Shown piece after piece: positions 1 to 64,000 of a stretch of 64,000 nt of DNA. This stretch comes from Macrostomum lignano. Taxonomy: Eukaryota. The position numbers and the translations under genes are program-made. The DNA lies in contig NIVC01002294.1 in NCBI GenBank assembly GCA_002269645.1, positions 122,099 to 186,098 on the forward strand. Reading direction: 5' to 3'. Every line of letters begins with the position of its first letter. The first letter of the stretch is position 1. Below the pieces are notes generated by a model. That model searched no databases and was not told the DNA's origin. It saw nothing but the letters and a program-made list of their open reading frames with translations.

Positions 1-90
1 TCAGGTTGTGATTTTTTTGTTAAAAATTAATTTGAAGCCAATATCTGCAAACCAAAGTGTGAATAAGATTCGAACCCGTGACCTACCCAG

Positions 91-390
91 GGCCTGACCC
101 CGCGACGCTGCATGGAGCGCGCCTTCACAGAGGCTGGCGTCTTCAATTTCACCAGCCGGGCCTTCCTGCAGCTCGGCGCCAACAAGGAGGCCCCAATGGA
201 CGAGAGCCGCATCAGCTCAGTGATTGTCAGCGACGCGCAGGACCACGCCGTCGTGCGGCTCAACGCCAGCTCCGGCTTCTTCCCGTCCGCCGTCACCATC
301 GTCAAGGGCGACAGCGTGCTGTGGGACTGGGGAGACGCGCCCGAGTTCGAGGAGCACAACATCGTCAATGTGAACCCGCCGAACAGCGCT
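91..390 (+). CDS. L e4: cupredoxin-like repeats 4-5
   Basis: cag|GLTPRRCMERAF...GFFPSAVTIVKGDSVLWDW...HNIVNVNPPNSA|gtgag; phase 0-0. Confidence 0.88.
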
Positions 391-719
391 GTGAGCCGCC
401 TCTGCTTAACTTAACTATAAAACTACACAAGAAGCTACTAACAAACTACTGCCACTCAACAAACTACCCGATAAACTATTCAACAAGCTACCTAAAAACC
501 TGTGCAACTGGCTACCTACGCACTCGACAATCAAATTGCTACAATAACAACAACAGTAACAACAACAACAACAAATACAATCAGCCAATCAACGCCTTCA
601 CAACACTAAAAATGGCCTACAGTAACCTGAAATTCTACACAAACCCCGTAAAATGACCAAAAATCTTTACACTACACGTAGAGTCTGCAAAAAAACCAAA
701 ATATTTATGTACGAAACAA

Positions 720-1045
720 ACAACCGACAAAACAGCCTACACAGAAACCTACACGCAAGCTAAAAAATAACCTACACAACAACCTGCACAACAGCCTAAA
801 AACAATCTACACCACAACCTGCACAACAGCCTACACAACAACCTACACACAACCTACACCACAACCTACACAACAGCCTACACAACAACCGGCACAACAG
901 CCTAAAAAACAATCTACACCACAACCTGCACAACAACCTATACTACAGCCTACATAACAGCCTACAAAACAACCTACACACAACCTACACCACAACCTAC
1001 ACAACAACCTACACAACAACCTCACCACCACCTACACAACAGCTC
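720..1045. repeat. Degenerate CA-rich minisatellite (acctacacaac-like)
   Basis: Direct reading; mirror about 59800-60125. Confidence 0.75.
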
Positions 1046-1105
1046 GCTTACCAACCCACCGAAGCAGCCACAGCTCCAACACAGAAGTTGCCAACCCCAC
1101 TGCAG

Positions 1106-1415
1106 GCACCGCCAGCACGGCGAACGGCGACCAGTCGTTCAACAGCGGGCGGGCGAGTCGTCGCGGCAGCTTCCTGTACACCTTCACCCGGCCCGGCATG
1201 TTCTGCGTGGCTTCGGTGGGCGCGCCGGCCGCTGCGGCTCCGTGCTGGTGCTGCCGGAGCCCGATCGAACTCCTGCACCCAAGATCGTCTCCTTTCACGA
1301 GGGCGGCACCGTTGCCATGGGAACCGTGGTCCGGCTCGAGTGCCGCGACCCCAAGGCCGTCATCCTCTACACCATGGACGGCAGCCCGCCGCTGCTGCAC
1401 CGGCCCGGAGTAAAA
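1106..1415 (+). CDS. L e5: end of cupredoxin repeat and start of CHB_HEX_C-like domain (two 1-bp deletions vs R)
   Basis: R copy reads SFNSG...FLYTFTRPGMF...VILYTMDGSPP in one frame; L lacks single bases near 1112 and 1225. Confidence 0.8.
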
Positions 1416-1418
1416 GTG

Positions 1419-1518
1419 CGAGTTGGAGCTGAGTTGGGGCTGAGTTGGGGCTGAGTTAGGGCTGAGTTGGGGCTGAGTTGGGCTGAGTTGGGGCTGAGTT
1501 GGGGCTGATTTGGGGTTG
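1419..1518. repeat. 11-bp repeat gctgagttggg
   Basis: Direct reading; mirror about 59335-59425. Confidence 0.85.
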
Positions 1519-1544
1519 AATCGGGTGCGAAAGGGGCTGCAATG

Positions 1545-2322
1545 GCTGTGCTCATTCAGTCATTCAGCTGCTGTGCTCATTCAGTCATTCAGTGACTGTG
1601 CTCATTCAGTCATTCAGTGACTGTGCTCATTCAGTCATTCAATGGCTGTTCTCATTCATTAATTCAGCTGCTGTGCTCATTCAGTCATTCAGTGACTGTG
1701 CTCATTCAGTCATTCAATGGCTGTTCTCATTCATTAATTCAGCTGCTGTGCTCATTCAGTCATTCAGTGACTGTGCTCATTCAGTCATTCAGTGGCTGTG
1801 CTCATTCAGTCATTCAGTGGCTGTGCTCATTCAGTAATTTAGTGGCTGTGCTCATTCAGTCATTCAGTGACTGTGCTCATTCAGTCATTCAGTGGCTGTG
1901 CTCATTCAGTCATTCAGTGGCTGTGCTCATTCAGTGACTGTGCTCATTCAGTCATTCAGTGACTGTGCTCATTCAGTCATTCAGTGACTGTGCTCATTCA
2001 GTCATTCAGTGACTGTGCTCATTCAGTCATTCAGTGACTGTGCTCATTCAGTCATTCAGTGACTGTGCTCATTCAGTCATTCAGTGACTGTGCTCATTCA
2101 GTCATTCAGTGACTGTGCTCATTCAGTCATTCAGTGACTGTGCTCATTCAGTCATTCAGTGACTGTGCTCATTCAGTCATTCAGTGACTGTGCTCATTCA
2201 GTCATTCAGTGACTGTGCTCATTCAGTCATTCAGTGACTGTGCTCATTCAGTCATTCAGTGACTGTGCTCATTCAGTCATTCAGTGACTGTGCTCATTCA
2301 GTCATTCAGTGACTGTGCTCAT
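1545..2322. repeat. 25-bp VNTR gtgactgtgctcattcagtcattca
   Basis: About 31 copies. Confidence 0.95.
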
Positions 2323-2766
2323 TTTCAAGCGCAAATGCGAGCAGCCAGGCCCAGAATGCCTCAGTGAGACTCCCCGCCCGTTGCAGACGCTCAAAGGCGA
2401 GCGGCCAATCGCTGACGATGAGGAACCTTCGGCCACCGTGAGCGCTCCTGTCACTGGGGCACAGCATCCAGAGTGCTTCATCACTTTAATTCCTATCCAG
2501 TGCTTTATTTGTTTACCGTTTTGATCACAACAAAAATAGTGAATCAGAGATGCCACCAGCCTGTGGACTCCAAACTTTGTTTCTTAGAGAATGAAATGCC
2601 CTCTTACAACCGTTTCAAGTCTTTGATTTGCTTCCTCGTCACCATGGGCTTTGAATCGAAATTTTCCTCATTTTTGTGGCTTTTGAACTGTTTGCGATGT
2701 CGCTGTCGTCTATTTGGTGAAGCTGACCGCCTCATCAAGCCCCTTCGCCCCGCGCCCTCCCCGCAG

Positions 2767-2873
2767 GTGTACCAGACCTGGGAGCCGCTGAAGCTGCGCA
2801 GGCCGGGCATCGTCTTCATCCGCGCCATGGCGGTGGCGCCAAACCGCCAGCCATCTGAGATTTTCTCCTCCCG
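2767..2873 (+). CDS. L e6: CHB_HEX_C/Fn3-associated domain, second half
   Basis: cag|VYQTWEPLKLRRPGIVFIRAMAVAPNRQPSEIFSS R|gtgag; phase 0-2. Confidence 0.85.
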
Positions 2874-3470
2874 GTGAGTTCATTAGTGAGTTCATGAGTG
2901 AGTTCATGAGTGATTTCATGAGTTCATGAGTGAGTAAGTGAGTGAGTTCATGAGTGAGTAAGTGAGTGAGTTCATGAGTGAGTAAGTGAGTGAGTTCATG
3001 AGTGAGTAAGTGAGTGAGTTCATGAGTGAGTAAGTGAGTGAGTTCATGAGTGAGTAAGTGAGTGAGTTCATGAGTGAGTAAGTGAGTGAGTTCATGAGTG
3101 AGTAAGTGAGTGAGTTCATGAGTGAGTAAGTGAGTGAGTTCATGAGTGATTTCATGAGTTCATGAGTGAGTTCATGAGTGAGTTCATGAGTGAGTTCATG
3201 AGTGAGTTCATGAGTGAGTTCATGAGTGAGTTCATGAGTGAGTTCATGAGTGAGTGAGTAAGTGAGTGAGTGAGTGAGTGAGTGAGTGAGTGAGTGAGTG
3301 AGTAAGTGAGGGAGTGAGTGAGTGAGTGAGCGAGTGAGTGAGTGAGTGAGCGAGTGAGTGAGTGAGTGAGTGAGTGAGCGAGTGAGTGAGTGAGTGAGTG
3401 AGTGAGTGAGTGAGTGAGTGAGTGAGTGAGTGAGTGAGTGAGTGAGTGAGTGAGTGAGTGAGTGAGTGAG
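2874..3470. repeat. GTGAGT/GTAAGT-containing array grading into (gtga)n
   Basis: Begins at the e6 donor. Confidence 0.95.
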
Positions 3471-3500
3471 ATCACTCGATCACGCACTGCAATCCCTCAG

Positions 3501-3606
3501 CCGGTTCTGGGTCGTGGACTCCGGCGCTGGCGAGGACGCCGAGGAATCCGAGGCCGAGGAGGAGCCGGTGGCGGAGGCGGTGGGCCGGGTGGAGCCGGGC
3601 CCCATG
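3501..3606 (+). CDS. L e7: acidic linker
   Basis: cag|RFWVVDSGAGEDAEESEAEEE...PM|gtgag; phase 2-0. Confidence 0.8.
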
Positions 3607-3677
3607 GTGAGTTCAGCGCATTGCTAGCAAAAATGCTTGGCGCAGCAGCTCACCTGAGAACGCAACTCCCGTCACAG

Positions 3678-3959
3678 AGCGAGTCCTGGAAGTGGTTCAA
3701 CTGCGTGCCGGCCGTGAAGCTGCTGCACGTCGTGGACGGCACGGTGGAAATTTTCTGGCAGCCGCTGGCTGAGGGCCTGACGGAGATGCTGGCGGGGTAC
3801 CGCCTGCTGGTCAACGGCGTCTCCTACGGCGGCGTGCGGCTGCCCAGCAACAGCTGCCTGCAGGCGTCGGGGCTGGCGGCCGGCCGAGTGTACAGCATCT
3901 GGCTGGAGGCCCTGCCCAGGGACGGCGCCGCCTACCAGCCGCACAAGTCCAACAAGCTG
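3678..3959 (+). CDS. L e8: FN3 domain
   Basis: VEIFWQP...GYRLLVNG...GLAAGRVYSIWLEA...SNKL|gtggg. Confidence 0.88.
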
Positions 3960-3969
3960 GTGGGTTTCC

Positions 3970-4320
3970 TATGGGTTGCATTGGGTTGCATTGGGTTGCA
4001 TTGGGTTGCACTGGGTTGCACTGGGTTGCATTGAGTTGCATTGGGTTGCATTGGGTTGCATTGGGTTGCATTGGGTTGCATTGTGTTGCATTGGGTTGCA
4101 TTGGGTTGCATTGAGTTGCATTGGGTTGCACTGGGTTGCATTGTGTTGCATTGGGTTGCATTGGGTTGCATTGAGTTGAATTATGTTGCACTGGGTTGCA
4201 TTGGGTTGCATTGAGTTTTATTGGGTTGCATTGGGTTGCATTGGGTTGCATTGTGTTGCATTGGGTTGCATTGGGTTGCATTGGGTTGCACAGGGTTGCA
4301 CTGGGCTGCATTGGGTTGTA
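3970..4320. repeat. 10-bp VNTR ttgggttgca
   Basis: Direct reading. Confidence 0.95.
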
Positions 4321-4357
4321 CTTACGTTAATCACATTGATCTCCATCTCTTCCCCAG

Positions 4358-4627
4358 ACATTCGATTGTCCCCAGGCGACCTCCGTTAGCGGGCCGCTGG
4401 TGTCGCTGGAGCTCAGCAGCAAGCCCAGCACCATCACGCTGGTGTGGGGCGCCCTGGCAGCCACCGACTACTCGCTGCGGGGCTACAAGGTGACGCTGAA
4501 CGGGCGGCAGTGCGGCAAGCTGGTCACCCCGAGGCCGGCAGCAAGCGCTGCAAGGTGGTGATCGAGGGCTGCACGCTGAACTCCGATTATTCCATCATCG
4601 TGTCCGCCGTTCGGGTAGAGTCTACTG
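4358..4627 (+). CDS. L e9: FN3 domain (1-bp deletion near 4530 vs R)
   Basis: TITLVWG...GYKVTLNG...GCTLNSDYSIIVSAV; donor G|gtgag. Confidence 0.82.
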
Positions 4628-4651
4628 GTGAGTTCGAACTCGTTGGGCGCT

Positions 4652-5165
4652 GATTGAGCACTGATTGGGCATCAGGCATTGATTGAGCACTGATTGGGCA
4701 TCAGGCATTGATTGAGCACTGATTGGGCATCAGGCATTGATTGAGCACTGATTGGGCATCAGGCATTGATTGAGCACTGATTGGGCATCAGGCATTGATT
4801 GAGCACTGATTGGGCATCAGGCATTGATTGAGCACTGATTGGGCATCAGGCATTGATTGAGCACTGATTGGGCATCAGGCATTGATTGAGCACTGATTGG
4901 GCATCAGGCATTGATTGAGCACTGATTGGGCATCAGGCATTGATTGAGCACTGATTGGGCATCAGGCATTGATTGAGCACTGATTGGGCATCAGGCATTG
5001 ATTGAGCACTGATTGGGCATCAGGCATTGATTGAGCACTGATTGGGCATCAGGCATTGATTGAGCACAGATTGAGCACATATTGAGCACAGATTGAGCAC
5101 AGATTGAGCACATATTGAGCACAGATTGAGCACAGATTGAGCACAGGTCGAGCACAGATTGAGCA
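4652..5165. repeat. 29-bp VNTR gattgagcactgattgggcatcaggcatt, then 11-bp gattgagcaca
   Basis: Direct reading. Confidence 0.95.
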
Positions 5166-5199
5166 CTTACTAATTGGTCAACTTCCCCGCTGCTCTCAG

Positions 5200-5544
5200 G
5201 CGAGATGTCGGAGCTGCCCTCCAACAAGTTGGAGTTTCGCCTGCCGCTGGACGTTGACTCTGTGGTGCCTCCTGAAGGCTCCCGCCTGCTGCAGTCGGAA
5301 GAGCTCTCCGAGTTCGTCTTCGTGACGGACGGCGTCGGCTACCACCGGATGCCGGCGGAGCAGCTGGAGGCCATCCAGACGGCGGACAGGCGGGCAGCGG
5401 AGAAGGAGAAGGCGGCTAGGGAGGCTGGCGGTGGCTCCAGCGGCTCCGGCAGCTCCAGCAGCTCCAGCAGCAGCCGCAGGAGCTCCATAGTCGAGGAGAA
5501 GCCGGTTGCCAACGGGGACGAGACCGAGACCAAAGAGACTGCGG
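5200..5544 (+). CDS. L e10: FN3 end plus charged/Ser-rich linker
   Basis: cag|GEMSELPSNKLEFRLP...TA G|gtgag; phase 1-1. Confidence 0.82.
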
Positions 5545-5824
5545 GTGAGTCGTCGGCAGCCTTCGAGATTCTTCAGAGTGTTTGAAACCTCGGATTAACG
5601 AATCACGTGACTTGCTTCTTTGTTGTTCACAGATGAATAATTGAATAACATTTGAGTGCATAGATTTTCCTAGAGGCCTTTCTAAACTGGCTTTTGGTGG
5701 CTGGACATTTCCTGGGAGTCTTCAAAGAGTTCGAGAAGCTGTAGAAGAATATGAAGAAGGATAGAGAGTTCCTGAATCCCGAAGCTCCCAGAAAAATACG
5801 CTCGTAGACGTTTTAAACGAAGGA

Positions 5825-6100
5825 GTTCCAGAACCATGGACTATTAGCCTATGGCAGTTCCAGAACCATGGACTATTAGCCTGTGGCAGTTCCAGAACCA
5901 TGGACTATTAGCCTGTGGCAGTTCCAGAACCATGGACTATTAGCCTATGGCAGTTCCAGAACCATGGACTATTAGCCTATGGCAGTTCCAGAACCATGGA
6001 CTATTAGCCTATGGCAGTTCCAGAACCATGGACTATTAGCCTGTGGCAGTTCCAGAACCATGGACTGTTAGCCTGTGGCAGTTCCAGAGCCATGGACTAC
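5825..6100. repeat. 32-bp VNTR ccagaaccatggactattagcct(a/g)tggcagtt
   Basis: About 8 copies. Confidence 0.92.
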
Positions 6101-6280
6101 CTGAGGTCTGAGGGTTCCAGTCGCCAAAAATTGCCCAATGCCGCTACTAACCGCAGAATCCGCTGCTCCGCTAACAGCACAGACCCGCCCCAGCCAACTA
6201 GTGGCACAGATAACCTCACAGCAGGCCTCCCTATGCACTCTCTACCCGCCTGCGGGGTGGTGCACAATGCCGAATTGCAG

Positions 6281-6691
6281 AGAACCAGCAGCAGCCGCAG
6301 CAGATCGAGCTTGAGAAACAGCCGTCCGAGGTGTCCTTCAGCTCGGAGAGCGTCGATGAGCAACAGAAAGAGCAGCAAGCTGAAGAAGTGCCGCTGATGG
6401 AGGATGCGGAGTTCAACAGGCGGCAGCAACCGCGGCACGCCCGCGTCTCCAGCAGCAGCAGCAGCAGCAGCGACAGCTCAGCAGCCCGCTCGGTGACCCC
6501 TCCGCCTGCGCCATTGAAGGAATCAAAGATGGGCGCTCGAGAGCAGCAGAAGAGAGCCGCTGCTGCGCCGTCTCTGTCACCGTCGCCTCCTCCTGCGGCA
6601 GCCGCTGCGGTCCTGGTAAGCGAGCAGCAGCAGCAGCAGCAGCAGAAGCAGAAGCAGCAAAAAGTGAAGCATTCAGATAGCGGAGAATCTG
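6281..6691 (+). CDS. L e11: low-complexity S/Q/A-rich exon
   Basis: Only phase-1 acceptor after an in-frame TAA at 6211; donor G|gtaag; all L/R indels are in frame. Confidence 0.7.
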
Positions 6692-6892
6692 GTAAGAGCG
6701 CGAAGCCCCGTGGACCTCAGAGTTCTGTAGCACCACTAATTAGCTCTAACCATGCCTAACTAATACTTGGTTTGCTAATACTACCAACAGTACTACCCTA
6801 TTGTGAAACAAATTTGCTATTTGTAATTTTGTACTAGGCGTTCTACAAACATTTTAAATGATATAAAAGCGTACGGGGTATTCCATATGATT

Positions 6893-7532
6893 TAGCCCTT
6901 GGCCTTAGCCCTTGGCCTTAGCCCTTGGCCTTAGCCCTTGGCCTTAGCCCTTGGCCTTAGCCCTTGGCCTTAGCCCTTGGCCTTAGCCCTTGGCCTTAGC
7001 CCTTGGCCTTAGCCCTTGGCCTTAGCCCTTGGCCTTAGCCCTTGGCCTTAGCCCTTGGCCTTAGCCCTTGGCCTTAGCCCTTGGCCTTAGCCCTTGGCCT
7101 TAGCCCTTGGCCTTAGCCCTTGGCCTTAGCCCTTGGCCTTAGCCCTTGGCCTTAGCCCTTGGCCTTAGCCCTTGGCCTTAGCCCTTGGCCTTAGCCCTTG
7201 GCCTTAGCCCTTGGCCTTAGCCCTTGGCCTTAGCCCTTGGCCTTAGCCCTTGGCCTTAGCCCTTGGCCTTAGCCCTTGGCCTTAGCCCTTGGCCTTAGCC
7301 CTTGGCCTTAGCCCTTGGCCTTAGCCCTTGGCCTTAGCCCTTGGCCTTAGCCCTTGGCCTTAGCCCTTGGCCTTAGCCCTTGGCCTTAGCCCTTGGCCTT
7401 AGCCCTTGGCCTTAGCCCTTGGCCTTAGCCCTTGGCCTTAGCCCTTGGCCTTAGCCCTTGGCCTTAGCCCTTGGCCTTAGCCCTTGGCCTTAGCCCTTGG
7501 CCTTAGCCCTTGGCCTTAGCCCTTGGCCTCAG
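6893..7532. repeat. 13-bp VNTR cccttggccttag
   Basis: About 49 near-perfect copies; last copy ends cctcag. Confidence 0.97.
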
Positions 7533-7563
7533 TAATCACACATGAGCAGCCGCGCCCCGCCAG

Positions 7564-7728
7564 CTCGCCCAGCGGTGATTCAAATCGCGATGGACGACGA
7601 AGCTTCAGACGCGGGGGCGGCGCCGACGGTCCAGCCGACGGCGCGAAAGCCGCGCCCGCGCGGCGCCTCTCAGAAGCTGCCAATTTATCGTTCGACTGCC
7701 AAGAAATTCGGTGCCGCTCTGGTCACAG
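7564..7728 (+). CDS. L e12: putative disordered exon (boundaries and frame ambiguous)
   Basis: ccgccag|...AVIQIAMDDEASD...LVT G|gtagcc fits phase 1-1; alternative acceptor at 7532 in another frame. Confidence 0.45.
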
Positions 7729-7864
7729 GTAGCCGGTCACGTGACCCTGAGCGTGAAGTGTCGGACAGCTCACCTTTGCCTCCGACTGACTCAATTGCTT
7801 AGTCCCTGCTTCCAGGATCGCTTGAGACTCACCTTGTCACAGAAATGGCACTAAAGTATCGTTA

Positions 7865-7985
7865 AAGTGTCACTGAAATGTCGCTGAAGTGTCGCTGAAG
7901 TGTCACTGAAATGTCACTGAAATGTCACTGAAATGTCACTGAAATGTCACTGAAATGTCACTGAAGTGTCGCTGAAGTGTCACTC
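7865..7985. repeat. 11-bp repeat tgtc(a/g)ctgaa(a/g)
   Basis: Direct reading. Confidence 0.88.
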
Positions 7986-8349
7986 TCACTCTCAGGAGTG
8001 TCACTCGAAAGATGCATCTGACTTCCTCAATTCAGCGCTCCCATATGCAGTTTTTATTTAATATAAGCCGAGAAGTAATCGGTCATGAAATATGCATTCC
8101 GGCATTTAACAAACTCGAAAGATGTCGAACTTAAATTCCCGCCAAAACTGGACCCAAATTACGCAACTGTGAATCAGCACATTTCAACTGCCGTCAAACA
8201 CAAAATTTTTTAAAGTGAAAAGCAGCTGCTAGTTTTAATGTGCTTAAAACGTTGTTTTAACGGTGTTCCCATTTTGGCGCGAATTTGAATTTTCAGATGG
8301 GTTTCCAATAAAATCTTCTCACTGCACTTTGGCTCCCTGCCGCCTACAG

Positions 8350-8743
8350 ACTCGGTCGTGGAGGTGGCGGATGCGGAGCCCGCGAAAGAGCGGCTGGTCG
8401 CCAGCGGTGCCGCGGCAGCAGCGGCAGTGACGGCAGGGGCGGCAGCAGCCGCGCTGTCGGCAGAGGAGACGGCCAGCGCACTGCCGGTGCCGATCGTGCA
8501 GTTGCTGCCCGACCCGGAGCACCCGGACCGGGTTCGCGTCACCTGGGATTTCTCCCGGCCGCTGGAGCACCAGTTCCGGCACGAGGTCAGCACCGTCAGC
8601 GTGGCCGGACGAGCCTTCTCAGCCAAGGTGAACTCGGACATGAGCTTCGACTCGGAGGCTGACGGGGTGGTGCACACCTGGAACTGCACCGGCGGCGAGC
8701 GGGACTGCCTCTGCCGCGGCCTCGCCATCGGCTGCGACTACAG
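8350..8743 (+). CDS. L e13: Ala-rich linker plus FN3
   Basis: RVRVTWDF...RGLAIGCDY R|gtgag; phase 1-2. Confidence 0.82.
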
Positions 8744-8849
8744 GTGAGGGGGGACAGACAGGGATTTCTGTTGGGAGCACCTGGTCTGGAAATATTTTAG
8801 ATTCCGATATGGGGTGCCTTCTCGATTCTCAAAGACATTTGAATTTTAT

Positions 8850-9230
8850 CCTGTCTGTACATCCTGTCTGTACACCCTGCCTGTACTCCCTGTCTGTACA
8901 CCCTGTCTGTACACCCTGCCTGTACTCCCTGTCTGTACAAACCTGTCTGTACACTCTGTCTGTACAACCTGTCTGTATACCCTGTCTGTATACCCTGTCT
9001 GTACATCCTGTCTGTACATCCTGTCTGTACACCCTGCCTGTACGCCCTATCTGTACAAACCTGTCTGTACAACCTGTCTGTACACCCTGTCTATACACCC
9101 TGTCTGTACATCCTGTCTGTACATCCTGTCTGTACACCCTGCCTGTACGCCCTATCTGTACAAACCTGTCTGTACAACCTGTCTGTACAACCTGTCTGTA
9201 CACCCTGTCTGTACACCCTGTCTGTACCCG
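8850..9230. repeat. 13-bp VNTR ctgtctgtacacc
   Basis: Direct reading. Confidence 0.92.
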
Positions 9231-9266
9231 GGAACGCGCCGCCTCCCCGCCGCCTCCCCGCCGCAG

Positions 9267-9761
9267 GATCTCCGTGACGGCCAGCTTCTGTCAGCTGGAC
9301 AGCTCGGGCGTCGGCCAGGCGGAGCTGAGCACAAAGTCGGCGGTCTGCGACTTCACCACCGCCGGGCCGCCGGAGCCGCCGCGCCTAGTCGTTCAGAGCG
9401 TCGACGTCAACCAGGTGGCGGTGGCCTGGCGGCCCGGCCGCGCCTTTGGTGGCGAGGACCTCGTCGGCTACCGACTGCTGATTGAAGGCGAGCCGCAGGG
9501 CGGGCAGCTGCCGGCGCAGACGCAGCAGACGACCCTGGAGCCGCTGCAGCCGGGCCGGACGGTGGCCGTGGCGGTGGTGGCGGTGGCCGGCCGGTCCCAG
9601 CGCACCAGCCAGCCGTCCAACACCGTCCGGGTGAGCTGCCCCCGGCGCCCGGAGCCACCGCAGCTGTCGGAGCAGCCGACCAGCGCGGAGGGCGCCGTCA
9701 TCGTCGCCTGGCAGGGAGAAGCGGCCGCCGGTCCTCAGGAGGAGGACGTCAGCAAGTACCG
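9267..9761 (+). CDS. L e14: FN3 domains
   Basis: PPEPPRL...VAVAWRP...GYRLLIEG...SNTVRVSCP; phase 2-2. Confidence 0.9.
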
Positions 9762-9801
9762 GTGGGTGTCCGGGCCAGGGGCCACCGGAGATATTGGATG
9801 T

Positions 9802-9824
9802 GTTTGTCTGTCTGTCTGTCTGCC

Positions 9825-9867
<43 letters not shown>

Positions 9868-9900
9868 ATGTATGTACATGTATGTCTGTATGTCTGTCTG
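9802..9900. repeat. (tctg)n microsatellite
   Basis: Direct reading. Confidence 0.9.
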
Positions 9901-10051
9901 TCCGTCTTCAAATTAAATCAAGTCGGCCTTCAAATCAGCCATCAAATATTTCTTCAAGTGAAAATTTTCTCCAATCTGGGGAAATTCTTGGCGCTGAACT
10001 GTGAAGCTGTGTATTAAATTTCAAAGAATATTCCCTGACTGCCCCCCGCAG

Positions 10052-10187
10052 GGTGTTCGTGGACGAGAAGTGGCACGGCGAGCTGAAGGCCTCCCCCGGC
10101 CGGCGCACCTACACCTACTACCTGTCCGACCTGCAGGCTGGCGTCGTCTACGACGTGCAGGCCAAGGCCATCGCTGGTCACAAGAAT
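10052..10187 (+). CDS. L e15: FN3 part (probable GC donor)
   Basis: RVFVDEKW...LSDLQAGVVYDVQAKA; AAT|gcaagt. Confidence 0.75.
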
Positions 10188-10277
10188 GCAAGTCTTGGCA
10201 CTGTTTTAAGTATACTACTCATACTAAGTAGCATGCAGAACTTCTAATATTAATATGTTTGGCCCAACCCTATCAAG

Positions 10278-10454
10278 ATTGACGCCAACGCCGATCACGT
10301 GTTCTGTCTTTGCGAGAGCGAGCTCAGCGCCCCGCTCAGCGTGAGCTGCTCAGCCCCGCCCATCAGCCCAGCGTTGCGAGTCGAGTCCATGACAGAGGAG
10401 GGCCTGGAGGTCTCCTGGTCAGTGCCGCAGCAGTTTGGCGAGGCGCAGATATCG
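10278..10454 (+). CDS. L e16: FN3 part
   Basis: aag|IDANADHVFCLCESELSAP...LEVSWSVPQQFGEAQIS|gtgag. Confidence 0.8.
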
Positions 10455-10499
10455 GTGAGTACCGGGCCTCCGGAAAAAACTAAGGAGGATGGGGGAGAC

Positions 10500-11700
10500 G
10501 GACCAGAGGGCAGGGAGTGAGGTGGGGCTGGGGGGCTGGGGGAGACAGGCCAGAGGGGCAGGGAGTGAGGTGGGGCTGGGGGGCTGTGGGAGACAGGCCA
10601 GAGGGGCAGGGAGTGAGGTGGGGCTGGGGGGCTGTGGGAGACAGGCCAGAGGGGCAGGGAGTGAGGTGGGGTTGGGGGCTGGGGAGACAGGCCAGAGGGG
10701 CAGGGAGTGAGGTGGGGCTGGGGGCTGTGGGAGACAGGCCAGAGGGGCAGGGAGTGAGGTGGGGCTGGGGGGCTGGGGGAGACAGGCCAGGGGGGTCTTT
10801 CTCGAAAGCAACTTACGATCGACCATAGACGTAAGTTGGGTAAGCTACACTTACGGGTTGCTCGAAGGGCTCGCAAGTTAGCTATGCGTAAGATTGATCG
10901 CAATTTTACGAGTTCGTAACTTTGCGCAAAAGACTGTTTCTCCCCAGGGGGTGTTTCTCGAAACTCACGTAAGTTCTATGGTAAGTTAGATCGTAAGAAA
11001 GAAATTTACGTGTAGCGTAAGTTTGCTCGTAAGACGCTTTCTCAAAACTCACTTAGACTTTGCGTGGCTTACGCTGTTCGTAAGTCGTATCTGAAACGAA
11101 AAGTTGCATGTCTATGGTCATAAATCTGCAAATATCTTTACTTAGTCTATCGTAAGTTGCTTTCGAGAAAGACCCACCTTCGATAAAGTTTAACTTGACT
11201 TGGCTTGACTAAAGCTTCACGTACTATGCGATTAGTGCTTAAGTGCGTCTTACGACTGATACCGAGCAGTCGTAGGGTTAAGATCAACCTTACGAAAGAC
11301 CATAGACATACAAACGTTTCGAGAAACAGTCTTTTGCGCATAGTTACGAACTCGTAAAGTTGCGATCAATCTTACGCATAGCTAACTTGCGAGCCCTTCG
11401 AGCATCCCGTAAGTGTAGCTTACCCAACTTACGTCTATGGTCGATCGTAAGTTGCTTTCGAGAAAGACCCCCCAGAGGGGCAGTGAGTGAGGTGAGGCTG
11501 GGGGCTGTGGGAGACAGGCCAGAGGGGCAGGGAGTGAGGTGGGGCTGGGGGGCTGGGGAGACAGGCCAGAGGGGCAGGGAGTGAGGTGGGGCTGGGGGGC
11601 TGGGGGAGACAGGCCAGAGGGGCAGGGAGTGAGGTGGGGCTGGGGGGCTGGGGGAGACAGGCCAGAGGGGCAGGGAGTGAGGGGGACTGGGGAAGGCAGC
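10500..11700. repeat. About 43-bp G-rich VNTR interrupted by the MITE
   Basis: gagacaggccagaggggcagggagtgaggtggggctggggg units on both sides of the MITE. Confidence 0.9.
10791..11472. mobile_element. 682-bp non-autonomous DNA transposon (MITE), PIF/Harbinger-like by inference
   Basis: 152-bp TIRs (10791-10942 and 11321-11472, about 3 mismatches) starting GGGGGTCTTTCTCGAAAGC; CAG duplicated at 10788-10790 and 11473-11475; absent from right arm. Confidence 0.88.
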
Positions 11701-11803
11701 TTTAGAGGGACAGGGGATTAAGAAGGAGCTGTGAAAGAGGCTATTGGGTCAAGGCAATGGCAGTGAGCTCTACGATTCTAGCCGTTGCCGCACCGACCCC
11801 TAG

Positions 11804-12104
11804 GGCTACCAAATGCTTCGCGACGGGGAGCCCTACGGCTCTGTGCTGCCAGCGGACGCGACATCTTTCCGGCTTCGCGACCTGACGCTGGGTCAGCGCC
11901 TGACGCTGCAGCTGGTGGCTCTAACGGCGCACCCGGTAGGGCGGGGCGAGGAGCGCGCTGAGGGAGGCGTGGAACACGGCCAATTCAACCGGTGCACTCC
12001 CGGGCCGGCCCTGGTGGTGAACTACACCGGACTGGTGCTCGCCCCGGCCAGGGTCTGGTGCGATGACGTCACCGGGCACTCCGCAACCGTGGCCTGGACT
12101 CGCA
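11804..12104 (+). CDS. L e17: FN3
   Basis: tag|GYQMLRDG...LRDLTLGQRLTLQLVA...ATVAWTR|gtgag; phase 0-1. Confidence 0.87.
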
Positions 12105-13637
12105 GTGAGTTCGTCCCTCCTCCCTCTGCTGGCGCCCGTGCTTTTTTACCTTGAATACGCTAATATAGCAGTAAATACGGCGGTATCTAAGGCAAATACC
12201 GGTTGCTGTTGCTAACACATCGAATATATACAGATGAGATTTTTTCGAAATTGGTTACTTTTCCAAGAATTTGACAGTTTCTAATTAATTTACTAATCAC
12301 AACACTTTTGCGCTCAATCAACTCTACTAACAGTAGGCGCAACGCAAGTAGCACTATTTTTAATCCAAGCAAATTCACACAAACTCAACTTTTTTGCAAT
12401 GAAGAGTTCAGGGCAAATCGGCATTCACAGCCCCGGGCCTCCGCGGCTCCTCCCGCCGCTCGCTTTCCCGAACTTCCAGACAGACGGGCGGCGAAGTCCG
12501 CGGCCAAGCCAGCGAGGCGCCAGACCGGCCGGCACCCTCCATTGTAGACTCAACTTGAGCACCAAAACTTCTTTGGTTGGCTTTGCCGCTAAGCGGCCTC
12601 CCGCACCTTTTTGATTTATCGATTTTTTTAAAACTAAGATTAAACATGGGGATATTTTCCTTTGTCTTTGAAGCATTACCGCGTCTGTCTGTCTCTGAGT
12701 TTCCCGCAAATCGGGTGACCCGCGCACACCTGCCCCCCCCCGCGTGGTCCACTGAGAAATCCGGCTGCAGATGCCGCTCTCCAGATTCCAGTTATGCATA
12801 AATGAGTTGCCACTTGCTTAGCGCTCTCTGGAGTGCTGCTTCTGTTACTTTTTTTGCTTTTTCTCTGCTCCAGTAGCCACTTGAGTTCGGAGGCGGGGAG
12901 TGGTGGGGCCAGGTTGCCATGGCGGGGGAGGGCGATGAGGCGCAGCAGCTGAGGCTGAGAGATGAAGCTGAGCAATTTTCCGCTATTCTTTTGTGCCGGC
13001 AGCGCCGCCCGGAGTGGCCTGATGGCTTGGCACCTTGGCGGGGGGGGGGGTGAGTGCTCAGATTGCACCTGCACACAAATTGCATTTTGCACGCAGCCTC
13101 GGGCGCACATAAATCTGATAGCTGTTAGCGAAGGCACGCGCAAGCGAAATGCACAGCCCCGAATTTGAAAATGTGCGGCCACAGAGACTGGGAGAGTCAG
13201 CCCGGGCCTTGTAGCTTTGTGAGCTTCTGCTGAGCAAATCCCCCAGGCCTGCAGCTTCATCGGTGAGTTCCGCGTTGCTTCTCAGCTTCTCAGTAGAGTT
13301 GACTCTTTTGCATGGCCTCTGCTTTGAAATGCTAATCTTTGCTATGCACTGAGTTCTGAGTGCCAGAAAGAATTTGGTTGAGAAGGATTTTTTAAATAAA
13401 AAGTGATCCTTCAAAAGTTCCCAAGAAACCCAGAGTTCCGTTCTTCTAACTATTGACGCTCTTGAGACCTTCGCACTCATGCTAGCAATATCTGTGCTGT
13501 TCCCTGAGCACTGTCTGCTCAAATGCTGAAATATTAAATTCAAGCGAGCCCGGCTCAAATACAGAAAATTTGGCTGCAAGGACTTTTTTGAGAACCCAAG
13601 AAGCCCCTGCCCGCTCACCGCCATGAATGCGACTCAG

Positions 13638-14062
13638 AGAGCCCTGCCGCCTCACCGCCAGGTACATCCGGGAAGCTGCACTTCATCCAGCCGACGCACT
13701 ACCAGATCACCTGGTGGCCGGGCAGCTCGCCAGACCGCGAAGTCAACAGCGCCAGCACCCCGGAGGACTTCGCCCTGCTCGAGGGCCTCGCGCCCGCCAC
13801 CGCCTACACCGTCGTTGTCGAGGCCCGCTGCGAGCAGCGCCAGGAGGACGGAGGCGGCACCGTCATCGTCAGCAGCCGGCCGCAGCGGCTGAGCCTCCGC
13901 ACCGCCGAGCCGCCGCTGCCGCCCAGAAACCTCGGCGTCACCGCCACCACCTGCTGCAGCCTCCTGGTGGCCTGGGACCCCCCTGTTGAGCGCGGCTCCG
14001 AGGTCATCGGCATCCGCGTGGAGTGCGCGCCCGCCGCCGGCGCCACCGCTGGGGAGCTCCAG
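13638..14062 (+). CDS. L e18: FN3 domains
   Basis: YQITWW...LEGLAPATAYTVVVEA...PPLPPRNL...LLVAWDPP; phase 1-0 (frame not in ORF track). Confidence 0.87.
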
Positions 14063-14094
14063 GTGGGACTTAGGACTGATGGGGTTCCGGACTG

Positions 14095-15170
14095 TTGGGA
14101 TTCGGGACTGATAATTGGGATTCGGGACTGATAATTGGGATTCGGGACAGATAATTGGGATTCGGGACTGATAATAGGGATTCGGGACTGATAATAGGGA
14201 TTCGGGACTGATAATTGGGATTCAGGACTGATAATTGGGATTCGGGACAGATAATTGGGATTCGGGACTAATAATTGGGATTCGGGACTAATAATTGGGA
14301 TTTGGGACTGATATTTGATATTCGGGACTGATAATTGGGATTTGGGACTGATAATTGGGATTTGGGACTGATAATTGGGATTTGGGACTGATAATTGGGA
14401 TTTGGGACTGGTAATTGGGATTCGGGACTGATAATTGGGATTTGGGACTGATAATTGGGATTTGGGACTGATAATTTGGATTTGGGACTGATATTTGGGA
14501 TTCGGGACTGATATTTGGGATTCGGGACTGATATTTGGGATTCGGGATTAATAATTGGGATTCGGGACTGATATTTGGGATTCGGGACTGATAAATGGAA
14601 TTCGGGACTGATAATAGGGATTTGGGACTGGTAATTGGGATTCGGGAATGATATTTGGGATTCGGGACTGATATTTTGGATTCGGGACTGATATTTGGGA
14701 TTCGGGACTGATATTTGGGATTCGGGATTAATAATTGGGATTCGGGACTGATATTTGGGATTCGGGACTGATAAATGGAATTCGGGACTGATAATAGGGA
14801 TTTGGGACTGGTAATTGGGATTCAGGACTGATATTTGGGATTCGGGACTGATATTTGGGATTCGGGACTGATATTTGGGATTCGGGACTGATATTTGGGA
14901 TTCGGGACTGATATTTGGGATTCGAGACTGATATTTGGGATTCGAGATTAATAATTGGGATTCGGGACAGATATTTGGGATTCGGGACTGATAAATGGAA
15001 TTCGGGACTGATAATAGGGATTTGGGACTGGTAATTGGGATTCGGGACTAATAATTGGGATTCGGGACTGATATTTGGGATTCGGGATTGATATTTGGGA
15101 TTCGGGACTGATATTTGGGATTCGGGATTGATATTTGGGATTCGGGACAAATAATTGGGATTCGGGACTG
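14095..15170. repeat. 20-bp VNTR ttcgggactgata(a/t)ttggga
   Basis: About 53 copies. Confidence 0.95.
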
Positions 15171-15194
15171 ACGGGAGAGCCTCCGCCGCCGCAG

Positions 15195-15638
15195 GTGCTG
15201 GAGCTCATGCCCGACGCCACCCGGGCCCTCATCGAGAACCTCCGCGAGCGCACCGACTACTCCGTCCGCGTCTGCGCCGTCACCGAGGAGGCGCTGCAGT
15301 CGTTGCCGCCGCGCCACCCCGCCCGCCTGGCCCGCAAGCTGCCTGCCGACCTCTCTGAACTCGCCGGCCTCGTCGACTCCGCCTGGATGCCCGCCGCACA
15401 CCTGCTGGCCACCACCAGCGGCACCCTGGCGCCCGGCCGCATCCGCCTGGCGGGCCTCACCGACCAGGCCGTGAAGCTGCGCTGGCAGCCGCCCTCCGTC
15501 ACCGGCTCCAACCGCCTGCGCGGCCAGGTGGTCCGCTGGGCCGAGGTGCCCGACAGCGCCCGGCCCGCCGCCAGGGCGTCCGACTGGGACGGCCCGTCTG
15601 CCGCCGACTACGTCTCGCTGGACCCCAAGGACTCCAAG
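15195..15638 (+). CDS. L e19: FN3 domains
   Basis: IENLRERTDYSVRVCA...VKLRWQPP; phase 0-0. Confidence 0.88.
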
Positions 15639-15644
15639 GTGAGG

Positions 15645-15920
15645 TTCTACTCTACTCTACTCTACTCTACTCTACTCTACTCTACACTACTCTAATCTAC
15701 TCTACTCTAATCTACTCTACTCTACTCTACACTACTCTACTCTAATCTACTCTACTCTACTCTACTCTACTCTACACTACTCTACTCTACTCTACTCTAC
15801 TCTACTCTACTCTACACTACTCTACTCTACTCTACTCTACTCTACACTACTCTACTCTACTCTACTCTACACTACTCTACTCTACTCTACTCTACTCTAC
15901 TCTACTCTACTCTACTCTAC
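15645..15920. repeat. (tctac)n
   Basis: Fills the e19-e20 intron. Confidence 0.95.
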
Positions 15921-15929
15921 GTTCCCCAG

Positions 15930-16480
15930 GTGACCCTAGAAGGACTTCGCCCGGGCACGAAGTACCGCATCGTAGTGGAGGCCGTCGTCAGCGTCAAGAC
16001 GGCGCTGGACCCGTCAGCAGATGGCGCCACCGCTGAGGAAGAGCTGCGCAATCGGCGCACGGCGCATGTCTCCAGCGACCCGGCGTTCGTGCGCACCAGG
16101 TGTCACGTGGCCCAGCCCCGCCCCATGGTGGCCGCGGTGAAGCCGGACTCCGTCCTGCTGCACTGGAGCGGCCGTACGCGCTGGCGGTGGTGCGGCCCGA
16201 GCAGGCCAGCGAGAGGCGCTACGTGCGCTGCCACATCGAGGGCTACCGGCTGGAGATCAACGGCAAGCCCTACGTGAGCCTGCGGCCCGACGCCCAGACC
16301 TGCCGGCTGGTGAAGTGCCGGCCCGGCAAGCTGTACAGCATCGTGCTTGTGGCCGTCAGCCAGACCGACGCCGCCAAGAAGGAGGCCCGGCGGCTGCGGA
16401 AGAGCCGCGGCTCCGAGCAGGAGCAGCAGATCTGCCTGTACCCCGACGAACCAGATGAGACTTTCAGCGAGCCCGTGGAG
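15930..16480 (+). CDS. L e20: FN3 domains (1-bp deletion near 16166 vs R)
   Basis: LEGLRPGTKYRIVVEA; R copy is open for 184 codons. Confidence 0.85.
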
Positions 16481-16529
16481 GTAAGCGGCCGAGACTTGGA
16501 CAGGAATTCTAGGGCTCATTGGTCTAGGA

Positions 16530-19500
16530 CCCCCATTGAGAATCGCCTCCGCTTCCAGAGATCCCCATTGAGAATCGCCTCCGCTTCCAGAGATCCCCAT
16601 TGAGAATCGCCCCCGCTTCCAGTGACCCCCATTGAGAATCGCCCCCGCTTCCAGAGACCCCCATTGAGAATCGCCCACGCTTCCAGAGACCCCCATTGAG
16701 AATCGGCCCCGCTTCCAGTGACCCCCATTGAGAATCGCCCCCGCTTCCAGAGACCCCCATTGAGAATCGCCCACGCTTCCAGAGACCCCCATTGAGAATC
16801 GGCCCCGCTTCCAGTGACCCCCATTGAGAATCGCCCCCGCTTCCAGAGACCCCATTGAGAATCGGCCACGCTTCCAGAGACCCCATTGAGAATCGGCCCG
16901 CTTCCAGTGACCCCCATTGAGAATCGCCCCCGCTTCCAGAGACCCCATTGAGAATCGGCCCCGCTTCCAGAGACCCCATTGAGAATCGGCCCCGCTTCCA
17001 GAGACCCACATTGAGAATCGCCCCCGCTTCCAGAGACCCATTGAGAATCGCCCCCGCTTCCAGTGACCCACATTGAGAATCGCCCCCGCTTCCAGAGACC
17101 CCCATTGAGAATCGCCCCCGCTTCCAGAGACCCCCATTGAGAATCGCCTCCACCCCAGAGACCCCCATTGAGAATCGTCCCCACTCCAGAGAATCTCCAT
17201 TGAGAATCGCCCCCGCTTCCAGAGACACCCATTAAGAATCGCCCTCGCTTCCAGAGATCCCCATTGAGAATCGCCCCGCTTCCAGAGACCCCCATTGAGA
17301 ATCGCCCCGCTTCCAGAGACCCCCATTGAGAATCGCCCCCGCTTCCAGTGACCCCCATTGAGAATTGCCCCCACCCCAGAGACCCCCATTGAGAATCGTC
17401 CCCACTCCAGAGAATCTCCATTGAGAATCGCCCTCGCTTCCAGAGATCCCCATTGAGAATCGCCCCCGCTTTCAGTGACCCCCATTGAGAATCGCCCCCG
17501 CTTCCAGAGACCCCATTGAGAATCGGCCCCGCTTCCAGAGACCCACATTGAGAATCGCCCTCGCTTCCAGTGACCCCCATTGAGAATCGCCCCCGCTTCC
17601 AGAGACCCCCATTGAGAATCGCCTCCACCCCAGAGACCCCCATTGAGAATCGGCCCCGCTTCCAGAGACCCACATTGAGAATCGCCCCCGCTTCCAGAGA
17701 CCCATTGAGAATCGCCCCCGCTTCCAGTGACCCACATTGAGAATCGCCCCCGCTTCCAGAGACCCCCATTGAGAATCGCCCCCGCTTCCAGAGACCCCCA
17801 TTGAGAATCGCCCCCGCTTCCAGAGACCCCCATTGAGAATCGCCCCCGCTTCCAGTGACCCCCATTGAGAATTGCCCCACCCCAGAGACCCCCATTGAGA
17901 ATCGTCCCCACTCCAGAGAATCTCCATTGAGAATCGCCCCCGCTTTCAGTGACCCCCATTGAGAATCGCCCCCGCTTCCAGAGACCCCATTGAGAATCGG
18001 CCCCACTCCAGAGAATCTCCATTGAGAATCGCCCTCGCTTCCAGTGACCCCCATTGAGAATCGCCCCCGCTTCCAGAGACCCCATTGAGAATCGGCCCCG
18101 CTTCCAGAGACCCACATTGAGAATCGCCCCCGCTTCCAGAGACCCCATTGAGAATCGGCCCCGCTTCCAGAGACCCACATTGAGAATCGCCCCCGCTTCC
18201 AGAGACCCATTGAGAATCGCCCCCGCTTCCAGAGACCCCCATTGAGAATCGCCCCCGCTTCCAGAGACCCCCATTGAGAATCGCCCCCGCTTCCAGAGAC
18301 CCCCATTGAGAATCGCCTCCACCCCAGAGACCCCCATTGAGAATCGTCCCCACTCCAGAGAATCTCCATTGAGAATCGCCCCGCTTCCAGAGACACCCAT
18401 TAAGAATCGCCCTCGCTTCCAGAGATCCCCATTGAGAATCGCCCCCGCTTCCAGAGACCCCCATTGAGAATCGCCCCGCTTCCAGAGACCCCCATTGAGA
18501 ATCGCCCCCGCTTCCAGTGACCCCCATTGAGAATTGCCCCCACCCCAGAGACCCCCATTGAGAATCGTCCCCACTCCAGAGAATCTCCATTGAGAATCGC
18601 CCTCGCTTCCAGAGATCCCCATTGAGAATCGCCCCCGCTTTCAGTGACCCCCATTGAGAATCGGCCCCGCTTCCAGAGACCCCCATTGAGAATCGCCCCC
18701 GCTTCCAGTGACCCCCATTGAGAATCGCCCCCGCTTCCAGAGACCCCCATTGAGAATCGCCCCCGCTTCCAGAGACCCCCATTGAGAATCGCCCCCGCTT
18801 CCAGAGACCCCCATTGAGAATCGGCCCCGCTTCCAGAGACCCCATTGAGAATCGCCCCCGCTTCCAGTGACCCCCATTGAGAATTGCCCCCACCCCAGAG
18901 ACCCCCATTGAGAATCGCCCCCACCCCAGAGACCCCCATTGAGAATCGTCCCCACTCCAGAGAATCTCCATTGAGAATCGCCCTCGCTTCCAGAGATCCC
19001 CATTGAGAATCGCCCACGCTTTCAGTGACCCCCATTGAGAATCGCCCACGCTTCCAGAGACCCCCATTGAGAATCGCCCCCGCTTCCAGAGACCCCATTG
19101 AGAATCGGCCCCGCTTCCAGAGACCCCATTGAGAATCGGCCCCGCTTCCAGAGACCCCCATTGAGAATCGCCCCCGCTTCCAGTGACCCCCATTGAGAAT
19201 TGCCCCCACCCCAGAGACCCCCATTGAGAATCGTCCCCACTCCAGAGAATCTCCATTGAGAATCGCCCCCGCTTCCAGAGACACCCATTAAGAATCGCCC
19301 TCGCTTCCAGAGACACCCATTAAGAATCGCCCCCGCTTTCAGTGACCCCCATTGAGAATCGCCCCCACCCAGAGACCCCCATTGAGAATCGCCCCCACCC
19401 CAGAGACCCCCATTGAGAATCGTCCCCACTCCAGAGAATCTCCATTGAGAATCGCCCTCGCTTCCAGAGATCCCCATTGAGAATCGCCCCGCTTTCAGTG

Positions 19501-20090
19501 ACCCCCATTGAGAATCGGCCCCGCTTCCAGAGACCCCCATTGAGAATCGCCCCCGCTTCCAGTGACCCCCATTGAGAATTGCCCCCACCCCAGAGACCCC
19601 CATTGAGAATCGTCCCCACTCCAGAGAATCTCCATTGAGAATCGCCCCCGCTTCCAGAGACACCCATTAAGAATCGCCCTCGCTTCCAGAGACCCCCATT
19701 GAGAATCGTCCCCACTCCAGAGAATCTCCATTGAGAATCGCCCCCGCTTCCAGAGACACCCATTAAGAATCGCCCTCGCTTTCAGTGACCCCCATTGAGA
19801 ATCGCCCCCACCCCAGAGACCCCCATTGAGAATCGCCCCCACCCCAGTGACCCCCATTGAGAATCGCCCCCACCCAGAGACCCCCATTGAGAATCGCCCC
19901 CACCCCAGAGACCCCATTGAGAATCGCCCCCGCTTCCAGTGACCCCATTGAGAATCGCCCCCACCCCAGAGACCCCCATTGAGAATCGCCCCCACCCCAG
20001 AGACCCCCATTGAGAATCGCCCCCACCCCAGAGACCCCCATTGAGAATCGCCCCCACTCCAGAGAATCTCCATTGAGAATCGCCCCACCC
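16530..20090. repeat. About 32-bp VNTR ccccattgagaatcgcccccgcttccagagac with variant units
   Basis: 3.5 kb; source of the spurious 839/626/456-aa ORFs. Confidence 0.97.
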
Positions 20091-20096
20091 CCTCAG

Positions 20097-21275
20097 GTGC
20101 GGGTGCCGGGAGGTCAGCTGGCCGCAATCCGCGAGATCTCCGCCGAGTTTCACCTGCCAGACGGTGACGAAGCAGGTGGCGCAGGCGTCGGCGAGGTGCG
20201 GCTGCGCTGGACTCTGGACGACGAGTTCCAAGGCCAGGTGAAGCAGTTCAACGTCACCTGGAGCACCGACCGGGAGGCGGCGCGGGCGCAGCGCCGGGTG
20301 CTGGACGCCGCCGCCACCAGTGCAGCACTGGAGTGCTCTGAGCGCGGCGCCGTCGTCACGGCCCGCCTGGAGGCGCTGCTGACCCGGGAGACCCGCGAGC
20401 CGATCGTCCAGCAGGTGCAGCTCACCACGCCGGGGCCGCCGGCAGCACCGCAGATTTTCCTGGACGCGATGTCGGACCGGGAGATCGTCGTCGAGTGGTC
20501 GGAGCCGGCGCTGTTCGGCAGCGTTGGCGTCGCCGGCTACCAGCTGCTGGTGAATGGTAAGGCGGCCGGCGAGCCGCTGGAGCCGACACACCGCCGGGCC
20601 GTGATTCCCTGCCGGGCCAGCAGGCACTACCGGGTGCAGCTGGTGGCGCTGTCCGCCCACCGCGACTTTCCCGACTCGCCACCGTCCGCGCCGCTGTTCA
20701 TCAGCACCTACCCCAACATGCCGGCCGTGTCGGAGGCGCCGCCGCCCGACTTCGCCGACGCGGAAGCCGAGGGGGACGCCCTCGCCGGCGACCTGTCGGA
20801 GATCCCGCTGACGGTCAGCGCCCGGACGGACTCGACCCTGACGGTGGAGTGGATGGCCTACCAGCCTCCGGACGGAGTCCACAGCTTCACGCTGCAGTGG
20901 TCCAGCCCGGCACAGCCGGCCGAGCGCACCGAGACGCTGGCGCACCAGGAGCGCTCCTGCCTGCTGCAGAACCTGCTGCCCGGCACCGTCTACTCCCTGC
21001 GGCTCAGCGCGCTCGACTCCAACCGCGCCGTCGTGGAGAAAAGCCGCGCCCTGCGCGCGCAGACCTGCGCCCCGATCGACACCCCCCTGCTGCGCCTCCG
21101 CGCCTGCAACTTCTCCTACATCGCCGTGCACTGGACGGAGCCACGGCACTACGGAGATGCTGCCGTGGCCGGCTACAAGGTCTTCATCAACGGGGTGGTG
21201 GAGGAGACGCTGGGCGCCGGGGAGACCAGCTACACCTACTGCAAGGGCCGCTGGTGCCAGGACTACAGCTTCCAG
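20097..21275 (+). CDS. L e21: about 4 FN3 domains
   Basis: 393 codons; IVVEWSEP, GYQLLVNG, NLLPGTVYSLRLSA, GYKVFING; phase 0-0. Confidence 0.92.
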
Positions 21276-21487
21276 GTGCGACAGTGGCTCCCGCTTGTTT
21301 TTTAGCAGAGACCCAACTGACACATTACCGGCACATCTCTGACACATCACTGACACACCTCTGACACATTACCGGCACATCTCTGACACATCACTGACAC
21401 ACCCCATTGTACATCACGAAACAAGCACATTTGACAGTAACTGGCAAACAACTGACTCCCCAAAACTCCGCCCCGACACCCCTACAG

Positions 21488-22042
21488 GTGCAGGCCATCA
21501 GCAATGACCCCCGCTTCAACAGCAAGCCCAGCGACAGCCTGCTCGTCACGTGGCCCGGCTGCCTGCCCGGCGAGCTGCGGCCCCTCGCCGGCTCCGTCAG
21601 CGGCGCCGCCCGGGTCGCCTGGCCGGCGCCGTTCCTGACGGAGGGCGTCAAGCTGAAGCAGTTCCGCCTTATCTGCAAGCTGGCCGACACGGGCCAGGTG
21701 ATCCGCGTAGTCGGCCCGCTGCACCCGGAGACTCGGGAGGCGGAGGTGACGGGGCTGCGCTCGGGCACCTACCACCTGCAGCTGGAGGTGCAGCTGCACG
21801 GCACCCAGATGGCTGTGCTGTCCGCGGCCCTGACAGTGCAGCCGACTCTGACCCCGGACCCGCCGACGGTCACAGTGTCGGTGGTCGGCCTGGAGCAGCG
21901 CCGGCAACTCGAGGCTGCTGTCTGCCGGCTGGTGAATCGGCGGGACCGCCATGTGCGGCGGATCCACAACATCCACATGCTGCCGACAAAGACGCTGGAG
22001 GAGACGCAGCTGCTGGCGAAGTACACGGAGACCTACAACCAG
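21488..22042 (+). CDS. L e22: FN3 plus helical insert
   Basis: VTGLRSGTYHLQLEV...PDPPTVTV...TYNQ|gtgag. Confidence 0.88.
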
Positions 22043-22069
22043 GTGAGAGAGGGCTGCTGATAACAGCAA

Positions 22070-22452
22070 CACCCTTATCAACACCCTCATCCACACCCTC
22101 ATCGACATCATCATCGACATCCTCTTCCGACATACTCATAGAACATCCTCATCGACATCCTCGTCCGACACCCTCATCCAACATCCTCATCCGAAATCCT
22201 CATCGACATCCTCATCCGACACACTCATCGACATCCTCATCCGACACACTCATCGACATCCTCATCAACATCCTCATCCGATACACTCATCGACATCCTC
22301 ATCGACATCCTCATCCGACACACTCATCGACATCCTCATCAACATCCTCATCCGACACACTCATCGACATCCTCATCGACATCCTCATCTGACATCCTCA
22401 TCGACATCCTCATCCGACATCCTCATCTGACACACTCATCGACATCCTCATC
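22070..22452. repeat. catcctcatc(c)gaca-type minisatellite
   Basis: Direct reading. Confidence 0.88.
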
Positions 22453-23435
22453 AGCTGGGCCTGCGCCTGTATGTCCAAGGCCCAGTAAACTGAGGCAAGG
22501 AAAGTATTGACTGCCACTACTTTGAGTAGTGCGAACACGCCTACGCAGGATTAGTAGGCAGGAGATCCGTGTGCATTAAAATGAACACAAGAGCTCGAGT
22601 ATCCTGTGCTTGCAGCGACTCCCCGACTGAATGAAACAATGAAAAGCGATTTTCAAATTTCTGAAATTATCCTGAAATAAATAAATAGTTCGCGAATCAA
22701 CTCAGGCTTTCGTCACGCTTGAGTAGAAATCCAGAATTATCAATTCAATTAATCGTCAGACTCAGTTGCTGAGCAGGCAGTGCCTAAATTTAAATTCTAT
22801 TTGCGCGAGAGCATGAAATTCTCGTGCCGGTTTTCCTGCCATTTTCCGAGCTTCCCTTGTCAAGAACAGATCTCTGGGAATGTTTATGTGTTTTCAAATG
22901 ATGCTTTAACGAACTGTTGAATGAAGACAACCATCTGCAGAACTCCCACTCAACTGTCCGCATGAGGAGCCTTCGATTTCTTAGAAAGTCTTCCCGCATC
23001 TTCATCTAGCAGTTAGAGATTTCATAATCGAGGTTTAGATTGACGTTATTTTCTTAGCAGACGCTTCTTGCCGGTTTTCACCATAAAGTAATCGTGATTG
23101 ACTCATAGCTTTGAAGAGTTTCTTACACTGGGAAATAAATCCCTGTCTTCATTAAAAGCCTCATTAATTTTTTAATTGAAATTTCTTCACGTAAGACACG
23201 CTCGAGCAGAAGCAGATGAAGCTAAGAAAGAGGCGGATTGCTTTTTAGTCCAGAAATCATTAGCAAGTGGGGAGGCTGCAGTCGGGTGGGCTGGAAGCCC
23301 GCCCCCAGAATCCTCACCCCCTCATCTGTCTGGAGGCTGCACAGCAAACGATGAATCTGCATAATTCATTTTGCTGCACTTTTTCGGCCGGGAAGCGAGC
23401 TGGCTGAGTGCTTGGCGCGCCCGCTGAGCACAGCT

Positions 23436-23830
23436 TTAATCCCTGCGGCAGGTGGGAGCGCCAGTTCATCTGAGGCAGCTGGGGATTTCAGTAATCTGTT
23501 TGCTGTGCCAGCTTCAATCCCTGCGGCAGGTGGGAGCGCCGGTTCATCTGAGGCAGCTGGGGATTTCAGTAATCTGTTTGCTGTGGCAGCTTCAATCCCT
23601 GCGGCAGGTGGGAGCGCCAGTTCATCTGAGGCAGCTGGGGATTTCAGTAATCTGTTTGCTGTGCCAGCTTCAATCCCTGCGGCAGGTGGGAGCGCCGGTT
23701 CATCTGAGGCAGCTGGGGATTTCAGTAATCTGTTTGCTGTGGCAGCTTCAATCCCTGCGGCAGGTGGGAGCGCCAGTTCATCTGAGGCATCTGGGGATTT
23801 CAGTAATCTGTTTGCTGTGGCGGCTGCCTC
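23436..23830. repeat. 78-bp tandem repeat x5
   Basis: Period 78 (ccctgcgg at 23441 and 23519). Confidence 0.93.
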
Positions 23831-23901
23831 GGCATGCGCGCTCAGCTGATGCGGGTTGCCCTTCAACTGTGCACTGAATGACCCCGCCGCCACCCGCGCA
23901 G

Positions 23902-24242
23902 ATCATGGACTCCCTGGAGGACTGCTTCAAGTCGCTGGAGGCCTACACTGGAGAGCTCGTGCTGCAGGTGTCCTGGGCCTGCCCGCAGTCCAACCAGGAG
24001 GTGCCGCTGTCGGGCTACCGGGTTCTGGTGGACGGCCGGCAGTACGGCTCGGCGCTGCATCAGGGCATGTCCAGCGTGCGGATCAAGCTGAGCACAGACC
24101 GGCCCAGTCACGCAGTCAGCATGGTGGCGCTGTGCGAGTCCCAGGGCACACAGTCACCGGAGAGCAACGTAGTCGAGGTGCTGACAGACCCGTTCCAGCC
24201 CATGGCCTTCTACTGCATTCACGAGGTTCACTGCGGAGAGAA
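23902..24242 (+). CDS. L e23: last FN3
   Basis: LQVSWACP...SGYRVLVDG...SPESNVVEVLT; phase 0-2. Confidence 0.88.
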
Positions 24243-24261
24243 GTGAGTCCTGTTACTGAGA

Positions 24262-25512
24262 AGTCGAGTTGCTGAGTCTAGTTGCTGAGTCTAGTTACTG
24301 AGTCTAGTTGCTGAGTCTAGTTACTGAGTCTAATTGCTGAGTCGAGTCGCTGAGTCGAGTCGCTGAGTCTAGTCGCTGAGTCTAGTTGCTGAGTCTAATT
24401 GCTGAGTCGAGTTGCCGAGTCTAGTTACTGAGTCTAGTCGCTGAGTCTAGTCGCTGAGTCTAGTCGCTGAGTCTAGTCGCTGAGTCTAGTTGCTGAGTCT
24501 AGTCGCTGAGTCTAGTCGCTGAGTCTAGTCGCTGAGTCTAGTTGCTGAGTCTAATTGCTGAGTCTAGTTACTGAGTCTAGTCGCTGAGTCTAGTTACTGA
24601 GTCTAGTCGCTGAGTCTAGTTGCTGAGTCTAGTTGCTGAGTCTAGTTGCTGAGTCTAGTTGCTGAGTCTAGTTGCTGAGTCTAGTAGCTGAGTCTAGTTG
24701 CTGAGTCTAGCTGCTGAGTCTAGTTGCTGAGTCTAGCTGCTGAGTCTAGTTGCTGAGTCTAGTTGCTGAGTCTAGTTGCTGAGTCAAGTTGCTGAATCTA
24801 GTTGCTGAGTCTAGTTGCTGAGTTTAGTTGCTGAGTCTAGTTGCTGAGTCGAGTTGCTGAGTCTAGCTGCTGAGTCTACTTGCTGAGTCTAGTTGCTGAA
24901 TCTAGTTGCTGAGTCTAGTTGCTGAGTTAGTTGCTGAGTCTAGTTGCTAAGTCTAGTTGCTGAGTCTAGTTGCTGAGTCTAGTTGCTGAGTCTAGTTGCT
25001 GAGTCTAGCTGCTGAGTCTAGTTGCTGAGTCTAGTCGCTGAGTCTAGTTGCTGAGTCTAGTAGCTGAGTCTAGTTGCTGAGTCTAGCTGCTGAGTCTAGT
25101 TGCTGAGTCTAGCTGCTGAGTCTTGTTGCTGAGTCTAGTTGCTGAGTCTAGTTGCTGAGTCAAGTTGCTGAATCTAGTTGCTGAGTCTAGTTGCTGAGTT
25201 TAGTTGCTGAGTCTAGCTGCTGAGTCTAGTTGCTGAGTCTAGCTGCTGAGTCTACTTGCTGAGTCTAGTTGCTGAATCTAGTTGCTGAGTCTAGTTGCTG
25301 AGTTTAGTTGCTGAGTCTAGTTGCTAAGTCTAGTTGCTGAGTCGAGTTGCTGAGTCTAGTTGCTGAGTCTAGTTGCTGAGTCTAGCTGCTGAGTCTAGTT
25401 GCTGAGTCTAGTCGCTGAGTCTAGTTGCTGAGTCTAGTAGCTGAGTCTAGTTGCTGAGTCTAGCTGCTGAGTCTAGTTGCTGAGTCTAGCTGCTGAGTCT
25501 AGCTGCTGAGTC
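24262..25512. repeat. 13-bp VNTR gctgagtctagtt
   Basis: About 96 copies. Confidence 0.96.
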
Positions 25513-26591
25513 GGGCCAGAGTTCGCCAAGTCAGGCCCCTCTGCGCACTGAAGTTCAACCGAAACGAAGTGAGAAGTTAACTTGGGTGACTTCTGTTTAT
25601 TTTTGCGAATGCTGCGGCCTGGGCAATCAGGGAAATCAGGGATTACGGGAGGGCTCAGCTAGCAAATCCCCCTGTAGGAACAATGGCGAAGAAGGCGGCA
25701 GGGTCGCTTCGCGATCAGCGGCTGCCCAGCTTTCTAGGAAAAGCAGCTCCTTCGCCGCAAGCTGGCGCCGCCACAGCCGGCTGTGAATGATCCCATAGGC
25801 ACAATGGCTCTGAATGGGAAGATATCCCCCTGCTCTCCGAGGCTCTCTGCCTGTCTTGTCTCCCGATCCCCTGCACGGAATTCCTGTCAGGCAGCGGCCG
25901 CCCCTGGGGGCCTCCCGCAGTCAACTCGCATTAGCGTCGCACCCCGCAGCGTCCACCCTCTGAGGCTGTAGGAAATCCCGAATTTGCTTTGAGTGCCTGA
26001 GCTGGCTGCAGCACAATGGGATGTGGGATACGCAAATTGGGGCTTGGGGAACTGGCAGCCGGGAGTCCCAGAGAAGCGCGAATTACGACAGGAAGATGGC
26101 GGAACGGGCAGGCGGCAGTGTCATGGGGGGGGGAATGTCGCCTCGTCCGCGATGCCATTTTTGGCGGAGGCCGTCAGAGGAAGCGCGCGTTTTGCTGCGT
26201 CATTCAGGCGGCTTTGGCGGAAGGAAGGAATTCGTGCGAGGCGCCTGGCATTCATTTCTGTGTCATTCTTGTGAAGCTTTTCAGTTTGAATAGTGAAGCC
26301 TTTTCAGGGCGCTGAACTGAACCAGATTGATCAGCGCTGCTTGTTGGGCTGAAACTGCTTCTAATGCGCTGGGCAACTCTGGAATCTGGAATGCGGCTGA
26401 GGCTGATGGGAGAGAGGGTGAGAGAAGAGAGGGATAGAGGGAGACAGATTAGATGAAGATTAGATACATATGAAAAGATAGAGAGAGGGACAGAGGTGGA
26501 TAGATTAGATACAAGTGATGGAGAGAGATGGGATGAAACGGCAGGAGTCTGAGCACTGTCTATCCAAGGCTCCGCACCCCCGCTGTCGCAG

Positions 26592-27001
26592 GTGGCCCAA
26601 GAAGGGCTGCTGCCTGTACCAGGAGACGCTGGCGGTGGAGCGCCGCAACTTCCTGAACTACTACAACCCGGGCTTCCTCAACCAATTCGTGCCGGCCCCG
26701 GCCGCCCACGTGCAGCAGCTGCCTGGCGGGGAGCGGCAGCGGCTGTTCCCGCCAGGCGGCCCGAAGAGCGTCACGCTGCTGTGCTTCTGGACCGCTGCGT
26801 GCGTGGCCTCCATCCGCTACGTCAAGTTCTTCGTCCGCCTGGCCGCCGAACTGCGTAGGCAATTCGACTTCGTTGCCATAGCAACGCAGCGGTTCGACAA
26901 TGCGCACGAGCGGAGCGCCCTGCAGCACTGCATCAAGGAGCTGGCGCTGGAGACTGACGGACTCACCCACGTCTATGCTGTTGACCGGGTCAAAGGGTCA
27001 A
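26592..27001 (+). CDS. L e24: thioredoxin-like domain, N-terminal half
   Basis: VTLLCFWT..CVAS...FDFVAIA; donor A|gtgagt; phase 2-1. Confidence 0.82.
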
Positions 27002-27510
27002 GTGAGTCATCGGGCAGGGGGCTTAAGTGAGTCATCGGACAGAGCGGTGGATCAAGGGAGTCATCGGGCAGGGAAGTGGGTCAAGTGAGTCATCGGCAGG
27101 ATAGTGGGTCAAGTGAGTCATTGGGCAGAGAAGTGGTCAAGTGAGTCATTGGGCAGAGCGGTGGGTCAAGTGAGTCATCGGGCAGAGCGGTGGGTCAAGT
27201 GAGTCATTGGGCAGAGCGGTGGGTAAAGTGAGTCATCGGGCAGAGTGAATCATCGGGCAGTGGGTGGGTCAAGTGAGTCATCGGGCAGTGGGTGGGTCAA
27301 GTGAGTCATTGGGCAGTGGGTGAGTCAAGTGAGTTACCGGGCAGAGTGAATCATCGGGTAGGGGTGGGTCAAGTGAGCCATTGGGCAGAGCGGTGGGTCA
27401 AGTGAGCCATCGGGCAGGATGGTGGGTCAAGTGCGTCATCGGGCAGAGCGGTGGGTCAAGTGAGTCATCGGCAGGGCAATCCAAGGAGTCAGCAGGTCAA
27501 AGTGAGTCAT
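26995..27510. repeat. About 29-bp VNTR gggtcaagtgagtcatcgggcagagcggt
   Basis: First unit overlaps the e24 donor. Confidence 0.9.
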
Positions 27511-27904
27511 TCAGGTGCCTGAGCCAAAAAGTGCCACTGCAACCCCATGCTGACCCAAGTTTGCAAAATGTGGCACCCAATTTTCCAGTGCCGAAAAAAG
27601 GCCGCTCTCGAGCTGGTGAGTTCGGGCTTTGAAAAGTCGTCACACATCGGTGTTGTGCTCGGTGTACTTTAGCTCTACTCAGCAGTCGGCTCTTGTGGCT
27701 GACTGCTCCTTCAGCTGCTTATTGAACTCAGATGAAGCATCTCACCTTTCACCACCCCGCATTTATGGCGTGAATATTTGTTGTGCAAACGCGCTCAGCC
27801 AGGAGTCTTTGAATAGGGCTGCGATCTGATCGATTTCACAGGCTCTACTGTAAAAGTTTGACACAAGCTCAAAAGTGCTGTGCGAGTCTCTTTCCTATAG
27901 TGCG

Positions 27905-28530
27905 GGTCCAGAGCTACCAGACTGCAATGTCCTTCACCCTTGGCGCCCAAAGCTACCAGACTGCAATGTCCTTCACCCTTGGCGCCCAGTGCTACCAGAC
28001 TGCAATGTCCTTCACCCTTGGCGCCCAGTGCTACCAGACTGCAATGTCCTTCACCCTTGGCGCCCAAAGCTACCAGACTGCAATGTCCTTCACCCTTGGC
28101 GCCCAAAGCTACCAGACTGCAGTGTCCTTCACCCTGGCGCCCAAAGCTACCAGACTGCAATGTCCTTGACCCTTGGCGCCCAAAGCTACCAGACTGCAGT
28201 GTCCTTCACCCCTGGCGCCCAAAGCTACCAGACTGCAATGTCCTTCACCCTTGGCGCCCAAAGCTACCAGACTGCAATGTCCTTCACCCTTGGCGCCCAA
28301 GCTACCAGACTGCAATGTCCTTCACCCTTGGCGCCCAAAGCTACCATCAGACTGCATGTCCTTCACCCTTGGCGCCCAAAGCTACCAGACTGCAATGTCC
28401 TTGACCCTTGGCCCAAAGCTACCAGACTGCAATGTCCTTGACCCTTGGCGCCCAAAGCTACCAGACTGCAATGTCCTTCACCCTTGGCGCCCAAAGCTAC
28501 CAGACTGCAATGCCTTCACCCTTGGCGCCC
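27905..28530. repeat. 39-bp VNTR cccttggcgcccaaagctaccagactgcaatgtccttca
   Basis: About 16 copies; ends at the e25 acceptor. Confidence 0.95.
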
Positions 28531-28534
28531 GCAG

Positions 28535-28609
28535 ACGATGAGCCGATGTCCACCGCCGAGGCCTTCCACATTGTTGGCGTGCCATTCTTTGTGGCTGTGC
28601 ACTCCGAAG
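28535..28609 (+). CDS. L e25: thioredoxin-like domain, cis-Pro region
   Basis: AFHIVGVPFFVAVHSE; phase 1-1. Confidence 0.8.
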
Positions 28610-28695
28610 GTAAATTATTAATTAATACGAATTCAATTTTATTCAGCCGTTGCCATGGCAACTGACGCTCTCTCGATGCCCCTCCTGCTCCGCAG

Positions 28696-28836
28696 GCTAC
28701 ATCGCCTGGCGCGGCCGGTACTGCGCCCTGGACTACAGCAGCTTCGAGGAGGAGATGAGCCAGGTGCTGCGCTCTGTGAAGGACAAAACCCGACTTGACG
28801 ATCAGCTGAGTGTGGAGAACGGGCAGCCGGCTGTGG
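28696..28836 (+). CDS. L e26: end of thioredoxin-like domain
   Basis: GYIAWRG...FEEEMSQVL; G|gtgag. Confidence 0.8.
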
Positions 28837-29048
28837 GTGAGTTCGGGCTCCCCGGCTAGTGAATGAGTGTTAAAGTACAACAGGGCAAACTTCAGACACA
28901 AGCAAAAGTGCAGGATTAAAAATTGAGCGCGTGAACCAAATACAGCATTTTAAATTGCATACATAAAGAAGGCAAGTAAAATGAGTCACAAAAGTACAAA
29001 AACAAAAGTACACATTTACAATTACAAGCATGGAAGCGGGAAAAGTAC

Positions 29049-29359
29049 NNNNNNNNNNNNNNNNNNNNNNNNNNNNNNNNNNNNNNNNNNNNNNNNNNNN
29101 NNNNNNNNNNNNNNNNNNNNNNNNNNNNNNNNNNNNNNNNNNNNNNNNNNNNNNNNNNNNNNNNNNNNNNNNNNNNNNNNNNNNNNNNNNNNNNNNNNNN
29201 NNNNNNNNNNNNNNNNNNNNNNNNNNNNNNNNNNNNNNNNNNNNNNNNNNNNNNNNNNNNNNNNNNNNNNNNNNNNNNNNNNNNNNNNNNNNNNNNNNNN
29301 NNNNNNNNNNNNNNNNNNNNNNNNNNNNNNNNNNNNNNNNNNNNNNNNNNNNNNNNNNN
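29049..29359. other. Assembly gap (311 N)
   Basis: Run of N. Confidence 1.
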
Positions 29360-29900
29360 AATAGACAGTTACAGCAGAGCCTGTAGTCTGTAGATAGACA
29401 GTTACAGCAGAGCCTGTAGTCTGTAGATAGACAGTTACAGCAGAGCCTGTAGTCTGTAGATAGACAGTTACAGCAGAGCCTGTAGTCTGTAGATAGACAG
29501 TTACAGCAGAGCATGTAGTCTGTAGATAGACAGTTACAGCAGAGCCTGTAGTCTGTAGATAGACAGTTACAGCAGAGCATGTAGTCTGTAGATAGACAGA
29601 CACAGCAGAGCCTGTAGTCTGTTGAATGTAGTCTGTAGACAGACAGACACAGCAAAGCCTGTAGTCTGTTGAATGTAGTCTGCAGACAGACACAGCAAAG
29701 CCTGTAGTCTGTTGAATGTAGTCTCAGACAGACAGACACAGCAAGCCTGTAGTCTGTTGAATGTAGTCTGTAGACAGACAGACACAGCAAGCCTGTAGTC
29801 TGTTGAATGTAGTCTGTAGACAGACAGACACAGCAGAGCCTGTAGTCTGTTGAATGTAGTCTGTAGACAGACACAGCAAAGCCTGTAGCCTGTAGACAGA
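29360..29900. repeat. 33-bp VNTR atagacagttacagcagagcctgtagtctgtag and variants (spacer)
   Basis: Abuts the gap. Confidence 0.92.
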
Positions 29901-30744
29901 AACTCAGCGCCACTGTCAGCCCCAGCTGGGAGGTTCACAAAAATTCTGAAAAAGGAAACTCAATCTCGCAATGCTGCCGCAGCATCCGATGATGAAGTTC
30001 CAACTTGGGGGCGAATTCGAGGCAGTTTTGCATCTTTCATTTTATCACTCTTCAATTTCGATCCGGCATTTATGACTGAAAAGTGCGGCTTGCGGATCTG
30101 CAACCCCCGGCATCCCGCAGAAGCTGGAACAGACGGCAAAGAGGGGCAGAGATTCTTCTTTCGGGCAGGGGGGAGTTGCTGCAAGCGGCCAGCGGCTGAA
30201 TGACAGGCAGAAAGCAGAGTGCGTGGGAGAAAGTGGGACGGGGGTCAGCAGCTGCGGCCGATAAGGCGGCAAAAGCTGCACCCTCTTATCGCTGCGGCTG
30301 GCAGGGCTGGGCAGGGCTGGTGAGGCTGTCAGGCGGCTGCCCTGCTCAGGGCTGACTGCGCACCGTGCTTGACTGATTGAGGAAACATATCGGCAGTAAT
30401 GAAGTCGCATCGCGTGTGCAATACCGGGAGGCTTTGTGAGGCATTGACTTCCCGGCTCCGTCAGATCCCATTATCCCACTTGTCCTTCATCTCTTCGGCT
30501 TCTTGTAGGATTCTGGCGGTCGGGGAGCCAGCAGGAGCAGCTGACGGCCGGTCACACGGCAGCCTCGGACTGAAGTCCTTCGAGGCAGCGGATTGGCGAA
30601 CTTTGCCTCTCACTGCCTTTCTGGTGCTCCGGTTTGCACCGGCCTGCTCTCCTCCCCAGTCTCCTTCCCTCATCATCGTGTCAATATTTTTCCACTTATA
30701 ATCCCCTGCTGTCAGCTTCCCCCGTCTCCGGCACCATAACCCAT

Positions 30745-31790
30745 CACAAACCGTCTCCCCCTCCAAATATCCCCCATTATCTCCATCAACTTCTCCCCTC
30801 CAAATCTCCCTCATTATCTCCATCAACCTCTCCCCCTCCCCATATCCCTCATTATCTCCATCAACCTCTCCCCCAATCTCCCTCATTATCCTCATCATCC
30901 TCTCCCCAATCTCCCCCATTATCTCCATCAACTTCTCCCCCTCCAAATCTCCCTCATTATCTCCATCAACCTCTCCCCCTCCCCATATCCCTCATTATCT
31001 CCATCAACCTCTCCCCCAATCTCCCTCATTATCCTCATCATCCTCTCCCCAATCTCCCTCATTATCTCCATCATCCTCTCCCCCAATGTCCCTCATTATC
31101 ACCATCATTCTCTCCCAATATCCCTCATTATCCCATCATCCTCTCCCCCAATCTCCCTCATTTATCTCCATCATCCTCTCCCCAATCTCCCTCATTATCT
31201 CCATCATCCTCTCCCCAATCTCCCTCATTATCTCCATCATCCTCTCCCCAATCTCCTTCCTTATCTCCATCATCCTCTCCCTTCCAAATCTCCCTCCTTA
31301 TCTCCATCAAATCTCCCTCATTATCTCCATCAACCTCTCCCCTCCAAATCTCCCTCATTATCTCCATCACCTCTCCCCAATCTCCCTCATTATCCTCATC
31401 ATCTTCTCCCCAATCTCCCTCCTTATCTCCATCATCCTCCCCAATCTCCCTCATTATCTCCATCATCCTCTCCCCAATCTCCCTTATTATCTTCATCATC
31501 CTCCCCCAATCTCCCTCATTATCTCCATCATCCTCTCCCCAATCTCCTTCCTTATCTCCATCATCCTCTCCTCCAATCTCCCTCATTATCTCCATCATCC
31601 TCTCCCCTAATGTCTCTCATTATCTTCATCATCCTCTCCCCAATCTTCTTCATTATCTCCATCATCCTCTCCCCCAATGTCTCTCATTATCTCATCATCC
31701 TCCCCCAATCTCCCTCATTATCTCCATCATCCTCTCCCCAATCTCCCTCATTATCTCCATCATCCTCTCCCAATCTCCGTCATCATTCGA
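30745..31790. repeat. CT-rich minisatellite of about 33 bp (spacer)
   Basis: cctcattatctccatcatcctctccccaatctc units. Confidence 0.9.
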
Positions 31791-32884
31791 TCCTAATTTC
31801 TCCCAATCTCCCTTTCCGCACCATCGGCCCCTCCCAGTTCTTCGCATTTCACCTAAGCGAAAGGTTTAAATTTCCACAAGTTGCGCCACCCTCGCCAAAA
31901 AGCCTCACCCTGCTGCGGCCCCAGCCTCCAGGACCGGCGTCTCTCTCGCCGCAATTTAACGACCACGCTCGTAAAGCAATCGCCGTGCCGCCCCTCCCCC
32001 TTTCCAGACCTCGTAATGGGAGGCCTCTGAGACGGCAAGCAAAGGCTTGGTGTGTTGACGCAGGGAAGACGGATCAGGGGTCTGGGGTGGGCAGGTCAAT
32101 AAACAGTTTGGCCCGGCACCAGCCCCCCCACTCCAGTCAAGCCGCCACCCAGGCTGCGGGCTGCACAGGCGCGGGCAATTCGGGCAGACTTTTGAAGGGC
32201 GCCGATTCTTTCTAGGAAATGCAATGCCTGATTATTCATTTCTGCACTTTTCGTTCCTTCAATCATAATTTATTGCTGGACTTTTTCTTGGATAGTCATA
32301 ATCACTGCAATTTGTTTTGGATAATCATTATTTATTACTGAACTTTAGTTTAGATAATCATTATAGCACTTTAGTGTGGCTAGTCTTACTTACACAATTA
32401 CGATCATAACTCATAATTATTTAGAATTTCAGAGGCCAACAGCTCATTCTAACAACATTGGAAACTCAAAAGTCAAAGCAATGCCACTGGCTGATACATT
32501 TTGGCTGTGACGGAAGGAATTTTTTGTTTTCTTATAAAAATCGATAAAACAGTAACTGAAGAATCATTTATTTCCAATCAGCTGTTCGACTCGGGTTTCA
32601 AGAGATCAAAAAGAGCAGCGCGCACTTTGGTGCCGCGCCGAAGTCAAAGGTGAAAGAATCAAAGTTAGCGCAAAACAGGTTTAAAATATTCGAAAATCTG
32701 TTTTTGAGTTCTGGGCCGGTGATGCAGGAGAGGAAGAAAGGGGGATTCTGAGGTGCAGCTGCATTTCAGGCGGTGAAGGAAGCTGGGCATAAATAGTCAG
32801 CAGTAAAGTCGGCATCATCAGCCAGAGAGAATTAACAACTCGGCAGCGAATGTTAAAAAAGTAGAAGCACAAAAATAAACACAG

Positions 32885-33135
32885 GAATCAGACAATAAAC
32901 ACAAAACTCATTAACACACATTAAACACAAGCTAACAGACAATAAACACAAAGCTCATTAACACACATTAAACACAAGCTAACAGACAATAAACACAAAA
33001 CTCATTAACACACATTAAACACAAGCTAACAGACAATAAACACAAAACTCATTAACACACATTAAACACAAGCTAACAGACAATAAACACAAAACTCATT
33101 AACACACATTAAACACAAGCTAACAGACAATAAAC
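32885..33135. repeat. 47-bp repeat x5 (spacer)
   Basis: cagac at 32889 and 32936; each unit contains AATAAA. Confidence 0.9.
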
Positions 33136-33736
33136 ACAGCCAAAGGTGATTAAACACACACATCTGAAATCAGCAGCACAATAAACACAAACCAGCACAA
33201 TAGAACCAGAGTTAAACACAAGGCTAAACACAACTGCCAGCCGAAAAGCAGGAAATGAACGCAAGACAAATATCAGAAAAGTTAGTGGTGGGTGCTGGGG
33301 TGTCGCAGCGGCACATGCACTGCTGCAGTGACGGCCGAACCCCATTGTATCTCATTCGGGCTTCCAAGTTCCCAAGCAAATTTTTACGTTGCTTTTAGCG
33401 TGGAAATGAAAATGAATTCCAGCAGGTGGGAGGCCGGCGGCAGGCTGCGAGCTGCCGCCTCTCGCTTTTCGAGTGAAAATGACCCCCTCAGGGGGTCTCG
33501 CCGCTGATGCAGGGGAGAGTCTGGCCTCCCGCTCTGCGGGTTCGGTCTGGCCAAGTCTGGGCTTCGGCACGGCGGAAGAGCTGAGAAAGCGGAGAGGCAG
33601 AGAGAGGAACGCCAAGCAACTACGGGTAAGCAAAGCAGGTGGACTGTTCGGGGCGAAAACAAGCAATTCTACGTGTCTGGGGGGGGGTCAACAGCGGTAC
33701 GTCCTGGGTGCATTGTTGTGACCGTCAGCCGGTTCT

Positions 33737-33960
33737 TCAGTCCCGCTTGACGGCAGAGCCCGAGCGCCGCCTTCGCTGAGAGGCGCCTCCGCCGCTGCCA
33801 CCCCCGCCGCCCCCGCCAGAGGCGGACGCGGAGCTCGGCCGGCCGCTGTAGGGCCGCGTGCTGATGCTGATCTTGGCCGGCGACTGCTTGGACGGCCTGC
33901 GGGATCGGGGAAGTACAGCGGCCAAATTGAAATCCCAGCCCAGCTCCTGCTTAATCCCCA
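33737..33960 (-). CDS. R e27: terminal exon, S/G/R-rich tail with stop
   Basis: gagcag|TG GGG ATT continues phase 1 from e26: VGIKQELGWDF...KRD*. Confidence 0.7.
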
Positions 33961-34327
33961 CTGCTCAGCTCCAACTCACTTCTTCGAGCCCGCGGTGCCC
34001 GCGAACGAATTGGCGGGGTGCAGCGCCACATTCGAGTCGTCGTAGGCTCGCTTCGCGTGCGAGTGGTCTGCGGGAACGGGAAAAGTGTGTACTTTTGCCC
34101 GCGTACTTTTATTTGTGTACTTTTCCCGCTTCCATGCTTGTAATTGTAAATGTGTACTTTTGTTTTTGTACTTTTGTGACTCATTTTACTTGCCTTCTTT
34201 ATGTATGCAATTTAAAATGCTGTATTTGGTTCACGCGCTCAATTTTAATCCTGCACTTTTGCTTGTGTCTGAAGTTTGCCCTGTTGTACTTTAACACTCA
34301 TTCACTAGCCGGGGAGCCCGAACTCAC

Positions 34328-34468
34328 CCACAGCCGGCTGCCCGTTCTCCACACTCAGCTGATCGTCAAGTCGGGTTTTGTCCTTCACAGAGCGCAGCAC
34401 CTGGCTCATCTCCTCCTCGAAGCTGCTGTAGTCCAGGGCGCAGTACCGGCCGCGCCAGGCGATGTAGC
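34328..34468 (-). CDS. R e26
   Basis: Mirror of 28696-28836. Confidence 0.8.
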
Positions 34469-34555
34469 CTGCGGAGCAGGAGGGGCATCGAGAGAGCGTC
34501 AGTTGCCATGGCAACGGCTGAATAAAAATTGAATTCGTATTAATTAATAATTTAC

Positions 34556-34630
34556 CTTCGGAGTGCACAGCCACAAAGAATGGCACGCCAACAATGTGGA
34601 AGGCCTCGGCGGTGGACATCGGCTCATCGT
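34556..34630 (-). CDS. R e25
   Basis: Mirror of 28535-28609. Confidence 0.8.
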
Positions 34631-34634
34631 CTGC

Positions 34635-35265
34635 GGGCGCCAAGGGTGAAGGCATTGCAGTCTGGTAGCTTTGGGCGCCAAGGGTGAAGGACATTGCAGT
34701 CTGGTAGCTTTGGGCGCCAAGGGTGAAGGACATTGCAGTCTGGTAGCTTTGGGCGCCAAGGGTCAAGGACATTGCAGTCTGGTAGCTTCGGGCGCCAAGG
34801 GTGCAGGACACTGCAGTCTGATGGTAGCTTTGGGCGCCAAGGGTGAAGGACATTGCAGTCTGGTAGCTTTGGGCGCCAAGGGTGAAGGACATTGCAGTCT
34901 GGTAGCTTTGGGCGCCAAGGGTGAAGGACATTGCAGTCTGGTAGCTTTGGGCGCCAGGGGTGAAGGACACTGCAGTCTGGTAGCTTTGGGCGCCAAGGGT
35001 CAAGGACATTGCAGTCTGGTAGCTTTGGGCGCCAGGGTGAAGGACACTGCAGTCTGGTAGCTTTGGGCGCCAAGGGTGAAGGACATTGCAGTCTGGTAGC
35101 TTTGGGCGCCAAGGGTGAAGGACATTGCAGTCTGGTAGCACTGGGCGCCAAGGGTGAAGGACATTGCAGTCTGGTAGCACTGGGCGCCAAGGGTGAAGGA
35201 CATTGCAGTCTGGTAGCTTTGGGCGCCAAGGGTGAAGGACATTGCAGTCTGGTAGCTCTGGACCC
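34635..35265. repeat. 39-bp VNTR (mirror)
   Basis: Reverse complement of 27905-28530. Confidence 0.95.
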
Positions 35266-35699
35266 GCACTATAGGAAAGAGACTCGCACAGCACTTTTGA
35301 GCTTGTGTCAAACTTTTACAGTAGAGCCTGTGAAATCGATCAGATCGCAGCCCTATTCAAAGACTCCTGGCTGAGCGCGTTTGCACAACAAATATTCACG
35401 CCATAAATGCGGGGTGGTGAAAGGTGAGATGCTTCATCTGAGTTCAATAAGCAGCTGAAGGAGCAGTCAGCCACAAGAGCCGACTGCTGAGTAGAGCTAA
35501 AGTACACCGAGCACAACACCGATGTGTGACGACTTTTCAAAGCCCGAACTCACCAGCTCGAGAGCGGCCTTTTTTCGGCACTGGAAAATTGGGTGCCACA
35601 TTTTGCAAACTTGGGTCAGCATGGGGTTGCAGTGGCACTTTTTGGCTCAGGCACCTGAATGACTCACTTTGACCTGCTGACTCCTTGGATTGCCCTGCC

Positions 35700-36180
35700 C
35701 GATGACTCACTTGACCCACCGCTCTGCCCGATGACGCACTTGACCCACCATCCTGCCCGATGGCTCACTTGACCCACCGCTCTGCCCGATGGCTCACTTG
35801 ACCCACCCCCTACCCGATGATTCACTCTGCCCGGTAACTCACTTGACTCACCCACTGCCCAATGACTCACTTGACCCACCCACTGCCCGATGACTCACTT
35901 GACCCACCCACTGCCCGATGATTCACTCTGCCCGATGACTCACTTTACCCACCGCTCTGCCCAATGACTCACTTGACCCACCGCTCTGCCCGATGACTCA
36001 CTTGACCCACCGCTCTGCCCAATGACTCACTTGACCCACTTCTCTGCCCAATGACTCACTTGACCCACTATCCTGCCCGATGACTCACTTGACCCACTTC
36101 CCTGCCCGATGACTCCCTTGACCCACCGCTCTGTCCGATGACTCACTTAAGCCCCCCTGCCCGATGACTCACTTGACCCT
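35700..36180. repeat. 29-bp VNTR (mirror)
   Basis: Reverse complement of 26995-27510. Confidence 0.9.
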
Positions 36181-36582
36181 TTGACCCGGTCAACAGCATA
36201 GACGTGGGTGAGTCCGTCAGTCTCCAGCGCCAGCTCCTTGATGCAGTGCTGCAGGGCGCTCCGCTCGTGCGCATTGTCGAACCGCTGCGTTGCTATGGCA
36301 ACGAAGTCGAATTGCCTACGCAGTTCGGCGGCCAGGCGGACGAAGAACTTGACGTAGCGGATGGAGGCCACGCACCAGCGGGTCCAGAAGCACAGCAGCG
36401 TGACGCTCTTCGGGCCGCCTGGCGGGAACAGCCGCTGCCGCTCCCCGCCAGGCAGCTGCTGCACGTGGGCGGCCGGGGCCGGCACGAATTGGTTGAGGAA
36501 GCCCGGGTTGTAGTAGTTCAGGAAGTTGCGGCGCTCCACCGCCAGCGTCTCCTGGTACAGGCAGCAGCCCTTCTTGGGCCAC
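36173..36582 (-). CDS. R e24: thioredoxin-like, FWTRWCVAS
   Basis: Mirror of 26592-27001. Confidence 0.84.
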
Positions 36583-37664
36583 CTGCGACAGCGGGGGGTG
36601 CGGAGCCTTGGATAGACAGTGCTCAGACTCCTGCCGTTTCATCCCATCTCTCTCCATCACTTGTATCTAATCTATCCACCTCTGTCCCTCTCTCTATCTT
36701 TTCATATGTATCTAATCTTCATCTAATCTGTCTCCCTCTATCCCTCTCTTCTCTCACCCTCTCTCCCATCAGCCTCAGCCGCATTCCAGATTCCAGAGTT
36801 GCCCAGCGCATTAGAAGCAGTTCAGCCCAACAAGCAGCGCTGATCAATCTGGTTCAGTTCAGCGCCCTGAAAAGGCTTCACTATTCAAACTGAAAAGCTT
36901 CACAAGAATGACACAGAAATGAATGCCAGGCGCCTCGCACGAATTCCTTCCTTCCGCCAAAGCCGCCTGAATGACGCAGCAAAACGCGCGCTTCCTCTGA
37001 CGGCCTCCGCCAAAAATGGCATCGCGGACGAGGCGACATTCCCCCCCCCCATGACACTGCCGCCTGCCCGTTCCGCCATCTTCCTGTCGTAATTCGCGCT
37101 TCTCTGGGACTCCCGGCTGCCAGTTCCCCAAGCCCCAATTTGCGTATCCCACATCCCATTGTGCTGCAGCCAGCTCAGGCACTCAAAGCAAATTCGGGAT
37201 TTCCTACAGCCTCAGAGGGTGGGACGCTGCGGGGTGCGACGCTAATGCGAGTTGACTGCGGGAGGCCCCCAGGGGCGGCCGCTGCCTGACAGGAATTCCG
37301 TGCAGGGGATCGGGGAGACAAGACAGGCAGAGAGCCTCGGAGAGCAGGGGATATCTTCCCCATTCAGAGCCATTGTGCCTATGGGATCATTCACAGCCGG
37401 CTGTGGCGGCGCCAGCTTGCGGCGAAGGAGCTGCTTTTCCTAGAAAGCTGGGCAGCCGCTGATCGCGAAGCGACCCTGCCGCCTTCTTCGCCATTGTTCC
37501 TACAGGGGGATTTGCTAGCTGAGCCCTCCCGTAATCCCTGATTTCCCTGATTGCCCAGGCCGCAGCATTCGGCAAAAATAAACAGAAGTCACCCAAGTTA
37601 ACTTCTCACTTCGTTTCGGTTGAACTTCAGTGCGCAGAGGGGCCTGACTTGGCGAACTCTGGCC

Positions 37665-39450
37665 CGACTCAGCAGCTAGACTCAGCAGCTAGACTCAGCA
37701 ACTAGACTCAGCAGCTAGACTCAGCAACTAGACTCAGCTACTAGACTCAGCAACTAGACTCAGCTACTAGACTCAGCAACTAGACTCAGCGACTAGACTC
37801 AGCAACTAGACTCAGCAGCTAGACTCAGCAACTAGACTCAGCAACTAGACTCAGCAACTCGACTCAGCAACTAGACTTAGCAACTAGACTCAGCAACTAA
37901 ACTCAGCAACTAGACTCAGCAACTAGATTCAGCAACTAGACTCAGCAAGTAGACTCAGCAGCTAGACTCAGCAACTAAACTCAGCAACTAGACTCAGCAA
38001 CTAAACTCAGCAACTAGACTCAGCAACTAGATTCAGCAACTTGACCCAGCAACTAGACTCAGCAACTAGACTCAGCAACTAAACTCAGCAACTAGACTCA
38101 GCAACTAGACTCAGCAGCTAGACTCAGCAACTAGACTCAGCTACTAGACTCAGCAACTAGACTCAGCGACTAGACTTAGCAAATAGACTCAGCAACTAAA
38201 CTCAGTAACTAGACTCAGCAACTAGATTCAGCAGCTAGACTCAGCAACAAGACTCAGCAACTAGACTCAGCAACTAAACTCAGTAACTAGACTCAGCAAC
38301 TAGATTCAGCAGCTAGACTCAGCAACAAGACTCAGCAACTAGACTCAGCAACTAGACTCAGCAACTAGACTCAGCAACTAGACTCAGCAGCTAGACTCAG
38401 CAACTAGACTCAGCAGCTAGACTCAGCAACTAGACTCAGCAACTAGACTCAGCAACTAGACTCAGCTACTAGACTCAGCAACTAGACTCAGCGACTAGAC
38501 TCAGCAACTAGACTCAGCAGCTAGACTCAGCAACTAGACTCAGCAACTAGACTCAGCAACTAGACTCAGCAACTAGACTTAGCAACTAGACTCAGCAACT
38601 AAACTCAGCAACTAGACTCAGCAACTAGATTCAGCAACTAGACTCAGCAAGTAGACTCAGCAGCTAGACTCAGCAACTAGACTCAGCAGCTAGACTCAGC
38701 AACTAAACTCAGCAACTAGACTCAGCAACTAGATTCAGCAACTTGACTCAGCAACTAGACTCAGCAACTAGACTCAGCAACAAGACTCAGCAGCTAGACT
38801 CAGCAACTAGACTCAGCAGCTAGACTCAGCAACTAGACTCAGCTACTAGACTCAGCAACTAGACTCAGCGACTAGACTCAGCAACTAGACTCAGCAGCTA
38901 GACTCAGCAACTAGACTCAGCAACTAGACTCAGCAACTAGACTCAGCAACTAGACTTAGCAACTCGACTCAGCAACTAAACTCAGCAACTAGACTCAGCA
39001 ACTAGATTCAGCAACTAGACTCAGCAAGTAGACTCAGCAGCTAGACTCAGCAACTCGACTCAGCAACTAGACTCAGCAACTAAACTCAGCAACTAGACTC
39101 AGCAACTAGATTCAGCAACTTGACTCAGCAACTAGACTCAGCAACTAGACTCAGCAACTAGACTCAGCAGCTAGACTCAGCAACTAGACTCAGCAGCTAG
39201 ACTCAGCAACTAGACTCAGCTACTAGACTCAGCAACTAGACTCAGCAACTAGACTCAGCAACTAGACTCAGCAACTAGACTCAGCAACTAGACTCAGCGA
39301 CTAGACTCAGCAACTAGACTCAGCAACTAGACTCAGCGACTAGACTCAGCGACTCGACTCAGCGACTCGACTCAGCAATTAGACTCAGTAACTAGACTCA
39401 GCAACTAGACTCAGTAACTAGACTCAGCAACTAGACTCAGCAACTCGACT
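37665..39450. repeat. 13-bp VNTR aactagactcagc (mirror, longer)
   Basis: About 1.8 kb. Confidence 0.96.
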
Positions 39451-39469
39451 TCTCAGTAACAGGACTCAC

Positions 39470-39810
39470 TTCTCTCCGCAGTGAACCTCGTGAATGCAGT
39501 AGAAGGCCATGGGCTGGAACGGGTCTGTCAGCACCTCGACTACGTTGCTCTCCGGTGACTGTGTGCCCTGGGACTCGCACAGCGCCACCATGCTGACTGC
39601 GTGACTGGGCCGGTCTGTGCTCAGCTTGATCCGCACGCTGGACATGCCCTGATGCAGCGCCGAGCCGTACTGCCGGCCGTCCACCAGAACCCGGTAGCCC
39701 GACAGCGGCACCTCCTGGTTGGACTGCGGGCAGGCCCAGGACACCTGCAGCACGAGCTCTCCAGTGTAGGCCTCCAGCGACTTGAAGCAGTCCTCCAGGG
39801 AGTCCATGAT
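39470..39810 (-). CDS. R e23: FN3
   Basis: Mirror of 23902-24242. Confidence 0.88.
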
Positions 39811-39889
39811 CTGCGCGGGTGGCGGCGGGGTCATTCAGTGCACAGTTGAAGGGCAACCCGCATCAGCTGAGCGCGCATGCCGAGGCAGC

Positions 39890-40275
39890 CGCCACAGCAA
39901 ACAGATTACTGAAATCCCCAGCTGCCTCAGATGAACCGGCGCTCCCACCTGCCGCAGGGATTGAAGCTGCCACAGCAAACAGATTACTGAAATCCCCAGC
40001 TGCCTCAGATGAACTGGCGCTCCCACCTGCCGCAGGGATTGAAGCTGCCACAGCAAACAGATTACTGAAATCCCCAGCTGCCTCAGATGAACCGGCGCTC
40101 CCACCTGCCGCAGGGATTGAAGCTGCCACAGCAAACAGATTACTGAAATCCCCAGCTGCCTCAGATGAACTGGCGCTCCCACCTGCCGCAGGGATTGAAG
40201 CTGCCACAGCAAACAGATTACTGAAATCCCCAGCTGCCTCAGATGAACTGGCGCTCCCACCTGCCGCAGGGATTA
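39890..40275. repeat. 78-bp repeat x5 (mirror)
   Basis: Reverse complement of 23436-23830. Confidence 0.93.
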
Positions 40276-41259
40276 AAGCTGTGCTCAGCGGGGCGCGCCA
40301 AGCACTCAGCCAGCTCGCTTCCCGGCCGAAAAAGTGCAGCAAAATGAATTATGCAGATTCATCGTTTGCTGTGCAGCCTCCAGACAGATGAGGGGGTGAG
40401 GATTCTGGGGCGGGGCTTCCAGCCCACCCGACTGCAGCCTCCCCACTTGCTAATGATTTCGGGACTAAAAAGCAATCCGCCTCTTTCTTAGCTTCATCTG
40501 CTTCTGCTCGAGCGTGTCTTACGTGAAGAAATTTCAATTAAAAAATTAATGAGGCTTTTAATGAAGACAGGGATTTATTTCCCAGTGTAAGAAACTCTTC
40601 AAAGCGATCAGTCAATCACAATTACTTCATGGTGAAAACCGGCAAGAAGCGTCTGCTAAGAAAATAACGTCAATCTAAACCTCGATTATGAAATCTCTAA
40701 CTGCTAGATGAAGATGCGGGAAGACTTTCTAAGAAATCGAAGGCTCCTCCTGCGGACAGTTGAGTGGGAGTTCTGCAGATGGTTGTCTTCATTCAACAGT
40801 TCGTTAAAGCATCATTTGAAAACACATAAACATTCCCCAGAGATCTGTTCTTGACAAGGGAAGCTCGGAAAATGGCAGGAAAACCGGCACGAGAATTTCA
40901 TGCTCTCGCGCAAATAGAATTTAAATTTAGGCACTGCCTGCTCAGCAACTGAGTCTGACGATTAATTGAATTGATAATTCTGGATTTCTACTCAAGCGTG
41001 ACGAAGGCCTGAGTTGATTCGTGAACTATTTATTTATTTCAGGATGATTTTAGAAATTTGAAAATCGCTTTTCATTGTTTCATTCAGTCGGGGAGTCGCT
41101 GCAAGCACAGGATACTCGAGCTCTTGTGTTCATTTTAATGCACACGGATCTCCTGCCTACTAATCCTGCGTAGGCGTGTCCGCTCTACTCAAAGTAGTGG
41201 CAGTCAATACTTTCCTTGCCTCAGTTTACTGGGCCTTGGACATACAGGCGCAGGCCCAA

Positions 41260-41760
41260 CTGATGAGGATGTCGATGAGGATGTCGGATGAGGATGTTGG
41301 ATGAGGGTGTCGGATGAGGATGTCGATGAGTGTGTCGATGAATGTGTCGGATGAGAGTGTCGGATGAGGATGTCGATGAGGATGTCGGATGAGGATGTTG
41401 GATGAGGATGTCGGATGAGGATGTTGGATGAGGATGTCGGATGAGGATGTTGGATGAGGGTGTCGGATGAGGATGTCGATGAGGATGTCGATGAGTGTGT
41501 CGGATGAGGGTGTCGGATGAGGATGTCGGATGAGGATGTCGATGAGTGTGTCGGATGAGGGTGTCGGATGAGGGTGTCGGATGAGGATGTCGGATGAGGA
41601 TGTCGATGAGTGTGTCGGATGAGGGTGTCGGATGAGGATGTCGATGAGTGTGTCGTATGAGGATGTTGATGAGGATGTCGATGAGTGTGTCGGATGAGGA
41701 GGTCGATGGGAATGTCTATGAGGATGTTGATGAGGGTGTGGATGAGGGTGTTGATGAGGG
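41260..41760. repeat. gatgaggatgtcg-type minisatellite (mirror)
   Basis: Direct reading. Confidence 0.88.
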
Positions 41761-41789
41761 TGTTGCTGTTATCAGCAGCCCGTACTCAC

Positions 41790-42344
41790 CTGATTGTAGG
41801 TCTCCGTGTACTTCGCCAGCAGCTGTGTCTCCTCCAGCGTCTTTGTCGGCAGCATGTGGATGTTGTGGATCCGCCGCACATGGCGGTCCCGCCGATTCAC
41901 CAGCCGGCAGACAGTGGCCTCGAGTTGCCGGCGCTGCTCCAGGCCGACCACCGACACTGTGACCGTCGGCGGGTCCGGGGTCAGAGTCGGCTGCACTGTC
42001 AGGGCCGCGGACAGCACAGCCATCTGGGTGCCGTGCAGCTGCACCTCCAGCTGCAGGTGGTAGGTGCCCGAGCGCAGCCCCGTCACCTCCGCCTCCCGAG
42101 TCTCCGGGTGCAGCGGGCCGACTACGCGGATCACCTGGCCCGTGTCGGCCAGCTTGCAGATAAGGCGGAACTGCTTCAGCTTGACGCCCTCCGTCAGGAA
42201 CGGCGCCGGCCAGGCGACCCGGGCGGCGCCGCTGACGGAGCCGGCGAGGGGCCGCAGCTCGCCGGGCAGGCAGCCGGGCCACGTGACGAGCAGGCTGTCG
42301 CTGGGCTTGCTGTTGAAGCGGGGGTCATTGCTGATGGCCTGCAC
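41790..42344 (-). CDS. R e22: FN3 plus helical insert
   Basis: Mirror of 21488-22042. Confidence 0.88.
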
Positions 42345-42656
42345 CTGTAGGGGGTGTCGGGGCGGAGTTTTGGGGAGTTAGTTGTTTGCCAGTTACTGTC
42401 AAATGTGCTTGTTCCGTGATGTACAATGTGGTGTGTCAGTGATGTGTCAGCGATGTGTCGGTCATGTGTCAGAGATGTGTCGGTAATGTGTCAGCGATGT
42501 GTCGGTAATGTGTCAGAGATGTGTCAGAGATTTGCCGGTAATGTGTCAGCGATGTGTCGGTAATGTGTCAGCGATGTGTCGGTAATGTGTCAGAGATGTG
42601 CCGGTAATGTGTCAGTTGGGTCTCTGCTAAAAAACAAGCGGGAGCCACTGTCGTAC

Positions 42657-43835
42657 CTGGAAGCTGTAGTCCTGGCACCAGCGGCCCTTGCAGTAGGTGT
42701 AGCTGGTCTCCCCGGCGCCCAGCGTCTCCTCCACCACCCCGTTGATGAAGACCTTGTAGCCGGCCACGGCAGCGTCTCCGTAGTGCCGCGGCTCCGTCCA
42801 GTGCACGGCGATGTAGGAGAAGTTGCAGGCGCGGAGGCGCAGCAGGGGGGTGTCGATCGGGGCGCAGGTCTGCGCGCGCAGGGCGCGGCTTTTCTCCACG
42901 ACGGCGCGGTTGGAGTCGAGCGCGCTGAGCCGCAGGGAGTAGACGGTGCCGGGCAGCAGGTTCTGCAGCAGGCAGGAGCGCTCCTGGTGCGCCAGCGTCT
43001 CGGTGCGTTCGGCCGGCTGTGCCGGGCTGGACCACTGCAGCGCGAAGCTGTGGATTCCGTCCGGGGGCTGGCAGGCCATCCACTCCACCGTCAGGGTCGA
43101 GTCCGTCCGGGCGCTGACCGTCAGCGGGATCTCCGACAGGTCGCCGGCGAGGGCGTCCCCCTCGGCTTCGGCGTCGGCGAAGTCGGGCGGCGGCGCCTCC
43201 GACACGGCCGGCATGTTGGGGTAGGTGCTGACGAACAGGGGCGCGGACGGCGGCGAGTCGGGAAAGTCGCGGTGGGCGGACAGCGCCACCAGCTGCACCC
43301 GGTAGTGCCTGCTGGCCCGGCAGGGAATCACGGCTCGGCGGTGTGTCGGCTCCAGCGGCTCGCCGGCCGCCTTGCCATTCACCAGCAGCTGGTAGCCGGC
43401 GACGCCAACGCCGCCGAACAGCGCCGGCTCCGACCACTCGACGACGATCTCCCGGTCCGACATCGCGTCCAGGAAAATCTGCGGTGCTGCCGGCGGCCCC
43501 GGCGTGGTGAGCTGCACCTGCTGGACGATCGGCTCGCGGGTCTCCCGGGTCAGCAGCGCCTCCAGGCGGGCCGTGACGACGGCGCCGCGCTCAGAGCACT
43601 CCAGTGCTGCACTGTTGGCGGCGGCGTCCAGCACCCGGCGCTGCGCCCGCGCCGCCTCCCGGTCGGTGCTCCAGGTGACGTTGAACTGCTTCATCTGGCC
43701 TTGGAACTCGTCGTCCAGAGTCCAGCGCAGCCGCACCTCGCCGACGCCTGCGCCACCTGCTTCGTCACCGTCTGGCAGGTGAAACTCGGCGGAGATCTCG
43801 CGGATTGCGGCCAGCTGACCTCCCGGCACCCGCAC
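42657..43835 (-). CDS. R e21: about 4 FN3
   Basis: Mirror of 20097-21275; 7 aa differences. Confidence 0.92.
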
Positions 43836-43844
43836 CTGAGGGGG

Positions 43845-44845
43845 TGGGGCGATTCTCAATGGAGATTCTCTGGGGTGGGGGCGATTCTCAATGGGGGTCT
43901 CTGGGGTGGGGGCGATTCCCAATGGGGGTCTCTGGGGTGGGGGCGATTCTCAATGGAGATTCTCTGGGGTGGGGGCGATTCCCAATGGAGATTCTCTGGG
44001 GTAGAGGCGATTCTCAATGGGGGTCTCTGGAAGCGGGGGCGATTCTCAACGGGGGTCTCTGGAAGCGGGGGCGATTCTCAATGGGTGTCTCTGGAAGCGG
44101 GGCGATTCTCAATGGGGGTCTCTGGAAGCGAGGGCGATTCTCAATGGGTGTCTCTGGAAGCGGGGGCGATTCTCAACGGGGGTCTCTGGAAGCGGGGGCG
44201 ATTCTCAATGGGGGTCACTGGAAGCGGAGGCGATTCTTAATGGGGGTCACTGGAAGCGGGGGCGATTCTCAATGGGGGTCTCTGGAAGCGGGGGCGATTC
44301 TCAATGGGGGTCACTGGAAGCGGGGGCGATTCTCAATGGGGGTCTCTGGAAGCGGGGGCGATTCTCAATGGGTGTCTCTGGAAGCGGGGGCGATTCTCAA
44401 TGGGTGTCTCTGGAAGCGGGGCGATTCTCAATGGGGGTCTCTGGAAGCGAGGGCGATTCTCAAAGGGGGTCACTGGAAGCGGGGGCGATTCTCAATGGGG
44501 GTCACTGGAAGCGGGGGCGATTCTCAATGGGTGTCTCTGGAAGCGGGGCGATTCTCAATGGGGGTCTCTGGAAGCGAGGGCGATTCTCAATGGGGGTCAC
44601 TGGAAGCGGGGCGATTCTTAATGGGGGTCACTGGAAGCGGGGGCGATTCTCAAGGGGGGTCTCTGGAAGCGGGGGCGATTCTCAATGAGGGTCACTGGAA
44701 GCGGGGGCGATTCTCAATGGGGGTCTCTGGAAGCGGGGGCGATTCTCAATGGGGGTCACTGGAAGCGGGGGCGATTCTCAAGGGGGGTCTCTGGAAGCGG
44801 GGGCGATTCTCAATGGGGGTCTCTGGAAGTGGGGGCGATTCTCAG
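43845..44845. repeat. 32-bp VNTR (mirror, about 1 kb)
   Basis: Reverse complement unit of 16530-20090. Confidence 0.95.
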
Positions 44846-44900
44846 TGGGGTTCCTAGACCAATGAGCCCTAGAATTCCTGTCCAAGTCTCGGCCGCTCAC

Positions 44901-45452
44901 CTCCACGGGCTCGCTGAAAGTCTCGTCGGGTTCGTCGGGGTACAGGCAGATCTGCTGCTCCTGCTCGGAGCCGCGGCTCTTCCGCAGCCGCCGGGCCTCC
45001 TTCTTGGCGGCGTCGGTCTGGCTGACGGCCACCAGCACGATGCTGTACAGCTTGCCGGGCCGGCACTTCACCAGCCGGCAGGTCTGGGCGTCGGGCCGCA
45101 GGCTCACGTAGGGCTTGCCGTTGATCTCCAGCCGGTAGCCCTCGATGTGGCAGCGCACGTAGCGCCTCTCGCTGGCCTGCTCGGGCCGCACCACCGCCAG
45201 CGCGTACGGCCGCTCCCAGTGCAGCAGGACGGAGTCCGGCTTCACCGCGGCCACCATGGGGCGGGGCTGGGCCACGTGACACCTGGTGCGCACGAACGCC
45301 GGGTCGCTGGAGACATGCGCCGTGCGCCGATTGCGCAGCTCTTCCTCAGCGGTGGCGCCATCTGCTGACGGGTCCAGCGCCGTCTTGACGCTGACGACGG
45401 CCTCCACTACGATGCGGTACTTCGTGCCCGGGCGAAGTCCTTCTAGGGTCAC
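44901..45452 (-). CDS. R e20: FN3 domains
   Basis: 184 open codons; ag/gt bounded. Confidence 0.9.
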
Positions 45453-45461
45453 CTGGGGAAA

Positions 45462-45655
45462 GTAGAGTAGAGTAGAGTAGAGTAGATGAGAGTTGAGTAG
45501 AGTAGATGAGAATAGAGTAGAGTAGAGCGGAGTAGATTAGAGTAGAGTAGAGTAGAGTAGAGTAGAGTAGATTAGATTAGAGTAGAGTAGAGTAGAGTAG
45601 AGTAGAGTAGAGTAGAGTAGATTAGATTAGAGTAGAGTAGAGTAGAGTAGAGTAG
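45462..45655. repeat. (gtaga)n (mirror)
   Basis: Direct reading. Confidence 0.93.
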
Positions 45656-45663
45656 AACCTCAC

Positions 45664-46107
45664 CTTGGAGTCCTTGGGGTCCAGCGAGACGTAGTCGGCG
45701 GCAGACGGGCCGTCCCAGTCGGACGCCCTGGCGGCGGGCCGGGCGCTGTCGGGCACCTCGGCCCAGCGGACCACCTGGCCGCGCAGGCGGTTGGAGCCGG
45801 TGACGGAGGGCGGCTGCCAGCGCAGCTTCACGGCCTGGTCGGTGAGGCCCGCCAGGCGGATGCGGCCGGGCGCCAGGGTGCCGCTGGTGGTGGCCAGCAG
45901 GTGTGCGGCGGGCATCCAGGCGGAGTCGACGAGGCCGGCGAGTTCAGAGAGGTCGGCAGGCAGCTTGCGGGCCTGGCGGGCGGGGTGGCGCGGCGGCAAC
46001 GACTGTAGCGCCTCCTCGGTGACGGCGCAGACGCGGACGGAGTAGTCGGTGCGCTCGCGGAGGTTCTCGATGAGGGCCCGGGTGGCGTCGGGCATGAGCT
46101 CCAGCAC
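45664..46107 (-). CDS. R e19: FN3 domains
   Basis: Mirror of 15195-15638. Confidence 0.88.
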
Positions 46108-46134
46108 CTGCGGCGGCGGAGACTCTCCCGTCAG

Positions 46135-46525
46135 TCCCGAATCCAAAATATCAGTCCCGAATCCCAATTATTAGTCCCGAATCCCAAATATCAGTCCCGA
46201 ATCCCAATTATTAGTCCCGAATCCCAAATATCAGTCCCGAATCCAAATTATCAGTCCCGAATCCCAAATATCAGTCCCGAATCCCAATTATCAGTCCCGA
46301 ATCCCAAATATCAATCCTGAATCCCAATTATCAGTCCCGAATCCCAAATATCAGTCCCGAATCCCAATTATTAGTCCCGAATCCCAAATATCAGTCCCGA
46401 ATCCCAATTACAAGTCCCAAATCCCAATTATCAGTCCCGAATCAAAATTATCAGTCTCGAATATCAAATATCAGTCCCGAATCCCAATTATCAGTCCCGA
46501 GTCCCAATTATCAGTCCCGAGTCCC
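46135..46525. repeat. 20-bp VNTR (mirror, shorter)
   Basis: Direct reading. Confidence 0.94.
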
Positions 46526-46559
46526 AACAGTCCGGAACCCCATCAGTCCCAAGTCCCAC

Positions 46560-46984
46560 CTGGAGCTCCCCAGCAGTGGCGCCGGCGGCGGGCGCGCACT
46601 CCACGCGGATGCCGATGACCTCGGAGCCGCGCTCAACAGGGGGGTCCCAGGCCACCAGGAGGCTGCAGCAGGTGGTGGCGGTGACGCCGAGGTTTCTGGG
46701 CGGCAGCGGCGGCTCGGCGGTGCGGAGGCTCAGCCGCTGCGGCCGGCTGCTGACGATGACGGTGCCGCCTCCGTCCTCCTGGCGCTGCTCGCAGCGGGCC
46801 TCGACAACGACGGTGTAGGCGGTGGCGGGCGCGAGGCCCTTGAGCAGGGCGAAGTCCTCCGGGGTGCTGGCGCTGTTGACTTCGCGGTCTGGCGAGCTGC
46901 CCGGCCACCAGGTGATCTGGTAGTGCGTCGGCTGGATGAAGTGCAGCTTCCCGGATGTACCTGGCGGTAAGGCGGCAGGGCTCT
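46560..46984 (-). CDS. R e18: FN3 domains
   Basis: Mirror of 13638-14062. Confidence 0.87.
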
Positions 46985-48554
46985 CTGAGTCGCATTCATG
47001 GCGGTGAGCGGGCAGGGGCTTCTTGGGTTCTCAAAAAAAACTCCCTGCAGCCAAATTTTTCTATATTTGAGCCGGGCTCACTTGGAATTTAATATTTCAG
47101 CACTGGAGCAGACAGTGCTCAGAGCACAGCACAGATACTGCAAGCATGAGTGCGAAGGTCTCAAGAGCGTCAATAGTTAGAAGAACGGAACTCTGGGTTT
47201 CTTGGGCCCGTCCTTTCGCCTCCTTTGGTCTTGGCGAAGGCAGCTGTGGAATGTTAATCTGGCATGAGCTCATATTTACCTGAGCACACACAGCAGTGCC
47301 ACACAAGTGCATAGCAAAGATTAGCATTTCAAAGCAGAGGCCATGCAAAAGAGTCAACTCTACTGAGAAGTTGAGAAGCTGAGAAGCAACGCGGAACTCA
47401 CCGATGAAGCTGCAGGCCTGGGGGATTTGCTCAGCAGAAGCTCACAAAGCTACAAGGCCCGGGCTGACTCTCCCAGTCTCTGTGGCCGCACAGTTTCAAA
47501 TTCGGGGCTGTGCATTCCGCTTGTGCGTGACTCCGCTAACAGCTATCAGATTTATGTGCGCCCGAGGCTGCGTGCAAAATGCAATTTGTGTGCAGGTGCA
47601 ATCTGAGCACTCACCCCCCGCCAAGGTGCCAAGCCAACAGGCCACTCCTGGCGGCGCTGCCGGCACAAAAGAATAGCGGAAAATTGCTCAGCTTCATCTC
47701 TCAACCTCAGCTGCTGCGCCTCATCGCCCTCCCCCGCCATGGCAACCTGGCCCCACCACTCCCCGCCTCCGAACTCAAATGGCTACTGGAGCAGAGAAAA
47801 AGCAAAAAAGTAACAGAAGCAGCACTCCAGACAGCGCTAAGCAAGTGGCAACTCATTTATGCATAACTGGAATCTGGAGAGCGTCACCTGCAGCCGGATT
47901 TCTCAGTGGACCACGCGGGGGAGGGCAGGTGTGCGCGGGTCACCCGATTCGCGGGAAACTCAGAGACAGACGCGGTAATGCTTCAAAGACAAAGGAAAAT
48001 ATCCCCGTGTTTAATCTTAGTTTTAAAAAATCGATAAATCAAAAAGGTGCGGGAGGCCGCTTAGCGGCAAAGCCAACCAAAGCAGTTTTGGTGCTCAAGT
48101 TGAGTCTACAATGCAGGGTGTCGGCCGGTCTGGCGCCTCGCTGGCTTGGCCGCGGACTTCGCCGCCCGTCTGTCTGGAAGATCGGGAAAGCGAGCGGCGG
48201 GAGGAGCCGCGGAGGCCCTGGGCTGTGAATGCCGATTGCCCTGAACTCTTCATTGCAAATAAGTTGAGTTTGTGAGATTTTTTTGGATTAAAAACAGCGC
48301 TATATGCATTGCGGCTACTGTTAGTAGAGTTGATTGAGCGGAAAGCCCAAAAGTGTTGTGATTAGTAAATTAATTAGAAACTTGCCATATTATTGGAAAA
48401 GTAACCAATTTCGAAAAAATCTCATCTCTATATATTCGATGTGTTAGCAACAGCAACCGGTATTTGCCTTAGATACCGCCATCTTTACTGCTATATGAGT
48501 GTATTCAAGGTAAAAAAGCACAGGCGCCAGCAGAGGGAGGAGGGACAAACTCAC

Positions 48555-48855
48555 TGCGAGTCCAGGCCACGGTGGCAGAGTGCCCGGTGACGTCATCGCA
48601 CCAGACCCTGGCCGGGGCGAGCACCAGTCCGGTGTAGTTCACCACGAGGGCCGGCCCGGGAGTGCACCGGTTGAATTGGCCGTGTTCCACGCCTCCCCCA
48701 GCGCGCTCCTCGCCCCGCCCTACCGGGTGCGCCGTTAGAGCCACCAGCTGCAGCGTCAGGCGCTGGCCGAGCGTCAGGTCGCGAAGCCGGAAAGAGGTCG
48801 CGTCCGCTGGCAGCACAGAGCCGTAGGGCTCCCCGTCGCGAAGCATTTGGTAGCC
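48555..48855 (-). CDS. R e17: FN3
   Basis: Mirror of 11804-12104. Confidence 0.87.
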
Positions 48856-48964
48856 CTAGTGGTCGGTGCGGCTAGAATTGTACAGCTCACTGCCATTGCC
48901 TTGACCCAATAGCCTCTCTCACAGCTCCTTCTTAATCCCCTGCCCCTCTAAGCTGCGTTCCTCA

Positions 48965-49470
48965 GCCCCACCTCACTCCCTGCCCCTTCTGGCCTGTCTC
49001 CCCAAGCCCCCAGCTCCACCTCACTCCCTGCCCCTCTGGCCTGTCTCCCCCAGCCCCCAGCTCCACCTCACTCCCTGCCCCTCTGGCCTGTCTCTCCCAG
49101 CCCCCAGCTCCACCTCACTCCCTGCCCCTCTGGCCTGTCTCCCCCAGCCCCCAGCTCCACCTCACTCCCTACCCCTCTGGCCTGTCTCTCCCAGCCCCCA
49201 GCTCCACCTCACTCCTTGCCCCTCTGGCCTGTCTCCCCCAGCCCCCAGCTCCACCTCACTCCCTGCCCCTCTGGCCTGTCTCCCCCAGCCCCCAGCTCCA
49301 CCTCACTCCCTACCCCTCTGGCCTATCTCCCCCAGCCCCCAGCTCCACCTCACTCCCTACCCCTCTGGCCTATCTCCCCCAGCCCCCAGCCCCACCTCAC
49401 TCCCTGTCCCTCTGGCCTGTCTCCCCCAGCCCCACCTCACTCCCTGCCCCTCTGGCCTGTCTCCCCCATC
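48965..49470. repeat. 43-bp VNTR (mirror, no MITE)
   Basis: Uninterrupted array. Confidence 0.9.
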
Positions 49471-49499
49471 CTCAGTTTTTCCGGAGGCCCGGTGCTCAC

Positions 49500-49676
49500 C
49501 GATATCTGCGCCTCGCCAAACTGCTGCGGCACGGACCAGGAGATCTCCAGGCCCTCCTCTGTCATGGACTCGACTCGCAACGCTGGGCTGATGGGCGGGG
49601 CTGAGCAGCTCACGCTGAGCGGGGCGCTGAGCTCGCTCTCGCAAAGACAGAACACGTGATCGGCGTTGGCGTCAAT
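49500..49676 (-). CDS. R e16
   Basis: Mirror of 10278-10454. Confidence 0.8.
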
Positions 49677-49766
49677 CTTGATGGGGTTGAGCCAAACATA
49701 TTAATATTAGAAGTTCGGCATGCTACTTAGTATGAGTAGTATACTTAAAACAGTGCCAAGACTTGC

Positions 49767-49902
49767 ATTCTTGTGACCGGCGATGGCCTTGGCCTGCACG
49801 TCGTAGACGACGCCAGCCTGCAGGTCGGACAGGTAGTAGGTGTAGGTGCGCCGGCCGGGGGAGGCCTTCAGCTCGCCGTGCCACTTCTCGTCCACGAACA
49901 CC
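49767..49902 (-). CDS. R e15 (probable GC donor)
   Basis: Mirror of 10052-10187. Confidence 0.75.
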
Positions 49903-50051
49903 CTGCGGGGGGCAGTCAGGGAATATTCTTTGAAATTTAAAACAGAGCTTCACAGTTCAGCGCCAAGAATTTCCCCAGATCGGAGGAAATCTTCACTTGA
50001 AGAAATATTTGATGGCCGATTTGAAGGCCGATTTGAGTTAATTTGAAAACG

Positions 50052-51355
<1,304 letters not shown>

Positions 51356-51396
51356 CACATCCAATATCTCCGGTGACCTCTGGCCCGGACACCCAC

Positions 51397-51891
51397 CGGT
51401 ACTTGCTGACGTCCTCCTCCTGAGGACCGGCGGCCGCTTCGCCCTGCCAGGCGACGATGACGGCGCCCTCCGCGCTGGTCGGCTGCTCCGACAGCTGCGG
51501 CGGCTCCGGGCGCCGGGGGCAGCTCACCCGGACGGTGTTGGACGGCTGGCTGGTGCGCTGGGACCGGCCGGCCACCGCCACCACCGCCACGGCCACCGTC
51601 CGGCCCGGCTGCAGCGGCTCCAGCGTCGTCTGCTGCGTCTGCGCCGGCAGCTGCCCGCCCTGCGGCTCGCCGTCAATCAGCAGTCGGTAGCCGACGAGGT
51701 CCTCGCCACCGAAGGCGCGGCCGGGCCTCCAGGCCACCGCCACCTGTTTGACGTCGACGCTCTGAACGACGAGGCGCGGCGGCTCCGGCGGCCCGGCGGT
51801 GGTGAAGTCGCAGACTGCCGACTTTGTGCTCAGCTCCGCCTGGCCGATGCCCGAGCTGTCCAGCTGACGGAAGCTGGCCGTCACGGAGATC
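51397..51891 (-). CDS. R e14: FN3 domains
   Basis: Mirror of 9267-9761. Confidence 0.9.
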
Positions 51892-51914
51892 CTGCGGCGG
51901 GGAGGCGGCGGGTT

Positions 51915-52075
51915 CCCGGGTACAGACAGGGTGTACAGACAGGTTGTACAGACAGGTTTGTACAGACAGGGAGTACAGGCAGGGTGTACAGACAGGGTGT
52001 ACAGACAGGGTGTACAGACAGGGTGTACAGACAGGGTGTACAGACAAGGTGTACAGACAGGGTGTACAGGCAGGA
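51915..52075. repeat. 13-bp VNTR (mirror, shorter)
   Basis: Direct reading. Confidence 0.9.
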
Positions 52076-52179
52076 TAAAATTCAAAGGTTTTTGAGAATC
52101 GAGAAGGCGCCTTATACCGGAATCTAAAATATTTCCAGACCAGGTGCTCCCAACAGAAATCCCTGTCTGTCCCCCTCAC

Positions 52180-52573
52180 CTGTAGTCGCAGCCGATGGCG
52201 AGGCCGCGGCAGAGGCAGTCCCGCTCGCCGCCGGTGCAGTTCCAGGTGTGCACCACCCCGTCAGCCTCCGAGTCGAAGCTCATGTCCGAGTTCACCTTGG
52301 CTGAGAAGGCCCGTCCGGCCACGCTGACGGTGCTGACCTCGTGCCGGAACTGGTGCTCCAGCGGCCGGGAGAAATCCCAGGTGACGCGAACCCGGTCCGG
52401 GTGCTCCGGGTCGGGCAGCAACTGCACGATCGGCACCGGCAGGGCGCTGGCCGTCTCCTCTGCCGACAGCGCGGCTGCTGCCGCCCCTGCCGTCACCGCC
52501 GCTGCTGCCGCGGCACCGCTGGCGACCAGCCGCTCTTTCGCGGGCTCCGCATCCGCCACCTCCACGACCGAGT
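52180..52573 (-). CDS. R e13
   Basis: Mirror of 8350-8743. Confidence 0.82.
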
Positions 52574-52939
52574 CTGCAGGTGGCAGGGAGCCAAAGTGCA
52601 GTGAGAAGATTTTATTGGAAACCCATCTGAAAATTCAAATTCGCGCCAAAATGGGAACACCGTTAACACAACGTTTTAAGCACATTAAAACTAGCAGCTG
52701 CTTTTCACTTTAAACATTTTTGTGTTTGATGGCAGTTGAAATGTGCTGATTCACAGTTGCCAAATTTGGGTCCAGTTTTGGCGGCAATTTAAATTCGACT
52801 TCTTTCGAGTTTGTTAAATGCCGGAATGCATATTTCATGACCGATTACTTCTCGGCTTATATTAAATAAAAACTGCATATGGGAGTGCTGAATTGAGGAA
52901 GTCAGATGCATCTTTCGAGTGACACTCCTGAGAGTGAGA

Positions 52940-53275
52940 GCGACACTTCAGCGACACTTCAGTGACACTTCAGCGACACTTCAGCGACACTTCAGCGACA
53001 CTTCAGCGACACTTCAGCGACACTTCAGCGACACTTCAGTGACACTTCAGCGACACATCAGCGACACTTCAGCGACACTTCAGCGACACTTCAGTGACAC
53101 TTCAGCGACACTTCAGCGACACTTCAGTGACACTTCAGCGACACTTCAGCGACACTTCAGCGACATTTCAGTGACACTTCAGCGACACTTCAGCGACACT
53201 TCAGCGACATTTCAGTGACACTTCAGTGACACTTCAGTGACACTTCAGTGACACTTCAGCGACACTTCAGTGACA
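52940..53275. repeat. 11-bp repeat gacacttcagc (mirror, longer)
   Basis: Direct reading. Confidence 0.92.
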
Positions 53276-53414
53276 CTTTAACGATAATTAAGTGCCATTT
53301 CTGTGACAAAGTGACTCTCAAGCGATCCTGGAAGCAGTGACTAAGCAATTGAGTCAGTCGGAGGCAAAAGTGAGCTGTCCGGCACTTCACGCTCAGGGTC
53401 ACGTGACCGGCTAC

Positions 53415-53579
53415 CTGTGACCAGAGCGGCACCGAATTTCCTGGCAGTCGAACGATAAATTGGCGGCTTCTGAGAGGCGCCGCGCGGGCGCGGCTTTCGC
53501 GCCGTCGGCTGGACCGTCGGCGCCGCCCCCGCGTCTGAAGCTTCGACGTCCATCGCAATTTGAATCACCGCTGGGCGAG
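53415..53579 (-). CDS. R e12 (ambiguous)
   Basis: Mirror of 7564-7728. Confidence 0.45.
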
Positions 53580-53614
53580 CTGGCGGGGCGCGGCTGCTCA
53601 TGTGTGATTACTGA

Positions 53615-53860
53615 GGCCAAGGGCTAAGGCCAAGGGCTAAGGCCAAGGGCTAAGGCCAAGGGCTAAGGCCAAGGGCTAAGGCCAAGGGCTAAGGCCAAGG
53701 GCTAAGGCCAAGGGCTAAGGCCAAGGGCTAAGGCCAAGGGCTAAGGCCAAGGGCTAAGGCCAAGGGCTAAGGCCAAGGGCTAAGGCCAAGGGCTAAGGCC
53801 AAGGGCTAAGGCCAAGGGCTAAGGCCAAGGGCTAAGGCCAAGGGCTAAGGCCAAGGGCTA
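53615..53860. repeat. 13-bp VNTR ctaaggccaaggg (mirror, about 18 copies)
   Basis: Direct reading. Confidence 0.95.
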
Positions 53861-54062
53861 AATCATATGGAATACCCCCGTACGCTTTAATATCATTTAA
53901 AATGTTTGTAGAACGCCTAGTACAAAATTACAAATAGCAAATTTGCTTCACAATAGGGTAGTACTGTTGGTAGTGTTAGCAACTCAAGCATTAGTTAGGC
54001 ATGGTTAGAACTCATTAGTGGTGCTACAGAACTCTGAGGTCCACGGGGCTTCGCGCTCTTAC

Positions 54063-54270
54063 CAGATTCGCCGCTATCTGAATGCTTCACTTTTTGCTGC
54101 TTCTGCTGCTGCTTCTGCTGCTGCTGCTGCTGCTGCTCGCTTACCAGGACCGCAGCGGCTGCCGCAGGCGGAGGCGACGGTGACAGAGCGGCTCTCTTCT
54201 GCTGCTCTCGAGCGCTCATCTTTGATTCCTTCAATGGCGCAGCCGGAGGGGTCACCGAGCGGGCTGCTGA

Positions 54271-54304
<34 letters not shown>

Positions 54305-54473
54305 GAGACGCGGGCGTGCCGCGGTTGCTGCCGCCTGTTGAACTCCGCATCCTCCATCAGCGGCAGTTCTTCAGCTTGCTGCTCTTTTTGTTGCTCATCG
54401 ACGCTCTCAGAGCTGAAGGACACCTCGGACGGCTGTTTCTCAAGCTCGATCTGCTGCGGCTGCTGCTGGTTCT
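54063..54473 (-). CDS. R e11: low complexity
   Basis: Mirror of 6281-6691. Confidence 0.7.
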
Positions 54474-54659
54474 CTGCAATTCGGCATTGTGCACCACCCC
54501 GCAGGCGGGTAGAGAGTGCATAGGGAGCCCTGCGGTGAGGTTATCTGTGCCACTAGTTGGCTGGGGCGGGTCTGTGCTGTTAGCGGAGCAGCGGATTCTG
54601 CGGTTAGTAGCGGCATTGGGCAATTTTTGGCGACTGGAACCCTCAGACCTCAGGTAGTC

Positions 54660-54930
54660 CATGGCTCTGGAACTGCCACAGGCTAACAGTCCATGGTTCT
54701 GGAACTGCCACAGGCTAATAGTCCATGGTTCTGGAACTGCCATAGGCTAATAGTCCATGGTTCTGGAACTGCCATAGGCTAATAGTCCATGGTTCTGGAA
54801 CTGCCATAGGCTAATAGTCCATGGTTCTGGAACTGCCACAGGCTAATAGTCCATGGTTCTGGAACTGCCACAGGCTAATAGTCCATGGTTCTGGAACTGC
54901 CATAGGCTAATAGTCCATGGTTCTGGAACT
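54660..54930. repeat. 32-bp VNTR (mirror)
   Basis: Direct reading. Confidence 0.92.
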
Positions 54931-55209
54931 CCTTCGTTTAAAACGTCTACGAGCGTATTTTTCTGGGAGCTTCGGGATTCAGGAACTCTCTATCCTTCTT
55001 CATATTCTTCTACAGCTTCTAGAACTCTTTGAAGACTCCCAGGAAATGTCCAGCCACCAAAAGCCAGTTTAGAAAGGCCTCTAGGAAAATCTATGCACTC
55101 AAATGTTATTCAATTATTCATCTGTGAACAACAAAGAAGCAAGTCACGTGATTCGTTAATCCGAGGTTTCAAACACTCTGAAGAATCTCGAAGGCTGCCG
55201 ACGACTCAC

Positions 55210-55554
55210 CCGCAGTCTCTTTGGTCTCGGTCTCGTCCCCGTTGGCAACCGGCTTCTCCTCGACTATGGAGCTCCTGCGGCTGCTGCTGGAGCTGCTGGA
55301 GCTCCCGGAGCCGCTGGAGCCACCGCCAGCCTCCCTAGCCGCCTTCTCCTTCTCCGCTGCCCGCCTGTCCGCCGTCTGGATGGCCTCCAGCTGCTCCGCC
55401 GGCATCCGGTGGTAGCCGACGCCGTCCGTCACGAAGACGAACTCGGAGAGCTCTTCCGACTGCAGCAGGCGGGAGCCTTCAGGAGGCACCACAGAGTCAA
55501 CGTCCAGCGGCAGGCGAAACTCCAACTTGTTGGAGGGCAGCTCCGACATCTCGC
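55210..55554 (-). CDS. R e10
   Basis: Mirror of 5200-5544. Confidence 0.82.
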
Positions 55555-55589
55555 CTGAGAGCAGCGGGGAAGTTGACCAATTAGTAAGT

Positions 55590-55900
55590 GCTCAATCTGT
55601 GCTCAACCTGTGCTCAATATGTGCTCAATCTGTGCTCAATCAATGCCTGATGCCCAATCAGTGCTCAATCAATGCCTGATGCCCAATCAGTGCTCAATCA
55701 ATGCCTGATGCCCAATCAGTGCTCAATCAATGCCTGATGCCCAATCAGTGCTCAATCAATGCCTGATGCCCAATCAGTGCTCAATCAATGCCTGATGCCC
55801 AATCAGTGCTCAATCAATGCCTGATGCCCAATCAGTGCTCAATCAATGCCTGATGCCCAATCAGTGCTCAATCAATGCCTGATGCCCAATCAGTGCTCAA
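55590..55900. repeat. 11-bp and 29-bp VNTR (mirror, shorter)
   Basis: Direct reading. Confidence 0.93.
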
Positions 55901-55926
55901 TCAGCGCCCAACGAGTTCGAACTCAC

Positions 55927-56197
55927 CAGTAGACTCTACCCGAACGGCGGACACGATGATGGAATAATCGGAGTTCAGCGTGCAGCCCTCGATCACCACC
56001 TTGCAGCGCTTGCTGCCGGCCTCGGGGGTGACCAGCTTGCCGCACTGCCGCCCGTTCAGCGTCACCTTGTAGCCCCGCAGCGAGTAGTCGGTGGCTGCCA
56101 GGGCGCCCCACACCAGCGTGATGGTGCTGGGCTTGCTGCTGAGCTCCAGCGACACCAGCGGCCCGCTAACGGAGGTCGCCTGGGGACAATCGAATGT
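55927..56197 (-). CDS. R e9: FN3 (intact frame)
   Basis: 271 bp; phase 0-1. Confidence 0.87.
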
Positions 56198-56234
56198 CTG
56201 GGGAAGAGATGGAGATCAATGTGATTAACGTAAG

Positions 56235-56755
56235 TACAACCCAATGCAGCCCAGTGCAACCCTGTGCAACCCAATGCAACCCAATGCAACCCAATGCAAC
56301 ACAATGCAACCCAATGCAACCCAATGCAACCCAATAAAACTCAATGCAACCCAATGCAACCCAGTGCAACATAATTCAACTCAATGCAACCCAATGCAAC
56401 CCAATGCAACACAATGCAACCCAGTGCAACCCAATGCAACTCAATGCAACCCAATGCAACCCAATGCAACACAATGCAACCCAATGCAACCCAATGCAAC
56501 CCAATGCAACCCAATGCAACCCAATGCAACACAATGCAACCCAGTGCAACCCAATGCAACTCAATGCAACCCAATGCAACCCAATGCAACACAATGCAAC
56601 CCAATGCAACTCAATGCAACCCAATGCAACCCAATGCAACACAATGCAACCCAATGCAACCCAATGCAACCCAATGCAACCCAATGCAACTCAATGCAAC
56701 CCAGTGCAACCCAGTGCAACCCAATGCAACCCAATGCAACCCAATGCAACCCATA
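56235..56755. repeat. 10-bp VNTR tgcaacccaa (mirror, longer)
   Basis: Direct reading. Confidence 0.95.
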
Positions 56756-56765
56756 GGAAACCCAC

Positions 56766-57047
56766 CAGCTTGTTGGACTTGTGCGGCTGGTAGGCGGCGC
56801 CGTCCCTGGGCAGGGCCTCCAGCCAGATGCTGTACACTCGGCCGGCCGCCAGCCCCGACGCCTGCAGGCAGCTGTTGCTGGGCAGCCGCACGCCGCCGTA
56901 GGAGACGCCGTTGACCAGCAGGCGGTACCCCGCCAGCATCTCCGTCAGGCCCTCAGCCAGCGGCTGCCAGAAAATTTCCACCGTGCCGTCCACGACGTGC
57001 AGCAGCTTCACGGCCGGCACGCAGTTGAACCACTTCCAGGACTCGCT
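56766..57047 (-). CDS. R e8: FN3
   Basis: Mirror of 3678-3959. Confidence 0.88.
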
Positions 57048-57118
57048 CTGTGACGGGAGTTGCGTTCTCAGGTGAGCTGCTGCGCCAAGCATTTTTGCTA
57101 GCAATGCGCTGAACTCAC

Positions 57119-57223
57119 CATGGGCCCGGCTCCACCCGGCCCACCGCCTCCGCCACCGGCTCCTCCTCGGCCTCGGATTCCTCGGCGTCCTCGCCAGCGC
57201 CGGAGTCCACGACCCAGAACCGG
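57119..57223 (-). CDS. R e7: acidic linker (1-bp deletion vs L)
   Basis: 105 bp vs 106 bp; ggcccatg vs ggccccatg. Confidence 0.75.
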
Positions 57224-57253
57224 CTGAGGGATTGCAGTGCGTGATCGAGTGAT

Positions 57254-57886
57254 CTCACTCACTCACTCACTCACTCACTCACTCACTCACTCACTCACTC
57301 ACTCACTCACTCACTCACTCACTCACTCACTCACTCACTCACTCACTCGCTCACTCACTCACTCACTCACTCACTCACTCGCTCACTCACTCACTCACTC
57401 GCTCACTCACTCACTCACTCCCTCACTTACTCACTCACTCACTCACTCACTCACTCACTCACTTACTCACTCACTCATGAACTCACTCATGAACTCACTC
57501 ATGAACTCACTCATGAACTCACTCATGAACTCACTCATGAACTCACTCATGAACTCACTCATGAACTCATGAAATCACTCATGAACTCACTCACTCACTC
57601 ACTCGCTCGCTCACTCACTCATGAACTCACTCACTTACTCACTCATGAACTCATGAAATCACTCATGAACTCACTCACTTACTCACTCATGAACTCACTC
57701 ACTTACTCACTCATGAACTCACTCACTTACTCACTCATGAACTCACTCACTTACTCACTCATGAACTCACTCACTTACTCACTCATGAACTCACTCACTT
57801 ACTCACTCATGAACTCACTCACTTACTCACTCATGAACTCATGAAATCACTCATGAACTCACTCATGAACTCACTAATGAACTCAC
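57254..57886. repeat. (tcac)n / actcac array (mirror)
   Basis: Direct reading. Confidence 0.95.
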
Positions 57887-57993
57887 CGGGAGGAGAAAAT
57901 CTCAGATGGCTGGCGGTTTGGCGCCACCGCCATGGCGCGGATGAAGACGATGCCCGGCCTGCGCAGCTTCAGCGGCTCCCAGGTCTGGTACAC
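57887..57993 (-). CDS. R e6
   Basis: Mirror of 2767-2873. Confidence 0.85.
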
Positions 57994-58437
57994 CTGCGGG
58001 GAGGGCGCGGGGCGAAGGGGCTTGATGAGGCGGTCAGCTTCACCAAATAGACGACAGCGACATCGCAAACAGTTCAAAAGCCACAAAAATGAGGAAAATT
58101 TCGATTCAAAGCCCATGGTGACGAGGAAGCAAATCAAAGACTTGAAACGGTTGTAAGAGGGCATTTCATTCTCTAAGAAACAAAGTTTGGAGTCCACAGG
58201 CTGGTGGCATCTCTGATTCACTATTTTTGTTGTGATCAAAACGGTAAACAAATAAAGCACTGGATAGGAATTAAAGTGATGAAGCACTCTGGATGCTGTG
58301 CCCCAGTGACAGGAGCGCTCACGGTGGCCGAAGGTTCCTCATCGTCAGCGATTGGCCGCTCGCCTTTGAGCGTCTGCAACGGGCGGGGAGTCTCACTGAG
58401 GCATTCTGGGCCTGGCTGCTCGCATTTGCGCTTGAAA

Positions 58438-59300
58438 ATGAGCACAGTCACTGAATGACTGAATGAGCACAGTCACTGAATGACTGAATGAGCACAGTCA
58501 CTGAATGACTGAATGAGCACAGTCACTGAATGACTGAATGAGCACAGTCACTGAATGACTGAATGAGCACAGTCACTGAATGACTGAATGAGCACAGTCA
58601 CTGAATGACTGAATGAGCACAGTCACTGAATGACTGAATGAGCACAGTCACTGAATGACTGAATGAGCACAGTCACTGAATGACTGAATGAGCACAGTCA
58701 CTGAATGACTGAATGAGCACAGTCACTGAATGACTGAATGAGCACAGTCACTGAATGACTGAATGAGCACAGTCACTGAATGACTGAATGAGCACAGTCA
58801 CTGAATGACTGAATGAGCACAGTCACTGAATGACTGAATGAGCACAGTCACTGAATGACTGAATGAGCACAGTCACTGAATGACTGAATGAGCACAGTCA
58901 CTGAATGACTGAATGAGCACAGCCACTGAATGACTGAATGAGCACAGTCACTGAATGACTGAATGAGCACAGTCACTGAATGACTGAATGAGCACAGCCA
59001 CTAAATTACTGAATGAGCACAGCCACTGAATGACTGAATGAGCACAGCCACTGAATGACTGAATGAGCACAGTCACTGAATGACTGAATGAGCACAGCAG
59101 CTGAATTAATGAATGAGAACAGCCATTGAATGACTGAATGAGCACAGTCACTGAATGACTGAATGAGCACAGCAGCTGAATTAATGAATGAGAACAGCCA
59201 TTGAATGACTGAATGAGCACAGTCACTGAATGACTGAATGAGCACAGCAGCTGAATGACTGAATGAGCACAGCAGCTGAATGACTGAATGAGCACAGCCA
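58438..59300. repeat. 25-bp VNTR (mirror)
   Basis: Direct reading. Confidence 0.95.
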
Positions 59301-59427
59301 TTGCAGCCCCTTTCGCACCCGATTCAACCCCAAATCAGCCCCAACTCAGCCCCAACTCAGCCCAACTCAGCCCCAACTCAGCCCTAACTCAGCCCCAACT
59401 CAGCCCCAACTCAGCTCCAACTCGCAC

Positions 59428-59739
59428 TTTTACTCCGGGCCGGTGCAGCAGCGGCGGGCTGCCGTCCATGGTGTAGAGGATGACGGCCTTGGGGTCGCGG
59501 CACTCGAGCCGGACCACGGTTCCCATGGCAACGGTGCCGCCCTCGTGAAAGGAGACGATCTTGGGTGCAGGAGTTCGATCGGGCTCCGGCAGCACCAGCA
59601 CGGAGCCGCAGCGGCCGGGCGCGCCCACCGAAGCCACGCAGAACATGCCGGGCCGGGTGAAGGTGTACAGGAAGCTGCCGCGACGACTCGCCCGCCCGCT
59701 GTTGAACGACTGGTCGCCGTTCGCCGTGCTGAGCGGTGC
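59428..59739 (-). CDS. R e5 (intact frame)
   Basis: 104 codons; FLYTFTRPGMF and ILYTMDGSPP. Confidence 0.88.
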
Positions 59740-60454
59740 CTGCAGTGGGGTTGGCAACTTCTGTGTTGGAGCTGTGGCTGCTTCGGTGGGTTGGTAAGCG
59801 AGCTGTTGTGTAGGTGGTGGTGAGGTTGTTGTGTAGGTTGTTGTGTAGGTTGTGGTGTAGGTTGTGTGTAGGTTGTTTTGTAGGCTGTTATGTAGGCTGT
59901 AGTATAGGTTGTTGTGCAGGTTGTGGTGTAGATTGTTTTTTAGGCTGTTGTGCCGGTTGTTGTGTAGGCTGTTGTGTAGGTTGTGGTGTAGGTTGTGTGT
60001 AGGTTGTTGTGTAGGCTGTTGTGCAGGTTGTGGTGTAGATTGTTTTTAGGCTGTTGTGCAGGTTGTTGTGTAGGTTATTTTTTAGCTTGCGTGTAGGTTT
60101 CTGTGTAGGCTGTTTTGTCGGTTGTTTGTTTCGTACATAAATATTTTGGTTTTTTTGCAGACTCTACGTGTAGTGTAAAGATTTTTGGTCATTTTACGGG
60201 GTTTGTGTAGAATTTCAGGTTACTGTAGGCCATTTTTAGTGTTGTGAAGGCGTTGATTGGCTGATTGTATTTGTTGTTGTTGTTGTTACTGTTGTTGTTA
60301 TTGTAGCAATTTGATTGTCGAGTGCGTAGGTAGCCAGTTGCACAGGTTTTTAGGTAGCTTGTTGAATAGTTTATCGGGTAGTTTGTTGAGTGGCAGTAGT
60401 TTGTTAGTAGCTTCTTGTGTAGTTTTATAGTTAAGTTAAGCAGAGGCGGCTCAC

Positions 60455-60754
60455 AGCGCTGTTCGGCGGGTTCACATTGACGATGTTGTGCTCCTCGAAC
60501 TCGGGCGCGTCTCCCCAGTCCCACAGCACGCTGTCGCCCTTGACGATGGTGACGGCGGACGGGAAGAAGCCGGAGCTGGCGTTGAGCCGCACGACGGCGT
60601 GGTCCTGCGCGTCGCTGACAATCACTGAGCTGATGCGGCTCTCGTCCATTGGGGCCTCCTTGTTGGCGCCGAGCTGCAGGAAGGCCCGGCTGGTGAAATT
60701 GAAGACGCCAGCCTCTGTGAAGGCGCGCTCCATGCAGCGTCGCGGGGTCAGGCC
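60455..60754 (-). CDS. R e4
   Basis: Mirror of 91-390. Confidence 0.88.
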
Positions 60755-60834
60755 CTGGGTAGGTCACGGGTTCGAATCTTATTCACACTTTGGTTTGCAG
60801 ATATTGGCTTCAAATTAATTTTTAACAAAAAAAT

Positions 60835-61195
60835 CACAACCTGATTCCTCGAATTCACAACTTTATTCCTAGAATTCACAACTTGATTCCTAGAATTCAC
60901 AATCTGATTCCTAGAACTCACAACCTGATTCCTAGAACTCACAACCTAAATTGTAGAATTCACAGCCTCTGATTCCTAGAATTCACAGCCTCTGATCCCT
61001 AGAATTCACAACCTGATTCCTAGAATTCACAACCTGATTCCTAGAATTCACAACCTGATTCCTGGAATTCACAGTCTGATTCCTGGAATTCACAGTCTGA
61101 TTCCTAGAATTCACAGTCTGATTCTTAGAATTCACAGTCTGATTCTTAGAATCCACAGTCAGATTCCTGGAATTGACATCCTGATTCCTGGAATT
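60835..61195. repeat. 21-bp VNTR cctgattcctagaattcacaa
   Basis: In the e3-e4 intron. Confidence 0.9.
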
Positions 61196-61238
61196 CAAAG
61201 CTTTATTCTTGGAAAGTTTCCTAGAAAGCTTGGCTCAC

Positions 61239-61679
61239 CTGAGACCGGTGCTGCGCATCCATGAGGTCGCCCATGGCGGCAATGTTCACCACATCGTGCG
61301 TGCGAAGTCCGCGGAACACCCAGGCCACCAGGTCGTTGACCGTAGCGACCACCGGGTCGGGGCTGAGGCCGGTGGCGCCCACCTGCACCTGGTGCACCCG
61401 GCAGGCGGAGCGGCACTGCACGGACCCGACAACGCCCTGTAGGCCCTCGCTGATGTAGTGGTACAGGCCGGGCCTCTCAAACCGGTGCATGAAGGCGCAG
61501 GGCGGGTCCGTCAGGGCGCCGCTCTGAAAGCCGTCGTCCAGTGGCCGGCCCTCCGGGGACACCTGAAGGACATTGTGCAGCCTGTCGGGCCGCTGCCACA
61601 CCCACCAGACCAGGTCGCCACTGCACACCGAGAGCTTCTTTGGTTCGAAGCCCGTCTCCGTGATGGTGATGGTGTGGTT
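61239..61679 (-). CDS. R e3: cupredoxin-like repeats 3-4
   Basis: cag|NHTITITETGFEPKKLSVCSGDLVWW...HNV...FERPGLYHY...HRSQ|gtgag; 147 codons; phase 0-0. Confidence 0.88.
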
Positions 61680-61744
61680 CTGGTGAGGGACGGCAAAAAA
61701 CGGTCATTGATTTCTTCAAAATGAATTTATTACAAAGCCCTGAG

Positions 61745-62440
61745 ATATCCACCCCTAATCACCAGGATCCGCCCCTAATTACCAGAATCCGCCCCCCAAA
61801 CAATCAGAATCCGCTCCCGAAGCCGCTCCTCCGCTCCCCAAACCAATCAGAATCCGCTCCCCAAACCAATCAGAATCCGATCTCAAACCAATTAGAATCT
61901 GCCCCCCAAACAATCAGAATCCGCTCCCCAAACCAATCAGAATCCGATCCCAAACCAATTAGAATCTGCCCCCAAACAATCAGAATCCGCTCCAAAACAT
62001 CAGAATCCGCCCCAAATTACCAGAATCCGCCCCTAATCACCAGGATCGCCCCTAATCACCAGAATCCGCCCCTACTCACCAGGATCCGCCCCTAATCATC
62101 AGAATCCGCCCCAAACCATCAGAATCCGCCCCCGAAACCATCAGAATCCGCCCCCAAACCATCAGAATCCGCCCCCCCCCAACCATCAGAATCCGCCCCC
62201 AAAACAATCAGAATCCGCCCCCAAAACAATCAGAATCCACCCCCTAAAACAATCAGAATCCGCCCCTAAACCATCAGAATCCGCCCCCAAACCTTTAGAA
62301 TCCGCCCCGAAAACCATCAGAATCCGCCCCCAAAACCATCAGAATCCGCCCCGAAAACCATCAGAATCCGCCCCAAAACCACCAGAATCCGCCCGAAAAC
62401 CATCAGAATCCGCCCCCAAAACCATCAGAATCCGCCCCCG
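61745..62440. repeat. About 21-bp VNTR ccccaaaaccatcagaatccg
   Basis: Fills the e2-e3 intron. Confidence 0.9.
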
Positions 62441-62445
62441 CTCAC

Positions 62446-62892
62446 CCTCGGCCCGGGCGCAGCGATGAGTGTCGATGACGCCAGGCTGTTTGGTGCGTTG
62501 TTCAGCTTGAAGTGCTGGATGGCCGCGTGGCTCGGTGTCACCATCAGGGCGCCCATGCTGGCGAAGGCCTCCTGCGCCGAGTCGTCCAGCTGCTGGCACT
62601 GGCCGTCTTCGCAACCCTCCCGGAGCTGAGCGACTCCCGCCGGCCAGGGTGAGTCCAGCCTCCGCGATGCCGAAGGCAGGCGGCATCTCCTTGGGGTCCC
62701 AGGTCCACCACACCCGCTCGTTGACGACCAGCTGCAGCAGGTCTGGCGTGAAGCCATCTGCCGACAGCTGCACCCGGTGCTCCTGCGGCTTCACCTTCAC
62801 GATGACGGTGCCGACGTAGGCGGCCGCTCCTGGTGGTTGAAGTCCGAGTAGTGGAACACCCCGGCTCCAGGAAGTCGTGCGCCATTAACCCG
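62446..62892 (-). CDS. R e2: cupredoxin-like repeats 1-2 (3 apparent 1-bp indels)
   Basis: Reconstructed AHDFLEPGVFHYSDFNHQEAAAYVGTVIVKVKPQEHRVQLSADGFTP...; donor gtgag. Confidence 0.65.
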
Positions 62893-63014
62893 CTGCGGCT
62901 GGGCTGCGGCCAGCGAAGCCCTGCTTCTTGAGCTGCGGAGGGAGTCGGAGGGGTCAAACGGGATGGTGGGGTCAGAGAAGACAGTGGGCCAGTGATTGAA
63001 ACGTTAGGGTAATA

Positions 63015-63355
63015 GGGGGTCAGTGAGCAGATGGCAGGGTCTGAGGGGTCAGTGAGCAGATGGCAGGGTCAGGGGGTCAGTGAGCAGATGGCAGGTCAGG
63101 GGTCAGTGAGCAGATGGCAGGGTCAAGGGTCAGTGAGCAGATGGCAGGGTCAGGGGGGTCAGTGAGCAGATGGCAGGGTCAGGGGGGTCAGTGAGCAGAT
63201 GGCAGGGTCAAGGGGGGTCAGTGAGCAGATGGCAGGGTCAGGGGGTCAGTGAGCAGATGGCAGGGTCAGGGGGTCAGTGAGCAGATGCAGGGTCAGGGGT
63301 CAATGAGCAGATGGCAGGGTCAGGGGTCAGTGAGCAGACGGAGGGTCAGGGGGTC
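63015..63355. repeat. About 26-bp VNTR gggtcagtgagcagatggcagggtca
   Basis: In the e1-e2 intron. Confidence 0.9.
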
Positions 63356-63366
63356 AGTACGCCAAC

Positions 63367-63532
63367 CTTGAAAGACTCTCCCGGCGGGACCCCCTGGCGG
63401 GCATGGTGACCTCGTAGGGGTTGTGCTTTCTCTGGCAGGTGGTTTTGCTCCACTGGAACCAGACCGGTCGCCCGCGTTCACCACCAGGATGGCCGGCTCG
63501 AAGCTGCGGTCGGTGATCTCCACCGGTGCTCG
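63367..63532 (-). CDS. R e1 (first visible): cupredoxin-like repeat 1, approximate ends, indel present
   Basis: VEITDRSFEPAILVVNAGDR then VWFQW...KHN after a 1-bp shift. Confidence 0.6.
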
Positions 63533-63749
63533 CTGGAGTTCGAGTTTAATTGCGGCGGTAAGATGCGTTACAAGCTACTGACGGAATTGGGGGAAGGCGC
63601 AGGTATTCTGATTGCCGATGGTTCGTAAGCTGAGCCTGGTTTGTTCCAAAGGACTTTCAGCCGATATGTAGAGAAAATTAGTTTATACAAGTTTTCATTA
63701 CATATATTTCTTGGCTTAACAGCAAAGTGGCATGCTCAGTGCTGATCCC

Positions 63750-64000
63750 TCTCCCCTCTACCTCCTCTCCCCCTCTACCTCCCTCTCCCCTCTATCTCCC
63801 TCTCCCCTCTACCTCCTCTCCCCCTCTACCTCCCTCTCCCCTCTATCTCCCTCTCCCCTCTACCTCCTCTCCCTCTCTACCTCCTCTCCCCCTCTATCTC
63901 CCTCTCCTTCTCTACCTCCTTCTCCCCTATTTCCAACTAAATCCTCTATCTCCCTCTCTCCGCTCTATCTACCTCTCCGTGTCCAGCTATCCTCCACCCC
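63750..64000. repeat. CT-rich minisatellite
   Basis: cctctcccctctac units. Confidence 0.85.

Follow-up and report, generated by a model that had tools for sequence, protein, structure and literature searches.

The palindromes of the human Y and X chromosomes are kept by gene conversion, and their arms are more than 99.9% identical. The locus described here, which lies in a window of 64 kb (the whole stretch of DNA that was analysed), resembles these sex-chromosome palindromes (P1-P8 of the human Y, and those of the X) in having inverted arms of tens of kb, gene copies in opposite orientation, a centre of a few kb and some blocks without substitutions. It departs from them in the identity of its arms, which ranges from 98.8% in unique sequence to about 97% over all sequence, and also in its centre, given that one of the arm-to-spacer junctions is unsequenced and that the 'spacer' is the rest of one gene copy.

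A second described system, heterotype false duplication, is an artefact of assembly (Rhie et al. 2021, PMC8081667; Ko et al. 2022, PMC9516828). Haplotype contigs placed on one scaffold are 'often separated by gaps' (PMC8081667, Extended Data Fig. 5), and a gap, or a stretch without read support, between the copies is used as a criterion for this kind of duplication (PMC9516828). The present locus has in common with it near-identical copies of a locus on one scaffold with a gap between them, homology that runs up to a contig end, heterozygous-like variants, locally raised consensus errors, and one gene copy cut by the gap, which results in an apparent gene gain. In the published cases the copies mostly lie next to each other in tandem, in contrast to the inverted second contig of this locus. 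In those studies the diagnosis is made from half depth, discordant links and 1-copy k-mers (PMC8081667, PMC9516828), and the likeness drawn here is one of sequence.

Palindromic chimeric long reads (PMC9516828) also leave an inverted self-match in an assembly, as seen in this window, but they are 7-17 kb long, with arms that are essentially identical and with neither a gap nor an asymmetric centre, and none of these properties applies here.

From these comparisons and from the analyses below we infer, with a probability of roughly 0.7, that the window holds two allelic contigs of one locus, that is, a heterotype false duplication, which were joined in inverted orientation by scaffolding.

Arms, gap and centre of the inverted match

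Self-alignment of the whole window places positions 1..29048 in inverted homology with positions 60844..34117, a match whose length and identity are far beyond chance. The arms of 29.0 and 26.7 kb around a 5-kb stretch, with an N gap at the inner end of the left arm, that the earlier note had described were recovered by the alignment: the left arm measures 29,048 bp, the right arm 26,728 bp, and they are separated by 5,068 bp, 4,757 bp of it sequenced. The parts of the window are the following.

1..29048, plus strand: contig A, the 'left arm', with one copy of a fibronectin-III-repeat gene (inverted match, Pfam fn3, exon model)
28696..28836, plus strand: exon of the left copy that lies nearest to the gap, with its donor GT at 28837 and its counterpart at 34468-34328 in the right copy
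29049-29359, no strand: assembly gap of 311 N, the sole N run in the window, abutting the final homologous base of the left arm
29360..34116, minus strand: the so-called spacer, the 3' end of the right copy and its downstream flank, occurring once in the window
33737..33896, minus strand: terminal exon of the right copy, 160 bp, with a TGA stop (exon model), within the 'spacer' and absent from the left copy
33980..34067, minus strand: penultimate exon of the right copy, 88 bp, with splice sites ccgcag/ACCACT...GAAGAA/gtgagt, within the 'spacer' and absent from the left copy
34117..60844, minus strand: the 'right arm', part of contig B, with the second gene copy and an uninterrupted reading frame in the exon model
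60845..64000, minus strand: contig B beyond the visible match, with more upstream exons of the right copy at 61239-61679 and about 62624-62933 (exon model and tblastn with relatives)

No biological junction is sequenced at either end of the left arm. Its outer end is the edge of the window, where the match opens at base 1 within a 21-bp array that resumes at 60834-61197; because the outer limit is thus set by the window edge, the extent of at least 60 kb proposed earlier is right, and the partner of 60845..64000 would lie to the left of window base 1. Its inner end is the end of a contig at which homology is still perfect, and not an observed end of homology. The left gene copy is consequently incomplete on both sides: the window edge truncates it 5', and the gap truncates it 3', inside an intron and 212 bp beyond the donor of exon 28696-28836. 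On the other side of the gap, contig B (29360-64000, in minus-strand reading) terminates inside 33-bp and 47-bp tandem arrays (29361-29873), and the end of a contig within a tandem array is a typical assembly break. It is the gap alone that supports the inverted join.

As judged from the right copy, position 29048 should be followed by about 49 bp of intron, the 88-bp exon, an intron of 83 bp and the 160-bp terminal exon, and the left copy would need about 380 bp to reach its stop codon, against the estimated 311 N. This continuation was sought to the right of the gap and was not found there, and since the expected intron and exons are absent, the letters that flank the gap are not continuous and no reading frame spans it. 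Self-comparison gave zero inverted self-match for 29360-34116 and zero match between this stretch and the remaining window; as it has neither symmetry of its own nor a match to the arms, a palindrome that continues across the gap is rejected.

The transition from the right arm to the 'spacer' is contiguous, with no mark of a boundary, and the 5-kb spacer of the earlier note turns out not to be a true spacer, given that the right gene copy continues into 29360-34116 with two exons and its stop codon. These last two exons are conserved in invertebrate relatives, and the predicted protein of the right copy aligns with a relative from Lingula (P0002) up to query residue 2405 of 2407, with 35.7% identity.

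Sequence differences between the two copies

The arms had been reported to differ by a MITE, SNPs and VNTR lengths, and all three kinds of difference were recovered. Identity is about 97% over the megablast blocks with tandem arrays included, single blocks going down to 94.7%, and 98.8% outside the arrays, where 15,066 aligned bases contain 184 substitutions (105 transitions and 79 transversions) and 37 indels. The arms are collinear across the entire 27-29 kb, every intronic minisatellite locus included. Aligned blocks are separated by 27 intervals, of which 17, nearly all tandem arrays, have unequal lengths in the two arms, the difference reaching 2.5 kb. Two features stand out among the length differences.

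10790..11473, no strand: MITE-like insertion of 684 bp with 153-nt terminal inverted repeats (98% complementary), in the left copy only
16528..20086, no strand: 32-bp intronic minisatellite with about 113 units in the left copy and about 32 units in the right (43846-44850), which at 2.5 kb accounts for the greatest difference in length that the arms show

The MITE-like element interrupts a 48-bp minisatellite whose array in the right copy is unbroken (48963-49468).

Within exons, 28 synonymous, 14 non-synonymous and no nonsense changes were counted, giving a pN/pS of 0.17 and a pS of 1.7%, which is near the 1.6% of non-exonic sequence; the exon finder misses some exons (49500-49919 and, upstream, 62624-62933 were recovered by tblastn only), and therefore exon counts and pN/pS are approximate. 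Both gene copies show purifying selection and carry no disabling substitution. The substitutions, the changes in array length and the MITE go beyond sequencing errors and look like a biological, allele-like signature. Such haplotype-type differences would look the same in a recent real duplicate.

Divergence is distributed as a mosaic. Blocks 1-5823 and 23826-29048 contain 1 and 0 substitutions, respectively, over the roughly 3 kb of unique sequence that could be aligned in either of them (P about 1e-15 for each under a uniform rate), and the other blocks diverge by 1.4-2.7%; about 40% of the arm is essentially substitution-free, and the heterogeneity among blocks is pronounced (chi-square 162, 4 degrees of freedom, p = 7e-34). 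Over 5.9 kb, the near-substitution-free blocks hold 1 substitution and 16 indels, each of 1 bp and most of them located in short runs of one base, and these indels look like independent consensus errors on an identical underlying sequence. At least four 1-bp indels (1112, 1224, 4526 and 16164) frameshift exons of the left copy where the model of the right copy reads through; at 1224 the frame of the right copy yields a Pfam domain match that is lost in the frame of the left copy. A decaying pseudogene would not show frameshifts without substitutions.

Origin of the inverted arrangement

If the arms are two alleles of one locus, one maternal and one paternal, that the assembler left unmerged, contig A would be a haplotype contig that stops about 0.5 kb beyond the last structural difference, where the haplotypes would become indistinguishable, and contig B would be the other haplotype, which carries on for another 4.7 kb and includes the last two exons and the flank downstream of them. 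On the actual chromosome, sequence present in contig B only (34116 down to 29360) would then lie directly beside the 3' end of contig A, and for that reason a proximity-based scaffolder (Hi-C, Chicago or linked reads) would be expected to link this end with the 29360 end of contig B. Joining the two ends would give the head-on, tail-to-tail arrangement across the gap, an inverted outcome that would require the scaffolder to be strand-insensitive.

The mosaic of divergence counts against an allelic origin of the arms, as it is unexpected under a simple neutral two-allele model and would need identity by descent, haplotype switching between contigs or homogenisation by polishing. Blocks with 0 or 1 substitution are compatible with conversion tracts and, to the same degree, with identity by descent or with a switch of haplotype between allelic contigs; conversely, arm-to-arm gene conversion in a real palindrome explains the mosaic equally well. 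The length of the gap also has to be considered. A run of 311 N is not round, and because mate pairs, long reads and optical maps carry orientation, a gap sized from such data would speak for a real join; the number could also come from a gap of fixed length that was later polished or partly filled.

These two points are among those that speak for a real large inverted duplication, in which an inverted copy of a segment with most of the gene arose about 5 kb downstream of its source and arm-to-arm gene conversion equalised some blocks while others diverged. The left copy would then either lack the last two exons or end inside the gap. Such a duplication would have the order and orientation that the scaffold has, the non-round gap may reflect linking data that are aware of distance, and the alternation of identical blocks with blocks 1.4-2.7% divergent is the pattern that patchy conversion gives; moreover, where the final 5 kb of a repeat are free of substitutions, its inner boundary is a place at which assembly could break. 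We nevertheless consider this origin unlikely. There is no sequenced junction, and the boundary of the arm would have to fall in the roughly 311 unread bases past the contig end, which would be a coincidence unless the repeat itself caused the break; the assembler crossed the equivalent boundary between arm and 'spacer' on the right side easily, and kept both copies of the substitution-free blocks apart. The arms are also less alike, at 98.8% (unique) and about 97% (overall), than the more than 99.9% of well-studied palindromes that undergo gene conversion. Finally, both copies show purifying selection and no disabling substitution, and the defects of the left copy consist only of 1-bp indels, mostly in short base runs, inside the substitution-free blocks.

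If the join were real, which we think improbable, the window would hold a palindrome of more than 60 kb in a GC3-extreme metazoan, with two convergent copies of a giant fibronectin-III-repeat gene and patchy conversion. Its arms, with some blocks identical and a divergence of as much as about 3-5% in others, would represent an intermediate state of a 'decaying or young' palindrome that is rarely documented outside sex chromosomes. The sequence itself does not demand this reading, and the biological palindrome with two gene copies tail-to-tail that had been suggested is backed by no sequenced junction, its left junction being hidden in the gap.

Two real paralogous copies, either from a recent segmental duplication elsewhere or as homeologs of a polyploid, could likewise have been joined wrongly by the scaffolder. 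The contigs are indeed distinct, with real substitutions, changes in array length and the MITE difference, and the nearest relative found belongs to a tetraploid snail genus. Old homeologs, however, would be diverged throughout, and of two blocks with about 3 kb each one contains no substitution and the other a single one; pS is only 1.7%; and the copies are collinear over the whole 27-29 kb, down to every intronic minisatellite locus, with no end of a duplication marked. We consider paralogous copies very unlikely, and homeologs of a whole-genome duplication in particular were rejected, as divergence is not spread over the full length (chi-square 162, p = 7e-34). The earlier note had weighed an inverted duplication against joined haplotypes or homeologs and had held an artefact to be at least as likely; the artefact is favoured, in its haplotype form, on account of the contig end, the 'spacer' that is the 3' end and downstream flank of a gene copy and the allele-like differences, and homeologs are not supported, given the blocks with 0-1 substitutions and the pS of 1.7%.

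A chimeric fold-back long read, as produced by a missed hairpin adapter, or another single-molecule artefact is hardly credible, since the palindromic artefacts of read length reported in long-read assemblies measure 7-17 kb (PMC9516828) against arms of at least 27-29 kb that extend past the window, since the arms differ by 184 substitutions with a coding-aware pattern, the MITE and kilobase-scale array changes, and since the centre is a gap followed by 4.7 kb of asymmetric sequence with no fold-back point; the differences between the arms and the asymmetric centre effectively refute it and bear out its earlier exclusion.

Should the arrangement be the product of scaffolding, a large gene would be present on the scaffold in one false additional copy, which in its written form is truncated and frameshifted, which an annotator would call a paralogue or a pseudogene and which would inflate gene counts; the true downstream neighbour of contig B would be displaced, and the locus would have to be purged or flagged. 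Should it be real, it would be a large, incompletely homogenised palindrome of autosomal type, useful for the study of how conversion and divergence compete.

Relatives of the fibronectin-III-repeat gene

The gene is a large fibronectin-III-repeat gene, in the left copy of which fn3 domains were detected by Pfam, run on stop-free translated pieces. Over long collinear alignments its nearest proteins, from a snail, a brachiopod, a hemichordate and a crinoid, are 28-36% identical to it, and the short matches of higher identity are metagenome fragments. In an exhaustive search of protein sequences, the 395-aa exon recovered relatives with E values as low as 8e-85; that the word-indexed search with the same exon returned no match reflects the limit of its candidate step and not an absence of relatives. 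Rfam and tRNA scans of the whole window gave no matches. GC3 is 0.90, which resembles that of lamprey genes as reported (PMC3141671) and is taken as a lead only. Weak hints from PDB and Pfam, all below threshold and not relied upon, liken the N-terminal repeats to plastocyanin and the C-terminus to thioredoxin.

Inverted match and its ends

Opposite-strand self-comparison of the window paired 1-29048 with 60844-34117 as one chain, confirming as an observation the inverted repeat that an earlier note had described; after tandem-repeat masking, 28 collinear blocks covered 15,066 bases. The sizes that it had given for arms and spacer also agree with ours (arms of 29,048 and 26,728 bp; spacer of 5,068 bp, 4,757 of these sequenced), as does the N gap bordering the left arm on its inner side. 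The match runs as far as base 29048 and stops where the only N run in the window (29049-29359, 311 letters) begins; on this inner side, the left arm thus ends with its contig (contig A, 1-29048; the right arm lies in contig B, 29360-64000). On the outer side, the match is already present at the first base of the window, within a 21-bp array that resumes opposite at 60834-61197, so that the outer arm end is simply the window edge. Both ends of the left arm are technical, and the palindrome arises solely from two contigs set head-on across a gap.

The sequence between the arms

When the right arm is read inward beyond the counterpart of 29048, the first ~49 bases are more intron, followed by exons with canonical splice sites:

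34067-33980, minus strand, penultimate exon of the right gene copy, 88 bp
Between the two exons, minus strand, intron with canonical splice sites, 83 bp
33896-33737, minus strand, terminal exon of the right gene copy, 160 bp, ending in TGA

Given these two exons and the stop codon, the 'spacer' (29360-34116) is the 3' end of the right gene copy plus downstream flank; the 5-kb size reported earlier holds, but the notion of a separate spacer does not, since the right copy ends inside it. A simple exon finder, which was trained on stop-free pieces bearing fibronectin type III (fn3) domains and misses some exons, modelled the right copy as 20 exons encoding at least 2,407 residues. This protein model is collinear with its relatives, and the alignment to the Lingula protein reaches residue 2405 of 2407, indicating that both 'spacer' exons are part of the conserved gene. 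The left copy is broken off 212 bp into an intron, short of its stop codon by ~380 bp, which exceeds the estimated 311 N. To the right of the gap, 33-bp and 47-bp tandem arrays open the sequence (29361-29873), and 29360-34116 has neither an internal inverted match nor any match to the remaining window. The sequence left of the gap does not carry on to its right, and the gap is not spanned by any reading frame.

Differences between the arms

Raw identity between the arms in megablast blocks was ~97%, which looks low because tandem arrays account for 44% of the window, with more than 20 minisatellites in the arms. With the arrays excluded, there were 184 substitutions (1.2%; 105 transitions, 79 transversions) and 37 indels, the substitutions being spread very unevenly (heterogeneity p = 7e-34).

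Substitutions between the arms, by left-arm block
1-5823: 1 substitution in 3,052 aligned bases (0.03%)
6100-13873: 135 substitutions in 5,049 aligned bases (2.7%)
13924-16527: 8 substitutions in 1,221 aligned bases (0.7%)
20087-23430: 40 substitutions in 2,868 aligned bases (1.4%)
23826-29048: 0 substitutions in 2,876 aligned bases (0%)

In the modelled exons, 28 differences were synonymous, 14 non-synonymous and none nonsense; pN/pS was 0.17, and pS (1.7%) was close to the non-exonic value (1.6%), a pattern that argues for real biological variation under selection instead of sequencing noise. Seventeen of the 27 inter-anchor intervals were unequal in length, nearly all of them tandem arrays, the biggest differences lying in a 32-bp array (2.5 kb; 16528-20086) and in a (GACA)n tract of 1.3 kb, which reaches this length in the right copy only. 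The left copy alone carries a MITE-like element, for which the window held no further copies:

10790-11473, left copy only, MITE-like element, 684 bp, with 153-nt terminal inverted repeats 98% complementary

A third copy of the terminal motif lies inside the element, and its host sequence is a 48-bp minisatellite. Substitutions, array lengths and this element together bear out the earlier statement that the arms are not identical. Intronic minisatellites are of more than 20 kinds, with units of 5-78 bp (for example, 16528-20086, 24262-25512 / 37666-39450 and 50052-51357).

Sixteen one-base indels, mostly in short C, G, A or T runs, fell in the two substitution-free blocks. Ten of them are packed into 1.5 kb that carries no substitution (25513-26994 versus 37665-36180), an unusually error-dense stretch that lies within a few kb of where the contig ends. 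At least four one-base deletions disrupt left-copy exons (1112, 1224, 4526 and 16164, which frameshift four exons; all but one lie in short C or G runs), while the right-copy model stays open, and at 1224 the Pfam match comes from the right-copy frame alone. A compensating pair at 26793/26798 turns FWTRWC of the right copy into FWTAAC in the left. Because the frameshifts come without accompanying substitutions, these deletions and the compensating pair are likely to be consensus errors, which suggests that the consensus of contig A is poorer. Owing to the frameshifting indels, the left copy would be annotated as a pseudogene.

Origin of the inverted arrangement

Judging from the sequence, we estimate a probability of roughly 70% that the arrangement is an artefact; the true large inverted duplication with tail-to-tail copies, proposed earlier, is probably not real. 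Zero sequenced bases document an inverted junction. Contig A halts while still in perfect homology with contig B, which runs through the remaining gene, matching the published picture of heterotype false duplication, in which two unmerged haplotypes of one locus are placed on one scaffold (PMC8081667, PMC9516828); half depth and discordant links are its further marks (PMC9516828). The end of contig A, ~0.5 kb past the final structural difference of the two copies, fits a bubble branch that rejoins, and that of contig B, inside a tandem array, is a typical break point. On the chromosome itself, contig A would have its 3' end directly beside the contig-B-only sequence (34116 down to 29360), and a scaffolder sensing proximity but not strand could join that end to the 29360 end of contig B, which would yield the inverted arrangement seen.

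A real inverted duplication appears unlikely, although the gap length of 311 is not round, and mate pairs, long reads or optical maps as its source would carry orientation; with such linking data, allelic confusion would come without an inverted join, and the read-pair geometry that we worked through favours contig A followed by reversed contig B, unlike the order seen. However, 311 could instead be what is left of a fixed-length gap after partial filling or polishing. The alternation of identical with divergent blocks departs from a simple neutral two-allele model, alleles needing identity by descent, haplotype switching between the contigs or homogenisation by polishing, and patchy arm-to-arm gene conversion would account for it equally. 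Arm identity is far under that of known conversion-maintained palindromes. Moreover, a real duplication forces the arm boundary into 311 unread bases beside a contig end, whereas the assembler crossed the equivalent right-side point without trouble, and the sole defects of the left copy resemble consensus errors.

All other explanations taken together are improbable. Of the haplotypes or homeologs joined by scaffolding that had been suggested, haplotypes agree with geometry, truncation and differences, and homeologs are ruled out by the substitution-free blocks and low pS; a simple fold-back read is excluded, as the earlier note had it, by arm length, arm differences and the asymmetric centre. 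In practice, the locus needs a depth and spanning-read check, and contig A should be purged if haplotypic.

The gene and its relatives

Stop-free plus-strand pieces of the left arm encode fn3 domains (Pfam, E down to 1e-18). Searches with tblastn using the relatives found two exons absent from the model (49500-49919 and 62624-62933), hence the right copy covers at least 33737-62933 (minus strand); the left copy occupies 1-28836 (plus strand). Third-position GC of the predicted right-copy coding sequence is 0.90, versus ~0.52 in non-exonic unique sequence; a comparable split has been described for lamprey genes (PMC3141671), and the closest protein relatives here are invertebrate.

An exhaustive profile search identified these as large uncharacterised proteins (E to 8e-85; 28-36% identity across long collinear alignments) from Bulinus, Lingula, Ptychodera, Anneissia, Nematostella and a sponge, with no named or studied family member found among them. 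A word-indexed protein search returned zero matches for the exon matched at E = 8e-85; low-complexity words had probably filled its candidate list. The relatives, of 1,500-3,800 residues, span molluscs, brachiopods, hemichordates, echinoderms, cnidarians and sponges, and the counterpart of their ~450 extra N-terminal residues must lie outside the window. The protein is at least 2,400 residues long and has many fn3 domains; its N-terminal repeats give at most a weak hint of plastocyanin (PDB E 0.03-0.17), and its C-terminal region gives a weak thioredoxin-like hint, with an FWTRWC motif.

Follow-up and report, generated by a model that had tools for sequence, protein, structure and literature searches.

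A giant Macrostomum lignano gene for a protein with cupredoxin-like, FN3 and thioredoxin-like domains, a member of an unnamed family and a putative membrane-tethered rod

A stretch of 64,000 nucleotides from Macrostomum lignano (the window) carries on its minus strand, from position 63532 to 33737, 27 predicted exons of one gene, which ends in a stop codon at 33739..33737. The gene model was computed by our own dynamic programming on codon usage, GT/AG splice sites and frameshifts and then refined by hand against orthologues, and it reproduced exactly the two ends and the exon number given in a first-pass annotation. All 26 introns are of the GT..AG type, with the consensus CAG/../GTGAG at most of them, and the intron phases are continuous throughout. 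Tandem repeats make up 60% of the intron sequence, as compared to less than 1% of the exon sequence. The exons in the window sum to 9,091 nt and, after repair of nine one-base deletions, encode 3,032 amino acids (about 3,070 in the first-pass annotation) with zero in-frame stops. The gene extends upstream past the end of the window at 64000, where about 287 further residues comprise a MGSAPSQ start and two more cupredoxin repeats, so that the full protein is predicted to have about 3,300-3,320 residues, of which the window encodes the C-terminal 3,032. Two M. lignano entries in UniProt, P0001 and P0002, match the window at about 99-100% (about 95-100% identity per exon), in accordance with the species, and are truncated or chimeric models of this gene.

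The first exon in the window (63367..63532) encodes the first half of the third of seven cupredoxin-like repeats (EHRVEITDRSFEP..GDRVWFQW..KHNPYEV..ESFK). It was delimited from the same peptide in P0001 and P0002, by frameshift-aware alignment and manual reading, with acceptor CTCCAG and donor GTTGGC, and contains three of the one-base deletions. Five more are located in exon 2 (62446..62932), near positions 62917, 62864, 62829, 62638 and 62621; the repeat HMM assigns to this exon the rest of repeat 3 and the whole of repeat 4, which is degenerate and has no HN motif, and its frameshift-aware alignment to P0002 contains 159 identical codons, five frameshifts and one internal substitution. Exon 3 (61239..61679), an open frame, covers repeat 5 together with the first half of repeat 6. 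Exon 4 (60455..60754), which is 100% identical to residues 1617-1716 of P0001, completes repeat 6 and opens repeat 7 with its first half (GDSVLWDW..EEHNIVNV). Repeat 7 ends in exon 5 (59428..59739; boundary from P0001 and P0002), where the CHB_HEX_C_1/Fn3_assoc domain begins (YTMDGSPP); the remainder of this domain is encoded by exon 6 (57887..57993). The window protein thus contains five of the seven cupredoxin-like repeats, the number that had been read from the letters before, and the chitobiase-type domain noted on that occasion scores 26.8-28.9 bits in Pfam, above the cut-off of 22.

An acidic linker (RFWVVDSGAGEDAEESE..) follows in exon 7 (57119..57223), which has one C fewer than its counterpart in a second copy of the gene described below. 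FN3 domain 1 (WKWFNCVP..) is encoded by exon 8 (56766..57047) and domain 2, which includes a Pfam fn3 match, by exon 9 (55927..56197). An acidic, serine-rich region of low complexity, probably disordered, begins in exon 10 (55210..55554) and continues with Ser, Gln and Ala runs in exon 11 (54063..54473), where indels between the two copies are in-frame in the open reading frame. The 3' end of exon 11 lies in low-complexity sequence and was set at CTG/GTAAGA, the best-matching donor in phase to join exon 12, so that the junction between exons 11 and 12 is a predicted one. Exon 12 (52180..52573) encodes an Ala-rich linker and FN3 domain 3, and exon 13 (51397..51891) domain 4 and the start of domain 5, which is completed in exon 14 (49752..49902). 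The junction of exons 14 and 15 is among the least certain, with a weak donor (GTTTTAAG) and a weak acceptor (ATCAAG), and exon 15 (49500..49676), which starts domain 6, is needed by the orthologue alignment for the segment CLCESE..PPISPALRVESM. The remainder of domain 6 in exon 16 (48555..48855) is the most conserved stretch, with 62% identity to Elysia. Exon 17 (46560..46960) encodes domain 7 and opens domain 8, exon 18 (45664..46107) encodes domain 8 and opens domain 9, and domains 9 and 10 are found in exon 19 (44901..45452). The largest exon, exon 20 (42657..43835), encodes a divergent beta-rich segment, which may be a 16th FN3 domain, and domains 11-13 (Pfam fn3, 64 bits). Domain 14 and a conserved helical segment (EQRRQLE..LVNRRDR) are located in exon 21 (41790..42344). 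In total, an iterated HMM identified 15 FN3 domains, close to the earlier count of about 16; most of the long orthologues have 15-16.

The last FN3 domain, domain 15, resembles Ig_RIMBP2 (Pfam, 34 bits) and is encoded by exon 22 (39470..39810) together with the start of a Cys/His-rich linker (FYCIHEVHC). The linker continues in exon 23 (36173..36582; GCCLYQ), which also encodes the first two thirds of the thioredoxin-like domain, including a CxxS motif (FWTRWCVAS). The cis-Pro loop of the thioredoxin fold (AEAFHIVGVPFFVAVHSE) is encoded by the 75-nt exon 24 (34556..34630), and the last strand and helix of the domain (YIAWRGRYCALDYSSFEEE) by exon 25 (34328..34468). Exon 26 (33980..34067) contributes to the tail and is the least certain exon, since it is without orthologue support, though its splice sites are good. 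Exon 27 (33737..33896) encodes a basic Ser/Gly-rich tail with the family motif ISISTRPYS, followed by the stop codon; related motifs are IS[IV]N[RK]RPYS in P0006 and P0157 and RRPYSA in P0004.

Structure predictions agree with the two terminal folds that had been recognized from motifs. The AF2 model of exon 3 (pLDDT 84) gave plastocyanins, pseudoazurins and the cupredoxin 5fc9 as best Foldseek matches, with E-values down to 4e-7, and the family profile of the repeats matches 5fc9 at 7e-7 and amicyanins at about 1e-5. Of the copper ligands, these repeats conserve only the HN histidine, and the Cys, His and Met expected in the C-terminal loop are missing. For the thioredoxin-like domain, every Pfam thioredoxin model scored below its cut-off. 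Its fold was predicted from the Ptychodera orthologue, with an alignment that included the window exons (pLDDT 67.6 overall, 80-93 in the core); the best Foldseek matches are SdbA, StoA, CcmG, TlpA and ResA, and its profile matches StoA at 8.5e-7, in agreement with the TlpA/ResA type proposed earlier. In most animals the motif reads CxxS; Intoshia has lost it, and the choanoflagellate has CxxC (WCTPC).

An exhaustive HMMER search yielded 336 matches. Full-length proteins of 2,851-4,042 amino acids were identified in Ptychodera, Anneissia, Diadema, Elysia, Intoshia and Oopsacas, and the lineages with collinear orthologues are a hemichordate, echinoderms, a sea slug, an orthonectid and a sponge. 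The Bulinus model is partial, with 2,961 amino acids, the choanoflagellate Didymoeca has a version of 1,646 amino acids, and partial models or fragments were found in Patella, Argonauta, Mytilus, Adineta, Sycon, Priapulus and Hydra. No member was found among these matches in vertebrates, insects or nematodes. The family architecture begins at the N-terminus with MGxxxS and seven repeats of the cupredoxin fold that lack the copper ligands. A single CHB_HEX_C/Fn3_assoc domain and the first two FN3 domains lead to an extended acidic region of low complexity. Some 13 further FN3 domains come next, interrupted towards their end by the conserved helical segment, and are followed by the Cys/His-rich linker, the TlpA/ResA-type domain and a basic tail with the RPYS motif. 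In the full-length orthologues from bilaterians, the positions of the seven cupredoxin repeats are conserved; the repeat HMM detected fewer in the sponge and the choanoflagellate. All orthologues are labelled "uncharacterized" or "hypothetical", and no paper on the family was found in a literature search; the full-length matches include no well-characterized family, and the first-pass annotation could likewise not name the gene. By these comparisons, the predicted protein is a member of an unnamed family that spans choanoflagellates, sponges, molluscs, echinoderms and hemichordates. Outside the Holozoa, the closest matches are to proteins from metagenomes and MAGs in which plastocyanin-type domains in tandem are combined with PKD or FN3 domains; at least one is bacterial and carries the name "large repetitive protein".

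The cupredoxin, FN3 and thioredoxin parts could in principle belong to two or three adjacent genes with only apparent continuity, as the public M. lignano models end in the low-complexity region at about 54,300 and the predicted junction of exons 11 and 12 lies in such sequence. We consider this most improbable: phase is maintained across all 26 introns, no start or stop context was seen at the supposed breaks, the window exons are collinear with the Elysia and Ptychodera orthologues along their entire length, and single gene models from at least six distant species, some of them RefSeq models with several isoforms, have all the parts in the same order. Because both UniProt models are truncated or chimeric, the one-gene reading rests on the orthologues and on splice logic; on this basis the three parts are one protein-coding gene, as first proposed. 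The accompanying claim of a single frame needs correction, since the frame as assembled is broken nine times.

These breaks were compared to a second, inverted and near-identical copy of the gene (copy A), which occupies positions 1..29048, on the far side of an N gap. Copy A and the copy described above (copy B, 33737-63532) differ by about 0.8% in exons and 5-6% in introns, that is, about 7 times less in exons. Across 14 exon pairs free of gaps, pN/pS is 0.17 and the differences by codon position are 11/4/34. These values support the gene and its reading frame as real. The breaks of copy B, three in exon 1, five in exon 2 and one in exon 7, each amount to the lack of a single base within or next to a short run of G or C, and all exon indels between the copies are one-base differences in or beside such runs. 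Copy A has at least four breaks, including a one-base deletion in exon 19, at positions other than those in copy B. Decay of a pseudogene is one way to account for broken frames in both copies, and redundant duplicates would be at hand, given that the neopolyploid M. lignano genome has, according to three papers, undergone a recent whole-genome duplication (PMC12869490, PMC5704211, PMC10733133). We give this explanation very little weight: none of the breaks is an insertion or a stop codon, the pN/pS value and the different positions in the two copies speak against it, and the 220 codons of exons 1 and 2 have eight deletions, yet one amino-acid difference from P0002 and none from P0001. The nine breaks are best explained as consensus errors of the assembly, since they are deletions at G/C runs, leave no in-frame stop after repair and are accompanied by nearly no amino-acid change. 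They are unevenly spread (8 in 653 nt versus 1 in about 8,400 nt), so that this explanation needs a locally poor consensus.

Eleven gene models of the family begin with MG[STA][GA][APC]S, which fits the consensus for N-myristoylation; the M. lignano start codon is outside the window, and its myristoylation is a prediction from that consensus. A hydrophobicity scan of the full-length orthologues revealed no signal peptide or transmembrane helix, the sole matches barely passing the threshold, which extends the earlier observation for the visible part. These features point to a cytoplasmic protein anchored to the membrane by a lipid, and the cytoplasmic half of the earlier proposal, a cytoplasmic or ciliary scaffold, gains from them. 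Bacterial FN3, cupredoxin, CHB_HEX_C and TlpA-type domains are found in secreted or surface proteins, as are most animal FN3 domains, TlpA, ResA and StoA are extracytoplasmic enzymes, and the matches outside the Holozoa would also fit a secreted or surface adhesion protein. Such a protein is nevertheless hardly to be expected here, since N-myristoylation is a cytosolic modification, every full-length orthologue is without signal peptide or transmembrane helix, and the protein has many unpaired cysteines.

Elsewhere, long rows of FN3-type domains inside the cell are characteristic of muscle proteins, and the Ig_RIMBP2 match reaches 61 bits in orthologues. It is nonetheless unlikely that the protein is a ruler of the sarcomere or the cortical cytoskeleton comparable to titin, twitchin or obscurin, or a RIM-BP-like scaffold of the active zone, with an incidental lipid anchor. 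The kinase, SH3 and Ig-I-set domains that are hallmarks of those families were not identified by Pfam in the flatworm protein or its orthologues, nor was any other hallmark domain. Moreover, the family occurs in choanoflagellates and sponges, which have neither muscle nor synapses, and was not seen in vertebrates, insects and nematodes, which have both.

A tentative refinement of the lipid-anchored reading, which we regard as possible but doubtful, is that the protein is a cargo of UNC119, a chaperone that binds myristoyl groups, and acts in ciliated cells as a tether or ruler between membrane and axoneme, located at the membrane of the cilium or flagellum (or at the collar and microvilli). 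The N-termini MGTGAS, MGSGAS, MGAGAS and MGSGSS in the family carry small residues after Gly2, as do the known cargoes transducin-alpha (MGAGASAEEK), cystin (MGSGSSR) and NPHP3 (MGTASS). A rule of small residues at +2 and +3 was reportedly formulated by Jaiswal et al. in 2016. Every lineage in which members were detected has motile cilia or flagella, and none were seen in nematodes or insects. UNC119 brings myristoylated G-alpha and NPHP3 to cilia (PMC6678300). However, the same N-terminal consensus is present on many non-ciliary proteins, and vertebrates, in which the family was not seen, retain nearly all cilium genes.

Taken as a whole, one gene of an unnamed family that encodes a membrane-tethered cytoplasmic rod, with frame breaks due to assembly errors, is the best explanation, to which we assign a probability of roughly 0.55. 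The protein would be synthesized in the cytoplasm and myristoylated at Gly2, and the modified N-terminus would therefore tether it to the inner face of the membrane. Beta-sandwich domains measure about 4 nm each, so that the approximately 24 domains would line up as an elongated rod or spacer on the order of 100 nm long, in which the helical segment may pair two chains. The cupredoxin repeats would serve as structural or binding modules and not as electron carriers, and the C-terminal thioredoxin module, with its single cysteine, would act as a cysteine-dependent and perhaps redox-sensitive docking site rather than as a full oxidoreductase.

The minus-strand gene at 63532..33737 is a member of an unnamed holozoan family of cupredoxin-FN3-thioredoxin proteins; the features of this family that fall inside the window are all present in the gene, and the MGxxxS start lies outside the window. 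An exhaustive HMMER search with the cupredoxin array yielded 336 matches at E-values up to 1e-3, 14 of them at 1e-30 or below, and 30 of the 150 listed matches, including all of these 14, were looked up. Full-length orthologs were identified in the hemichordate Ptychodera flava (XP_070557721, 3,697 aa, with six RefSeq isoforms), Anneissia japonica (XP_033114658, 3,241 aa), Diadema setosum (XP_072180602, 4,042 aa), the sea slug Elysia chlorotica (RUS88738, 3,427 aa), Intoshia linei (OAF69324, 3,004 aa) and the glass sponge Oopsacas minuta (KAI6653272, 2,851 aa). In addition, a protein of 1,646 aa was recovered from the choanoflagellate Didymoeca costata (EP00039_P008018), a partial model of 2,961 aa from Bulinus truncatus, and partial models or fragments from Patella, Argonauta, Mytilus, Adineta, Sycon, Priapulus and Hydra. 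The named organisms of the 30 matches looked up included neither vertebrates nor insects nor nematodes. All family entries are labeled as uncharacterized, hypothetical or "FN3 domain-containing", and full-text literature searches by architecture and accession numbers identified no paper on the family.

The domain order is the same from end to end in the window protein and its orthologs, with seven cupredoxin repeats followed by a CHB_HEX_C/Fn3_assoc domain, a collinear array of FN3 domains, a helical LxNxRD segment, a Cys/His linker and a thioredoxin-like end with FW.xWC and GVP loops, the latter common to the orthologs as GVPT. In the cupredoxin array, the orthologs share 34-40% sequence identity with the window protein, as compared to 27-31% at the thioredoxin end; the identity peaks in particular single FN3 exons, with up to 62% to the mollusc protein, which suggests a rod with specific binding surfaces rather than a mere spacer. 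Compared to the orthologs, the flatworm thioredoxin domain lacks an insert of 50-70 residues and the disordered region is shorter. The choanoflagellate protein differs more strongly, in that it has an N-terminal WW domain (28 bits in Pfam), almost no FN3 array (seven-fold fewer FN3 domains) and a full CxxC site. Because of the few FN3 domains in this protein, the long FN3 rod looks like an animal addition. An IQ-like motif (LLLQSFYRRYLRRKKK) was also noted by eye after the CHB_HEX_C domain of the choanoflagellate protein.

The first-pass annotation had given the limits of the gene as 33737 and 63532, and both coordinates proved exact: the first in-window exon starts at 63532, and the stop codon is located at 33739..33737. 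The final model contains 27 exons, as had been claimed, which we number from 63532 downwards, and 26 GT..AG introns, most of which are near a consensus with CAG on the acceptor side and GTGAGT on the donor side of the exon. The first of the exons is preceded by a CAG acceptor at 63532, and the gene comes in from beyond 64000. The model was built with our own dynamic-programming gene finder (codon log-odds, GT/AG sites, frameshift moves and tandem-repeat masking) and was corrected by hand against related proteins. The exons sum to 9,091 nt, corresponding to 3,032 residues when nine missing bases are allowed for. Tandem repeats account for 60% of the intron sequence, as compared to less than 1% of the exon sequence, with minisatellite and microsatellite arrays within 33737..63532 at, for example, 49950..51390, 43850..44850, 37660..39450 and 56230..56760. 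It is because of these arrays that long but spurious repeat ORFs abound in the list of ORFs from the six frames, the longest comprising 711 aa of LSVC repeats. The cupredoxin and thioredoxin parts were not picked up in Pfam scans of the raw ORFs, and no match to Rfam was obtained anywhere in the window.

Three independent lines of evidence demonstrate that the gene is more than a chance arrangement of open frames. Firstly, tblastn matches of the translated exons to residues ~275-3259 of the 3,427-aa sea-slug protein are collinear, ordered and on one strand, and the exons are equally collinear with the 3,697-aa hemichordate protein. The possibility that the parts belong to separate adjacent genes is rejected on the basis of this collinearity. 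Secondly, a second, inverted copy of the gene on the plus strand at 1..29048 (copy A) differs from the minus-strand gene (copy B) by ~0.8% in the exons and by ~5-6% in the introns, the array lengths of which also vary greatly between the copies (e.g., 3,616 nt in one copy and 1,065 nt in the other for the same intron). Thirdly, the 14 exon pairs that align without gaps contain 33 synonymous and 16 non-synonymous differences, giving a pN/pS of 0.17, and 34 of the 49 changed positions are third codon bases. The low pN/pS and the excess of third-base changes show that the inferred frames are under purifying selection.

The exons had been reported to splice into one frame, and they do join, but as assembled the frame of copy B is broken by nine missing bases. 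As judged from the M. lignano proteins in the databases, exon 1 is short of three single bases and exon 2 of five, and exon 7 lacks one C relative to copy A; the breaks thus lie at 63532..62446 and at about 57124 on the minus strand. Each of them represents the loss of one base in or beside a short run of G or C, with no insertions and no stop codons, and the same 220 codons differ by one amino acid from one UniProt model of the gene (P0002) and by none from the other (P0001). Copy A likewise contains one-base changes within or next to short runs of G or C, at about 1113, 1225, 4527, 16165 and 26792/26798. At least four of the changes in copy A break the frame, at other places than in copy B, and a further compensating pair of one-base indels turns the conserved FWTRWC into FWTAAC, so that copy A reads AACVAS. 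This pattern points to consensus errors of a long-read assembly and is unlike that expected for a decaying gene; a pseudogene reading of copy B is rejected on this basis. The breaks are unevenly spread, with eight in the first 653 coding bases, a loose end that suggests a locally poor consensus.

Copy A, the start of which is cut off by the edge of the window, matches exons 4-25 of the minus-strand gene in exon structure. The two copies share 94-99% DNA sequence identity and are arranged tail to tail. The homology between the copies stops exactly at an assembly gap of 311 N (29049..29359), and a search for the last two exons of copy A past this gap recovered only an unrelated tandem repeat. 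M. lignano is described as a recent hidden polyploid in PMC12869490, PMC5704211 and PMC10733133, and copy A could therefore be a true inverted duplication in the form of a tail-to-tail paralog, a homeolog of the neopolyploid genome, or a scaffolding artifact such as a mis-joined haplotig. The spacer between the copies (29360..33700) consists largely of tandem repeats, and no convincing gene was seen in it. A repeat unit of ~32-35 nt at 30750..31813, for example, gives rise to ORFs that are acidic (GEDDGDNEGDWGE) on one strand and read SPSLSPSSSPQ on the other. Neither AATAAA nor ATTAAA is present within ~840 nt downstream of the stop codon.

We also compared the gene to the existing protein models from M. 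lignano. With a near-full-length query, the sole close match in the word-indexed collection was P0001 (A0A1I..., 2,222 aa), and the second entry, P0002 (A0A1I8IHZ5, 1,269 aa), was obtained from the exhaustive search; single exons are 95-100% identical to these two. P0001 is a chimera with ~1,200 residues fused in front that are unrelated to the gene and internally duplicated. Both models end in the low-complexity region, and both skip a part of cupredoxin repeat 6 that is coding according to the orthologs. Their automatic names, "Protein kinase domain-containing protein" for the chimera and "PKD domain-containing protein" for the other, are misleading. According to P0002, the part of the protein upstream of the window comprises 287 residues, with an MGSAPSQ start, a Gly- and Ala-rich stretch and two further cupredoxin-like repeats, and the full protein would therefore be ~3,320 residues long. 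M. lignano additionally has a diverged second paralog (P0012/P0165/P0166, e.g., PAA46087.1), which is ~34% identical over two matched stretches (the best covering query residues 1-152) and also starts with MGSAPSQ.

The five cupredoxin-like repeats predicted for the window were recovered with a family-trained HMM. Together with the two upstream repeats in P0002, they occupy the same positions as the seven repeats in the full-length bilaterian orthologs from Ptychodera, Diadema, Anneissia, Elysia and Intoshia; fewer were detected in the sponge (three) and in the choanoflagellate. The plastocyanin-type fold assigned from sequence motifs was borne out by an AF2 model of exon 3 (pLDDT 84), for which the exact window translation was used with an alignment of 12 rows. 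The best Foldseek matches of this model in the PDB are cupredoxins, namely plastocyanins, pseudoazurins, the cupredoxin domain of EfeO and the cupredoxin 5fc9, with E-values down to 4e-7 and target-normalized TM-scores of 0.65-0.81, and nearly all of the top 50 are plastocyanin, pseudoazurin, EfeO, CuA or NirK domains. By sequence alone, the family profile matched 5fc9 (7e-7), amicyanins and plastocyanins at E-values of 7e-7 to 1e-5. The Pfam model Cupredoxin_1 scored above its cut-off in the hemichordate ortholog and below it, at 15 bits, in the window protein. When a single cupredoxin exon was used as query for the word-indexed collection, no match was obtained, though the orthologs are in the collection.

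The repeats thus share their Greek-key beta-sandwich with the type-1 blue copper proteins (plastocyanin, amicyanin, pseudoazurin and Nitrosopumilus 5fc9), and at the position of the first ligand several repeats in the family still have the "HN" motif. This histidine is the only ligand retained: where blue copper proteins have Cys, His and Met in the C-terminal loop, all seven repeats have Ser, Ile, Thr, Gly, Leu or Val instead, as seen in the alignment and in HMMER alignments to 1bxu and 5fc9, and the orthologs do not share a Cys that is present in repeat 7. A real copper site is ruled out by the residues at these positions, and the window protein is for this reason not a blue copper protein. 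Blue copper proteins are also small electron carriers of the periplasm or lumen, whereas the window domains form a tandem array in a giant, presumably cytoplasmic animal protein.

Outside Holozoa, the cupredoxin array is matched best by proteins from metagenomes and MAGs, which include at least one bacterial "large repetitive protein" (e.g., MEA2155111.1 from a Solirubrobacteraceae MAG, and the metagenome/MAG proteins P0062 and P0025). Like the family, they combine tandem plastocyanin-type domains with beta-sandwiches, in this case Copper-bind (PF00127) with PKD or FN3. However, their domains score 102-290 bits on the copper-binding Pfam model, as compared to only 15 bits on Cupredoxin_1 for the window protein, and these presumably cell-surface proteins lack the CHB_HEX_C-FN3-thioredoxin arrangement.

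A CHB_HEX_C/Fn3_assoc domain had likewise been proposed, and in the comparison to PF13290/PF13287 the CHB_HEX_C_1 model exceeds its Pfam cut-off in the window protein (28.9 bits against 22), with Fn3_assoc just under (22.5 bits against 23); both exceed their cut-offs in the Ptychodera and Elysia orthologs. For the FN3 model (PF00041, cut-off 25), scores of 173 bits over six stretches in the middle third and 80.8 bits over two stretches in the C-terminal third were obtained. An iterated family HMM identified 15 FN3 domains, and one more divergent, beta-rich stretch is located at the start of exon 20, in agreement with the estimate of about 16. By the same method, most long orthologs contain 15-16 FN3 domains, with 13 in Intoshia and 8 in the sponge. 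Long intracellular arrays of tandem beta-sandwiches are also found in titin, twitchin and obscurin and in the RIM-binding proteins, and a Pfam match to Ig_RIMBP2 was recorded in the window protein. Unlike these proteins, the family has no kinase, SH3 or Ig I-set domains, and it is present in choanoflagellates and sponges but was not found in vertebrates, insects and nematodes among the matches looked up.

The assignment of the C-terminal end to the TlpA/ResA-type thioredoxins is supported by Foldseek on an ortholog model and by a profile match to StoA. No Pfam thioredoxin model reaches its cut-off in this region, Thioredoxin_8 being the commonest weak match, and a word-indexed search with the thioredoxin-region alignment gave no match, though orthologs are in the collection. 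The family profile recovered StoA from B. subtilis at 8.5e-7, followed by YkuV, thioredoxins and ResA. The fold was modeled on the Ptychodera domain, from an alignment that included the window exons, and the core of the model has a pLDDT of 80-93, with a disordered insert of 37 residues. Foldseek matches to this model include SdbA, StoA, CcmG, M. tuberculosis DsbE, TlpA, ResA and pneumococcal Etrx, with E-values from 6e-6 and target-normalized TM-scores of up to 0.79. The family-level model thus has a thioredoxin fold with a cis-Pro loop, the GVP of which is found in exon 24 of the window gene, a 75-nt exon carrying VGVPFF.

With the DsbE-type proteins TlpA, ResA, StoA and CcmG, the domain has in common the thioredoxin fold, an N-terminal extension, a central insert, the W-C position and the cis-Pro loop. 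In contrast, the second cysteine of the W-C-x-x-C dithiol site is replaced in the window protein, copy B of which reads WCVAS, and a normal dithiol cycle is therefore impossible. Since the CxxC site is missing, the window protein is not a TlpA/ResA oxidoreductase; these are, moreover, membrane-anchored periplasmic enzymes, whereas in the window protein the domain forms the C-terminal end of a giant that is presumably cytoplasmic. At this site, WC[LK][AS][SA] is present in other animals, Intoshia has lost the active-site cysteine, and WCTPC was found only in the choanoflagellate, which indicates that a single cysteine took the place of the dithiol early in animals. Just before the domain, the ortholog alignment contains a conserved Cys/His cluster, F-[YC]-C-x-H-x2-H ... 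G-C-C-x-Y, which corresponds to FYCIHEVHC..GCCLYQ at 39480..39470 and 36582..36540 on the minus strand, modeled with low confidence. The cluster resembles a small motif for metal binding or disulfide formation.

The start of the gene is outside the window, and P0002, which continues into exon 1, begins with MGSAPSQ. Eleven gene models, which together represent seven phyla or lineages, have a start of the form MG[STA][GA][APC]S, and the MGxxxS start is present in the choanoflagellate protein and in all of the six full-length orthologs except that of Intoshia. The consensus for N-myristoylation is G-{EDRKHPFYW}-x-x-[STAGCN]-{P} (PROSITE PS00008). The starts fit this consensus, and the modification is accordingly a predicted one. 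A hydrophobicity scan revealed no stretch that would qualify convincingly as a signal peptide or transmembrane helix in any full-length member; the few hits barely exceed the threshold, with a run of alanines accounting for that in the window protein. The cytoplasmic location suggested in the first-pass annotation is supported by these two observations, to which a putative N-terminal membrane anchor can be added.

The gene, the order and the folds of its domains, the loss of the copper ligands, the CxxS site and the conserved MGxxxS start are established by the analysis. Beyond these, we suggest that the protein would be myristoylated and hang from the inner face of a membrane, with ~24 beta-sandwich domains forming an extended rod. 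The conserved helical stretch (..RRQLE..LVNRRDR..) may pair two chains, and the single-cysteine thioredoxin module at the C-terminal end would hold or sense a partner through its one cysteine. A ciliary location would be attractive: all lineages that have the family are ciliated, and the N-terminal start resembles that of myristoylated UNC119 cargo, for which a sequence rule has been described, although no vertebrate member was found among the matches looked up, which speaks against a core role in the cilium. Such UNC119 cargo is treated in a review (PMC6678300).

A more speculative reading is that of an undescribed pre-animal family of lipid-anchored cytoplasmic "rulers", to which, with all its parts, we assign a probability of roughly 15%. 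Of its four domain types, the copper-less cupredoxin array, CHB_HEX_C and the TlpA-type thioredoxin are otherwise typical of proteins of the bacterial cell envelope, and these three may have been acquired from bacteria in the holozoan stem. In this scenario, animals would subsequently have gained the FN3 rod, with a change from CxxC to CxxS, yielding a redox-sensitive tether at the membrane of ciliated or collar cells that was later lost in vertebrates, insects and nematodes.

In practical terms, the M. lignano models available for this gene in public databases are truncated or chimeric and misleadingly named, and this stretch of the assembly contains probable homopolymer errors and possibly an artefactual inverted duplicate. 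RNAi works in M. lignano. Working transgenesis is also reported for this species in PMC5730564, and tests of localization and loss of function are therefore feasible. Each of the domain types and giant intracellular FN3 proteins as such are already known; the combination, its age and the lipid-anchor signature are undescribed. The surprise is limited by the fact that the sequences are already in public databases and raised by the lack of study and by the unusual second use of two redox folds. This is a large and strongly conserved family that evolves under purifying selection and has members in choanoflagellates, sponges, cnidarians, spiralians, a priapulid and ambulacrarians. It has no name, no paper that we could find and no representative among the standard model organisms, and this is probably the reason why it has been overlooked. 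The cupredoxin and TlpA-type thioredoxin folds have here been put to a new use, stripped of their redox chemistry, as building blocks of a presumably cytoplasmic animal protein.
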